From: Antedon mediterranea
Taxonomy: Eukaryota > Animalia > Echinodermata
DNA: 64,000 nt
Assembly (NCBI RefSeq): GCF_964355755.1
Contig: NC_092674.1
Location: forward strand, 13,082,001-13,146,000
Direction of reading: 5' to 3'
Part shown: piece after piece, positions 1-64,000 of the stretch
Layout: each line of letters begins with the position of its first letter
Numbering within the stretch: position 1 is the first letter of the stretch
Made by a program: the position numbers and the translations under genes
The notes under the pieces: model-generated
Told to the model about the DNA's origin: nothing
Seen by the model: the letters and a program-made list of their open reading frames with translations, nothing else
The model's database searches: none

Positions 1-1011
1 TTTATCTTTTTACTATTTGTTTGTCATACTGAGCCATTTATGAAATAAATGTTGTTGAATTAAATTGATTTGAATGAATATTATTATGAATAGTTTGTCT
101 TGAATGCAATTTAATTTGAATTGCATGTTTATTGTATTAACATTTGTCTGTAATTGCAGTATTAATTTGTTTAAAATGAATCTTATGAGTGTTTTACAGA
201 AACAATGGTACTTCCTATTAGTAGTAGGACTAGTATTGTCGAGGATGCCATTCCATTTTCAGATTGTTATTTGTAAATTAAAGTGCAATTAACCCAGCAA
301 TTGTCATATTTCATTTAGAGTAGTACATCCTGTACGTATAATGTTTCCTATTATGTCATACAGTAATTAATCATGAATTATTCATGATTTCTGCACACGT
401 TTGTCCTGGAAAAAAAAATTACGCGTCCTGTACGTATAAATCTACTTTGACAATACTTTTGCTTTTGATTCCAGAAGCGTTTTCCTTTCCGAAAGAAAGC
501 GGAGTTATAATCGTTACCTGTGAAAGCATGGAATCCAATAAGGGATGATTTATGCGCTTTTGTTTGACACTAGTACACAGCGAATAAGCTCAATCAATCT
601 GGTCTTGTTTTTGCCGTTGGCAAGAAAATTGTTGAATTCGCGGGGCAACTTTGATATTGTTGAGCTTACAATTACCTTTGGTGCAATACCGTCTCTATTT
701 CTCTCCAACAGACTTAATGCTTTTTGGCAAGTACCGGTATGCATCGGCAACAATATCAACACGCGTGTATCCTTTAGGGATGCTGTTGAAAACCTTTACT
801 GCAAGATCCTCGTACGTATCAGGGTAAGATGTAAATGTTCTGATTAATGCCATCAAGTCAACAACATAGGCAATGACAGTAGCCTTTGCTGGCAGTTCTC
901 GACCAGGATCCATAACATCTGTTGAACTTTTTTCGATGAGAATTTCCATTAGAGGACACTTTTCTGGGTTGTTCGTCTTGTCCCATCTACATTAGCCAGG
1001 CTTAGCGAGAC

Positions 1012-2768
1012 GCGATTTTTTTTTTCGTACATAAGTTGGGGACCCCTCATGAAACGTCACAAAATACACATGAATAATTCATCAGTTAAATTTGTTGTTC
1101 CGTGTGCATCCAAGCGTATAGCAACAAGTGATATTACAACTGCGATACGATTCTTCCTAGGCCTAGCATTCACGTGATTGCCTTGGCGCACTCTTCACAC
1201 ACACACTACCACTACCGTATTTTCCGGAGTATAGGTCGAGACTTTGTGGGAAAATTTTAATTGCAAAATCGGGGGGTCGACTTATACTCCGACCATGCGA
1301 TTTTTGAAAAAAATCAAGCGGAAAAAATTCGTTCAAAAGCCGTCAGCTGTCAAGGCCTAGCAAGGTCAGTGGCCTATCATCAATCACTCACAGGAGTTTT
1401 CAATTTAATAATAATACCTACATTGTACAAAATAATACAACTCCAACAAGTACTGGTGGTACAAGAACTATTAATATATAACACAGATTAATGTTGATGT
1501 TTATATTACGCTTTTATTAAAATAATTAAGAATAAATAGTTTTCGTTTGTGTTTCATATGCTTCGTATTCACTCGCGAAAACATCGTAACACACACCACA
1601 AACGAACTACACGATGTTGGAATGTCCATGCAGCATGTTTGTTATTGCGCGATATTTTGATCTATACACATGCGCAGTTTGTTTGTTTGTTCGTAATTAC
1701 AATTACTGCGCATGTCTATTCATAAAATAAATTCTCCTCAGTCCGGCGCGTGTACATTTACAGATAACGCGATTTACAACTACTCGCCTGTACAATTTAA
1801 TAAGCCTCCTAACGAAAAACTCGTTTTAACTTATTCGAGTGACGCGAAAAAACATCGCTGATGGCAAGTACTGTAACGCTACATCGCTGTCATTTATTAT
1901 AGGCTGGCGAAGACGGCGGCGAAGCCGTTGTGATTACGTCCGTCCGATATTGATTAGGCCTACACTTTAATAATTGTATAAACAAACAACCACATTTCAT
2001 ACATTTCTAGCCTTCTTTGAACTTTAAAGTAAGTTGTGTTATTAGCCGATTTTGGGGGTCGACTTATATTCAGGTCATACCAAAATCAACGATATTCTAG
2101 GTCAAAGTTGGGGGTCGACTTATACTTGGGGTCGACCTATACTCCGGAAAATACGGTATGCAAAATGTGTCGAGACTAATCGACAGCTAGGCAAGACACA
2201 TTCAACTAAGTAGTATTGGTCATACCCCAAAGAAAGTTTAGACACACGAGAATAAAGAATGTGTATAATTTTGTGTACTGTATTTTTTTAATTCTGTAAT
2301 ATTTTATTATCAAACAATTTGCATGTACTCAAAGGATGAACACGAGAATAAATTTTGTGTAATGTAATTGTTTAATTTTGCTGACTTATTACTCGGAGTA
2401 CCTAACACACACCCACACAGACTACTAGAATAGACACAAGCTTTAGAGACTAATTAGGCCTAATAGTATTAATAGAAACTATAATTTTAACACGTAATTC
2501 TTTAGTAATAAATTCTATTAAAAAAAAACCAAAAACTAAAGACAGATTATTTTGACAATCCACACAAAACGCCGCTATTCTTTTATGAAATCGCACGCCG
2601 CAAAAACATAGTGGAGAATCGCCTAGGCCTAGAATCGTATCGCAGTTGTTCTTGTTGCTATACGCTTGGGTGCACACGGAGCAAGACAATTTAACTGATG
2701 AATTATTCATGTTTATTTTGTGACGTTTCATGAGGGGTCCCCAACTTATGTACGAAAAAAAAAATCGC
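1012..2768. mobile_element. Non-autonomous MULE-like element with long TIRs (copy 1)
   Basis: TIR GCGATTTTTTTTTCGTACATAAGTTGGGGACCCC..., over 100 bp; degenerate 9-bp TSD tagcgagac/tagtgggac; same family as 7251-8221. Confidence 0.85.
1215..2156. mobile_element. Tc1/mariner (pogo/Tc2-type) MITE nested in the MULE-like element
   Basis: TIR CCGTATTTTCCGGAGTATAGGTCGA, TA target duplication at 1213-1214 and 2157-2158; absent from the 7251-8221 copy. Confidence 0.88.
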
Positions 2769-4067
2769 TAGTGGGACAGGGGTAAGTGGATACTCAAATG
2801 CTTTCTTAAAGTCAATTATTCCACCATGCTTTGTTGAGGTGGCAAGAAGCTTTCCTAAAACATCCCGATTAGCTTCTATTGCTTTTACTTTCCCATTTGC
2901 CTTAATTTCGAGTTTCTTCCCACTATTCGAAAATAAAGTGAGCTTGTTGCGCTTAATAGGGTCATGGAATTTCACTTTAGTTGACTCAAGCCGTTCCTTA
3001 ACATAGCTTTCATGGACTGACTTGCCATTTTACAGGACTTTAAATATTTGAATATAAACATCTATATTCTGGAGAGTTTGACACCAATTACAACTTTCTG
3101 TGTCGAGTAGTTACGGAGATAATATGATATCTGTTGGATATTGGGTCAAATGTCAATAGAGGTATTTCCGGCCATTTTCGGACACAATGTGCTATTACAT
3201 CAAATAGGAACATGTACATTCCGAACAATTTGACACCAAAATCAACTCTCTATGATCAGTGGTTGCCAAGATATTATAGTCTACTGTAACTGGCGCCATT
3301 TTGAAAAAAACGCCCTCACGCGAAAGTACAGCCCGTTTACCCAATATATTTGAATTCCCCAGAAAAAACTGGTCTAGAAAAGTCATATGAGAATTTCTAC
3401 CTCTCCGGGTGGCACCTACCTCATTCATAGCCTAGTCTAATTTATGTGGCGGGGCGTTTATTTCAGTACAAGTAAGACGTTTTCAAACGGCTTGCAACAC
3501 CATGGGCCAAAGCATCGCGGGTCTCAACGGCGATACACATGCAGATAACGCACAATTGATTTTGACTTTTTTATGGTTTTTTTTTTTGCAGTATATAATA
3601 TTTTATTTTGCTTAAGTTCAGTCTACACTATCAAACTTTATGTGAAAAAAAAATGATGTGCCCATATATGGACATTATGATGTCATATCACTATCATTGA
3701 GCACATTACACTTTTTTATATTTTATGTTATCTACATTTGTTATTCAACGTATAAAACGGAACTTCGTGTAATCGCTGACGGGATAGCGACATAACCTGA
3801 CACTTTGCTGGATTCAATAACAGTAGGTTGGCTGTAGACCACTTTGCAATATACTCTACTATACGACGTCCTCTTGTAATGATAATATATCACAATCTGA
3901 GCGAATACATCTTGAAAAGAATGTGTCATCCGCGTATTGTCAGGGTTTATTTTGTAAATGTAGTTGCAAAACATAAACATTAAATATTAATGGTCCAAGA
4001 CATGACTCTTGTAGTATAGCCTACCGGATATAACTGATGTCCAGACAAACACTTGGCCTGAAATACC

Positions 4068-4362
4068 GGCTGTCGCGAAACCTAAGATCATGAAAGAAAA
4101 GACCCCCTAAGACCTAAGAATACAAAACATAAGACACAAGACCAACTGGCGAAAATATTGTGAGTTTATTTCTGTTTGTGATAAGTATATAAATGTATCG
4201 TAAAAAGCATTAATAAATGAAACCTACTATGTTTAAAATTGTGTATAGATAAACAATTATTGTTTTTAAGCTTTCGTATTATCTTATAATGTGTAATCTT
4301 AGGCCTTGGGTCTTAAGTTTCGCGATCTTAGGTCTTAGGGGGTCTTAGGTTTCGTGACACCC
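4068..4362. mobile_element. Short MULE/foldback-like MITE (family of 42837-43923)
   Basis: Inverted termini with internal taagac repeats; degenerate 9-bp flanks tgaaatacc/tacaatacc. Confidence 0.7.
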
Positions 4363-4544
4363 TACAATACCACACGTTGATTTCTACCGCTAAAAAAAGT
4401 TCAACCACTTTAAAATATTGCTACTAACACCATAATGTGCGCCCAAGGGTTATGTGCGAGATGGAGTCGAACGCACGAGAATGATCAAATGATATAATAT
4501 CTATACGCGATGCGAGATGCGTGTCGATCGAGGAGTCGTTGTTT

Positions 4545-5130
4545 CAGCGAGTAAGGTGGAACATGATTTTCCGGTATTATACACATGCTGTCTATTGTAG
4601 AGAAGATCAAATTCGTTAAGATGGGCGTTCAAATCCTCTGTTACTAGACTCTCGAGCAGCTTACAGAAAATCGACGTCAGAGTCACTGGTCTATAATTCT
4701 TAAAATCCGTTTATGTATGGGAACGATGTTGGCCTGTTTCCAGGCTGATGGAGCTTCTCTTCTCTAGACAAACTAAAATTATATAGATCAGACAAAATTG
4801 GTCACAGGCTGTAAGCACATAATCTCAGCATCATACCAGTAACGCCATCAGGCCCAGATGCTTTGTGTGTAGGCGTTTTAAATATTTTATTTAATATCCG
4901 ATCAGGATGAATATACAGATCCGCAAGTTTAGGAACATATAGACATGGCGACGTGATTTCGTTCATACTACCATTTTGATCAGTAAAGTACGATGCAAAC
5001 AACGAGTTGAATGCCTAAGATTTTATTAGGGTCATTACAAACAGAATCATTTATGTTAAAAGACAAGTTGTCTACACATGTTCGCTTTGACTTAATAAAA
5101 GACAAACACTGTTTTTTAAGTTATCAGATT
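4545..5130 (-). mobile_element. CR1/L2-group LINE reverse transcriptase fragment
   Basis: KASGPDGV, WKQANIVPIHK, YRPVTLTSIFCKLLE motifs; frameshifted. Confidence 0.75.
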
Positions 5131-5930
5131 TGTTCATTAGATTATACAACGATCAGCTATAAGAACATTCAATTGAATATATTTTATTTCGTAGGCTATT
5201 CTCTTTATCCTAGTCATATCAGCCTTTCCAGTTTGCTTCTGGTCTTCATTCATTCATGACCTCAATTGACGTTTCCCTGTTATATTATTATACATTTCAT
5301 GTAACACATTATCAATTCCTTTAACTTTTAAAATTATATTCCTATGATGGGTGTGGACAGTGGACATAATCAATGATAAATGACATTTCGCGTATTATCA
5401 TATTCATTCTCGATAGCAGTAGGTTCAGTTCTGTGGTGGGTCAAATCGCATACAATAAACATTTAATTGGCGGATGGTCAAACATTGTAGTTTTATTTTT
5501 CCCTGTTCATACCTATATTTTTTATTTTATTTAGTTGACAACCAACTACGATGAAACCGCCACTAACAGGTTAAATGTAAACATAATAAACTATAATAAT
5601 ACATTCAAATATACAACTATAACATAAACAAAAATCGGAACATTATAGAGATTTAACAATTTTACCCTTAAATACATTTAAACTATCATAGAATAAATCA
5701 ATATCCAAAGTAAAAAGCACACTATTAAATGTGTTAGGTAACTGCTGAAAAATACCTGTTTTGTGCATTCAACACGACCACAAGGAACGTGAAGCAAACA
5801 CTTGATGCGAGTACGAGTTGGTATATTCAACTTAAACAAAGCAACAAGAGGAAAATAATAAACAGAATTGAAAGAGTTGTATAAAAATACCATATAAAAA
5901 ACAACTCGATTTTCGAGAGAAATAAGAGTA

Positions 5931-7135
5931 ACACTAGATTTGAACTCGTCACGTTGACGAGTTAGGCTATCGCCCAACGCATCGTAACACGCACATGTTA
6001 TTTATTATGCTTAGTCTACAATAGGCTGCACTACAACGATTGTAAAGAACAGCTGGAATACATCAAAATCGTTTAATAAGTGTCAACAGTTGACGGTATT
6101 AGCATTGTAAACGGTTTAGTTGACGGTTATTTTTTATTTTACACCACTCACGTTTATTCAATTGTTTGAAAATGATGACCTTTTCAAATTAAAAAAAAAA
6201 GTTCATAAGTCTAAAAAGGAATTATTTTAGTAATAAAATATTGAAAATTGGAAGAAAATTGATAACGTTTACGCGGTATGCGCTCTATTGAATGTGACGA
6301 ACTGTGTCGAAAGAGACAAAATCCCTATATTTTACATTTGTGTGGCCATACGATGACGTCACAACAGCCCAGAGGTAAAAATTTTGCATGAATTCATATC
6401 TAAAATATATCTGCTTACATATTAGGTTAAAAAAATTGGGGGTCACCAGACATCCCGGAGAGCTATAATCGATTCAAAATAGGCATATTTTTTCACAAAT
6501 TTGCATAAAATTACCAATTTTCAAGCGCACGATTTTTAAAGTTTGACGTGCACGTGTGTCATTATTTTGCATTCATAATTCATCAAATATGAAAGAAATA
6601 TATCATAAAACTATGAAAAACAATAATCAAGCGCAAAAACGGGCTTTCTAGGCTGCGTACGACCGAAGTGCGCAAAAGCGCGCGCGCAACGCAATTTTTT
6701 TTAAAAAATGTGAAATGCTTAAAATGTCCTGAAACGTGTAGAAAGTTGATTAGAAATTGATTTTGAGCATTTTTAACTTTCAAAGCGCGCGTACGCGCGA
6801 TTTGACCAATGTTCAAAATTTTGCTGATGATACAGGAAGATGACCCTTGACATGAAGCATACGTGTGTCAAGTGGTATTTAAAAATAGCTATTGGTTTTC
6901 AAGTTATAGTCAATCTAAGAATTTCAGAAAATCGAGCGTAGTTACGCTACGCGACCATATTTTCATTAAACCAAAGTTTGTTGCACAACTACATATATAC
7001 GTGCATCTGCTAGCCAAGTTACAACATAACTGCTATTGCCATTTTTAAGATATGCGACCAACAAAAAATGAGCAGAAAAAATGAAATCTCTGACAATAAC
7101 AATAGGCTATCGCTCTACAGAGAGCGATAGCCTAA
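5931..7135 (+). mobile_element. Helentron/HINE-like non-autonomous element
   Basis: 5' hairpin aactcgtca-cgt-tgacgagtt followed by taggctatcgc; 3' palindrome taggctatcgctct-ac-agagagcgatagccta. Confidence 0.55.
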
Positions 7136-7250
7136 TTATAATTAGGACAAGTGCGAGTAAGGAATGTAATAAATTTGTTCTGAACATTAGAAATACGCCG
7201 AGATTGTCTACCAGAAATTGAATTAAAAATGACTGAAGAGTATCCCGGGT

Positions 7251-8221
7251 GCGATTTTTTTTTTCGTACATAAGTTGGGGACCCCCTCATGAAACGTCAC
7301 AAAATAAACATGAATAATTCATCAGTTAAATTTTCTTGTTCCGTGTGCACCCAAGCGTATAGCAACAAGAAGTGAGCACACAAGTGCGGTACGATTCTAG
7401 GGCTATCTCCGCTGTTGTTGCGGCGTGCGATTTCATAGAAGATAGCGGCGTTTTGTGTGGATTGTTGAAATAATCAACCTTTAGTTTATGGTGTTTTTAA
7501 TATAATTTATTACTAAAGAATTACGTGTTAAAATTATAGTTTCTATTAATACTATTAGGCCTAATTATTAGTCTCTAAACCCATGTGAGTCTATTCTAGT
7601 AGTAGCTGTGTGGGGGTGTGTGTGACGTGTGTGTGTTAGGTATGACCAAAGATAGTTATCTTTGGTATGACACAATCCGAGTAATAAGTCAGCAAAATTA
7701 AACAATAAACATTACACAAAAATACATTTTTTATTCTCGTGGGTCAAATCTTCCCATCTCATGTGTTCATATACGGGCATTTTGAAAGTTCCTTTGAGTA
7801 CATGCATATTGTTTGATAATAAAATAGCAGAATTAAAAAAATACAGTACACAAATTATATACACATTCTTTATTCTTGTGGCTCTAAGCTTTCTTTGGGC
7901 TATGTCCAATGAATTACTACTTAGTTTAATCATGGAGGTATAAAAATATACCTCCATGGTTTAATGTCTTGCCTAGCTGTCGATTAGCCTCGACTCGACA
8001 CATTTTGTGTGAAGAAGAGTGCGCGAAGGCAATCACGTGAATTGACTTATAATCCTAGGCCTACTGTAGAAAGTATCGTATCGCAGTTGTGTAATCACTT
8101 CTTGTTGCAAGCTATACGCTTGGGTGCACACGGAACAACAAATTTAACTGATGAATTATTCATGTTTATTTTGTGACGTTTCATGAGGGGGTCCCCAACT
8201 TATGTACGAAAAAAAAATCGC
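7251..8221. mobile_element. Non-autonomous MULE-like element (copy 2)
   Basis: Long TIRs; perfect 9-bp TSD ATCCCGGGT at 7242-7250 and 8222-8230. Confidence 0.9.
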
Positions 8222-8613
8222 ATCCCGGGTGGGGGCGCACAACTGAACGGTACAACGATGTTAATGCTCCATCGAAAAACAACAATTTAACTCACTATCA
8301 ATCAAAACTCCCAAATCCTTTTGAAAATTAACACAATGTAATTCCTGATCATTTAACTTATATTTGGTTAAAATAGGCTTTCGCTGATTATACTATGCCC
8401 AAGAAAACCCCGTCGTGTTAATTTAACATTCTTACTACATCAAGACGTAACTGAGATTTCACAACAAAAGTCCTAAGTAGAATTTCTGTTACCAATCTCA
8501 ACTTTGTGTTGCCTCCAAATAATAACACTAGGTCCGTGAATAAGTGCATTTTGTAGGATTGTATTGTAGATAATAAATAAATCATTTTGTTTGACAAATC
8601 CAAAAGAAATTAC

Positions 8614-8663
8614 TCACATTCTTTAGCTTTCGCCATCTTGGCTGATGGCTTGATCACAAGTGA
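8614..8663 (-). ncRNA. Hammerhead ribozyme motif copy (inverted pLTR)
   Basis: Exact reverse complement of 9085-9134. Confidence 0.7.
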
Positions 8664-9084
8664 TCCGGTCCACTACTACTTCCTGGAAATCTGTTGTTAT
8701 TGTTTCTAGGTGACGTCATACTTTTTCGTAGCAGTGATGTGTATACGTGATCGAGATATACAGCCCCTTCGTCGCGGTTGATTGCGTTAGTCCCCCTCTT
8801 TCTGATTTGGATTGCCTCTCTGATTCTACGCTTGAATGTGTTAGAGTCTCAGAATTTTTGCCCCATCCCAATCGATGGTATGGTTTTCTTGCGCTGCATG
8901 GTCTGTGATGGCGGATTTGTGGATTTCGGATGTTGATTCCTTTCTTGTTGCCCGAGTGTATTTACGATCGGTGACCGTTTCAGTGTCGTATACACGTATA
9001 CGTATACACATCACTGCTACGAAAAAGTATGACGTCACCTAGAAACAATAACAACAGATTTCCAGGAAGTAGTAGTGGACCGGA

Positions 9085-9134
9085 TCACTTGTGATCAAGC
9101 CATCAGCCAAGATGGCGAAAGCTAAAGAATGTGA
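9085..9134 (+). ncRNA. Minimal type-I hammerhead ribozyme motif, G3:C8 core variant (5' pLTR)
   Basis: GTGATCA-A-GCCATC-AGCCAA-GATGGC-GAAA-GCTA: 6-bp stem II, palindromic AGCT stem III, NUH = CUA; located where Penelope-like elements carry hammerheads. Confidence 0.72.
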
Positions 9135-9193
9135 GTAATTTCTTTTGGATTTGTCAAACAAAATGATTTATTTATTATCTACAATCCTACAAA

Positions 9194-11388
9194 ATGCACT
9201 TATTCACGGATATTAGGAGTCGTTATGGTCAACACACAGTCAAAAGTATACGTGATCTCGAGAATACAGTGAAGAAAATAGCCCGCTATCAACAACACCT
9301 GACATTTACGCATCGTTGCAAAGATAATGGTATCACACCATCAAGCCTCCGGATCAGCTGCCCGATAAATACGGAGAAAGCCAGAAACATCATAAGAAAA
9401 GCCGAAAAAGATCTAGTAGGTGAACGTATCTGGGTAGTAAGGAACAAAATTAATGTTCTTGAACGTAAATCTGAATTGCAAAAACAAAAAACACTGAATA
9501 CCGATGACCGTCACCATGTTGATTTACATATAGTAAACAAACGTGAATCAGAGGGAACAAAAACCAAACAGAGACATAAAGTAAAGCTCGAACGCCTCAA
9601 AGTTAAACATGAAACAAAACAGAAGTCTAATTATTTAACGGAACCCGACCTTAGCGGTACACAACTCAAAAAAAAAAAAAAAATGGGTTAAAAACATCTC
9701 AAACAGAGTCCTATCCGAGCCACAACAAAAGTTGCTCACTCGAGGGTTGAATTTTGCAGTGTCGGTTGACAAAATACCACATGAAGAATACATCGTTGCT
9801 TGCGAGTCAGTTTGTTCTAAACTACCAACGGAGGATGCTAAAAGCCTCAGAACAGAGATAGCAGGTATGTTAAAATCAGCAAAACCTCCCAAATCTAACA
9901 TCTCAAAACAAGAAAGAGTTGCTCTTAATGCATTAAAAAAGGAAAAAGAAATAATGGTAATGGGTGCCGACAAGGGAAAGTGTATTGTTGTTCAAAATAA
10001 AAAAGAGTATGAAAGCAAGGTTAAGGAAATGTTAAACGATCATAACACGTATGAAAAGCTTACCAAAGATCCTACTCCGGGTTACAAACGGAAGTTAGTT
10101 GAGATTTTGAAAAGACTAAAAACCGAAAACAAGATCAATGAAAGCCAATACAGGTTACTCTATCCTACCGCCGAAAATACACCTAGAATGTACTGTACCA
10201 CCAAGATCCACAAACAGGGAAATCCTATAAGACCGATAGTGGATTACACCGGGTCGATTGGATATCAAACCTCAAAAGCCCTTGCCGAGATACTCGCCCC
10301 GCTCGTAGGTACCACCGAACATCATGTGGTGAACTCCAAATCTCTCGCGGAGGAAATGACAGCGATAATGATTGACGATGGGGACATTCTTAATTCTCAC
10401 GACGTAGTATCGTTGTTCACTAACACTCCTATCGAAAAAGCCTTGGACGTCATTAAAGATAGACTGTTAAATGACAAAACTCTAAACCAAAGAACTAATT
10501 TAAACCCGGACGACGCTATTGCTCTTTTAGAATTTATCTGCACAACAACATATTTCAGCTTCAGAGGACAAATTTACCGTCAGATATTTGGTGCTGCCAT
10601 GGGCAGCCCTGTTAGTGCAATCCTGGCCAATCTGTTTATGGAATGGTTAGAGAGAGAAGCCATCGCTACATCATCTCTCGATTGTAAGCCGAAGCTGTGG
10701 CGCCGCTACGTTGATGATGTGTTAGAGATAATTCAAAAAGACAGTACACAAAAACTTACTGACCACCTCAACTCCATCGATCCAACGGGCAACATCAAGT
10801 TCACGTTTGAGGAAGATCATCAGGGAAAAATCCCCTTCCTGGACACATTAATCGTCAGGAAAGAAGATGGGTCACTGAAATTACTGGTGTACAGGAAAAA
10901 GACACACACTGACCAGTACCTGAATTTCCAATCCCAACACCCGCTACACCAAAAGCTAGGGGTCATCAGAACGCTCATGGATAGAATGGAGAACATAGTT
11001 ACAGAGGAGGCGGATAAGAAAGAAGAAGAAGTTAAGATCAGGAATGCGCTTAGGAAATGTGGTTACCCCAAGTGGTCACTGGACAGAGTCAAACAACAAA
11101 TAAAAAATAAACAACCAAAGCAAAGGAAGAAGAACAAAGAGTCGGAGACACCATCTAAGGGTATGGTTGTTTTACCTTATGTCGAGGGAGTGGCAGAACA
11201 AGCTCAAAGGATTTTTAAGAAATATGGTATTTCCACAGCCATGCGTCCAACGAACACTCTTAAAAGCATTTTAGTCCACCCCAAAGACAAGAAGGACATC
11301 ACCCAAACAAGTGACATTGTTTACGACATCCCTTGCAAAAGTTGCAAGAAATCGTATATTGGGGAAACAGGTCGTCAATTTGGAGTAA
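9194..11388 (+). pseudogene. Penelope-like polyprotein: N-terminus, RT and start of GIY-YIG endonuclease
   Basis: SHDVVSLFT, FGAAMGSP, RYVDD, VYRKKTHTDQYL, IVYDIPCKSCKKSYIGETGR; frameshift at A16 run 9668-9683; cut by the insertion at TAA 11386-11388. Confidence 0.93.
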
Positions 11389-11650
11389 AGGCCTGTTTAT
11401 ACTACGACGATAACTATAACTATACACGATAGAAAAAAATCGCTTAAGTTAAAATCAATAGAACCGTTCACACTAGGACGATAACTATACGATTCTATCG
11501 TTTACGATAAAAAGATAGTTTTACATACCGCTTGCATGAGCGATATTTTATTTGGACGCGAACGATAAAAATATTTCAACCAATCAGAGAGCTTTATTTA
11601 TGGCAAGCACCAAAAAAAAATCAGACAGATATCATCGAGAGTCAATCGCG

Positions 11651-13580
11651 ATGGAGTCGTCTATGGGCCTAGACGAAACATTAATCCTCCTTGTACAAGA
11701 AAATGAGGTGCTGTTCAACAAATCTGACGCGAATTATAAAAATGTAATTAAAAAAAAAGATATATGGAATGCAATTGGCGTAGAGATTGGTTTGACAGGT
11801 AGGCATAACATAATTTGTTCCCATTTGGATTGGTCACCTACTACTAGGGCCTACTAGGCTAGCTAGGCCTAGCCTACTGTAGTTAGGCCTAACTAGGCTA
11901 GGCTAGGTAGGCCTAGGCTACTAGGCTAGGTAGGTAGGCCCGAGGAGATACATAGCCTGGCCCCCTATGCCAGACTAGACCGCCTGTGCTACATAGGCCT
12001 AGGCTAGTCTCATATAGGCCTAGTATTAAAGCATATAGCATAGGGCCTAGCTAGCTAGGCTAGTAGCTAGCTATACTGGCTATGAGGACCTAGGCTAGCC
12101 TAGCTAGGCCTAGAGTAATAGGGCCTAGGTAGATTATCTAGGCCTACTAGGCCTAAACTAAACCTCATCCTAATAATTTAATTATTTAGGATATTACTAC
12201 TACTACTAGCCTAGCTAGGCTAGGCCTAGCCTACCTACTAGCTAGGCCTCTAGGCTTACTGTACTAGCTAGGAGCCTATCCTACTACTAGATAGAGGCCT
12301 TGATCCTAGGCCTACTAGCCTAGGCTAGATAGTACCTAGCTAGCCTAGGCATACCTTAGCATATTCCTAGCTGCTAGGTAGGCCTCCTATGCCTAGTACT
12401 ACTTAGTACTAGGCTAGGCTAGACTAAGGCTAGTCCTAGACTAGCCTAGAGGAGGCCGCCTACCCTAGATGCCCTCTAGGCCTAGGTAAGGCTAGCTAGG
12501 CCTAGCTACTAGCTAGGCTAATTAATAAGACTAGTAGGCCTACTACTATGCCTAATAATTATTAATAGGCTAGTCACTGAGTGGGCCTAGCTACCTATCC
12601 TAGAGGCAAGCTAGCCTAGCTATTCCTAAGTACCTAACTAGTAGCTAAAACCCTAATAATAGCCTAAGGGTCCTGTTACTACTAGTTACTAGAGTGAATA
12701 CTAAAGTAAAATAAATCTAAAAAGTTTTTATCCTATAACTATATAGCCTAGTATAACCATCTATGCTGCCTTAAGCCCGGCGCACACTAGAGCTTCTGGC
12801 TGAGCCAACTGCCACGAGTAACACTTGCCTCACAGTGTGCGCCGGGGATTTCGTGAGGAATTGGCCACGCGTGCCGCTGAGGAAAATATCTATCGTGTTT
12901 AATATTTTTTGGCACGCGTGCCATTTTCCTCAAGTGTGCGCCGAACGTGAGCTTCCTGCTCACTAAAAAATTCCACTGCGCATGACATTTTCTGATTTAT
13001 TATGATATTTCAGCGCGTGCCGTATAGCGTAGTAAGTAATTATCCAATCAGAAAATCGCGTACTGTAGGCGTTTAGTGTGCGTCCGATAGAACGCGATCA
13101 CAGTTTGCGGCAAATTTTTTAGTGAGCCAAGTGTTACTCGTGCCAGTTGGCTCAGCCGAAAGCTCTAGTGTGCGCCGGGCCTTACTTTCACACGTCCAAT
13201 CAAATGACGTCATGATTAGTAAGAGCAATAATATAAGAACGATTTTATTGTGTTTATTGATCATGACGTTAATATTTTAGTGTATTTTTAAAATTAATTT
13301 TTTTATCAAAGACAGCATAGATGATTATCCTATAATGCTAGAATGAAAACTTTTCAAATTTCTTTTGTTTTATGTAAAAGTTATTCCTTTGTAAATGTTT
13401 TGCCATTGTCAGGTAGCGTACTGTAGCAGGATACACATTCAGTGGGGTTTATATTTACCACCTATATGCCTAGGTATAATAATAATATATTATATTAGTA
13501 TTACTGAATGTGTATCCTATAAGGCCCGGCTACAGTACGCTACCTGACAATGGCGAAACATAACCATTTATAAAGTAATA

Positions 13581-13671
<91 letters not shown>

Positions 13672-14517
13672 GGATTTTGTTTCCTTCGCAGGTGATGAAG
13701 CCCAAAAAAAATGGGGTAATATCAGGGATGCTTTCATGAATAGCAAGCGGAAAAAACAAAAAAGTGGTGATGAGGCCAAACAATCAAAAGCATATAAGTA
13801 TGCAAACATCCTTGGGTTTTTGGACCCTTTCTTAAAATCTAGGGAGTAAGTTGAAATTTGTTTTCTTTCTGTAACTTTAAGTTAATTGTTTTTTTTTAAA
13901 TTATTCATTTATCGTAATAACAAAATATTCACATGCTGAAGTATATCATGAAATAGATATTTGTTAATTCACTGTTTTTTGTTATCACATTTTACTGTAT
14001 TCAAGGTATTTAATTCATGTAGGCCTACAGGAAATTTATTTTAGAAACAATAAGTTCTACACCACATGGACAGAAAACAAAGTTGATTTTCTATGTACAT
14101 TGACTGATTTAATTGTTTATATTATTAGACTGTAGCCCACTGTACATACTGAAAGACAATTCTGTACATAAATGCAAACTATCATCAGTCTACTCTGGAT
14201 TTACATACTTTACTAATGTATACTTTCATTATCAATTTACAGTATATAGAACATCCACTAATCTTAATGAAGACGTAGAAAGTAAACAATCCAGCAGCAG
14301 CACAAAAAGACCAATGAAAACAGATGCTGTTGATGAAGCAATAGCAGAGTTAATTGCTAAAAAGAAAAAAACCGAAAAGAACGATGTAGATTTATTTTTT
14401 TGTGCTATGGCAGAGACAACAAAATCATTCCCCAAGAGGCAGCAAATCGAAGTTAAACGTAAAATTCAGCAACTTGTATCAGAAATAGAAATTGAGTTAC
14501 TTGCGGATGAAGAATGA
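11651..14517 (+). CDS. Harbinger MADF (Myb/SANT-like) plus BESS DNA-binding protein, join(11651..11798,13692..13845,14250..14517), ~189 aa
   Basis: LILLVQENEVLFN..YKN..KKDIW...KKWGNIRDAF...YKYANILGFL MADF motifs; C-terminal DVDLFFCAMAETTKSF...KRKIQQLV BESS-like; GT-AG introns give a continuous frame. Confidence 0.87.
11840..12720. repeat. Aperiodic low-complexity tract of TAGGCCTA/TAGCTA/TACTA words in intron 1 of the MADF gene
   Basis: Dense ctag/aggcct motifs with no fixed period. Confidence 0.85.
12774..13181. mobile_element. Harbinger-type (Tourist-like) MITE
   Basis: TIR (a/g)gcccggcgcacactagagctt...; TTA TSD at 12771-12773 and 13182-13184. Confidence 0.85.
13581..13671. repeat. (TAC)n microsatellite, about 30 units
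   Basis: Perfect trinucleotide run. Confidence 0.98.
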
Positions 14518-14579
14518 ACACTTTAATAATTATCACATTTTGAAATGATTGAAATCTGTCAGCTATTTTAATATTTTAA

Positions 14580-15007
14580 AGACCCATTTCCTACGTTTTT
14601 TAGGTCTAATTTGAGATCACAAACTATATTTAATGTAAAAATAATACTATATGGTTCTATTGCGATAACTTTTTTCATCTTTAAATGATTAAAAATGTGA
14701 AAAATAAGTTGATTCTAATAATTATAGCGGCTCGCTATAAATCCCAAAATGCATTGCGCGCGGATTGATATTTTTTTGTTTTCCCAATTTGTAACAACGG
14801 AGTCTGGCAAAAATTGAAAGACAATTAATGCAGCAACTATTCCGTCCCTTCGACGCGAGCTAATTAGGTAGTGCATTGTTTCTCACTTTTTATCACAATT
14901 TACCATAAAACGTACATTTAAGACAAGGAATGACCTGGTTTAATGTTTTTAAAGTAATATATATGTATTATTTTTACAAAACGTCACAAATTGTAGGGAA
15001 GGTGTCT
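14580..15007. mobile_element. Kolobok-type MITE (family of 25220-25845), between the two Harbinger genes
   Basis: TTAA on both sides, AG...CT termini, reverse-complement similarity to 25220-25845. Confidence 0.8.
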
Positions 15008-15190
15008 TTAACTATAACACACCTAAGCGCCATTTGATATTTTAATTTCACTTTACTTTTAAATAACGTTAGTTCAGTTTTTTGTAAAAAGTTTTTCATG
15101 TGAGGTTGTTGAGGCGAAATCAAATTGAAGTAAAATTAAAACTTAATTTTTATAATGCACATTTATATAAGAAAATTGCAGTTTGATATT

Positions 15191-17331
15191 TTACGGCATG
15201 CTAGTCTGTATCTGTGCAGTTCCAAAACAGCTTGATCTCTGCCATGGTACTTGACCTTGCTCTGAATTAAAGTATTCTTTAAACTTGTCTCTAACTACCA
15301 ATGCATCAATAGATGCCCTGTTTCCAGTTGCCTGTAGATTTTGCAATGCTCCTGCTTCTGGCAGTGTTGGAAATTCTTCACTATGAATTTGAAATGCAGC
15401 ACTTCCTGTTTGTGTCTTGCGCATGTAGTTGTGAAGCACACATGTAGCTTTTACAACCTGTAATCCAGATAATCAAGACCTTAGTAAAAGGACAATAAAT
15501 GCCATTTTTAGAGTTTGTTCCATAATTTTGATTATTGTTATTATAGGCCCATACCAATATTCTAGTTAGTCTCATTACCTTGTCTACATTGTCAGGTTGC
15601 AGTTGAATTTTGCGTTGATATATTTGAAATATTGTCGCCATAATACCAAATGTATTTTCTGAAATTCTGCGTGCTCTTGAGTGGCGGTAGTTGTAAATCC
15701 TTTTGGATTCATCAAGGTTTTTGCCTGGGAATGGCCGCATTATATTTCTCCTTAATGGAAAGGCTTCATCACCAACAATAACATGGGGTAATGCTTGGTT
15801 GATGCCTGGTATTTCATTGTCGGCTGGAATATTTAATGTTCCACTGTCCATAGCTTGTCCAAGCTGACTGTGAGCAAATATTCCTCCATCACTGATAAGT
15901 AACAATAACATTGTTGTATATAATTTTAATAGGACACAAGATAGACCTATGATGCATTAGAAAAAAATAAATGTTTTATTGCTATTTGGGATTGTCAATT
16001 GCATTTATATCATTTATATGTTGGTTCACCAATAGCCTGTCAATGACATATTAAATACATGAGTACGGATTTAGTAACGGTACTAAGTAGGAACTAATAT
16101 AAAAATATTCGATGGTTTAAAGAACATAATTAAACATTACCTATTTGATCCGTATGCTCCTATATCGACTGCGGTAAAACAGTAGTCTGCATCTACAAGG
16201 GCCAACAAAACGATAGAAAACGACCCCTTGTAATTGAAAAACAAACTGCCTGACTTGTTAGGGGCTTTGATGTATATATGCTTTCCGTCAATTGCCCCTA
16301 TGCAGTTTGGGTATTGCCATCGCCTATTAAAACTGTCGGCAATCTGCCTCCATTGTTGTTCACTCGGCGATGACATATATATAGGTTGGAGACGCCTCCA
16401 CAGACTTAAGCAAACTTCGTTTACAATGGTTGACACGGTAGCCTTTCCCATACGGAAACTGAAACCTATAGTTTTATAGGAATCTCCGGTGGCCAAGAAC
16501 CTGAAAATTAAACATAACAATAATGCTATAGATTAATCTCATAACAGAAACTTTTGTCAATGTGAAGCTTTACCAAAAAAGAAAAAAGGTCGGATCATAA
16601 CTTAACTCTAGTGTGATGCAGTTTTCCTGCTTTATTTGAGTATAAGGATCCAGATCCAGACCTCTGTGTCAACAACAACAAAGACATTTTTCGTACACTA
16701 AATTTTTCTTCCATATTGCATTTCTTACATTCTTTTTGAATTAGGCCTATGTTATGCTTTTTAATTTTATTAAACAGTTGTAAATAATGTCAATTCAATA
16801 TTTCATTTTCATTGCTTTATAATATTAGCGACACAAGACGAGTCGAAACTTAATTGACTTGGGTATAATGCTCAACTACGGTAATGACACTGTGACTGTG
16901 TTGCATGTGAACTTACTAAACTAGGCCTAGGCCAGCTACCGTACATCATGTGAGTTTTTTCTAGTGTATACTACCTAGGCTAGGCCTATAAAGTTTGTTT
17001 TTTTTAAGAAATTGAAATATACTTACCTCAAGCATACTGCCAGCCTTTGTTCGATAGAAATACTTGGTCTAAATTGGGTAGTTTCTTTTGCGATATCGTC
17101 TGTGATTAGTTCTAGGATTTCATAAAAGCCTTGTGGGGATACTCGGAAATAACTATGAAATTTGTCTTCATAACAAATAAGTTCGGGAAAAAGCGTATGG
17201 AATTCACCATAAGTCTCTCTTGATTGATTTATGGGGTGAACCCATAAATTTCGATCTCTTTTTTTCAGTTGACACCTTTTTTTATATAGCAGAAGGCATA
17301 ACAAATAATCGTCGTCTTCTGAGTCCGTCAT
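15191..17331 (-). CDS. Harbinger DDE transposase (DDE_Tnp_4/HARBI1-like), complement(join(15191..15457,15579..15891,16141..16500,17027..17331)), ~414 aa
   Basis: LWVHPIN, LRFLATGDSY, GAIDGKH, GSNSDGGIF, VGDEAFPL, RRISENTFG, CVLHNY; exon phases 2/2/0 splice into an uninterrupted frame. Confidence 0.92.
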
Positions 17332-17477
17332 GATTGTGAAACAAAAGGCAAACGTCACGCGCGTACGTCGCGAGTCATAGAACGATAAAATCGTTGTAGT
17401 GTAAACGCGACACGGCGTTAAAACTATTATCGTGTACAATATATAGTTATAGTTATCGTCGTAGTATAAACAGGCCT

Positions 17478-17837
17478 TAAGACTGAAAGAACACCAAAAA
17501 GACACTGAAACGGTCACCGATCGTAAATACACTCGGGCAACAAGAAAGGAATCAACATCCGAAATCCACAAATCCGCCATCACAGACCATGCAGCGCAAG
17601 AAAACCATCATCGATTGGGATGGGGCAAACATTCTTGACAGAGACTCTAACCCATTCAAGCGTAGAATCAGAGAGGCAATCCAAATCAGAAAGAGGGGGA
17701 CTAACGCAATCAACCGCGACGAAGGGGCTGTATATCTCGATCACGTATACACATCACTGCTACGAAAAAGTATGACGTCACCTAGAAACAATAACAACAG
17801 ATTTCCAGGAAGTAGTAGTGGACCGGATCACTTGTGA
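17478..17837 (+). pseudogene. C-terminal part of the Penelope-like GIY-YIG endonuclease
   Basis: Rejoins as GETGRQFGV-RLKEHQKD...SAITDHA...IDWD...RRIREAIQI...INRDEG; 2-bp deletion near 17608 relative to the inverted copy. Confidence 0.9.
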
Positions 17838-17877
17838 TCAAGCCATCAGCCAAGATGGCGAAAGCTAAAGAATGTGA
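17828..17877 (+). ncRNA. Hammerhead ribozyme motif copy (3' pLTR)
   Basis: Identical to 9085-9134; the ORF stop codon TGA (17835-17837) lies in the core. Confidence 0.72.
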
Positions 17878-18624
17878 GTAATTTCTTTTGGATTTGTCAA
17901 ACAAAATGATTTATTTAATAACACTAGGTATATTACCCGGATCGTTATATGTTGGGTTTTGTACATAAGCGTCTTGCCCGGGTCTCTGGTTTCTATCAAG
18001 AACCATTCATATACACTCACTGGAAGGTGAGAGAGCAAAGCAAACGAATCTAGTTATTATAAATACGCTAACATTTACCTCATGGAGGACATTTAGCTCG
18101 TAGTATCATGAACGTGCGCATATAGCGCATCGTGGTGTTAAGCCGAATCAAAATATTAGTGAAACGCGTAATAACATTGCAGTAATTATTAATTCAAAAA
18201 TTTAATGAAAATATAATCAAACAAAACAACTGTTCTGGAAGTTGTTTAAGGGTTATGTTAAAAGATCGACTACGATTTATTTTTAAACAATGTTAATATA
18301 TGTTTTGGTATCGGAATATGTCATATTTTCGATGAATTAAATACACTTATTTTGATAGCTAAAAGATTTATATTCAACTGTAACATTAAAGAAGACCCAC
18401 TGTATTTTAATAAATTTAAAGTCATTGTTAAAAGAAATATTGAAATAGAAACAAATGTTGATTTGTAAATGATAATATGCATACAACCTAAATGAACAAA
18501 TTAGGAGTATAGTCTACCTTTTAACTACCATGATATGTATAAATGTTTGTTTGATTGTGTTTTGTTTTGTATCTTGTTGTTGAGAACCATTTTTTTGTCT
18601 TGTTGTTACAGCTGGTGGCGCATT

Positions 18625-20516
18625 CAGGGCTCGCAGAATCCTAAAATATTTGGTTGCCCTTCGGGCAAGTAGGTTTTGGATTTTGGTTGCCCTCATCATT
18701 TTTTTACTTGCCCACTATTTTAGCTTAATTTTAACGTTTTATACCGCGACTGCACCGCGAAAAAACGTCGGTGAAAAACGACTATGCTTAATACACTGTG
18801 GTGTTTTTTTCGATGGATTTTAAAGTAGTGAAAACAATTTTTCAAATTTTTTCAATTACACAGTGATGTAGGCCGATCTTTTAAGAACATTTTACAGTAA
18901 TTTATTTTCTCATACGATCCTCCGTACAAGAGTTGCGATTGTTTAATTAACATGGTGTCCTGAAATCCCTTGAAAACGCTATGTTATTTCTGTTGGTTAC
19001 GCTTCGTTGCACGGCATTGTTTGTCATCGAACGAAGATGTGTTCCGTTTCGTGAATGAATTCACGTAGGTTCAAAAACGTTTTGCTTCTACAGGTATTGT
19101 GCAATGAAATTTCGAAATCAAGCTATTTTGCGATATTTAAAATGTAGTGGCCTAGACATGGCACTAATTATCTTACAATTATTTAATAGATATATCTAAA
19201 ATATTGCCTATAGAAATGTAGGCCTCCTAGGCCTAAAAAGTTTAAACAAAGTACTTATGAAGGTGATGAGCTTGTAACGCGTTGAAATCATAGAGAAGAA
19301 AAAAAAAACAAACATCAACTGACGTCCGTCTACGTGACGTGAAACAATACGCATGCGTATAGCAAAAAACCTCACAGCAGCTGCCGTAACGTAGTAGGAG
19401 CACATGGGTATGGTGTGTGGAGAGTGCGGGCTTGTGGAAGTTTACTTGTTGTTTCAGTAGAAGCTCGCACAGGTTGGATAAAAACAACCATCTGCTCGCA
19501 CAAGTTGGTGATTGAAAACAACACAAGGGAACTGTGCCGAATTGTGGTGAAAACCACGTGCTCCGCCAAGTTGGAGTTTTTGAAAGTTGAACTCTCGGCG
19601 ATACCCGAAGAAGTGTATTATTTTCAATGTTGATAATAAAAAATATACTGTAACTATTTAAGTATTCAATGTATTTATTAAATAAATTATTAGGCCTATT
19701 AAATTTATATTCTGTAATATTTATAAAAAAAATGGTAGGCCTACTTGCCTGTGTTAAAAACATCGGCCGCCGCCTATTTGGCACAGACAATTAAAATTAC
19801 GTATCTATTATAATTTAATAATATACTGTATTTTCAATACAACTGTACATTTGAACAATAATTACAGTAATTCAGCAAATTATTTATTACACACAAAATA
19901 CATAACATGAATGTAATTAAACATAGGCCTAATCTACTATCAGGCTGTAGGCCACATAATTAATACTAAGTAGTAGATTCAGATTTTATTACCACCGTAA
20001 AATGATGTCGATAATTGAGAAAAACAAAAACATACTAGCCCCTATTTTATTTGGTTTATAGTATAACTAGGGAGTTGTTAATTAGAAACTCCCTGGTATA
20101 ATAACTTCAAATAAGTTAAAAGCCGAGAGTTCAACGCTTCCTATTTCGCGATCAATGGATGCCGCAAGAGACCGCGTGCTATATGACAGACCTGGAAACT
20201 CTATACGCAACGACTTGATACGCCCGACTGCATAGAAACACATGTTTTGGCTCCTGGAGATAACGTTCCATACCACCGAATTCCGATCCATACATTTACT
20301 TAACAAACACTACACTGGTCTCGACGTCAAGAGAATTCGTTCGTGCGCGACTATTATTTTCATTGTTACAGTTTTTCACAACCCCTGTAAAACATCGTGG
20401 ACATTTTCGGTGATTTTAAGAGGTTGCCCGTCGGGACATGACATGTTAAATTTTAGTTGCCCGACGTATTTATTTGGTTGCCGCGGGACGTCGGGCAAGC
20501 GATTCTGCGAGCCCTG
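18625..20516. mobile_element. Non-autonomous hAT-like element with 5-bp TSD (hAT5-type)
   Basis: TIR CAGGGCTCGCAGAATC; GCATT duplicated at 18620-18624 and 20517-20521; empty site ggtggcgcattgttg near 49382-49396. Confidence 0.85.
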
Positions 20517-20558
20517 GCATTGTTGATTTTTTTTTGGAATTGAAAAAATTAAAAAAAA

Positions 20559-20720
20559 ATATTACAAAGTGCGACAGCAGTTATTACAAAGTGCGACAGG
20601 AGTTATTACAAAGTGTGAGAGCTCGAAGGTTATCACAAAGTGTGACAGTTTTGTCACCATGTGCGCACGACAAGTATTACAAAGTATTATGTGACGATTA
20701 TTACAAAGTGCGACAGTACA
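20559..20720 (+). repeat. Short array of the TTATTACAAAGTGCGACAGCAG-type 22-bp repeat
   Basis: About 3 core units plus dispersed copies; paralogous to 49427-49690. Confidence 0.8.
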
Positions 20721-21188
20721 AAAGGGGGTTTACAGATAGTTATTATATACCTGTATGCGATGTTTTTTTTTTCAAGACAGTTTATCAGGAATCGATCCTA
20801 TTTTTGTTCTTTCTTGAGTTAAGTTTCGGGATCATTAATTTTAAAAATAATAGTTCTTTGGTGAGGTCTTGCTTGGAGGTTTCCAGGTCCCGGGGTTTAA
20901 ATGACCGCGACTTTTAAACTATGATTGGTTGATCTAACTGCCCAATGTCAAGATTAACCTTGAGGCGGTAGCGGTGTTCCGAACCATGTGAGGGGTACAA
21001 CCGTGCAGTTCTCGACAATACAGTAATCCTCGATACAAAGTATGAAATGATATATGACCCGCAATGTGGGTTTGTTCATTTAGGTATGCTATGTACGTCG
21101 GTACGCTCTTTAAATTTTAAAATTAAATATATATTTAATCACATTGAATTATATAGTCACACTTATTATTAATGTTTGTAACACTTAC

Positions 21189-21287
21189 ATTGCTTGGAAG
21201 ATCGAATTTAGCACCAGCCTTGAGCAAAATAGTGCAAACATCTGTGTGGCCGTTTTGTGCAGTGTTATATAAAGGTGACGCTCCATC
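21189..21287 (-). CDS. Ankyrin-repeat exon (DGASPLYNTAQNGHTDVCTILLKAGAKFDLPSN)
   Basis: 99 bp, tttcag/gtaagt splice sites, phase 0/0. Confidence 0.92.
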
Positions 21288-23344
21288 CTGAAACATTACA
21301 AACATGATGTTATAGTAGTTTTCACTCTAAACAAAGTATTAATATTGTACTGAAATCAATACGATCAATTAAAAATAACGTTATGGATTCAAATAATGCT
21401 ACTTTGTTAAATTAAATAAAGATTATTAACCTCTGGTGTTTACTTTAAGATAATGTATTGTATACGTATACATTTGTCTTGTTTGTATAGTATTATTCAT
21501 ATAAGTACTGTACAAATGTAAACCAAATAAGTGTTTCTTTGCTTTTATCAGGTAGTGCTAACGAGTTAAAATTATGATAAAGTGGCGTTTGAACTGGCAG
21601 TTATGACAAAAAATATAATACTAGGATCCAAATTCTGTTCAACTAAATGCTTACTATTGGTTTTGTTTTAGAGTTACTGGACTGGAATAGTTTTTTTTTA
21701 GTTTTTTATTTTTTTTTAAGATGTTTTACTAAATAAATTGATATATCGATTCATATCCATTTAATGTATCATTTGCATAAAATAAATAATGTAGCTCGTA
21801 CAGAACAACACAATACAGAAACAGAAAAGTCACCATTAAAAAAAAATCATTCTCTAACATTCAGTGTTCTAAAGGCAGATGTTAAAACTATTACGGAATC
21901 TATTTGCACGAGGGGTGATGGACCACTTCCTTGAACTTCAAAAATAGTGCATGCAATAGGTTGGGTCTTGTAAAATCGAATGTGTTTTCTTAGTGTAAGG
22001 ATGTGGACGACAACAGTACAAAAGGAAAAAAACACGCCTTTTATCACTTTTACCACGGTCCGGTGGTGTATTTGGTTTTAATTTGTTTTTAGCATAACAA
22101 TAGAGATCAGTATGGTCCTGAAAACCACAAAATAAATACAATGAGAAACAAAAGTAAATAATATTCTAAAATACAAGCTAATTCTTAGTAACGACCTCAA
22201 CTTAACAGGCGACTCTAATAAAAAGGTTTCTCTCTGAGGACTGCGACTATTACATCAAACGGCACGTCTACCTAAACAGCCTCTGTATACTTTGTTAAAG
22301 TATACAAATACCTAATTAATTACCTACACAATTACATCATAAGTGCCTGAATATTACTAGAATAAATGCATGTTGGAATTTACTCACACTATTTGAATAC
22401 TAAACTTAGTCTATTCATTGAATCAAGGAGTTATAATCTTAGGTTTGCGTAAAATATAATAAACAATAACAAATCCATGGGCGCAGCCATTTTGTATGAT
22501 AAATAGAGGGCGCACTACATGACGATCTATCACGGTATCACATGGTAGCCTCGTGTGTACAAATTAATCAAGTGTGAACTGTAGGAATAGGATGAACTAT
22601 TTTATACAAACTGTTAACTAGAAATTATCTTCTACTGTATAAACTAAATATTACTAAATCTATCTAAACATAATTTGTTAATACAAAGAAGGTTTATCAC
22701 AAAAGTATATATTATAACATTATATGGCATAAAATCCTAGTTCCAAGATTGTAACACAATACTATTCAATAGGCTTCCTAACTGCACATTCCATGAGTCA
22801 AGGTTAAACCCAAAACAAAAGGTCTAGGCCTATGAATGTAATCATCTTAAAATACAACATTAATGTTTCTTAAGCATAACAGAATCTTTTAAATGTATAA
22901 CAAAATAATATATGTACAATGTAGAGTAATTACCTTTTAATCAGATCTTTAATAATTACATAAGAGACAAAACTATCTGCTTCCTTGACCGGTTCATGAA
23001 TACAAAAGAAAGCAAATCATTTGAAAAAGACTGTTACAATTATAGGAGGCAGTAACACCTATAGGGGGCAGTATTTAATTATCACATGATTAGAATAATC
23101 CCCACATTAGTAAAGTACTAATGATTCAAATTGAGATCTGCTTGAGATCTGCTCTGCTCGTTTGAGTTCATACGTGTCCTTTTGTGCCATTTTGATACCC
23201 TTACCCTTAATTGGTCGTGCCATTTAAGATCACTAGTGATTTATTTACAATCTCATCTTCAGAGTGGGTACCGTATTAATTTCATATTGTCACGATATTA
23301 CTGCCCGACACAAACACAAACTAGTAATAATAATAAGTAGCCAA

Positions 23345-26290
23345 ATATTGACATATTAAAAAAGGTTTCGATGTCCAATTTATCGAATCCTTTCAGTATT
23401 TTAAATACTTGGATCAGAGAAGCTCTCTTTCTCCTATAAACTAACGTAGGAAGATCAAGTATTTTTAGCCTACATACATACTCCGTACCCCTTAGTTCCG
23501 GAATGAATCGAGTGGCCTTTTGTTGTAGCTTCTCCAACCTATCCTAATCCGCTAAAACCTTAGGAACCCAGACATTATTACAGTATTCCAGGGTTGGACG
23601 TACAAGCGACTTGAATAACAGCAAAAAACTTTCAGGGTCCAAAAATGTAAACGCTCGATATATAATACCTAACTTCCTGTTAGCAGAAGAAATTAGCCTA
23701 CATGGGACACATGAGATCTAAAAATCAGTTTATCGTAAATTACAACGCCTAGGTCTTTCATCTCAGTTACAGCTTCCAGTTCTGTCCTCTGCTCGCCTAC
23801 TCCTATACTATATTTAAACTTGTGGTTGTTGTTACCAAAATGCATGATCTTAAACTTCGTTAGATTGAAGGGCAATTGCCATGTAGAGGACCATTTATAC
23901 AATAAATCAATATCATTCGGTCGATAGTTTAGCGGAGCTGACTTGTCTCCTTTCTTATAGAGCGGAACGACATCGGCATATTTCCAGGGTTCTGGAACCA
24001 CACCCTCACTCATTAATTTATTAAAGATAACTGCTAATGCTTCACCCAAAATATCTGAATTTTCTTTTAAAATCCTTGAATGGATCTCATCCGGACCTGG
24101 CGACTTACATATGTCTAAACCACTTAAATATTTAGTTATATCAGACGCTAAAAACTTCATATCATTGACTGGAATTATATCTGGTTTATCAGCCATTTCA
24201 GGAAACTCCTCAAGGTTCTCCACTGTAAAAAATCCAATAAACGATTCCTTAAATAATTCAGCTTTATTTATTTTTGACGACAGAAAATTTCCCTCATCAT
24301 CTTTTAAGTCTGGAATAAAAGGCTTATATTTTCGCTGACTATTTACATAATGCCAAAAGGATTTTGGATTTATTTTAACAGCTGACGCAATTTTTTTCTC
24401 TAAAGAAGCTCTTGCTTTGCGGACTTCATTGGTAGCTTGATTCCTAGCTAAAACAAAGCTATTCCAATTACTCTGATTTTTACATTTAAGATACTTATTC
24501 CATGCTTTGTGTTTAACTTTGATTATATTTTCTATCTCTTTATTAAACCATAGTTTATTAGTGGCTTTCTTATGATAAGCAGACCGAAGGGGTACAAACT
24601 TATATATGCATTCTTTTAGCTTTTCAGAGAGGTACAAAGATGCATGAGAAGTACCTAACACTTTACAGTTCTTAACTAAATCCGCGTCAATTAAATAATT
24701 TCTCATCCCAATATAATCAGCTTTATAAAAGTTTCTAGTTAAGGGAAAATTTTCTACTATGGGATATCCACATATCCTACATAAATGACAGAACTGCATG
24801 ATCGCTCTTGCCTAGAGGGGGACCATATATAACCGCATCAACGAAACATTCTTCTCGTGTAAAAATTAAATCCAATGTACGTCTACACAATACTGAAACC
24901 AAAAAACCTCCTCTGAAATATTTTAAAACAAAATCTGAAGTATCTGAATCACCTTGCGATTCCATTTTAACCCAATCGATATTCCTATAATTAAAGTCTC
25001 CTGCAACTAAAAGAAAATCTGCTTGAAAATGGTTTACCTGCTCCAATAACAAATTTAATAAAACATTATTCTCTTTAGAACTGCTTGGACTACGATAAAC
25101 ACAACCTTTTGCAAACATAAATGTAATTCTTCTTTCTTATTAAAAACAGAGTCACAGTTTGTATATAAACATAATAAACGATCTTTTTCTTTTAGCACAA
25201 TTGGACTAGTTTTGCTTAAAGACCCCTTCCCTGCAATTTTGGACGTTTTTTGGAAAATAATACATATATATCACTTTAAAAACATTAAACCATGTCATTC
25301 CTTGTCTTAAATGTACGTTTTATGGTAAATTATGATAAAAAGTGAGAAACAATGCACTACCTAAGTAGCTCGCGGCGATCGACCTCTCGTGGACGGTCTC
25401 AGGCCTAGCCTAGCTAGGCTTAGTTTTGTAGGCCTAGCTGGTAAACATCGGTAACGTACGAACATCGTACGCTAGCTATATACCTAGCCTGACGTTGTAT
25501 AGTTGCTGCATTAATTATCTTTCTATTTTTGCCAGACTCCGTTGATACAAATTGGGGAAAACCCGGTATTTTCGCTGAAAAGTTAGGAGTCTTCCATTTG
25601 TTTTGGCTTCACGATCGATCGAAAAGTGGGCGAATTACAGGTGAAAAACAACAATATCAATCCGCGCGCAATGCATTTTGGGATTTATAGCGGGCCGCTA
25701 TAATTATTAAAATCGATTTATTTTTCACATTTTTAACCGTTTAAAGACGAAAAAAGTTATCGCAATAGGACCATATAGTATTATTTTTACATTAAATATA
25801 GTTTGTGACCTTAAATTAGATCTAAAAAACGTAGGGAATGGGGCTTTAAGCCTTTATCAAATACTCGGTCCTTTCTTCCTAATTATCTTATTATTTCGGA
25901 TTATTAAGTCTAACTCCCCGTTAGCTTCTCTAATCAGGAGTTCTTGTTTTAGGCGTTTATATGCTTCGCGCTCCGATTTTAGTCGGTCATTAAATACCGA
26001 GAGATTGCTTTTCCTTTGTAATCTTTTCCGCGAGCTATCTTTATAAATTTGCGTTTATCCCATTCTGTACTAAAAATAACCTTAAGAGGTCTAGGCCCTG
26101 GCTTGTCCAAATCTCTTTTGCCAATTCGGAAACATAAAATAAAACTTAAATCTAAATCTTCCGCAAGACCCTTTACTACTCCCATGTCTTCCTCCTTCCT
26201 AATTTCCACTAAATCAGAGGTAGAGTCAACTAAACCGAACACCATAGCATTACATTTCCGCTTTTCTTTTTCGGCCCATTCATCAAGACG
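23345..26290 (-). mobile_element. CR1-like LINE remnant (ORF1 C-terminus, AP endonuclease, internally deleted RT)
   Basis: GCVYRSP, GDFNY, LGKSDH, NPKSFWHYV, KSPGPDEIH, VPLYKKGDK..NYRP, LEKLQQKATRFIP; ORF1 RIGK...PRPLKVIF; interrupted by the 25220-25845 MITE. Confidence 0.88.
25220..25845. mobile_element. Kolobok-type MITE
   Basis: TTAA at 25216-25219 and 25846-25849; AG...CT termini with imperfect TIR. Confidence 0.8.
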
Positions 26291-26314
26291 TATTAACCTA
26301 TTAACCTAACACAA

Positions 26315-26652
26315 CAACAGTTTAACCACTAACGTAACCAAATTTAACAACTAACGTAACCACTAACGTAACCACTAACGTAAACAAATTTAACAACTAA
26401 CGTAACCAAATTTAACAACTAACGTAACCACTAACGTAACCACTAACGTAAACAAATTTAACAACTAACATAACCAAATTTAACCACTAATGTAACCAAA
26501 TTTAACCACTAATGTAACCAAATTTAACCAGTAATGTAACCAAATTTAACCACTAACGTAACCAAATTTAACCACTAACGTAACCAAATTTAACCACTAA
26601 CGTAACCAAACTTAACCACTAACGTAACCAAATTTAACCACTAACGTAACCA
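26315..26652 (+). repeat. 22-bp minisatellite (TAACCAAATTTAACCACTAACG)
   Basis: Tandem units built from 11-bp half units; degenerate inverted counterpart at ~27385-27480. Confidence 0.92.
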
Positions 26653-28042
26653 AAGTAGAAATGTTCAGAAATCTCAGACAATTTGTGTTTTGAGAAGTCC
26701 ATTCATGTTTGTCTGTACGTCAAATCTCAATGTTTGAACTGTTAAATAATGGTGTTAAATGTAAATCAATTAAAACGTTTGTTTTCTATCCTTCAAAACG
26801 TTTAGACGTAATGGTCTTAATTTTAATCTCGTGTAAATGTAAATTCCAATCTTATAACTTCAGCCTATTTTTCCTATTTCGTCTGTCTGTGTGAGTGCTC
26901 TTTCCGCTATCAACATTGTAATGGTAAGACGTAACACAATAGTTTCCGTATGAAAACCTGGAGATACCTTATTGTGATGAAAGCCGTTACAATTCCATGC
27001 TTATCTTTCTGTTTTTCTAACAATATTCTTACTTTCAATGACGTGACACAATGTGCTTTTGTTGGCATACAAGTTTATTAGTTGATTAAGGTTTTCTGCA
27101 TATTCAACCATACATTTTATATTAAATTACGTTCGAAGGTTGAAAATGAGAAAATAAAAAAAAAACCAGAAGGATGGACAGAAAGTCAGACAGATAATCA
27201 TAGACCCAAAAGAAATTCAATATCAATACAGTTGAGGAAATAAATCCAACTTTCATGTGGAAAGTAAAACTTTATAATGTCCTACAGTTGAGAATGATAA
27301 TTTACTGATGGACGGACACTAAGATATTTTTTTAAATGAAAATCAGGCTAAATTGTTTTATGTCCATAATATTTCTACTACTGCTGTTACGTTTATAGTG
27401 GTTAATGTTACATTAGTGGTTGATTTGTGTTACGTTAGTGGTTAAGATTATATTAGTGGTTGATTGATACGTTAGTGGGTGGATACAGGACATAGATGGT
27501 CAACGTTTGCACAATACACAACCACACAGTGTTTTTGGTTTTGTTTGTGTACAACCATACAGTCTAAACCCAATCTTAGAATATCTCTTGCTAGATTAGA
27601 TGAATTAATATTATGAACATGCACAAGTACCTTAAATTTAATTCTACAATGAAAAGGATTCCAATGAAAAAAAAAAGTGGTTCTGCTCTAAAACGTAGTG
27701 ACACCTCAAATACAAGTTGTTTGGTAAGATTGCTTGAAGGTATCCAGTGCTTTAAAAGACAACGAAGTAAACTATCTTTGATAACTGACTTGTCAATATT
27801 AACTTTGACAAGGCACCGGTGTTCCGAACCATAATTATGTGAGAGGTACGACCGCCGTGCAGTTATCGACAGTACAGTCATCCTCGCTACAAATTACAGT
27901 ATCTATAATATGACCCGCATTGTGGTTGGTTCATTTACCTATATTATTACAGGCACGCCCATTAAATTGTAAAATTGTTATTATTTTTTTAATCACACTG
28001 AATTATATAGCACCTGTTATTAATAATATTTGTAACACTTAC

Positions 28043-28141
28043 ATTGTTTGGAAGATCCACTTTAGCACCTGCCTTGAGCAAAATAGTGCAAACGTCTGTG
28101 TGGCCCTTTTCTGCAGCCACATTTAAAGGCGACCATCCATC
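28043..28141 (-). CDS. Ankyrin-repeat exon (DGWSPLNVAAEKGHTDVCTILLKAGAKVDLPNN)
   Basis: 99 bp, tttcag/gtaagt splice sites, phase 0/0. Confidence 0.93.
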
Positions 28142-28552
28142 CTGAAATAATAACACACATCATGTTATATAAGTAGTAGTATAGTCTTCTACAAAAAGCT
28201 ATTTAATATTGTATTGAAATTTTTTCGATGTGATCAAGTAAAACTAGCTTAAAAGCCAGGTGAGGGCAAACAAATTCTATTGATCTTGCATTCCAATATA
28301 TATAGTTTCCCCTATGTTTAATAATGTTAGTGATTTTATTTGTGTTACACGAGCTTGTTGAAAATATGCACTTTATTATCATGGGGGATAGTTCAAATTA
28401 CACAATTAAATCTCTATTCATTTGTACACAAATGTTGTAAATAGAGAGGCAATTTAAAAAAAATAAAAATATATAGTATTGTAAAAAATGTTATCACAGG
28501 ACTAAATATAGATAATACTTCATAGTTTTATTTTCATGCTATAGCAAAAATT

Positions 28553-30598
28553 GGGTAGTAACAAAGTGCGAGGCAGCGAGGCACGCGAGGCAGGGAAGGC
28601 ATGCGAGGCAAGTCAGAAATTTATGCGAGGCATCGTTTTACCATCATCAAAAAATGCGAGGCATCATTTTATCATTTCTCAAAATTGCAAGGCAGGAAAT
28701 CACCGAAATTGAAGTAGCCTAGGCCTAGGCCCGCTAGGCTAGTTTCCTTTTGCACCTGCCTTGTAATTTAACCAAGGCTTTATCCTGAATACCACAGCTT
28801 AGAATTAGGCATACTTTAATGAAGAAAAATCACATAAAAGTAACAATAAATCCATTAAATTGGTGATTTTACAGACGTTGTTTTTCTCGCATTTCGCACA
28901 CTCAATGTTCAATATTTTGGTTTCTATGGAACGCCAAAAGAGCAAAATTAATTAGAGAGCAAAATTAATTAGAGGGCTAAAAACTCTGTGGAATCCATTT
29001 ATATTTAACGCATTATTTGGTGAAAATCAAGTACAATTTCAATAGATTTTGTCACTGTCAGTAAGGAAAAATGTTACTGTTGATAATGTACACGGTTTCG
29101 TTAACCTTTTAAAGAATAAAATAGAAAAATTCATCATAATATCCTTAGTAGGATGTCCTAGGTCTAGACTAGGTAGTGATGTTGATTTAGGATCGATTAT
29201 TATTCTTTGAAAACAGAACAGTATCAGCAGTAACATATTACAACATTTTTATTGACAAATTAACAAATATATTGAAATAAAACGTGTTTTTCACCAATAA
29301 ATGCATGAGAAATTGACGCATTCCACTGAGTTTTAGTCCTCTATTATCGTTGCTCTTTTGGCGCTCCATAGAAACAAAAATATTGAACATTGAATAAGTG
29401 AAATTCGCGAACAGTGTGCGAGAAACACGCCTGTAAAATCATTAATTTAAGGATTTATTTGTTACTTTTTATGTGATTCTTTCATTAAAGTACTCATGAG
29501 GTATACTTCTAAGGTGTGGTATTCACACGATAAAGTTAGTTATCAAATTTGGAGTAAAAATACAAGCGAAGGAAACTAGCGCCAGGTTTATTAGTACGTA
29601 CATGGACAACAATAAATAAAAATCGTTCGTAATATACCTAGCTTACTAAAACAGGAATAGTGTATCATTATTAAATATTACACCAATTATTATTTTATCA
29701 AAATTGATTAAATTATTTTCTACATAGGCCTTTATCTAGGTTAGGGCTAAGCATATTAGCTAAAGTTTAATTTTAGGCCTAGTATTACAATTGTCGGACG
29801 TAAGTCTTTTTTCACACGCGCTCCAGAATTCTGTCGCAATTTTTTTCTTTGCGGCATGTTATTGGATCGGCATATCAGTTACCTTTTATTCACCGCCAGT
29901 TATTGAACTTGTCCTGGCAATCGCTGTTCACCTTATTTGCGAGAGAGGTACACGTGTTGTTCCTAGAGAATGGAATGTCAAAAATGTCTTTGGCACGCCG
30001 CTCAGAGAGAAGTCTGTGCGTTGCTGCTGAAACCACGTGCTATAGGAGGGGAATGCACCACAATCCTCTGAGCTGAGGGCTGAATCATTCCGCTACCTGC
30101 TAAATAGTAAAGAGGGATTTTCCATCTCTCGGGTCTACCGGATCTAGGCGCAGGGGTGTGACAAAATATTATTTTCACTCTGCTATGTTCGAGAGACATG
30201 TGAGTGAACACGCTCGAAATGCCAACAAACATTGCAGTCATTTGATGAGTGTGTCGCTATAACAATTATTGTTTATCGAAAGTTGAAGACTGTCGTTCAG
30301 ATTTTTGAACCGTAGTTTGGGCACTTTTGTAAAAGTAAAATTTGACACGATATGACTTGAATGAAAAAACAATCGTTACATAAAAATAAACAACATGATG
30401 AGTGTATACACGAATCTATTTAGATACGCTTGTATCGATTGATTATTAGGCCTATAATATAGCATAATAGCACGTTAAGATATGCCTCGCACCTTTTTGA
30501 AATTGTAAACTATATGCCTCGCACTTTTGGAAATGATAAAATGATGCCTCGCACAAATATTTGGCATGCCTCGCGTGCCTCGCACTTTGTCAACACTC
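28553..30598. mobile_element. Non-autonomous MULE-like element
   Basis: TIRs with repeated GCGAGGCA motifs; perfect 9-bp TSD GCAAAAATT at 28544-28552 and 30599-30607. Confidence 0.88.
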
Positions 30599-31126
30599 GC
30601 AAAAATTATCCACCGTATATCCACCATCTTTTTTCACCTTCTATAGAGTCACCGGACATGTAATTACACTAGGGGCCCGTTCGGACGGGACTGAAACTAC
30701 CGTGTACTTCCAACTGTGAGGTCGCGTGTGGCAATTAACTTACGCCTCTGGCTATAAAAAATTAGAAAACCATCTGGACGAAAAATCCACCAACTTTACT
30801 GGTTATTTCAATCCCATTCCAATTACACGCTGCCTCGGGGTATAATTAATCAAGCGTTAACGGGGTCATGTCAAATCGCGACCTCAAATAAGCTTTCTGA
30901 TTGTTTAACAATTATTGTTTAAAATGTTCTTTTTCGTTAATGCGAATGTATATCTATTGTTTTGTAAAATTATATTATATAAATAATCAACTCGTTGGTT
31001 TTTTTCCGGTGACCTGAACTTGCGAATCGGTGGCTTATAATAGCGAGCTTTCGTAACGGGACGGTAAACGTGCAGTACGGCTGGTTTAACCAACCGTGAC
31101 CGTACTCATTTACTAGGCTCCCATCA

Positions 31127-31495
31127 GCGTAATTTTTTTTTCCAGGACGAACGTGGGCAGAAATCATGAATAATTCATGAATAATTATGACATAATAGGG
31201 AACAGTATAGAGGGCGCTATATAAGTATGCAGGGATATTAATAATTAGTGTAAACAGCGTTTGCCAAATGTTTGGTCTAGTGGTAAAGGCTTTAACCTGT
31301 TACGCTGGAGCCCTCGGTTCGAGGTCTTTCATGAACATGTTTTTTTTTAATAGTTGAGAGAGATTATTTAGAGGGTTAGGTTTAGTATATTTAGGAAGTA
31401 GATCAGCTATCTTGCAATTCTTTATATAGAAAATAATTAAGGTAATGAATTATTCATGATTTCTGCCCACGTTCGTCCTGGAAAAAAAAATACGC
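31127..31495. mobile_element. MITE with ~50-bp TIRs; truncated single-end copies at ~345-424 and ~45260-45343
   Basis: gcgtaattttttttccaggacgaacgtgggcagaaatcatgaataattcat and its reverse complement; no clear TSD. Confidence 0.7.
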
Positions 31496-31572
31496 CGACG
31501 GGCGTATGTGCGCGACGTCATAGTGCGACAGGTATCATTATCAGTTTTCTCGGCTTTCAGCATCTCACACAA

Positions 31573-31752
31573 CATGGCGAACCTACATAGGGTACGAGAT
31601 GCTCTTGATGCTGCCTATATTTCAGATGTTCTAGACGAGGAAGAATTCATTATGTTTTATAGTATGAATTCTCCAAGTAATCCTGATTTTCAGTATATTC
31701 ATCAATTCAACTTAGATAAATTCAACGATGATGAATGCAACAGCTATTTCAG
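31573..31752 (+). pseudogene. N-terminal fragment of a PIF/Harbinger-group transposase
   Basis: MANLHRVRDAL...DEEEFIMFY..N...FNLDKFNDDECNSYFR resembles the N-terminus of DDE_Tnp_4 proteins; no downstream exons found. Confidence 0.5.
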
Positions 31753-33579
31753 GCTAGGCCTAGGCCGAATCTCAGTCTAAGCCAATTTTTTTATTTTATA
31801 TTTTGTATCACTGATCTAGAGCACTACATTGTTAGTTAGTAAGTAATGCTTAAATTAAATAATTAAATATATTTTTACTTCTCTGGAGGACCAAACTTAA
31901 AGCCTTGGCTTAGTAATGCGTCCTGCTCACACAATTGTATTTATTAATTTATGTTTCTGTATTATATTGTATTGTATTGTGTGAAACAATAAACTTGAAA
32001 CTTGACATTAATGAACATTCATTTAATATGCTATAGCCTAGTCCATGTTTGATTAAAATGCTTTACTCTTGACGATACTACTTCCATCGTGTCCTCCATA
32101 ATTAAAATACACAGCTGAATGTACGTTTCAGACAGGACGCTATTTCTTCTCACTACCGTTCTCAAATTTAACGCTACGGTGAGTCTCAAATTTCTGCGCA
32201 TGCGTAGATCACATTTTAAACGGCTTGCAACATGGGCCAAAGCACCCGTGTCTCAATGGCGATGCAGTACATGCAGATAGCGCGCATTCTGTTCAAACCT
32301 AACAGCAACTCAACAACTCGTGTAACATTCGGCTATATCGATTTCTGATATAATTTTATATACAAATTTTACAATTTTCCCTGCAAAATACTTCGATGAT
32401 TTTTTAATATAATGGATTTGATTTTTCTTTTTTTTTTCTTTTTTTTTACAGTATAATTTCATTTTGTTTAAACTAACGTGCACATATATAGCATCGCATT
32501 GGTAAGTCACAAACATATTAGTGAAATGCACAACATTGCAGTAATAGTTATTAATTCATAAAGGTTATGAAATAATCACATTAAACAAAGGTCTATCCTT
32601 ACACGTACGAAAAAACACCAACAGTTATCTAACAACACGTATTCCTTACTTTCGCGCAAACACTGAAAGAACGAATGATTTTATATTATGCTTAATTCTG
32701 GAATAGGTATGCACAATGTAAAACGCATAGCACCAACTCCGTGTCGGTTCTTACCCCAGCTGTTCCATACGTCTAATGTCTTAGAAAAGATAGTATTAGT
32801 GTTTTTAATGTCTTAGGCATATATCATCATTTAACAGTCACCGGTAAAGTTACTTCCGAGTTAGTCATCACTTTGCGATTTCCAACTTCGCTGTAGTCAC
32901 AATAAAACCTCTGTACAAAACGCTTGCAGCTGTCCCACATGTGAACGTGGTATGTACATTTGATATACATTTGAGTCAAGATATTTCATGTTTCTCTCTT
33001 TAAACGTCAAAATGAACTAATTTTTATTAATTATATTGTAGAATACTATGGTTTGGCTATTTAATATTATTGTGACTCAGACTGTTTAAAACTTAATGAA
33101 GAAATAGCTCATAATGTTTAATATGTTATAAATTCTGTATACACTACGATAGGACGTGACGTTATTATTATATTACAGTTGTAGACTATGTATAACTATT
33201 ATAATGTACCGCGATGGTAAGACTCGCATACACATTAATAATATTACAAGTAATAAATATTAATTTATAAAGATTAAACAAGTTATTACAAAGTTTGACA
33301 TCAATTGTGACAAAACCTTGGTTAATCTGACTTTCCAATGTCAAGATTAACCATGACGAGGCAGTGGTGTTCCGAACCATGTGAGGGATACAACCGTGCA
33401 GTTCTCGACAATTTAGTCATCCTCGTCACAAAAATGGTCTGTAATATGACCCGCGATGTGCTTGCTTCATTTATGTATGTTATTATTGGCACGCCCTTTA
33501 AATTGTAAAATTAAACACTTTTTTAAATCACATTGAATTATATAGCACATATTATTTATGTGTACTGTGTAACACTTAC

Positions 33580-33654
33580 TTTGGTCTGAAGATCCAATTT
33601 AGCACCTTCCTTGAGCAAAATGGAGCAAACATCTGTGTGGCCATTTTGTGCAGA
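33580..33654 (-). pseudogene. Decayed ankyrin exon (..AQNGHTDVCSILLKEGAKLDLQTK) that has lost its 5' end and splice acceptor
   Basis: Donor intact. Alignment to the 37386 exon shows the first ~9 codons and the acceptor CAG replaced by a few bases (gcagatataaatattac vs gcagccacatgtaaaggtgacgctccatcctgaaatattac). Confidence 0.85.
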
Positions 33655-36600
33655 TATAAATATTACAAACATTATATTATAGAATTTTCTCTCTCTAAAC
33701 AAAGTATTATAATATTGTCCTGGAATCAATACGATGTGATCATTTAAAAATGACGTTATAGATTTAAATTATGCTACATAGTTAAATTAAATAAAGAGTA
33801 TTAACCCTTTTCTTTAAGATAATGTATTGTTGTATACATATACATTTTTTTGTCTTTCTTGTAGGCCTATAACATTTTTTTACAGTGTTTTATAAATTTA
33901 TCAAACAAATAATTGTTTTTTTCTTTTTTGGCCTGAAAAGTAAACACTTCATCCGATAGTGCTAACTAGTCTGAATGTAAACTGACAGTTACAGCTAAAA
34001 ATATATCTAGGCTCCAAATTCTGTTCAGGTAACATGACACTTTGACTGCAAAATTCTTACAATGATTACGGAATCTATTACGAGAGGTGATGGACTTTTG
34101 CTTTGAACGTCAAAATAGAGCATTGGATAGGTTGGGTCTTACAAAATTTGTCAAGTTGTCCTCAATAAAGTCTCTTATAAAAATGAATCAAATTGAGATT
34201 TGCTTAATTATAACTACTGTAAGTGAAGCATAACTAAAAATACGTTCCAGCTAATTCTTACATGGTGAATAATGAGAATATTTTTAATGACAGATTTATA
34301 AAAAAAAGACTTAGGCCTATGGGAGGTTTAACTACAAAAGATTTAAGTCTACGGAAAAGTAAAGTCTATTTGATACTCTCATTAATGAGGTCGTGCCATT
34401 TAGGATCACTACGGTAGTGATTTATTTGCAATCTCAACTTCAGATTGGGTACCGTACCGTATTTCATGATTTAGGTGATTTTCCTATTTTTGTTGGTTAC
34501 TTTGGGTGGAATATACTGTATGGTACTGCAAATAAGCAAATCTATAATAATAACCCACTACTCTAATATTAACCCATGGGGGTTACTCTTAAAGTCACAA
34601 ACACTTATGATGCAGCTGTATTTTGAAAATAAGGAGATAATGAAGGTTGATCTTGGGAGTGGGGGGAGGATTGAGTGTTTTTGAGTTCAAACAAATTTGT
34701 TTATTCGTACTGTTTTATTATTTTGCTATGAGTTGCTGACCAGAAAAGTTGGGGTGGGTTACTATTTTCAGGTGCCTAATTTAAGATTAGTAATAGTAAC
34801 CCATTAATAGTTCCATTCCATAATAACCCATTCCAATAGTTAACCCACCCTAAAAAACAATCAAAGAATAATAACCCAGGGTTACAATTAGAAGATTTAC
34901 GGTATATAGAGTACTGCAAACCATAATAGAAGGTAACATTTGTTTTATTTGACACGACAAAGCATGTGAACTCCCCAAAAATGTACCGTATTTTAATGTA
35001 CTAAATTTTAAATGTTGACATGGCATAATAAACATTGAAAGTTCTTTCTAACAGAGTTTTTTCTCGGGGTACTCGGATGTTCTACTTAATTTTTGTTTTA
35101 TTTATTGTAATGCGCCGTGTTCTTTTTTTATCTTTGATTGTATATTGTTTTTCAATAAGCGTGCGGAGGATTCAGGTAATATCTCTTTAAAGGGTAACAC
35201 CGCGGCTTTAAAATGTATATTACTTATTATACAGATATTGCCTGCTTAGAGATGAAATATAAGATTTGACAAGTGAATGATATTATGTTCGAGGGAATAT
35301 ATATTTCCTGAAGCGTAGCACGTGAATGAACCTGTCATTTCTTCTGAAGGATCTGTCTGAGAAGGACAGTGAAACTGCAAAAAGCAGGTTAGTTTAACTA
35401 ATTTTTTTTTCGAAAAGAATTAATAATTCACATGCCGTATCGTTACAAAATCTCAGCGAAGCCATAGTAATTATTTCATTAACATGCATACTTGTCTAGG
35501 ACAAACATCTGAAAAGAGGCCTAGAAATCAGATAGGGGAAGTGGAATGTTACGGGTAGTCAATGTAGCCATTATATCGTATTAATCCATTCTGATCACTC
35601 TTAAGACTTGTTGACACCTAATTGTTTACATAGACTATACCCCACTTCAAGTATTATTAAATTATAATAATTATGACCTATCCACGTTCTATCACCATAT
35701 TAAATAATTTGTCATTGTTTAAAGAAAACATTAATCATGATGTTTTTAAAGTGTAATCAGTGCTACTAAGCGCCTTTGATGTTTACATTGGTAGTTAACT
35801 ACTGCAATACAAATAACTACTTATCAATATAAGTGTATGCAAGTTACTTTTTGGTAACTTAAAATTAATTGTCATAAACAGGTTGTTAAATGATACTGGT
35901 AAGTACTTTTGTGTCTAATTTATCCAAAACAATATTATTTAAATTATAAACTTTTAATATTAAATCATTGGACAGTTTGTGTGATATGTGTAATGTTATA
36001 CTTGCTAATTTTAAAAAAAAAGTATGAAAGCAAACATAACAACAGACAATGATTACTAGTTTCCCGAATAATTGTTGAATTAAACTAAAATTTGAACTCA
36101 ACTCATCATCGTGATGATATCGGGATATCCGCGTTAACGCACACAGTGTAACAAACATCTTGAAATACACTCATACTCTATAAACTGAAAACATGTATAG
36201 TGCTGAATTATGTCTATTATGTGTCATACAGTACTAAGTGCGAATAACCAATAAAGTAGTGGGTTTTTTATCGTAAAGAAAACAAAGCATTTAATTTGAT
36301 ATTTTTCTTGATAGTATAATATTCAATTGTTTGGTGTATATCACTGTTATGAGTCCAGGTAAGCACAACTGTGACATCTATTGTCTATAAACGTCTATAA
36401 ATTTCAAGTCCTTTATTGTCTGACTTGGTTTTGAATGAAGTTATAGGCCTTCAAATTCAAATGTCAAATGAATACTAATATTGGTGTCCTTCCTGCATGA
36501 TCTCAAGCTCTTCCGCTAGTCACCTAATCCACCAAAAATATTGGTATGCATACAGAGAGTCATGTCAGGAATAAACAATGTAAGTCGCTTATTACGAAGA

Positions 36601-37385
36601 TGGACCTATTTCATTATGTAACTGCTGTTGTCACTATGATGTTATTTACGTACATAATTTGTATAATTAATATTTATCTATTGTGTAATCACTTATAGAA
36701 CTTAACTGATTTTAAATCAATGGGAGCTCATCAGTTATATACATTATAATGTTTTCAGATTTGACAAAATAATTAAAACTGATTACTTTCCGATTATCAG
36801 AAAGCTTAAATGTGTTAATATTTACATAAACAATGGTACGAAGACGTAAACTTACTGTGAGCTTCTGCATTTAATATATACTATTAAGAGGCTAATTATG
36901 GCTATTTCAAATAACAGTTCGGAATAGTTGGATTTTGTTGCTTATATTCGAACTTGTCTTTTATTTCAAACTCACAAAAACGGGCAATGAAAATGTCGTT
37001 ATTAAAAACATTATTTTAAGCTTATTCAGTATAGTTAAATTATTCAATTTATTCATTTATTTATATGTGTTGTTCCTTTTTTTTCTTTTTACTTGGTTAG
37101 ATAAAACATGTTAGTGATAAAATGCCAATATTCTAGTTAACATTCTTCATTTAATGATAATCCCACAAATTGCACTATTTGTGTATACTTAAATAGGTAG
37201 CTCTTTTCGTATATTTGTTGCTGTTAGGAAAATAAATATTTCACTTCAAAAACTTTCCAAAAATAGTGGTACACAACAATGACAACAAAAAGAGGGGAAA
37301 AAACTCTATTTTACGTTCTTGTTATATAAATATTATGAACGACTGAAATTATATAGCACATAATATTTATGTGGGTAACACTTAC

Positions 37386-37484
37386 TTTTGCCTGAAGATC
37401 CAATTTAGCACCTTCCTTGAGCAAAATAGTGCAAACATCTGTGTGGCCGTTTTGTGCAGCCACATGTAAAGGTGACGCTCCATC
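37386..37484 (-). CDS. Ankyrin-repeat exon (DGASPLHVAAQNGHTDVCTILLKEGAKLDLQAK)
   Basis: 99 bp, cag/gtaagt splice sites; contained in ORF 37311..37559. Confidence 0.93.
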
Positions 37485-38648
37485 CTGAAATATTACAAAC
37501 ATTATGTTATAGTATTTTCTATCTCTAAACAAAGTAGTAAAATATTGTCCTGAAATCAAAACGATGTGATCAATTAAAAATGACGGTATAGTTTTAAATA
37601 ATGCTACATAGTTAAATTAAATAAAGAGTATTAGGCCTAACCCTTTTTTTAAAGATAATGTATTGTATACATATACATTTGTATTTCTTGTAGACCTATA
37701 ACATTTTTTTATAGTGCTTTATAAATTTATAAAACAAATAAGTGGTTTTTTTTTGGCCTGAAAAGTAAAACTTCATCCGGTAGTGCTAACTAGTCTGAGT
37801 GTAAACTGGCAGTTACAGCTAAAATATATCTAGCCTCCAAATTCTGTTCAGGTAACACATTTTGACTGCTAAATTGTTACTATTGGTTTCATTTTACCGT
37901 TCTGGAGGGTATATTTTTTTTTTAATGTTTTATAACATCAAATGAAAATCTTGATTCATATCCATTTATTGTATCATTTAGCATAAAATACATTGTTGCT
38001 CTACAGCACAATACAATGCAAAAACAGATAACTGAAAAAACCACGACATATCATTCTCTAACATTCAGTGCCTTAAAGGCATATGGTAACAATGATTACG
38101 GATCTATTACGAGAGCTGATGTACCATTTCTTTGAACGTCAAAATAGTGCATTGGATTGGTTGGGTCTTGCAAAATTGAATATGTTTCCTCAGTAAAGTA
38201 TCTTATAAAAAGAATCGAAATGAGATTTGCTTAATTATAACTACTGAAGTCCTATACGTGAAGCATAACTAATAATACGTTCTATCCAATTCTTACATGT
38301 GGTACAGGTAAACTATAAAATAAAGAATAATGAGAATACTTTCAATGACAGATTTATAAAAAAAAAAAGACGTATGTCTAATGCAAGGGTTAACTCGAAA
38401 AGATGTGAGTCTATGTAACAGCATGGATTTCTCCATGGTAACAGTAAAGCCTATTTGATACTCTCAGAGCCATAGTAATTATGGTATTTGCATAGACTAT
38501 ACCCAACTTCAAGTATTATTAAATTATATGACCACGTTCTATCACCATATTAAATATTTTGTCATTGTTTAAAGAAAACATTAATCATGATGTTTTTAAA
38601 GTGTAATAAGTGCTACTAAGCGCCTTTGATGTTTACATTGGTAGTTAA

Positions 38649-41600
38649 GAGCCATTGTCTGTAAGAATCAAAGAAATATCAAAAAGAGTGGCAGACTCAA
38701 AAAAATGGATTTCTTTCAAATTTTGCACATGGCTATATATGTGTTGAGAGAAATCAAATATGAAGTATTTTTTATTTCACACGTATATTTCCATGGCAAC
38801 GGCCAAATTTTTGTTTTTGACAAATTTTGTCCTTTTTTAAGGTTTTTTAAAATGGATATTGGCACTACTTTGATGAACGATATTTTTGTTTTGTTCATTT
38901 AATTATAAAAAATAATTAGTGTATGCATAATAACAATGCACTGTGTACCTGTTTCAAATTTTTTAATTTTTTTTTATTTCATTCTTTGGGAGATACCATT
39001 TATTTAAAAAGGGGTGTTTTTCACTTTTTTTAAATTGTTCCATGCAACTAAACTTTACTTCACCATAACGCCCAAAGTGGTGTAGTTTTTTAGCTGATTT
39101 ATTACAAATAGGTAGTTCTAATGTTTAATAATTGATTTCTAAAATAAAATACTGGGGTAAATTTAAAATCTACAAGCAGTGTTGCGAGAAACATAGGCAT
39201 TTTTATAAAAAAAAAAAACATGGTATTAGTAAAAACATTTTATTTTCTTTGATTATTTGATTTAAAACTCATTGGTCAGAAACATTCTTAATGTTTTATA
39301 TAGTTCTAGTTGTGTTGTGAGAAAAAAAAATTTTAATTATAGATTCTGTAATTCCCAGTTTTAATGTCATTTTATAGGTTATATCCTCTGGAAATTTGAA
39401 TAAATTATCAGATCGTTGTGAATTTTAATCTTTGCAATAGATTACTCCTCTCTTATTTTGAAGCTCCTCTTTCATTTGTTTACTTCTTTTATTTGCTAAC
39501 CTAATCAGATCCCACATGCCCATCCACCACCACTTTCGACTACCACCCCTCCCCACACCCACCCGACTATAACCACAAAAAGATAAACTGCAACACTTTG
39601 GTCGATCATCCACTATAGAGTGTCAAATGCATGCATTCAAGCACCACCCACACTGCCGCTACTATCGCCCCAATGAATAGACGGATTCAAACTCCTCCAT
39701 CCCACCACCTCCCCTTTTCTCCAAGCCCCCACCCACCCCAAGTTAAAAATTGCAATGCAAAAGATAGGACATAAAGTTAAGTTTTTAGACCCTCGCGTTC
39801 AACCACCTAACTATTTAAAAGTCCTGGATCCACCACTTTCCCCTCCCCAAAATAGAACCAATCAAAAGTCAATGATATACTCAGGTATGTTAATGCTACA
39901 TAACAAATATTGAAGCCCTGATTTGAAATTTCATTTCATTTAAGGTCAGCATGTAAAATATCACACTTTATTATTAAATATTGGTTTTAAATTCTATATT
40001 TTTTTTACTGTGATGGTTGGATTCAGTAATAATTATTAATTAATAATTATCTGATAATTATTTAATTTCCCTTAGTTATGCATAGCAACAGTTACTATGG
40101 TAACTAAAAATGAGATATTCTTTAGATTTTGCATATTTATCTCATACAAATTTAAATTTGTAGATTATTAGCAGGCATGCCTTATTTGCATTTTCAAATT
40201 ACCGTTTCACAAGGTCATATTCGTAAGCACTTTCTTCTGTGATTATTTTTATTCATGAAAACCCCATATTTTATTTACAGCGGCCACCTCCCTTAACGGA
40301 CGCACTTTGAAAAGCCTGTTTGTTCTTCCTATCTAATTAGTGCATTTGGTGCTTACCGTAAGCAGCTGCGAGCACCTTTTTATACTAAAAATGAGATTTT
40401 TTGTAGCGACCAATCGAAAAATGTGATACTTATTGCATGGACCTATGAATTAGAGGTGCATGTTTATTGTATTTCTTTATATATTAGCTGTATTTTGAAG
40501 AGGTTTTAAAAACATTACTGTGAAGAGATGAGAAAACTACACAGATTTTGACCGACCATTTTTCATATGATAAAAGTTTTTAAAATTTGTCTGAAAATGC
40601 TAAAAAATACTAAACCACCTGATTATAAATAATAATAGGCCTACAATTAGCTGGAAAATTGAGAGGCTCGTTTCGTTAAGAATATCGTATATAGCCATAA
40701 TAAGTGATTTTGGCCCTTTATCGGCAGAACCTCCCGTAAGGGGTCACCGCCCGTAAGCGGCCACTTTTCCAGGTCCCGAGGGTGGCCACTTACGGGAGGT
40801 TCAACTGTATTTAACAAAACAATTATCCTTAGTTACGCATAGAAACAGGTTCTAAGATAACATAACTAATACAATTTGACATAACTTGACCCAAAAAATT
40901 ACCCTTTTCACAAGGTCAGACATTTTCTGGGATTCAGTAGATAAGTAAATTTGGGAGAAGGTAGTAAAGCTATGTAATCAATTGTTTGTAGTCATGAAAC
41001 CCCATATTAAAAATATTGTACTCAGTTACGTATAGAAACAGTTGCTACAATACACTATAGGTAAAATGTTGATGTCATTTGACCTCAATATGTAACATTT
41101 TTTTTTTTCATGAAACTCCATATTTAATTTTTTTTTTAAATATCATTTGTTACGTAAACAGGTTTAAGATAACAATAAAGGTCATTTTTTGTTACCTTTA
41201 TTCAGATTCGTCAAGACTTTCTTTCTGAGATTATTATGATTCAGTATTTAAAGTAAATTTGGCAAAAAGTAGAAATGTAAAACTGTGTAGAAAAAATGTT
41301 TTTTATTTATGAAAAACCCCTTATTTTTTTTAAATTTTCGCATAGAAACAGTTACTATGGTAAAATGTTTACCTCAAAATGAATGAATTTACAAGGTCAA
41401 GTTTGTCATTAATGGAATGCAGTAGAAGTAAAATTGAGAAACATGTACAAATGCAATCAATTCTTTGTATTTATAAAAACGCCATTTTTTACGTTTTTTT
41501 TTAAAATGACTTTCCTTAGTTACACATAGAAATGGTTGCTAAGGTAACACTATAGGTAAAATATGAAAATTGTTGAGAATTGTTATGAACTATCTTGTAA

Positions 41601-42565
41601 ATTTTGATCAAACATTAATAGTTGTAGTAAAGTGGGGACCTGTCTTGTTTTGCATTCTAACCCCTTTTGACCTCAAATGACCTATTTACAAGGTCAGATT
41701 TTTTGGGAGGTCTTTCTGTATCTCTTTACACAAAATAGATTTAAAAATTTATAAAAACCATTGACTCAATTATTTCCAAGTTTAACATTATTTTCCATCA
41801 ACTAAATAATTATTTCAATGCAAAATACTGTTTTTCTGGCAATTAATTGAAATAAACCTGGCAACACATTCTCCTATTTTATCTAAACTATTCGTATGAC
41901 TCTAGTAGCATTATGACAAGCCATATATACATTTTATTATTGGATTAGCCATATTTAAATTGTGTTTCATGTGTTTTGTTTGTTGATATTTTGTTATATG
42001 TTTTGCATTTTTCGTATTTTCCTGGCAACACAAAACCTATGTACGAAATTTACCCCAGTGTTTTTTTCGTGATTATTGTTGACAAACCTATTGACTATCA
42101 AATTAAAAAACCTCATTGATTTAAAAATACCACTTTGGAAGTTATAGGTACGTTTATGAGGTATACTTTTATAAAAAAAATATTTTTTAAAAACACCCCT
42201 TTTTAAAAAAATGGTATCAACCAAACTCCATTTTGTAATTTATTTTTTTTCTACATTAAATGGAACTCAATACATGTTGTTTACACTGCTATAAACAAAA
42301 ACTGTATACTGTAAGTATTTTTGGTTAAAATAAGTATACAAGTTTGTACTTTTTCACTATAGAAAATCTGTGAAAAATGGCAAAAACATCAAAATTTGGA
42401 TAATTGACCGTTGTCATGGCAACAGAGGCTAAAAATTAAAATGAATGTTGTAGTTATGCTTTTTATTGAAATGTCTATTCATGGTAAAAATTTCAGAGAA
42501 ATCCATTTTTTTACATCTGCCACCATGCACCAAATCTTTGATTTTTAGGCTACATACAATGGCTC
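38649..42565. mobile_element. 3.9-kb non-autonomous Kolobok-type element with long imperfect subterminal inverted repeats
   Basis: TTAA at 38645-38648 and 42566-42569; GAGCCATTGT...ACAATGGCTC termini; empty site ggtagttaactactgc near 35790. Confidence 0.87.
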
Positions 42566-42836
42566 TTAATTACTGCAATACAAATACTTACTTATCAATA
42601 TAAGTATATGCAAGTTACTACAAAAATATTGGTATGCATACAGAGAGTCATGTCAGGAATAAACAATGTAAGTCGCTTATTACGAAGATGGACCTATTTC
42701 ATTATGTAACTGCTGTTGTCACTTTGATGTTATTTACATACATAATTTGTATAATTAATGTTTATCTATTGTGTAATCAATTATGTTTTCTGATTGAACT
42801 TAACTGATTTTAAATCAATGGGAGCTCATCAGTTAT

Positions 42837-43923
42837 GGGTGTCACGAAAGCTCAGACCACGAAAGCTCAGACCCCCTAAGACCTAAGATCACGAAAGCTA
42901 AGACCCAACACCTAAGATTACAAATATTTATCTTTCGCACCTGCCTTGTATTTTAACTCCCAACATTTATTCTGAATACCACACCTTAGAATTGGCACTT
43001 TCATGAAAAAGAATCACATAAAAAGTAACAAATACATTTTTAAATTGATGATTTTACAGACGTTTTTCTCGCACACAAAATGACTAGCCTACAGTACAGT
43101 AGGCCTACCCCATGGGCCATGTTCAATGTTTTTGTTTCTATGGAACAGTCAAAAGAGCAAAAATTATATAGAGGGCTGAAAACTCTGTGGAGTCCATCTA
43201 CAGTGTGGATGGAACAATGTAAAATTAAAATTGTAATGATAATAGTATAATCATGCAAGTACGAAGAAATAAATACTGGCAAATAAATTTTAATTTAAAA
43301 ATCATGATAAGTTTTTTTGTTTCGTTTTCTTTCTGTTTTTATACTTGTACTATTATTGTTGCTCTTTTGGCGCTCCATAGAAACAAAAACATTGAGCATG
43401 GGGAGCTCGAGGAGTTACATTGTCATTACAGTATACAAAGAAACACATCTGTAAAATCATCAATTTAAAGGATTTATTTATTTGTTATTATGTGTTTCTC
43501 CTTCTGAAAGTACTTATAAGTCCTAATTTTAAAGTGTGGTGTTCAGGATAAAGTTAGTCAACAAATTTGGAGTCAAAATACAAGAAAGGCAGGTGCGTAA
43601 GAAAAACATCCTCTGAACCAACACAATGGAGTAAATATATACCAACAAACAACCCGTCAAGTTTGTTTGTTGTAAAGAAAAAATATACATTTACTCAACG
43701 GGCGAAAATAATGTGAGTTTATCTATGTTTTGCGGTAGTATTAAATTATATTTATGGTAATAAATGAAACCTACTGTGTTTAAAATTATGTATGGATAAA
43801 CAAGTATTGTTTTTAAGCTGTAGTATATCTTAGTATTTGTAATCTTAGGTGTTGGGTCTTAGCTTTCGTGATCTTAGGTCTTAGGGGGTCTGAGCTTTCG
43901 TGGTCTGAGGTTTCGTGACACCC
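42837..43923. mobile_element. MULE/foldback-like non-autonomous element
   Basis: ~90-bp TIR GGGTGTCACGAAA...; CATCAGTTAT duplicated at 42827-42836 and 43924-43933; empty site near 36728-36737. Confidence 0.9.
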
Positions 43924-45889
43924 CATCAGTTATATACATTATAATGATTTCAGATTTGACAAAATAATTAAAACTGATTACTTTCCGGTTATCAGAAAAC
44001 TTAAATGTGTTAACATTTACATAAACAATGGTACGAAGACGTAAACTTACTGTGAGCTTCTGCATGTAATATATACTATTAAGAGGCTAATTATGCTTAT
44101 TTCAAATAACAGTTCGGAATAGTTGGATTTTGTTGCTTATGTTCGAAATTGTCTTTTATTTCAAACTCACAAAAACGGGCAATGAAAATTTCGTTATTAA
44201 AAACATTATTTAAAGCTTATTCAGTATAGTTAAATTATTCAATTATTCATTTATTTATATGTGTTGTTCTATTTTTTTTCTTTTTCCTTCGTTAGATAAA
44301 ACATGTTAGTGATAAAATGCTAATATTCTAGTTAACATTCTTCATTTAATGATATTCCCACAAATTGCACTGTTTATGTATACTTAAATAGGACGGTAGC
44401 TCTTTTCGTATATTTGTTGCTGTTAGGATAATAAATATTTCACTTCAAAAACTTTCCAAAAATAGTGTTACACAACAATGACAACGTGTCGCCATAAAGC
44501 AAATATTCAATTCACAGGAATTCAGTACATTATTGTTTTATATTATTGTAATTCGATGTTTTCTTCACTTCAATTATTATCCTATTGGAAAAAAGGGTTT
44601 AGTCGCGTTAACTTTAGATCTGCAAGTGACAGAGAAGCTTTTCTCTTGTCCGATGTCAGGTGGTGATTGAATCTGAGTTAAACGTTTTTAATAAAGCATT
44701 TATTAGATTTTAGTAATACTTTACGTCACCCTTAATAGGTATTAAATGTCATTTTAATATGCATTTTCGACTTATAGTATATTCAATATATTTCATTCTT
44801 GTGTTTGATTTGTTTAGTCTGTAAATCAACAATGTAATTATTATTACTCTGAAAGGGTCTTACGTGACAAGATTTTTTATCTTCTAGTATTGATCCTATT
44901 ATAGTTTCTTTATATCAATTCTATTTTTATCTTTTTACTATTTGTTTGTTATACTGAGCCATTTATGAAATACATGTTGTTGAATTAAATTGATTTGAAT
45001 GAATATTATTATAAATAGTTTGTCTTGAATGAAGTTTAATTTAATTTGAATTGCATGTTTATTGTATTAACATTTGTCTGTAATTGCAGTATTACTTTGT
45101 TTAAAATGAATCTTACAGAAACAATGGTACTTCCTACTAGTAGTAGGCCTAGTATTGTCGTGGATGCCATTCCATTTTCAGATTGTTATTTGTAAATTAA
45201 AGTGCAATTAACCCAGCAATTGTCATATTTCATTTAGAGTAGTACGTCCTGTACGCCCTCTATAATGTTCCCTATTATGTCATAATTAATCATGAATTAT
45301 TCATGATTTCTGCCCACGTTCGTCCTGGAAAAAAAAATTACCCGTCCGTACTTAGAATTTACTTTGACAATAATTTGCTCACGGTTGTATGGCGGCGCCC
45401 TTCCACATAACCTTTATCCCATCCCATCCCATTGAAACCGAATTTAGACATTTTTAAATAGATTTGATTTGGTACGCTACCAATAATACTACTGTTTTTA
45501 TAATACAGTAGAAAGATTTCTCGCCTATGTAAACAAAAGAAGGGTTACTTCTTGACACTCTCAAAAGGCTTTTTAGATTGTTGCTATTAATTCGGTTCGA
45601 ACGTAAATGAGTTGGCAGTAAATGAATAGAAGTTTTAAAAGGAAGTTAAAGTGAGGCGTATGAATGAAGGTGAGCGAATAAGGCCTATTCCACATCTTTG
45701 TGTGTGATTGATGCGTTTATACCTATAGACACTGTTATAATACATTCTGTAAAAGCATGTTTCATTGTTGTTGCCGACGGATCGATTATGATGTTATGTA
45801 TAATACAGGTCATGATTATTGTTATTAAAATAGGAAAATAATCTACTAAATTGTGTTTGTGTTGTACCATGTTGTGTTTCAGTTACTGA

Positions 45890-47108
45890 ACAACATAGTT
45901 CTGCTGGTTCTGTTACTTAGATAAGAAGGGGACCTATGCTCGAGGACTATTCATAGACTTTTCATCTGCATTTAATTTGAGGCAGCCTCATATTTTAATG
46001 AATAAAATGTCTGAATGGAAGGTTAATCCTTACCTTGCTCTATGGGTTGGTGATTTTCTTACAAATCGGCTACAGTATGTTAAAGTTGGTAAATCTATCT
46101 CAGAGATTAGAAGGATCAACACTGGTGTACCCCAGGGGTGTTGTCTGTCATCAATTTTATTTACAATATATACTAGTGAATGTCGATCTTCATGTAGCAT
46201 GTGTCATATAATCAAATACGCAGATGACATGGTACTGATTGGTCTATTGAAAAATGCTGACGATCATGTGTATAAGGCTGAATATGTTAAATTAATGTCA
46301 TGGTGCAATGACAATTACCTTAAGATTAATTTTAATAAAACTAAAGAAATTATATGGGATTTTAGGAAAAAGAAAAATGAAAAAAGTTATCTGATAGTTA
46401 ATGATCAGACAATTGAACGTGTTCATGAAACCAAATATCTTGGTACACATATTGATGATCAACTTAGTTTTGAAAAAAATACGGCCGAGATAATTAAGAA
46501 AGGTCACCAAAGGTTATATTTCCTAAGAAAGCTAAATAAATTTAATGTTAGCTGTGGTACTTTAAAATTATTCTATGAAACAGTTATTCAATCAGTACTA
46601 GTTATCTCTTTTATTGCTTGGTTCGGTAATTTAAATGAAACACACAAGAAAGGTCTCATTAGAATTACTAAGATAGCATCAAATATAATTGGTTATATGT
46701 ACGGTTAATGATTTAAAATATCTTTATGAAAAACAGGTCCTAAGTAAATTAAGTAAAATTTTAGAAGATAAGAAACATCCATTACATATGATCTTTTGTA
46801 AGAACAAGTCAGGTCGGTTACGGGCTCCTAGAGCTGATACGTCAAGAAACCGACTGTCTTTTGTACCAAATTCAACTCATATTTTTAACTCAAAGATTGT
46901 TAGATCATAATAGCGCACATGCAATATATATTTTAAAGTTTTACCGTTGATGGATGTTTAAATTAATGTTTTTAAATTGTAAATTTGTTCTATGTATGAT
47001 GTAATTATGAATGTTTTACCATATTTTTCTGTCGAGGAAAACAATTTTTCCATGTACAATTTATTTTATTTGGAACGAATAAAGATTTGATTTGATTTGA
47101 TTTGATTT
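45890..47108 (+). mobile_element. 5'-truncated LINE (Rex1/Babar- or L2-like) with (GATTT)n tail
   Basis: DFSSAFN, GVPQGCCLS, YADD, QRLYFLRKL motifs; AATAAA followed by gattt repeats at ~47079-47108. Confidence 0.85.
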
Positions 47109-47411
47109 ATACAACAGTACTTTATAATAATATTTATTAAAATGTGCATATATAGAATACAATTTTGCTTATGTATCGCTGTTTCACATTGATCAAAGCG
47201 ATTGACATTATTATTACAATGTAGTAGCAGTTAACAATATATATATATCAATTATGTATTGAATGAAATTTAAAATCACTTTATTTTTTATTAATACGTT
47301 CATTTTAATAATGCTTTTAAACCAAAATTCAGATTTAACCAGTCTAATTTGTGCTGGAGAAAGAGCAGTTCAGAGCACAGGATCGGCTAAATGCATGACA
47401 ATCACCTGAAA

Positions 47412-47485
47412 CTAGTAATTGGATTGTACAGACGCCTAGTAATTGGATTGTACAGACGCCTATTAATTGGATTGTACAGACGCCT
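47412..47485 (+). repeat. Three copies of a 24-bp unit (TAGTAATTGGATTGTACAGACGCC)
   Basis: Direct tandem repeat. Confidence 0.9.
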
Positions 47486-49426
47486 GGTGTCATTCTCACA
47501 CCGAAGTCCCTTTCTGTTAAAACCATAGGGTCTAGTAAAATCTCGAAGGTACTCTGACGCTAGATTATCGAGACAATTATGAACATTTAAATGTCTTACA
47601 TTGCATTCTACAATGTAAAGGAAGCCAATGAAGCTCAAAAGGAAGTAATATAAGTCTAGCGTTTTGTAATATTTTCATTTTTTTACCAAAGATACCAACA
47701 AACTCCGTGTTACATTAGCCCGGTCCACAAAGGGACCATTGGCATTAGTGCACGTCGTATTAACTTAAAACTTTCTAATTCTGCATAGACCTCTCGCTCA
47801 CCCTCTAGTAAGTGTGGACGATGGATGGACTGTTTAATAAAAAACCTCGGTTACCATATAATTATTGAAATTACTATTTGTAAAATAAACCTAGTCTGGT
47901 TGTCAGTGCCATTTTTAGACTAAATAAGATGAGGAATATAACAGTTTCATGTAACACATTATCAATTCCTTTAACTTTTAAAATTATATTCCTATGATGG
48001 ATGTGGACAGTAGACATAATCAATGATACATGACATTTCGCGTATTATCATATTCATTCTCGGTAACAGTGGGTTCAGTTCTGTGGTGGGTCAAATCGCA
48101 TACAATAAACATTTAATTGGCGGATGGTCAAACATTGTAGTTTTATTTTTCCCTATTCATACCTATATTTATTTTATTTTTTTTTATTCACTTGACAACC
48201 AATTACGATGAAACCGCCACTAACAGGTTGAATGTATATGAATGAATGCTGGTCAAGCACATCACAAGATGACAGTTTTATACTTTTGCTTTTCCGCTAC
48301 TCTCCTGTTATACTTATATGTTTGTTTTTTTGCTATGTAGAAAGATTGAAAATAAATAAATAAATAAATGTAAACATAATAAACTATAATAATACATTCA
48401 AATATGCAACAATAACATAAACAAAAATCGGAACACTATAGAGATTTAACAATTTTACGATGAAATACATTTAAACTATCATAAAATAAATCAATATCCA
48501 AACAAGTAAAAAGCACACTATTAAATGTGTTAGGTAACCGCTGAAAATACATGTTTTGTGCATTCAACACGACCACCAACTTTGTTGCCTCCAAATAATA
48601 ACACTAGGTATATTACCCGGGTCGTTATATGTTGGGTTTTGTACATAATGTAGGGGACACCTCATGAAACGTCACCAAAAACATGCATAATGCAGTAGTC
48701 ATATGCGTCTTGCCCGGGTCTCTGGTTTCCATCGGCGTGGTCATGTTATCGAGAACCATTCATATACACTCACTGGAAGGTGAGAGAGCAAAGCAAACGA
48801 ATCTAGTTATTATAAATACGCTAACATTTACCTCATGGAAAACATTTAGCTCGTAGTATCATGAACGTGCGCATATAGCGCATCGTGGTGTTAAGCCGAA
48901 TCACAAAATTATTAGTGAAACGCATAATAACATTGCAGTAATTATTATTAATTCATAAATTTAATGAAAATATAATCAAACAAAACAATTGTTCTGGAAG
49001 TTGTTTAAGGGTTATGTTAAAAGAAACACATCGACTACGATTTATTTTTAAACAATGTTAATATATGTTTTGGTATCGGAATATGTCATATTTTCGATGA
49101 ATTAAATACACTTATTTTAATAGCTACAAGATATATATTCAACTGTAACATTAAAGAAGACCCACTGTATTTTAATAAATTTAAAGTCATTGTTAAAAGA
49201 AATATTGAAATAGAAACAAATGTTGATTTGAAAATGATAATATGCATACAACCTAAATGAAACAATTAGGAGTATAGTCTACCTTTTAACTACCATGATA
49301 TGTATAAATGTTTGTTTGATTGTGTTTTGTTTTGTATCTTGTTGTTGAGAACCATTTTTTTTTTGTCTTGTTGCTACAGATGGTGGCGCATTGTTGTTTT
49401 TTTGTAATTGAAATAATAAAAAAAAA

Positions 49427-49690
49427 TATTACAAAATGCGACAGCAGTTATTACAAAGTGCGACAGCAGTTATTACAAAGTGCGACAGCAGTTATTACAA
49501 AGTTCGACATCAATTATTACAAAGTGCGACAGCAGTTATTACAAAGTGCGACAGCAGTTATTACAAAGTATGCGAGCTCGATTACTACAAAATGCAAAGG
49601 TTATCACAAAATGTGACAGTTTTGTCACCATGTGCGCACGACAGGTATTACAAAGTATTATGTGACGATTATTACAAAGTGCGACGGTAC
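49427..49690 (+). repeat. 22-bp tandem repeat TTATTACAAAGTGCGACAGCAG, about 6 core units
   Basis: Direct tandem repeat without spacers. Confidence 0.9.
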
Positions 49691-50155
49691 AAAGAGGGTT
49701 TACAGATAGTTATTATATATGCGATGTTTTTTTTTTCAAGACAGTTTATCAGGAATCAATCCTATTTTTGTTCTTTCTTGAGTTAAGTTTAGGGATCATT
49801 AATTTGAAAAACAATAGTTCTTTGGTGAGATCTTGCTTGGAGGTTTCCAGGTCACGGGGTTTAAATTACCGCGACTTTTAAACTATCATTGGTTGATCTA
49901 ACTGCCCAATGTCAAGATTAACCTTGACAAGGTAGCGGTGTTCCGAGCCATGTGAGGGGTACAACCGTGCAGTTCTCGACAATACCGTAATCCTTGATAC
50001 AAAGTATGAAATGATATATGACCCGCAATGTGAGTTGGTTCATTTAGGTATGCTATGTACGCCGGTACGCTCTTTAAATTTTAAAATTAAATATGTATTT
50101 AATCACACTGAATTATATAGTAACACATACTATTATTAATGTTTGTAACACTTAC

Positions 50156-50254
50156 ATTTCTTGGAAGATCCAATTTAGCACCAGCCTTGAGCAAAATAGT
50201 GCAAACATCTGTGTGGCCGTTTTGTGCAGCCAAATATAAAGGTGACGCTCCATT
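50156..50254 (-). CDS. Ankyrin-repeat exon (NGASPLYLAAQNGHTDVCTILLKAGAKLDLPRN)
   Basis: 99 bp, cag/gtaagt splice sites, phase 0/0, ankyrin consensus. Confidence 0.93.
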
Positions 50255-51035
50255 CTGAAACATTACAAACATTATGTTATAGTAGTTTTAACTCTAAACA
50301 AAGTATTAATACTGTACTGAAATCAATACGATCAATTAAAAATAGCGTTATGGATTTAAATAATGGTACTTTGTTAAATTAAATAAAGATTATTAACCTC
50401 TGGTGTTTACTTTAAGATAATGTATTGTATACGTATACATTTGTCTTGCTTGTATAATATTATTCATATAAGTACTGTACAAATGTAAACCAAATAAGTG
50501 TTTCTTTGCCTTTATCAGGTAGTGCTAACGAGTGAAAATTATGATAAAGTGGCGTTTGAACTGGCAGTTATGACAAAAAAATATAATACTAGGATCCAAA
50601 TTCTATTCAACTAAATACTTACTATTGCTTTTGTTTTAGAGTTACTGTTTTACTAAATCAAATTGATATATCGATTCATATCCATTTAATGTATCATTTG
50701 CATAAAATAAATAATGTAGCTCGTACAGAACAACACAATACAGAAACAGAAAAGTCACCATTAAAAAAACATCATCCTCTAACATTTAGTGTTCTAAAGG
50801 CAGATGTTAAAACTATTACGAAATCTATTTGCCCGAGGGGTGATGGACCGCTTCCTTGAACTTCAAAAATAGTGCATGCGATAGGTGGGTCTTGTAAAAT
50901 CGAATGTGTTTTCTTAGTAAAGTATCTAATGATTCAAATTGAGATCTGCTTGAGATCTGCTCTGCTCGTTTGAGTTCAAACGTGTCCTTGTGTGCCATAT
51001 TTATACCCTTACCCTTTATTGGTCGTGCCATTTAA

Positions 51036-52419
51036 AGTGGAGCTACACTCAGACTTTATCAGCTTATATTATGTTTAAGTATGTTTAATTGAAAGTGATT
51101 ACATTAAAAAAACCAGGAAAAATACGGAAATATTTTCCAAAAACTCATTTCTAAAAAATCTGTCAGAAAATAGTGTTTTTTAACAAATTACAGTTTTTCA
51201 GTAACTTAGGGGTTATTAGTTTACAATACGTCGCGAAACGCGTTACACTTAGCGACTCACGCGTTTTAGTCGCCGGTCAACGCATTGATGAAATGTCTCT
51301 CCTTTGGTAAATTATGTGTCGAAAAATGGGGAATAATTTTTATACACACAATTAATACGATTTGTTTAGGCCTAAGTAATATTTCCGATAAGAATGTCAG
51401 TATAATTTACATGTAACCTCATGATTTTCACTGTACAACAACAGCATAATAATCTTATCAGATTGCTTTTAACTTTAAGCTAGGGCTAGGCCTAGCTAAG
51501 CCGTCTGCTCAGCCAAGCTAGCCTTGAATTTTTGTCTAGAGGCCTATGTATTCATAGGCATGGTCGTTTCGGCCCATATCGTTCCTGGGTTTTCTCGCAC
51601 ATTAAGAATTGTGAAACACAAAATCCTATACAGAACAATATTAGTAAAGAGTAGTAAAGCGATGTGCAAGCTTAGACCTGACTGAAAAGCAACTATTCAG
51701 GCACCCTATCATGGCCCATGGGTAGGCCAAGGTCGGGTGCCAGCAAAACAAACTTCACTGCTGTCAGCCTAGCCGCGCCTAGCTAGAGGCCAAGCAGCAA
51801 CGGTACATACCTACACTCTAGTAGGCCTAGGCCTAGCTTTATTGAATATATAGCCACGTCTTTCTCAAATCTCGTTAAATTTGACATTTTAGTAATAGTC
51901 TCATAATCACATTATTACACTGTGAAACATAATATGGTCATATTCAGAATGTTTTAATATACTTTTCGCCCGTCAAAAATAACATCGCGACAAAATAACA
52001 GATCGCCAGCTGCAGTAGTGTGATTGTGAAAAATGTCACGTGATCGTACTCCCTAGCAAAATAAAAAACCCAATTGGACCTGAACGGGGGAAAGTGTCTA
52101 TTTACGCAAAATTGCGCAATGTATACGTGATAAAAATACCAGAAATAGAAAGATCTGGAAAAATTACATAAATAGACATTTTACATTTTTTTTTTGGTGA
52201 AGAAATGAATTTTTTAGGATTATTCAAATATACCCCCCTTTTGCATGTAAAAGAATAGGAAATTACAAGGTATCCCCCCAAAACGCAAAAAGGCGTGATT
52301 TTCAAGAAAATCGTACTCATTGAAAAAAATTTCAAAAAAATATGAAGTATAAGGGATGATATTTTTAAATAATAGTTGAAATGTATGAAAAATAGTAATT
52401 TTCTGGGTGGAGCTCCACT
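51036..52419. mobile_element. Kolobok-type non-autonomous element
   Basis: TIR AGTGGAGCT(A/C)CAC(T/C)CAGA; TTAA at 51032-51035 and 52420-52423; empty site catttaagatcac at 23221-23233. Confidence 0.88.
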
Positions 52420-53027
52420 TTAAGATCACTAGTGATTTATTTACAATCTTCAGATGAGTGGGTACCGTATTAATTTCATATTATAGGTGATTTTACTTTA
52501 TAAAATGTGTGCATTGTTTTCAATTGTTTTCACCTGCTTTGATAGAGACAATACTGTTAATAATTGTTTATTAGTAAACACATAGTGTACCCAAAACCAA
52601 CCCAGTGTATTTGTGCACATAATAGTGTTGTGTAACATTTGTAATTTAGAGCGTTTTTTTGACACGACAAAGCATGTGAACTCCTGAAAACGTACAGAAT
52701 CATAATAATGTAGTACATATGGTTGGTGTAACTTCACAATAATGATATAATGAAACATCATATGTTAGTCACCTTAATATGGTCATTTGCCATATACGAT
52801 GATTTAAAAATTCAGAGTTTTAATATTATAGTATTACAGTTGAATATTTGTGAGTGGTCACCTCCCGTAGTTTCAAAAGCCCGTTTGTTCTTCATCTAAT
52901 TAGTGGACCTCCTGTAAGCAGCCATCTCATGTGAGCAGCCGCGGAAAATTTGTTTACAACACATGTACATCAGATTGTTTGTATGGTAAATTACCTCCCT
53001 TAAGCGGCCACCCAAAAAATTGGCTGC

Positions 53028-53118
53028 AGTCGCGTGCGCAAATTTTAGTTTAGTATTTACCGACCGACCAACCGACCGACCGACATAGTGAGCTATAGAG
53101 TTTGCACGCGACTAAAAT
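53028..53118 (-). mobile_element. HINE/DINE-1-like (Helentron-derived) short remnant
   Basis: Minus strand TTTTAGTCGCGTGC...CTATGTCGGTCGGTCGG with (CGGT)n microsatellite and inverted subTIR. Confidence 0.55.
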
Positions 53119-53254
53119 ACAATTTTGATACTTACATTGTGCTTTATACATTAGCTTTATTTCGAAGCGGTTTTAAAGATATTTCTGTAAAGAACATTTC
53201 TGTGTGTTTTTAGATGATATGAGAAAACTACACAGATTTTGATTGACTGAAGAA

Positions 53255-53480
53255 ATGATTTGCACATTTGTAGAATACCTTTTGCACATTTAACGTCAAA
53301 ACTGATGGTTTTTACATTTAACGGCGAGATGTTTGCACATTTGCGGGTAATGAATGTTTACAGATTTGCACATTTGAAGGTAAAATATTTGCACAAATGT
53401 TGTTGTTTGCACATTTGAAGGTAAAATGTTAGCACAAATGTGGTTGTTTGCACAAACGTGACTTTTTGCACATTTAACGG
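53255..53480 (+). repeat. Degenerate TTTGCACATTT repeat cluster (probably a transposon subterminal array)
   Basis: Many spaced copies of ttgcaca(t/a). Confidence 0.6.
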
Positions 53481-55080
53481 CTCCACACGGGCACCACACG
53501 GGCACTACACGAGAGAAGCCCTTGATCAATGTTAGGACCAATCAAGGTACTTTAAACAGTCCTGGCTTAGTCATCACTCAGATAAATGTAAGAATAAAAT
53601 GACACTGCTGCCACTACAGACGTACGTCGTATGCATTGTCTATTAATGACTGATGCAGGCCAAAACAATAATAAAAAATGCTGTATAAATTTAGTTACAC
53701 AAATAAAAATATGAAATCCTGAGAAGAAACACTCAGGAATTTACCATCTTAGAATTATATTGATGGCTAATGCCTCTATGTTAATATTTGAAGTAATCAT
53801 CGGCTATCGCAGACGCCTACATCGGATGTATAGGCATAGGTGTTTACACATGTGTTGAAAAATCAAATATTCTTTAATAGATCGTATAGATAGATAGATC
53901 GTTGTTTTCTTTGTTTGAAAATAAGGATTTAGTCGAGTCGTCTTTAGATTTACAAGTAACAGAGAAGCATTTCTTTTGTCCGTTGTCAGATGGTTATTGG
54001 ATCTGTGTTGTTGATTACCCTAATACTTATGTAATTAACCGCTTTAAAGATCATGGAACATGGTATTTGATGTATAACGTTTTTTGGCTGATTTGGGTCT
54101 GAATATGTTGATTTTATTAGTACGTTTTGATAAAATAAATTCTATAAGCGTAAATTATGATTTTTTTATGATTTACATACATCGGAGTTTATATCTCCGA
54201 AGTCGAATTTGGAAGCAGGAAATCCAAGGCGATAAATCGTGACGTCATAAGATGAACACACTGCACTGCCCTGGTCGCGACGCATCTCTCTTTGTATACA
54301 AACTGTACTGTATCGGCAAGATGTCAACACGTATTGTGTACGATCTCGACAGTTCGGAGTCTGATTTTGAAGAGGAAACTATCCATTATGAATTCGAAAT
54401 TGATGAAGATGAAGGAGACGACGTTATGGATACGCAAGAAAGTGTTATGGAATGCAATTAATTCAACCGTAGGCCTATATGAGAGCCCGATCTCACCGAT
54501 TCTGAAGGCGAGGCGGACCAATGCGAAGGCGGCGAAGAACGTCGTGGGGAAATTGACCAGACCAACAATACATGGTCCTAGGCCTAGGTTTACATTTTCA
54601 ATTACGGACCCAATCTTTGGAATGGTTAGTTACAGTCAGTTATACGAATGCATTATTATCGTGTTTTTAAACGCAATAAAAAAATTAGTAAAACTGAAGT
54701 TGTTGTGTTGTCGATTAACTAAATAAAAGGTAGGCCTAGGTAGTACTTCTTTCTAGTATAGTAGAGTAGTAGGCCTAGGTGATTAATTCGGTTTTAAAAT
54801 CAGCAACACAAAAGGCCTAGGCTAGTAGTACTGTGTTGAAAGCCCCAGCATAATAGTTCAGGTGGGGAGTTGTTCTGCCCTCATAAAAATAAAGCTTGTG
54901 CACAAGCTGACTGCAATAATTTGTAAGTTGCATGACAGATTGCACTATATTCTCTATTGATTTGAACAAAAATTGAACCATTTGAAATTTGCTTTAGAAA
55001 AGTCAAATTATAAATTATATAATCTTATTGCACTTTTACAAATGATTTTGTTCTTACAGTACCGTATTATTATTTCGCAG

Positions 55081-55246
55081 GGTATGTGGATGACCTCATC
55101 TTGGAGGTAATGAGCATTGTTGAAGGGACAGCAGAAGATGTTGATGTTGTTGATGCGCCACCCCAACTCTGTTCAGGATTTGAACGCCCCGACAAAGAGA
55201 CCGCTATTGCCAACCATTTCACAAGATTTCCAAATGTGAACAACTA
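55081..55246 (+). pseudogene. Probable last exon of the Kolobok transposase
   Basis: After ttcgcag acceptor: YVDDLILEV...PPQLCSGFERPDKETAIANHFTRF*; position and orientation match the Kolobok layout. Confidence 0.55.
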
Positions 55247-55633
55247 AGGCAAAAATTATGCAGTAAATAAATCAGCAGCCAAAAGGTCCACTGATCAACT
55301 TCAAATAAGAAGTATAATACATACTCCAAGAAATGAGATACATTCCATCATGCTTTTTATTATAAATCATTATTTCGTTTTTTTAGTGAAAGATTAAAAG
55401 CCATTTGTTTATGTGGATACAGCGCCACAATCCAGAGCCAACAGTTTTATAAACAAAATAATCACTTGTGTGCATAATTTTTTAATAAATTGTGTCAGAA
55501 ATGTATATTTTATTTCTATTTGATCATTTTATTTCTATCAGATACAGTGTACAATACTTTCCTTTATGAAGTACAGTAAATAATTGTATGTGGTTAATTG
55601 TAATCTCAATACAAGTTGGTGCTAAATGTTTAC

Positions 55634-56936
55634 TCAATCCAAAAATCCAGCAAACTGGAAATCATCTTCCATACCTGGTGGTGGGAAGTGGGCTCTTATG
55701 CAGGAAACGGCACATGATGGTAAGACTACCCTTAGGTTTCGGCCCAAAAACCCCCAACACCATCTGGCGAGTTGCCGGTACGCAATATGTCTCAGACGTT
55801 TATGTGTTGAGGCTTTAACAGGTGTGTCGTACTGTTGGTGGTAATGCAGCCATGCAATTTCCAACACATGCAAATTCAAACAGGCAGCAGTGAATCCAGA
55901 ATGTTCAGTGATGCATATGTAGGCTTCTCCGTATTGTAAATTGTCTGACCTTCCTCCAGCCTATGATTAATAAATAATAGGGCCTACTTCCTGGCAACAT
56001 CGACATTCGCGATACGTGGGTAGCATCTGGCAATGGCCACAATCACACCTGTTTTATAAAAACAAAAATATTTTGTAATAATAAATAATATTGTAGCGCT
56101 CTAGAGCGCTACAATATTCTGAGATGTCACAATTTATAGGGCGCTATATTAAATATTTTTAAAGTTTTAGTGATTATTAATGATTAATTTAATGTATTGT
56201 GTGTGAAATAGGAAAATAAATCTGCATCTTGGCTAGCCTTAGGGGTGGGCCTATCTATCTAGGCCTACCCTAGGCCTATTTCAAACAACAAAGTGCAAAT
56301 TTGTTAAATAAAATGGTCAGTCTAATAGTAATACCGTAATGTACATTTTTGCTTTCTACGATTCAATTTAGCCTAATCTTTATTTCGTTAAAAAAATTCA
56401 ATCTAGGCCGTAGGCTTATAGACGATAGCCGACCGTCGCCGGTGAGAGGGCTAGCCGCATGAATTGGAGTAAAGTACAGTAGTAGGGCCTAGCCTCTATC
56501 TAGGCCTAACTAAGCCACAATACACACACTGGCATGACGGAAGAATATCGTAGTTATCTAGGCCTACTAGGGAATTGTTAATTATACAATAAAGTTATAC
56601 ATTAATTTTTAATAAAAGAGATAGTACTACTAACCAATTTAATAACTGGGTTTGAAGTTGAATATTCTCTGCTTGAATTGTAGGTAGGCCTAGGCCTACT
56701 AGGCTAGGTGACGGTCACCGTCGCCATCTTCTGATGATGAAGAATCGTCAGAACTACAACCGGGCTCGTACATGTACGGCCGAATTAATTTCATCGACAT
56801 TCCATTCAATATTTCGATTGTTAAACAAAATAGTTTCTCCTTCATTCTCCTCAGTTTCGCATTCCACTATCAATGTTTCCTCTTCTAATTCCTCTGACGA
56901 AGAACTGTCAAAATCATACGCAATACGTGTTGACAT
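55634..56936 (-). pseudogene. KolX / Nanor-like protein (P2X7 C-terminal ballast-like Cys-rich domain), decayed
   Basis: CDCGHCQML..RECRCCQE, CITEHSGF..ACLN..VL, RHIAYRQLARWCWGFLGRNLRVVLPSCAVSCIRAHFP; in-frame stop and frameshift near 55920-55970. Confidence 0.82.
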
Positions 56937-58329
56937 CCTAGTTTGTACAGTACAGCTCAGGCGGGCGAAAAAGTTTCTTCATCTTATGACGTCACTATCA
57001 GAGGTTACCGGAAAATGCCGAAAAAACCCGAATAGTCGTGAACTGAGAGCAGTTGCGCGAAATAGCAGAAAACACTTTAATTATGTCCTGAAAACTTTTA
57101 ATTTATTGTCTGTTTAATATCCATCAAGGAGAACAACTATAATACTACTATTTTACATAAACATCAAATACCATGTTCCATGATCTTTAAGTCACCCTGC
57201 ATAGTGGGTATTAACAATGTATTAGAACTCTAGTAACTGCCATTTTCCGATATCTAATTTCGACTCAATGTTTTTCATTTTTTTTTTTATGAATATGAAC
57301 AGTTTATCTTAAATGAAAGTTGAATTGAATTTGAATTGCTTGTTTATTGTATTAACCATTGTCTGTAATTTTAGTATTAATTTCTTTAAAATGAATCTTA
57401 TGAGCGTTAGTTTTACACGAACAATAGTACTTTATTTAACATTTTATAATAAAAATAAATTACCCTAGATATGAATAAGTACAACACCGTGTTTGATATT
57501 ATCAAGAAGTGATAACAGTAAACAATTGTATGAATATGCTTGATAAATAAATAGACATAGCAGTCAATGAATTATTCAACAATTAGTATAATTGTGTTTG
57601 TTTTAGTATACAATATTGTGTGTATAAATGTACGTGGCGGAGCGTTTATTAGAGGGTGGAGGCTGGATATTCCAAAGATGTTTTATTGGCGAGGGGCGTT
57701 TATTCAAATATTTGCGGTACGCCTAATTTGTATAATCAATACATTATTTAGTTCAAATCAAACACCAAATAATGACAATCATCAGTGGGCCGTTAATAAG
57801 AAACACGCTCTAAACGGCTTCCAACATGGGCCAAAGCCTCCCGGGTCTCAATGGCGATGCAGTACATACAGATAGCGCGCAATCTGTTCAAACCTAACAG
57901 CAACTCAACAACTCAGCTACCATTCGGCTATATCGATTTCTGATATATACTGATTTTACAATTTTCCCTGCAAAATACCTGATGTTTTAATATGCTGGAC
58001 TCTTTTTTTGCAGTATAATTTCATTTTGTTTAAACTACAGGCGTTGCCCGAAAAAAAACCCCTGCCGATGAAATTAGAAATGTTGTTTTAAAACTTTCTA
58101 TAATATCTGCCTAAGAGAGAAATATTATAAAATCTACGTTTCGCAGTACATCTGAAAGAGAAAAGTAGGTATGCAAGGTGGAAATCTCAGAAATAACCAT
58201 AATTTATATATAGACACGCTAACATTGACCTCGTGGAGCACGTTTAACTCGTAGTATCATACACGTGCACATATAGCTCATCGCGTTGGTAAGTCACAAA
58301 CATATTAGTGATTTTTTTAAAATTATTAT

Positions 58330-60880
58330 AGTATTATGTCAATGAGGCTTAGTAGTATGCCACATGCAATATGAATTGAGAAAAAGAAAAATAACGACAA
58401 TTGTATTATTAAGAAAAAAAATTTGGTAACGAATTGATTGATTTTTGCACTGAGTATAACTTGGTTATATCTGATTTGGAATACTTTGGTCATTACTCAG
58501 ATACGTTTACTTATTTTAGTGATGCTCACAGTACCACAAGTTGGTTAGACCATGTTGTGAGCACTCATAGTTCCCATCTCTGCTGTGTAATTTTATAGTT
58601 AATTATGATTTTATGTGTTCTGATCACTTTCCTATTTCGTTTGACTATTTATGCATTGATATTTGTGATGATTGTAATGACAAGGGTGAAAATATGCATG
58701 AATCCTAAAAAATTATCAAAGTTAACTGGAATAATGTTAAGAGGGAGGATATAAACAATTTTAATGAGATAACTGAATCCTTACTTAGTAACCTTACTCT
58801 CAATTGCGATGGTTTACTTTGTAATGATTCCTCATGTAAAGATGAATGCCATTGCAATGATATTAGTGATTTATATGACAATATTATTGAGTGTCTGAAA
58901 GTCAGTTCTGAGTGGTGTTTTAAGTCGACTAAAAATCAAAAAGTCAATGTTGTCCCTGGGTGGAATAACCGAGTAGCTGGATTTCATAAACATGCTCGGG
59001 AAGCATTTTTGAAGTGGCGTGAGTTGAGTAAACCCAGATATGGCCACATCTATGAACACATGAAAATCACTAGATCTAATTTCAAAAATGCCCTCAGAAA
59101 GTGTAAATCCAACGAAGAAATGCTAAGGGCGGACTCGATGGCCAAGTCTTTTGACGATAAGGACTATAATAGTTTCTGGGGTAAGGTTAAGAAATCCAGT
59201 TACGCCAATTCCCAGTCTAACATTATTGGTAGTGCTAAGGGGCAAAATGACATTTGTGACCTATGGCGTCAACATTTCTCCGATTTATTTAATAGTATTG
59301 ACTCATCTGAGCATAAGACTTTTGTTAATGAAACTCTTGAAAACTGTACAGACGGTGAAATTGATGTTTCACCCCATAATATTAAGCTTTTAATTGACAA
59401 ATTGCCCAATGCTAAAGCAGCGGGATATGATGGTCTATGCAATGAGCATTTCAAATTCCCTTCTGAGCGACTTAGTATTATTTTAAGTGTATGTTTTAAG
59501 GCTATGTTTGTTCACGGGTTTGTTCCAAGTAATCTCACAAAAGTCACGCTTGTGCCGGTAATTAAATCTAAATCAGGGAATATCACTGATAAAAGGAATT
59601 ATCGGCCAATAGCTTTGGCATGTGTAGCTTCTAAACTTCTAGAGTCTGTAATGATACAACATTGTGGTAATTCACTGGACTCCCATGACAACCAGTTTGC
59701 CTTCAAATCTGGTCACTCAACCGAATTGTGTATATTTGCTCTTAAACAGATTATCGAGCATTACAACAATCATGGTAGCCCAGTTTATTGCTGTTTCTTG
59801 GACGCTAGCAAAGCATTTGATAAAGTGAACCACTGGACACTTTTCAAGACCCTAATTGACAGGGGTACCCCTTCACATGTAGTTAAGATACTGAGGTCAT
59901 GGTATATGAATCAGGAATTTGTTGTCAGGTGGGGAAGTTCCGTTTCCGATTCTTTCACTGTTCGTAATGGGGTTCGCCAGGGAGGCGTTATGTCACCTCT
60001 TCTTTACAATGTGTACACTGATCCGTTAACTGTTGAACTGACTAAGTCAAAAGAAGGTTGTGAAATTAACAGTCTTAAACTGAATTGCCTAAGCTTTGCC
60101 GATGACTTGGTCCTTTTGGCTCAGTCAGTGACTGGCTTACAAAGCCTAATTGGACTCTGTGAAGGTTTTGCTAGTGACCATGATATTACTTTTAATGAAA
60201 CCAAATCCAAATGCTTGCTATTTTGCCCGAAACCTCGAAGGTGTTCCACATATTACCTTAAATGGGGCACCTCTAATCGTTGATAATTCAATAACCTATC
60301 TTGGTCATGTGATCAGTAATAACCTGAGTGATGAAAGTGACATCAAACGTCAATATCGATCTATTTGCATTAGGGCCAACTCTCTAATCAGAAAGTTTGC
60401 AAAATGTTCTAATAAGACTAAATGTTATCTATTTAAGAGTTACTGTGTCAGCATGTACTATTCAACCTTATGGTGTAGATATAATAAGAGCACTCTGAGA
60501 TCACTGAAAGTATGTTATAACAATGCCTTACGTCTGCTGCTGAAGCAGCCTAGACATTGTAGTGCAAGCATGATGTTTTTCTTAAATGACGTCCCATCCT
60601 TTGATGAGTTCATTAGAAAATCTGTTTTTAGTTTTAAAAATCGTGTGAACGCAAGTAGTAATTCCTTGATCATGGCCATTAATCGCCACGTTCTTAATGT
60701 GTCAAGAATGCACATACAATGGAATGCTTTGTTGCATTGACTTTATATATTTACATATCTTTGTTTTTGTTCTATGAGCTGTTAGATTAAGATTTTTTTG
60801 GGTTTTTTTTTCTCTCTTTTGCTATGGATAAAATATTATGTCACCATGATATTCCGAAATAAAAAGATAAATGAAAAATG
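58330..60880 (+). mobile_element. LINE remnant (RTE-X-like) with endonuclease tail and RT
   Basis: SWLDHV, SDHFP, NYRPIAL, FLDASKAFDKVNH, GVRQGGVMSP, FADD, LFKSYC motifs; frameshifts; AATAAA at ~60858. Confidence 0.85.
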
Positions 60881-62310
60881 AAATTATTGTGACCGAATTA
60901 ACGCTTTAAAAAAGCATTATTAAATACATACCGATAGGTCTATGTGAACGACCGACACTAACCACGATACATTACTTTTAATTACTCTTTGTAGGTCTAC
61001 ATTTAGTCTTTGATCACTACATTGGATGCGTTATTGTGTTGCTTGTAAACAGTCATTCTACATGCTTTAGATCATAGAAATAATTACTTTGTTATATTAT
61101 AATATAGGAGTAACTGTACATTTAATGTACGATAAACAATCGCAATTGACATACTACAAATAATGTAAACCAATATTGCTAGAGTTTCATTAAAGCAAAT
61201 GTTTCTTTTATGTTTGAATGCAATTATATTTAGCTAGACTTATTGTTGTATTAATTTAGATACACAAATAAAAATAGGAAATTATAAGAAGAAACATTCG
61301 GGAATTACCAATCGTGATCTTAGAAATTATGTTCATGACAAATGTGTCTATTTTAATATTTGAAGTAATCTTTTCTTTATATTATGTCATTTGAACAATT
61401 GAATAGAACATGAACTCAGTACTTACGGATTTTAACCCACGAAGCATCAACTTTTGCAATCGAACATTTTACCGGCACAAACGAAGCAAATTGAAAAAGT
61501 TAACATGTTGCTGATCTGGTAAATACCATTGAAATGTTAGCGAAACAATAAGCCATGTGTCTTAGAAAAGATAGTATTACGGTTTCTTTATTTTCTGATG
61601 TCATCGGTAGACTTGTAACGGCGGTAAAGTTACTTCCGAGTTCGTTTTCACTTTGCAATGTCCGGGTTGCAACTAAAACTTCGCGTGAACGTGACATGTA
61701 CATTTGATATACATTTGAGTCAAAATATTCCATATTTTTCTCTTTAAACAAATTTTTAAAAAATGAACTAATTTATATTAATTATACTGTATATGGTTTG
61801 GCTATTTAATATTATTGTAACTCAGACTGTTTAAAACTTAATGAATAAATGACTCTTAATGTTTAATATGTTATAAATTGTGAATCCACTACGATACGAC
61901 GTGACGTTATTATTACAGTTGTAGACTATGTATAAATATTATAATGTACCGCGATGGTAAGCCGACTCGCAATAAAATTAATAATATTAAAAGTAATATT
62001 TCTTATTAATTTATAAAGATTAAACAAGTTATTACAAAGTGTGACATCAGTTGTTACAAAACCTTGGTTAATCTGACTTTCCAATTTCAAGATTAACCTT
62101 GACGAGGCAGCGTTGTTCCGAACCATGTGAGGGGTACAACCGTGCAGTTCTCGACAATTTAGTTGCAACAAAAATGATCTGTAACCCGCGATGTGGTTGC
62201 TTCATTTAGGTATGTTATTACTGGCACTCTCTTTAAATTGTAAAATTAAACACTTTTTGAATCACACTGAATTACATAGTAATATTATTATTAATGTGTG
62301 TAACACTTAC

Positions 62311-62409
62311 TTTGGTCTGAAGATCCAATTTAGCACCTTCCTTGAGCAAAATAGTGCAAACATCTGTGTGTCCGTCTTGTGCAGCGAAATGTAAAGGTGA
62401 CCCTCCATC
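62311..62409 (-). CDS. Ankyrin-repeat exon (one 33-aa repeat, DGGSPLHFAAQDGHTDVCTILLKEGAKLDLQTK) of a multi-exon ankyrin gene
   Basis: 99 bp, open frame, flanked by tttcag acceptor and gtaagt donor, phase 0/0; matches ankyrin consensus G-x-[ST]-P-L-x-x-A-A-x-x-G-H...LL..GA. Confidence 0.93.
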
Positions 62410-62842
62410 CTGAAATATTACAAACATTATGTTATAGTAATTTTTCTCTAAACAAACTATTATAATATTGTCCTGAAATCAATACGATGTGATCAATTAA
62501 AAATGACGTTATAGATTTAAATAATGCTACATTGTTAAATTAAATAAAGAGTATCACCCCTTGATGTTTTCTTTAAGATAATGTATTGTATACATTTGTC
62601 TTTCTTGTATAACATTTTGTTATATAAGTGATTTATAAATGTATAAAACAAATAAGTGTGGATTTTTTGCCTAAAAAGTAAAGTGTAACACCGCAATTTT
62701 AAAATGTATATTGCTTATTATTTGTTACTTTGGGAGTACGGAACCTGAACTCTTGTTATAGTGATTAGGTTCACTTTTAGGTTCCTGCCTACTCCCTTAG
62801 TTTCTGTGTTTTTGTTTGTTTGTAACTGGTTTTTGGCAATAA

Positions 62843-62872
62843 ATGATAATAATAATAATAATAATAATAATA
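62843..62872. repeat. (AAT)n microsatellite
   Basis: Simple repeat. Confidence 0.9.
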
Positions 62873-64000
62873 AATTATTAGCCTTTTAATCAACATTGGT
62901 AATAACCGTGCCTAATTTTAGACAACAATCAGGCAAAAGCTAAGTCGCTTCTTTAAAAAAATAAGTTCTATAAGACAATACCACAGTACACGTGTGAAGT
63001 TGAACTAATTCGCCTTTAAAAATATCATAATTAAACTCAACTTTCTTAAATATCTGATAATTAGAGCTGTGCGCGCGTGCAAATTAACAATAGAAATTAA
63101 TATTTATTTACTAAAGCTAACATTATGTTTCCTATTCGAGAAACGATGTTGTTATAGGGACCACACTAAGTAGTTTGTTGAAACATTATGTTAATTTTTT
63201 TCTTTCTTTTACATAGACCTTCAGATAGTTTTAGCATTGATATTATGTTACTGAGGTGTAGTAGTATGCTACATACAATGTGGATTGTTAAACATTTTAA
63301 TTTATTGATGATGAAAATTATATTATTATTGTAACCGAATTTGCCATGATATACGATGAATTTAAATCAGTTTTTGCATCATGTTATAGTAGTATTATAT
63401 TATTATTGTAACTGAATTAACATTGTTAAAGTTTTATAGAATACTGGTAAAATACTGGTAAGTAATGTCCCACACTCCACACTAAACTTGGCCATGTATT
63501 TAGTACTGAACATTGTATTACATTGACAAGTCAGAATGTTATAATGTACTTGGTATGGAAACTATACTAAATGACCAAATAGTGACATACACTTTTGTCA
63601 AATCATTTCCTGTTTTGAATCGTTGGATAGATTTAAACTATGAAACTATTTTAACAATAATATTGTTTTTACATTATACGTATGATGTAGTAATTCTTTG
63701 TTGTCAAGTAATGGTAAATGTATAATTTACATAGTGTCCCATATCGTTTATGAACGCGTTATAATTTTTATTCTGTTCTGGTTCACTATGTGTAAAAGTG
63801 AAGATCAAAATAATTAAAATGTTTGACTTAATCGTGATCTTTAAAATTATAATCATGAATAAATTGTCTCAATGTTAATATTTTAAGTAATCTTTTCTTT
63901 ATTTTATATGTCATTTGACCCAAGCCTAAATATGAAAGCATTCTTTAGAAAATAAATAGTAGGCCTACATAATCAGAATGTGGATATTGGTATAATAGGA

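Follow-up and report, generated by a model that had tools for sequence, protein, structure and literature searches.

Tandem one-repeat ankyrin exon cassettes in the crinoid Antedon mediterranea, the likely sensor array of an ANK-Roc-COR gene

Six exons on the minus strand of a 64-kb stretch of Antedon mediterranea DNA (the window) are best explained as tandem cassettes of one ankyrin repeat each. Together they likely serve as the N-terminal sensor array in a crinoid gene with a predicted ANK-(Death)-Roc-COR layout and a likely role in innate immunity or cell death. We put the probability of this reading at roughly two in three. Below, we describe the exons and the duplications that relate them, the variation on their putative binding face, the protein family that they resemble and the spliced transcripts of that family, together with the explanations that compete with this one.

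The exon array and its duplications

The six-exon pattern is far beyond what chance would give. An earlier note on this DNA had described six paralogous minus-strand exons spaced 4-13 kb apart, and we confirmed this arrangement, with introns of 3.7-12.7 kb (12,056, 12,671, 3,731, 5,438 and 6,755 bp from E1 to E6). The exons are as follows.

62311-62409, minus strand: E1, a 99-bp phase-0 exon encoding one ankyrin repeat, with AG and GT bounds, an open frame of 33 amino acids and a profile E value of 9e-25
50156-50254, minus strand: E2, a 99-bp phase-0 ankyrin exon, identical at 31 of 33 amino acids to the first repeat of P0032, an ANK-Roc model from Antedon
37386-37484, minus strand: E3, a 99-bp phase-0 ankyrin exon, identical at 27 of 33 amino acids to the first repeat of P0134, an ANK-Death-Roc model from Antedon
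33580 to about 33654, minus strand: E4, a likely pseudo-exon that has lost its acceptor AG and first codons through a 24-nt deletion, with the donor intact
28043-28141, minus strand: E5, a 99-bp phase-0 ankyrin exon whose upstream intron flank is the most divergent of the set
21189-21287, minus strand: E6, a 99-bp phase-0 ankyrin exon and a recent duplicate of E2

E1, E2, E3, E5 and E6 are each exactly 99 bp long, bounded by AG and GT and open in frame 0 over 33 amino acids, and the open reading frame that contains E3 matched Pfam Ank above the cut-off (E 3e-08). These results confirm that five of the exons are phase-0 units of a single ankyrin repeat. The near-identical splice sites claimed for them were also found: the context of the donor GT is common to all six copies, and both bounds are present in the five. 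E3 is the only exon that lies within a stop-to-stop frame of at least 100 amino acids, which fits the remark that one exon appeared among the listed open reading frames. Intact exons are identical to one another at 83-92 of 99 nucleotides and 23-29 of 33 amino acids, with a mean of 76% at the amino acid level (simple identity, not Psim).

We built a profile from the five intact exons and ran it over all six frames of the whole window. It recovered all six exons (E 2e-25 to 3e-17), and the next match had an E value of 1.6, so the array cannot reasonably be a product of chance. By the same six-frame profile there were no further cassettes in the window, and no intact cassettes on the plus strand or in inverted orientation in the 64 kb. 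Animal ankyrin genes commonly encode one repeat in each 99-bp exon. The unusual part here is the recent turnover of cassettes, together with variation on the binding face, in a probable ROCO gene.

The loss in E4 was confirmed in an alignment of the copies, in which the 24-nt deletion runs across the acceptor. We also considered rescue of E4 by a cryptic acceptor. An in-frame option of 111 nt exists upstream, but its context is purine-rich and it would add intron-derived residues, and we regard it as unsupported.

The duplicated unit is larger than the exon. Self-BLAST and alignments showed that each exon was duplicated with 0.5-1.5 kb of intron flank, a point that the earlier note did not contain. 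The related segments are listed here without strand.

20557-21994: E6 with its duplicated flanks; the counterpart that holds E2, 49512-50918, matches it at 91% identity with 3.8% substitutions and an offset of 28,955 (self-BLAST)
32941-33944: E4 with its duplicated flanks; the counterpart that holds E1, 61685-62682, matches it at 83% identity with 7.4% substitutions and an offset of 28,744 (self-BLAST)
33536-37286: E4 and its upstream intron, piecewise collinear with E3 and its upstream intron at 37347-44485
42837-43923: element with terminal inverted repeats, which interrupts the E3 copy and not the E4 copy
1-23288: region around and downstream of E6, with pieces collinear with 44926-52482 around and downstream of E2

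The shared stretch is 1.4 kb for E2 and E6 and 1.0 kb for E1 and E4, and the near-equal offsets of the two pairs point to the duplication of a block of about 29 kb. On the E6 side, the collinear pieces (1-459, 5295-5781, 17964-18624 and 23107-23288) are spread over a stretch swollen by transposons, and some of them could be dispersed repeats. The collinear block predicts one more, E3-like cassette past the left edge of the window. Downstream of E3, the match to the other copies ends about 40 bp past the donor, and E5 has no partner within the interval between E1 and E2. From the block offset, the collinearity of the E3 and E4 introns and the pseudo-exon, we conclude that the array was duplicated in no fewer than two rounds and that one cassette was lost. 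The earlier proposal of a modular repeat region whose content changes by exon duplication and loss is thus borne out by the duplicated flanks, the offset of about 29 kb and the inactivated E4. The window as a whole is animal-type DNA of 34% GC and is rich in transposons, with abundant LINE, Penelope-like and DDE elements.

Synonymous divergence among the exons had a mean of 0.12 and was mostly below that of the nearby introns (0.03-0.42 per pair), a weak hint of homogenisation or of splicing constraint. Between E2 and E6 there were seven non-synonymous and no synonymous differences, with a flank divergence of 4.6%; this was not significant (p 0.06), and four of the seven differences are adjacent and may represent one event.

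Variation on the putative binding face

Amino acid variation among the cassettes is concentrated on the codons of the putative binding face. According to the available text of PMC3308923, the exposed binding surface that is randomised in an engineered ankyrin library consists of repeat positions 2, 3, 5, 10, 13 and 14. We aligned the exons to the repeat consensus printed there, which placed these positions at exon codons 33, 1, 3, 8, 11 and 12; this set of six, defined by the paper, replaced a post-hoc set of nine variable codons. Among the five intact exons 12 of the 33 positions vary, including all six library-randomised codons versus 6 of the 27 others (Fisher p 8e-4). The value of pN was 0.318 on the six binding-face codons, in comparison to a pN of 0.080 and a pS of 0.125 elsewhere (permutation p 0.009; the ten exon pairs come from five sequences and are non-independent). 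Binding-face pN was therefore 2.5 times pS elsewhere. The framework codons 14-30 differ at only 0-4 of 51 bases between copies, and pN/pS over the whole exon was 1.09.

Variants from the wider cassette family had a similar distribution. The six codons hold 19% of the sites and carried 17 of the 29 variants that change an amino acid or create a stop, as counted from 39 exon rows among the 40 listed of 49, with each variant scored alone against E3. The presence of variable surface residues in otherwise highly similar repeats, which the earlier note had cited from fungal NLRs, therefore holds here in a specific form, in that the variation falls on the binding-face codons (6/6 vary; permutation p 0.009). 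These results suggest positive selection on the binding face. Relaxed constraint would also be expected to leave a variable surface on a fixed framework in any ankyrin array.

One alternative places the array in the same ROCO gene as a by-product of a transposon-rich, recombination-prone locus, where the repeat surface drifts under relaxed constraint and the number of repeats has no role in recognition. The whole-exon pN/pS of about 1.1 and the p value of 0.06 for E2 and E6 would both be in keeping with drift, as would the loss of one copy in six (E4), the crowding of the window with LINE, Penelope-like and DDE elements and the fact that one repeat per exon is an ordinary layout in animal ankyrin genes. 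However, pN is 2.5 times pS elsewhere on six codons that were defined independently of these exons, five of six copies retain both splice sites and an open frame despite introns that have diverged by 3-42%, and the relatives bear death-fold, TIR and HEPN domains. Based on these results, we believe that the by-product explanation is unlikely.

The protein family and its spliced transcripts

Among the proteins compared, the cassettes most closely resemble repeats of crinoid proteins with a Roc domain. A profile search gave 1262 hits, and the best identity among the 120 listed was to P0032 of Antedon mediterranea, in which four ankyrin repeats are followed by the first part of a Roc domain. A second search yielded P0134 (ANK, Death and a Roc-type P-loop) and P0129 (ANK and Roc), both also from A. 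mediterranea. When the repeats of all 396 fetched proteins were compared with the window exons, the highest identity was 31/33 for P0032 and 27/33 for P0134, and at most 21/33 for all others. That the closest repeat matches are Antedon mediterranea models supports the earlier assignment of the array to an animal gene. We rejected a TRP-N, ANKRD-type or canonical ankyrin gene, as no repeat of the remaining fetched proteins exceeds 21/33. In metagenome_contigs, a search with an exact exon pattern of 34 nt gave no matches.

In both P0032 and P0134 the cassette precedes (Death)-Roc, with Roc recognised as a Pfam match or P-loop. Both models open with the intron-derived peptide that precedes the window exons, so they have an acceptor context in common with these exons, and gene prediction appears to have begun inside an intron, such that upstream cassettes would be missed. 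Both are partial and end before the G3 motif and COR, and several other models of the family are likewise partial.

The Roc-COR relatives combine the switch with a range of effector domains. Using the Roc region as a query returned the crinoid family (8 proteins), and a Roc profile returned 570 representatives with E values up to 1e-30. We scanned the domains of 30 proteins: 28 picked by hand from the best 150 Roc-COR relatives, plus P0134 and P0129. The scan found complete ANK-Roc-COR-Death proteins (P0254 and P0323) and a complete ANK-Roc-COR-DED protein (P0270) in Antedon and Glandiceps; ANK-Roc-COR is also present in amphioxus. The G1, G3 and G4 motifs were found in P0254 and P0122, and COR-A in P0254, P0270, P0127 and P0123-P0128. 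Partners of Roc-COR in the 30 proteins were Death, DED, CARD, TIR, HEPN and GT4, and at one end also Macro, TAZ, FN3 and Neuralized. The named source genera of the relatives are Antedon, Anneissia, Glandiceps and Branchiostoma. In the available text of PMC8195603, this set of partners corresponds to effectors tied to counter-invader systems.

The array is probably part of an ANK-(Death)-Roc-COR gene. Nine crinoid ROCO proteins, used in tblastn and as a profile, revealed no exon for Roc, COR or Death in the window, and no other non-ankyrin ROCO exon; one match, to P0121 (E 0.008), sits in a LINE ORF. The 21 kb after E6 yielded transposon-type ORFs only, so the link from array to Roc is by family resemblance. 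The earlier note had assigned no function to the array. This can now be narrowed to a likely ROCO sensor and switch, with Roc-COR itself predicted to lie outside the window, and among the terminal modules that were suggested at the time, Roc-COR is the likely one, as judged from P0032, P0134 and their relatives.

Exons of the family are likely spliced head-to-tail in RNA-like sequencing runs, at the level of the family and in runs whose RNA status is guessed or unrecorded. Fourteen runs share part of the stretch, none recorded as RNA, and the best contains 0.54 of its words. We aligned runs X1, X5, X6 and X14 to E3 plus 40 bp of flank at 80% likeness; X5 was graded 'RNA?', X14 '?', and X1 and X6 were DNA-like. 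Coverage in X14 was confined to the exon. Depth in X5 was about 5,900 on the exon versus 11-240 on the flanks, and this run also covers introns. In X1 and X6, exon and intron were covered alike. All seven listed joints (X5 contributed five and X14 two, from two studies and two coded organisms) connect family exons head-to-tail with an exact 99-nt period, computed by hand such that the letters between the sides of a joint equal the letters skipped. X1 and X6 had no head-to-tail joints listed. The joints were accepted at 80% likeness and can be assigned to the cassette family, but not demonstrably to the window locus. By manual reading, the loose ends in X14 lead on to repeats that resemble the terminal ankyrins of P0134 and P0032. 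A lack of spliced transcripts had been named earlier as grounds against the array, and for the cassette family the 99-nt joints in X5 and X14 remove this objection.

The cassette family is larger than the six exons in the window. The number of contigs that aligned to E3 was 182 in X1, then 79, 82 and 8 in the remaining runs, and many of them have 5-17 differences from E3, indicating that there are more cassettes than these six; copy number is not readable from summed contig depth. Contigs of four runs over 20000-39999 were mostly transposons and short contigs. We did not use joints in that interval (for example, 21609 to 37821) as signs of rearrangement, as misplacement among paralogues fits them equally.

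Combinatorial skipping of exons is possible, given the 99-bp phase-0 design, and a Dscam-like somatic repertoire would take it further: cassettes would be skipped or used alternatively to give isoforms, and cells, with different binding surfaces. Symmetric phase-0 exons with near-identical splice sites are suited to such use, several types of junction occur within one RNA-like run, and the available text of PMC11378527 reports alternative splicing of the LRR exons of brown-algal ROCO genes. However, a large number of paralogous cassettes would explain the variety of junctions equally well (in X1, 182 contigs aligned to a single exon), and none of four P0129 isoforms skips a repeat: these RefSeq isoforms of the related gene differ by single residues or by their start, none by a 33-amino-acid repeat. 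We consider a somatic repertoire of this kind quite improbable as the main mechanism.

An orphan or decaying array, or an ankyrin gene with another C-terminus (ANK-only or ANK-Death) cut off from any Roc exon, would fit the lack of any other family exon in the 64 kb, the 21 kb of transposon-rich DNA after E6 and the partial state of several family models, but is highly improbable in view of the five intact exons, their strongly conserved framework (0-4 of 51 bases in codons 14-30), the 12-kb introns that are normal at this locus and the collinear block, which predicts a gene running past the window edge.

Proposed mechanism and relation to known systems

We return to the array as the likely sensor of an ANK-(Death)-Roc-COR gene. 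Each unit of exon and flanks was copied within the locus, partly as the block of about 29 kb, and the acceptor of one copy was then deleted. With a length of 99 bp and phase 0, a cassette can be gained or lost without a change of reading frame. The repeat framework is nearly invariant, with the differences in the residues of the hairpin and helix 1. Unequal crossing-over and some gene conversion may alter the number and order of repeats in the germ line. The stacked repeats would form a variable concave surface for ligands, and a bound ligand would control the GTPase switch of Roc-COR, with output through a Death or DED domain. Within the available texts, a comparable scheme of switch and output was proposed for AP-GTPase/COR systems whose repeats evolve fast (PMC8195603), and a comparable sensor-switch scheme for algal ROCO proteins (PMC3341825, PMC11378527).

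A further-reaching and doubtful extension is a natural DARPin library in echinoderms, in which ROCO cassettes would be duplicated, exchanged between loci and combinatorially spliced to give a large repertoire per animal or per cell. If so, many intracellular sensors would be wired to a GTPase switch and a death-fold output, convergent with the brown-algal LRR-ROCO proteins.

We found no report of ankyrin exon cassettes in ROCO genes of crinoids or other animals in a full-text search that covered main texts without supplements and few subscription papers. With the same scope, the combination of Roc-COR, ankyrin and exon shuffling appeared only in the brown-algal papers PMC3341825 and PMC11378527, and no paper on Antedon and ankyrin was found. 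The available text of PMC9334734 describes ROCO domains in TLR-like and MyD88-like proteins of Aplysia, and those of PMC12314368 and PMC8229355 provide general background only.

Exon-cassette ROCO sensors have been described in brown algae, with LRRs. If our reading is correct, then the design of a repeat-per-exon sensor with a Roc-COR switch arose again in a deuterostome, and a candidate family of diversified intracellular receptors is added to echinoderm immunity. Annotation likely misses such arrays, because the two closest models start inside an intron; the 99-bp cassette could serve as a probe for counting them. In addition, the array is a natural collection of variants that differ in the binding face of a single ankyrin framework, and a test case for germ-line versus spliced diversity.

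Among annotated proteins, the RefSeq ANK-(Death)-Roc models XP_071950050.1 (31/33) and XP_071950764.1 (27/33) have the same repeat subfamily and acceptor context as the window. A Roc subfamily is common to these two and XP_071945850.1, XP_071945430.1, XP_071964198.1, XP_033111650.1, XP_077976934.1 and XP_066289261.1. All eight models, from crinoids, a hemichordate and amphioxus, are named 'uncharacterized' and none has the array of the window; the two closest have only 2-3 repeats of the cassette type and start inside an intron. DAPK1 has the layout kinase-ANK-Roc-COR-Death, and its ANK-Roc-COR-Death order matches that of P0254 and P0323. The scan of crinoid relatives, P0129 and P0254 among them, found no kinase domain, and the 5' end of the locus lies outside the window. 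DAPK1 is a conserved single-copy gene, in contrast to the crinoid set, which is a multi-copy, lineage-specific family with near-identical repeats.

The likeness to DARPin-type libraries (PMC3308923, in the text available) is a structural analogy: both have a fixed framework of 33 residues, and all six randomised positions vary naturally in the window repeats, which are natural and exon-encoded. Fungal HIC NLRs, as described in the available text of PMC13449251, have near-identical repeats in which a small number of surface positions vary, and lie in a transposon-rich setting, as is the case here. However, they combine NACHT or NB-ARC with a C-terminal sensor, and the crinoid relatives combine a Roc GTPase with an N-terminal sensor; the switch of the closest relatives is Roc and not NACHT or NB-ARC (that of the window locus lies outside the window). 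The window repeats are separate exons, unlike those of the fungal proteins.

The closest known parallel is the brown-algal LRR-ROCO family, as represented in the available texts of PMC3341825 and PMC11378527. In both systems one repeat is encoded per symmetric exon, the sensor lies N-terminal to Roc-COR (by inference for the window), variation falls on the concave face and a role as immune receptor has been proposed. Inactivated exon copies lie in introns there, and E4 has lost its acceptor here. The repeats are ankyrin, 99 bp and phase 0 in the window, versus LRR, 72 bp and phase 2 in brown algae; in addition, the window differs in its animal host, in introns of 4-13 kb and in the death-fold domains of the relatives. 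Inverted copies of repeat exons are present in Ectocarpus, in contrast to none in the 64 kb of the window, and alternative splicing and formal positive selection are features of the brown-algal ROCO genes, which in the window are at most possible and suggested, respectively. Because the repeats are ankyrin rather than LRR and there are no inverted copies, the array would work like the brown-algal exon-shuffling ROCO family without being a member of it. We believe that the array, which evolves by exon duplication and loss, is likely an ankyrin counterpart, in an animal, of brown-algal LRR-ROCO exon shuffling.

LINE-type and P2RX7-type ORFs

LINE-type ORFs, recognized by endonuclease and RT matches, were found within or adjoining the ankyrin-cassette introns:

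23696-26305, minus strand, LINE-type ORF
45899-46705, plus strand, LINE-type ORF
58709-60737, plus strand, LINE-type ORF

The intron between ankyrin exons E1 and E2 contains an ORF with a P2RX7 C-terminal domain (55637-55960, minus strand; domain match, E 3.5e-13). Like the ankyrin exons, this ORF reads from the minus strand; it is probably a piece of an inserted element and not of the ankyrin gene.

Repeat-bounded elements and tandem arrays

An element with terminal repeats spans 8533-11429 and 17421-17920 and contains an ORF weakly matching RVT_1. The repeats (~200-400 bp; 8533-8748, 9000-9210, and 17501-17920) are in both direct and inverted orientation. From this repeat and ORF layout, and not from a database match, we call the element Penelope-like. 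The ends of a second element, in the intron upstream of E3, are related to sequence at 4068-4356, and a ~5-kb segment between long inverted repeats is possibly a DNA transposon.

9639-11429, plus strand, RVT_1 ORF
42837-43923, ~1.1-kb element, 90-bp terminal inverted repeats (99%)
2200-2768 and 7251-8229, long inverted repeats flanking the ~5-kb segment

Domain matches also identified a fragmented transposase, with MADF and BESS ORFs close to its pieces, and there are 22-bp tandem arrays, including in the duplicated E6 and E2 units (exon plus intron flanks).

15384-17607, minus strand, DDE_Tnp_4 (Harbinger-type) transposase
11540-11854, plus strand, MADF ORF
14113-14514, plus strand, BESS ORF
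26321-26654, 22-bp array
20560-20622, 22-bp array, 2.9 copies, E6 unit
49427-49569, 22-bp array, 6.5 copies, E2 unit

Roc-COR relatives in deuterostomes

Among the proteins fetched as Roc-COR relatives, P0121-P0128 and P0251-P0394 represent a big, uncharacterised deuterostome expansion with highly diverse partner domains: DED, Death, CARD, TIR, HEPN, GT4, Macro, TAZ/KIX, ZU5, and trypsin-like.

Follow-up and report, generated by a model that had tools for sequence, protein, structure and literature searches.

In the analysed window, a 64,000-nt stretch of Antedon mediterranea DNA (contig NC_092674.1, positions 13,082,001 to 13,146,000), a six-frame scan and tblastn detected a single ankyrin repeat present in six copies, each on the minus strand; the same searches of the whole window revealed no further ankyrin-like exons. 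Five copies were intact exons of 99 nt, named A to E in transcript order: exon A (62311..62409), the first, of phase 0/0 and bounded by AG...GT; exon B (50156..50254); exon C (37386..37484); exon D (28043..28141), the most divergent of the copies; and exon E (21189..21287), the last in the window. All five scored above the PF00023 cut-off (Pfam; E = 2.8e-08 for the Ank match of exon A), which identifies them as ankyrin repeats, and all five preserved the reading frame and both splice sites in a symmetric phase 0/0 arrangement. The sixth copy, X (approximately 33580..33657), had an intact donor and had lost its acceptor together with roughly the first eight codons (about 24 nt); it was also damaged at codons 7-8 and was altered at codon 19, a codon fixed in all intact copies. 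It was the only inactivated copy in the 64 kb, in which no inverted exon copies were found. The introns separating the intact exons, from A to E, measured 12,056, 12,671, 9,244 and 6,755 nt, and the surrounding DNA was AT-rich and intron-like, with relics of retrotransposons and DNA transposons. The Rfam search of the whole window yielded no matches, and an exact 34-base exon-core pattern had none among metagenome contigs. A search of public sequencing runs listed 14 runs and no RNA among them, which carries no information on expression. Contigs from four of these 14 runs, compared over positions 20400-38400, covered the introns and behaved like DNA; there were no exon-exon joints among the contig matches listed for this region.

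Every exon had been copied together with its flanks. The duplicated unit around exon E (20557..21994, minus strand) was 91% identical to positions 49512-50918 around exon B, and a larger block around exon B (44926..51035, minus strand) was colinear, piecewise, with positions 1-23227 around exon E. The self-BLAST pieces (E side/B side) were 1-459/44926-45376, 5295-5781/47945-48576, 17964-18624/48700-49392 and 23107-23227/50914-51035, making the units of B and E colinear for 6 kb or more, with the E side lengthened by transposon-like insertions. All six exons arose by tandem duplication, each together with 0.5-1.5 kb or more of intron. The flanks of B and E differed by 44 mismatches in 1181 aligned bases, with a single multi-base run among 42 events, and the downstream flanks also grouped B with E. 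The summed contig depth at the exon E flank in the four public runs exceeded that of unique-looking DNA nearby by a factor of approximately 8-17, a depth that is not to be equated with copy number. Some contigs joined the flanks of different copies through joints short enough to count as weak evidence. The flanking DNA of the E and B units and of the other copies served as the neutral reference; the intron calibration omitted the 30 nt before acceptors, the 12 nt after donors, copy X and the unalignable stretches downstream of C and upstream of D.

The best protein match of the exons was XP_071950050.1 from the same species (86% identity), which stood out among the 120 matches listed; the next best protein compared reached 21/33 identical residues. 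Repeat 1 of XP_071950050.1 shared 31 of 33 residues with exon B and differed from exon E at residues 8, 9 and 32. Because the first six residues of this protein correspond to the intron sequence preceding exons B and E, the 5' end of its gene model has probably been cut short. The protein comprises four ankyrin repeats, the last being a divergent capping repeat, followed by the start of a Roc GTPase domain (25.4 bits against a cut-off of 27), and the model ends before COR. Roc, COR or capping exons, as well as the later repeats of XP_071950050.1, were absent from the window; exons of this later type would lie beyond position 1 if exon E corresponds to repeat 1. The Roc part is that of a family expanded in crinoids. 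When a Roc-COR relative was used as the query, all 20 matches were Antedon proteins, and of the 123 representatives that matched the cap-Roc stretch, all ten that were checked came from Antedon or Anneissia. The ankyrin and Roc parts of P0061 retrieved predominantly generic ankyrins. The family architectures included ANK-Roc-COR-Death (the full set in P0276), DED-Roc-COR and Roc-COR-HEPN, and Death or DED domains were present in the relatives P0276, P0268, P0282 and P0247. Clusters resembling P0276, with ANK, Roc and Death domains, were also encountered in molluscs, arthropods and sponges, a lead suggesting that the architecture may be widespread.

Codon-by-codon comparison of the intact exons, in the order A to E, reproduced the variable columns of the preliminary description: G/A/A/W/A at codon 3, H/Y/H/N/Y at codon 7, F/L/V/V/N at codon 8, QD/QN/QN/EK/QN at codons 11-12 and T/R/A/N/S at codon 32. 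Residues 14-23 were indeed identical in all five exons, silent differences were confined to codons 4, 13, 16 and 24, as described, and the closest pair (B and E) differed at 7 nt, none of them silent. In total, 12 of the 33 codons varied, including codons 1, 9, 24, 28, 31 and 33, which had previously been left out; codons 9, 24 and 28 lie off the concave face. The facts reported were thus correct, but two arguments built on them did not carry the weight assigned to them. The changes had been called nearly all non-synonymous, yet 4 of a minimum of 27 were silent against a neutral share of 23.5% (p = 0.20); the scarcity of silent changes is uninformative, since a random change is a replacement in about three of four cases. 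The closest pair was similarly inconclusive: its flank rate predicts 3.7 differences per 99 nt, at which the probability of seven or more differences was 0.08 and that of no silent one was 0.41. The full TTG/AAC swap in this pair, which had been singled out, is a portion of one contiguous 4-nt change at codons 8-9 of exon E and probably arose in a single event. Counting these four adjacent changes as one event leaves the pair with 4 events versus 3.5 expected.

Ankyrins bind protein partners through the face formed by the hairpin and helix 1. In the AlphaFold model of XP_071950050.1, helix 1 extends over codons 5-12, and codons 15-23 form helix 2; the repeat region had pLDDT values of 64-91 (in blocks of ten residues), while the Roc half was unreliable (pLDDT below 50 from residue 173). 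Mapped onto this closest protein, the variable sites are predicted to fall on the hairpin and on a single face of helix 1, and the invariant stretch would form the outer helix. To tell the binding face apart from surface in general, the positions whose entropy reached at least 3 bits across natural repeats (541 non-redundant ones out of 1382) were split by side. The resulting concave set comprised codons 1, 3, 7, 8, 11, 12, 31, 32 and 33; its criteria (natural entropy and repeat side) were external, but the set was defined post hoc, with the table of variants already known, and was one of four site sets tested. Among the naturally variable positions, all nine on the hairpin/helix-1 side varied in the window, compared with two of the nine belonging to the helix-2 side (p = 0.002). 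Consistently, the held-out repeats 2 and 3 of XP_071950050.1 differed from the window majority at 7/9 concave and 1/9 outer positions (p = 0.015). Concave variability also exceeded outer variability in 50 of 50 other high-identity ankyrin arrays among the proteins retrieved (at least five distinct tandem repeats with at least 60% mean identity), which were mostly bivalve NTPase proteins and are mutually related rather than independent. As all these arrays share the asymmetry, it is not in itself diagnostic of immunity. A regional mutation hotspot was considered and rejected, the silent positions of the neighbouring codons 2, 5, 9 and 10 being invariant.

The changes had been placed on the DARPin-type binding surface, which includes the positions randomised in DARPins, taken here as 2, 3, 5, 13, 14 and 33. 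The fastest-evolving sites in the window, codons 8 and 32, correspond to positions 10 and 1, and position 9 was also variable; all three presumably belong to the framework of classical DARPins. The library positions given for ANK-N5C in the accessible part of its description are 2, 3, 5, 10, 13 and 33 (PMC4308713). Assuming one numbering for both designs, all six DARPin and all six ANK-N5C positions varied here (6/6 versus 6/27; p = 0.0008). The exons resemble these designs in having a fixed scaffold with a variable hairpin and helix 1.

Selection was evaluated with MG94 codon models, implemented in our own code rather than codeml, on the tree ((A,C),(B,E),D) with five sequences of 33 codons. 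The exon-only site models M1a/M2a and M7/M8, the latter proposed in the preliminary description, gave likelihood ratios of 10.8-13.2 (p = 0.001-0.005), with a posterior of 1.0 at codons 8 and 32; the exon-only omega was 1.2, and the overall omega ranged from 0.7 to 1.2 across models. These unguided tests were sensitive to multinucleotide mutations. When double and triple changes were allowed at increasing rates, the M1a/M2a p value was 0.03, 0.06, 0.09 and 0.17 (0.08 at the fitted rate), and it was 0.23 when codon 8 was removed. A site test on an intron clock (444 columns) gave p = 0.002 without and 0.02-0.11 with multinucleotide changes; at a fixed silent rate, the same test with such changes gave 0.08-0.11. 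The silent rate of the exons was approximately half the intron rate, a difference that is not clear.

Comparison of the exons with flanking introns at fixed sites had more power. The nine concave codons evolved at an omega of 2.5-2.7, as against 0.34-0.38 in the nine outer codons and 0.06-0.07 in the 15 codons of the framework; a concave omega of 1 was rejected (p = 0.0004-0.0016) under all three multinucleotide settings (up to 10%+5%). Scaled to the exons' own silent rate, the concave omega was approximately 5; without codons 8-9, it was 2.0-2.1 (p = 0.02). Parametric bootstrapping (600 runs each) gave p < 0.05 in 12 of 12 settings: 0.002-0.005 with the neutral rate as fitted, 0.003-0.012 with 1.3 times and 0.023-0.047 with 1.6 times that rate. 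In tree-free counts on two four-copy subsets, 13/27 and 15/27 concave bases were polymorphic versus 39/175 and 64/222 intron columns (p = 0.008 each); for all five copies, p was 0.08. The framework codons had 3 polymorphic bases out of 45 versus 35 of 88 intron columns (p = 3e-5). The six DARPin positions alone did not evolve above the neutral rate (omega 1.6, p = 0.2), and the six ANK-N5C positions gave an omega of 2.1-2.5 (p = 0.01-0.05). The clustering of changes on the hairpin/helix-1 face stands; taken as the set under selection, the six DARPin positions were not significant.

On these grounds, we favour, with moderate confidence, diversifying selection on the concave face of a putative ankyrin sensor belonging to a crinoid gene with ANK, Roc, COR and death-fold parts (ROCO). 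The framework and the outer helix are strongly constrained, and the scaffold is likely under purifying selection. The term homogenised scaffold, used earlier, was not borne out: purifying selection after recent duplication accounts for the invariant core. Selection on the binding face, as previously proposed, is supported by the site models, the concave omega and the position of the variable sites in helix 1 and the hairpin, better than the arguments first given for it would justify; the signal is nevertheless weaker than had been implied, and its unguided detection is fragile.

The strongest competing explanation holds that the repeats are functional and that the concave face is merely neutral on a constrained scaffold, the excess being produced by a few multinucleotide mutations at codon 8 together with noise from the small sample. 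A two-class fit (approximately 45% of codons at omega 0 and 55% at omega 1) in which exons and introns evolve at one rate (r 1.0-1.08) is in its favour, as are the event count of the closest pair, the fading of the unguided tests and the lesion of copy X at codons 7-8. The 7-mer created in exon E recurs 27 nt upstream of that exon, which would fit a template switch, and multinucleotide mutations can give false positives in such tests, as stated in the available portion of 10.1101/165969. However, the fixed-site excess persisted at multinucleotide rates of 10%+5%, without codons 8-9 and at 1.6 times the neutral rate, and runs of several bases were nearly lacking from the flanks. Moreover, the outer-helix surface positions were constrained here, though they are equally variable in natural ankyrins. 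We consider a neutral face unlikely, without dismissing it.

Short gene-conversion tracts or unequal exchange from divergent paralogous exons could also have raised omega, which would then reflect shuffled older variants. Of the eight informative sites, three clashed with the tree; these lie in codons 3, 8 and 32, so recombination between copies may inflate omega. The elevated contig depth at the exon E flank and the contigs joining different copies point the same way, and repeat exchange is documented for high-conservation repeats of fungi in the accessible text of PMC13449251. Against this, the other five informative sites fit one tree, the grouping of B with E matches the downstream flanks, and conversion without selection would not restrict change to one face; we hold this explanation to be quite improbable. 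Neutrally decaying pseudo-exons of a dead gene are exceedingly improbable, despite the one broken copy in six, the transposon relics in the introns and an overall omega close to 1, since an evenly spread decay, named beforehand as the outcome that would speak against selection, was rejected (likelihood ratio 39-44 on 3 df, p < 1e-7), the framework was depleted of changes relative to the introns, and five copies keep their frame and both splice sites, with codon 19 changed in the broken copy only.

Returning to diversifying selection on the concave face, the exons would be spliced in tandem in the order A-B-C-D-E, with X skipped, and the array would continue, past the window's left end, into more repeats, a capping repeat and Roc exons. 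Constitutive splicing in tandem is taken as the default, because the repeats of the homologous model follow one another in series and docking-site pairing was not found. A mutually exclusive cluster of the Dscam type was not supported: six of seven flank pairings were within 1.5 SD of shuffles, and the pair with z = -3.0 was non-adjacent. Duplication or loss of symmetric phase-0 exons leaves the frame intact; repeats could in this way be gained and lost at this locus without frameshift, copy X exemplifying a loss. Selection would keep each new repeat stackable and favour new residues on the partner-binding face. The ligand might be a variable non-self protein of microbial or allogeneic origin, and the output a GTPase or death-fold signal. 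In the part of PMC8195603 available, Roc proteins whose N-terminal sensor of repeats is coupled to both a GTPase switch and a death-fold output are proposed to act in counter-invader systems. A bolder variant, which we regard as rather improbable, is a DARPin library occurring in nature: interchangeable in-frame ankyrin cassettes with diversified paratopes, pooled across the genome and combined through skipping of exons and exchange among loci, would feed an expanded family of Roc-COR-death-fold receptors. If true, it would mean that a deuterostome possesses an individually variable intracellular recognition repertoire.

Receptors with a conserved scaffold and a variable face are known from fungi, where STAND ATPases carry ANK, TPR or WD40 repeats, and from brown algae, where ROCO GTPases have LRR exons. 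The accessible text on the NACHT-ANK NLRs of Podospora anserina describes near-identical 33-residue ankyrin repeats with five positively selected positions, the selected and polymorphic sites lying on inner helices as well as on the beta-hairpin (Dyrka et al. 2014, PMC4986451). The crinoid exons likewise encode similar ankyrin repeats with positive selection on the concave face, subject to the caveats of the unguided tests. Unlike the fungal STAND ATPases, the closest relatives of the crinoid exons carry Roc and no NACHT or NB-ARC, so the gene is not an NLR; and whereas repeat number is polymorphic across Podospora isolates, the crinoid locus has one repeat per exon, separated by introns of 6.8-12.7 kb. 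High-conservation repeats show enrichment among NTPase receptors throughout the tree of life, including those of animals, according to the portion of PMC13449251 available. The protein identity among the crinoid exons (approximately 73-88%, as pairwise identity and not Psim) falls under the 85% over 100 residues used in PMC4986451 and is in the range of the 0.7 to consensus used in PMC13449251, as these thresholds appear in the accessible parts of both papers.

Brown-algal ROCO genes, in the available sections of two studies, combine Roc-COR with one LRR per 72-nt exon of phase 2, inactivated and inverted intronic exon copies, alternative splicing, concave-face selection and family expansion (Zambounis et al. 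2012, PMC3341825; Teng et al. 2024, PMC11378527). The crinoid locus shares with them one repeat per symmetric exon, an inactivated copy in an intron, family expansion and probable positive selection on the concave face, but its exons are ANK of phase 0 rather than LRR of phase 2, and its link to Roc is made through the homologous gene model. By analogy, the locus may work like the fungal and brown-algal receptors, being neither an NLR nor an LRR-ROCO and implying no new principle. The bivalve PF20720 ankyrin arrays (Mytilus, Crassostrea/Magallana; "Novel STAND NTPase 3 domain" in UniRef), which also vary more on the concave than on the outer side, belong to STAND NTPases, in contrast to the Roc relatives of the window. 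ROCO expansions in a basal animal (PMC4104024) and ROCO-TIR genes in Aplysia (PMC9334734) are mentioned in the parts of those papers available, and the accessible text of PMC6337361 and PMC8683736 provides background only.

The crinoid ANK-Roc(-COR-Death/DED) proteins include XP_071950050.1, XP_071945430.1 and XP_071945850.1 (Antedon mediterranea) and LOC117112651 (Anneissia japonica), all annotated as uncharacterised; the ankyrin repeats of the other members were divergent, with at most 20/33 residues identical to those of the window. Among the papers listed by searches of the open-licence literature, none dealt with a crinoid ANK-ROCO expansion, with selection in such exons or with ANK, Roc and one repeat per exon combined in a crinoid. 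Little work has been done on the immune genes of this animal lineage, in which the locus would unite both themes by combining an ankyrin sensor, encoded as one repeat per exon, with a Roc GTPase; it marks a candidate overlooked family of putative intracellular non-self sensors in echinoderms. Positions 1, 9 and 10 emerge as candidate paratope sites that are varied in nature.

The 7-mer that the 4-nt change creates in ankyrin exon E (21189-21287, minus strand; change in the 21262-21269 region, codons 7-9) was found again 27 nt upstream of the exon, within its upstream intron (about 21308-21314). A template switch could have produced the change in a single step; this is only a lead, because the same 7-mer is common, with 34 occurrences in the window. 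At position 21204, every covering contig from all four public runs carried a Leu codon in place of the Phe28 codon of exon E, contigs being assemblies in which variants are dropped. This hints at differences from one animal to another in alleles or in copy content.

Among the proteins fetched for comparison, the Mytilus NTPases with ankyrin arrays (P0005, P0014, P0020, P0034, P0041 and P0069) showed between-repeat variation of 0.00-0.05 in the outer helix and 0.40-0.53 on the concave face, a still more marked form of the excess of concave over outer-helix variability. The Roc-COR proteins (P0238-P0311) formed a large expansion, annotated as uncharacterised, in which the members with names were crinoid and the modules at both termini (ANK, DED, Death and HEPN_DZIP3) were swapped. 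This crinoid expansion merits study at the family level.

A GC-richer block of roughly 45 nt, located about 190-240 nt past the donor (20925-21000 and the corresponding stretches downstream of exons A, B and D and the broken copy X), was seemingly better conserved than the neighbouring intron in five of six units. The Rfam search of the whole window returned no match for this block, which is possibly a splicing element or an old repeat.

The window also contained transposon-like insertions. About 12 kb (5782-17963) had no counterpart in the colinear duplicated unit around exon B, and included a reverse-transcriptase ORF (9639-11429) flanked by inverted copies (8533-9210 and 17501-17920), as well as Harbinger-like DDE, MADF and BESS pieces (11540-16532). 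Additional LINE-like reverse-transcriptase relics were located in the introns separating the ankyrin exons (58709-60737, 45899-46705 and 23696-26305). An ORF between exons A and B (55637-55960, minus strand) matched P2RX7_C (PF20478, E = 3.5e-13) and is probably a piece of a transposon-borne gene.
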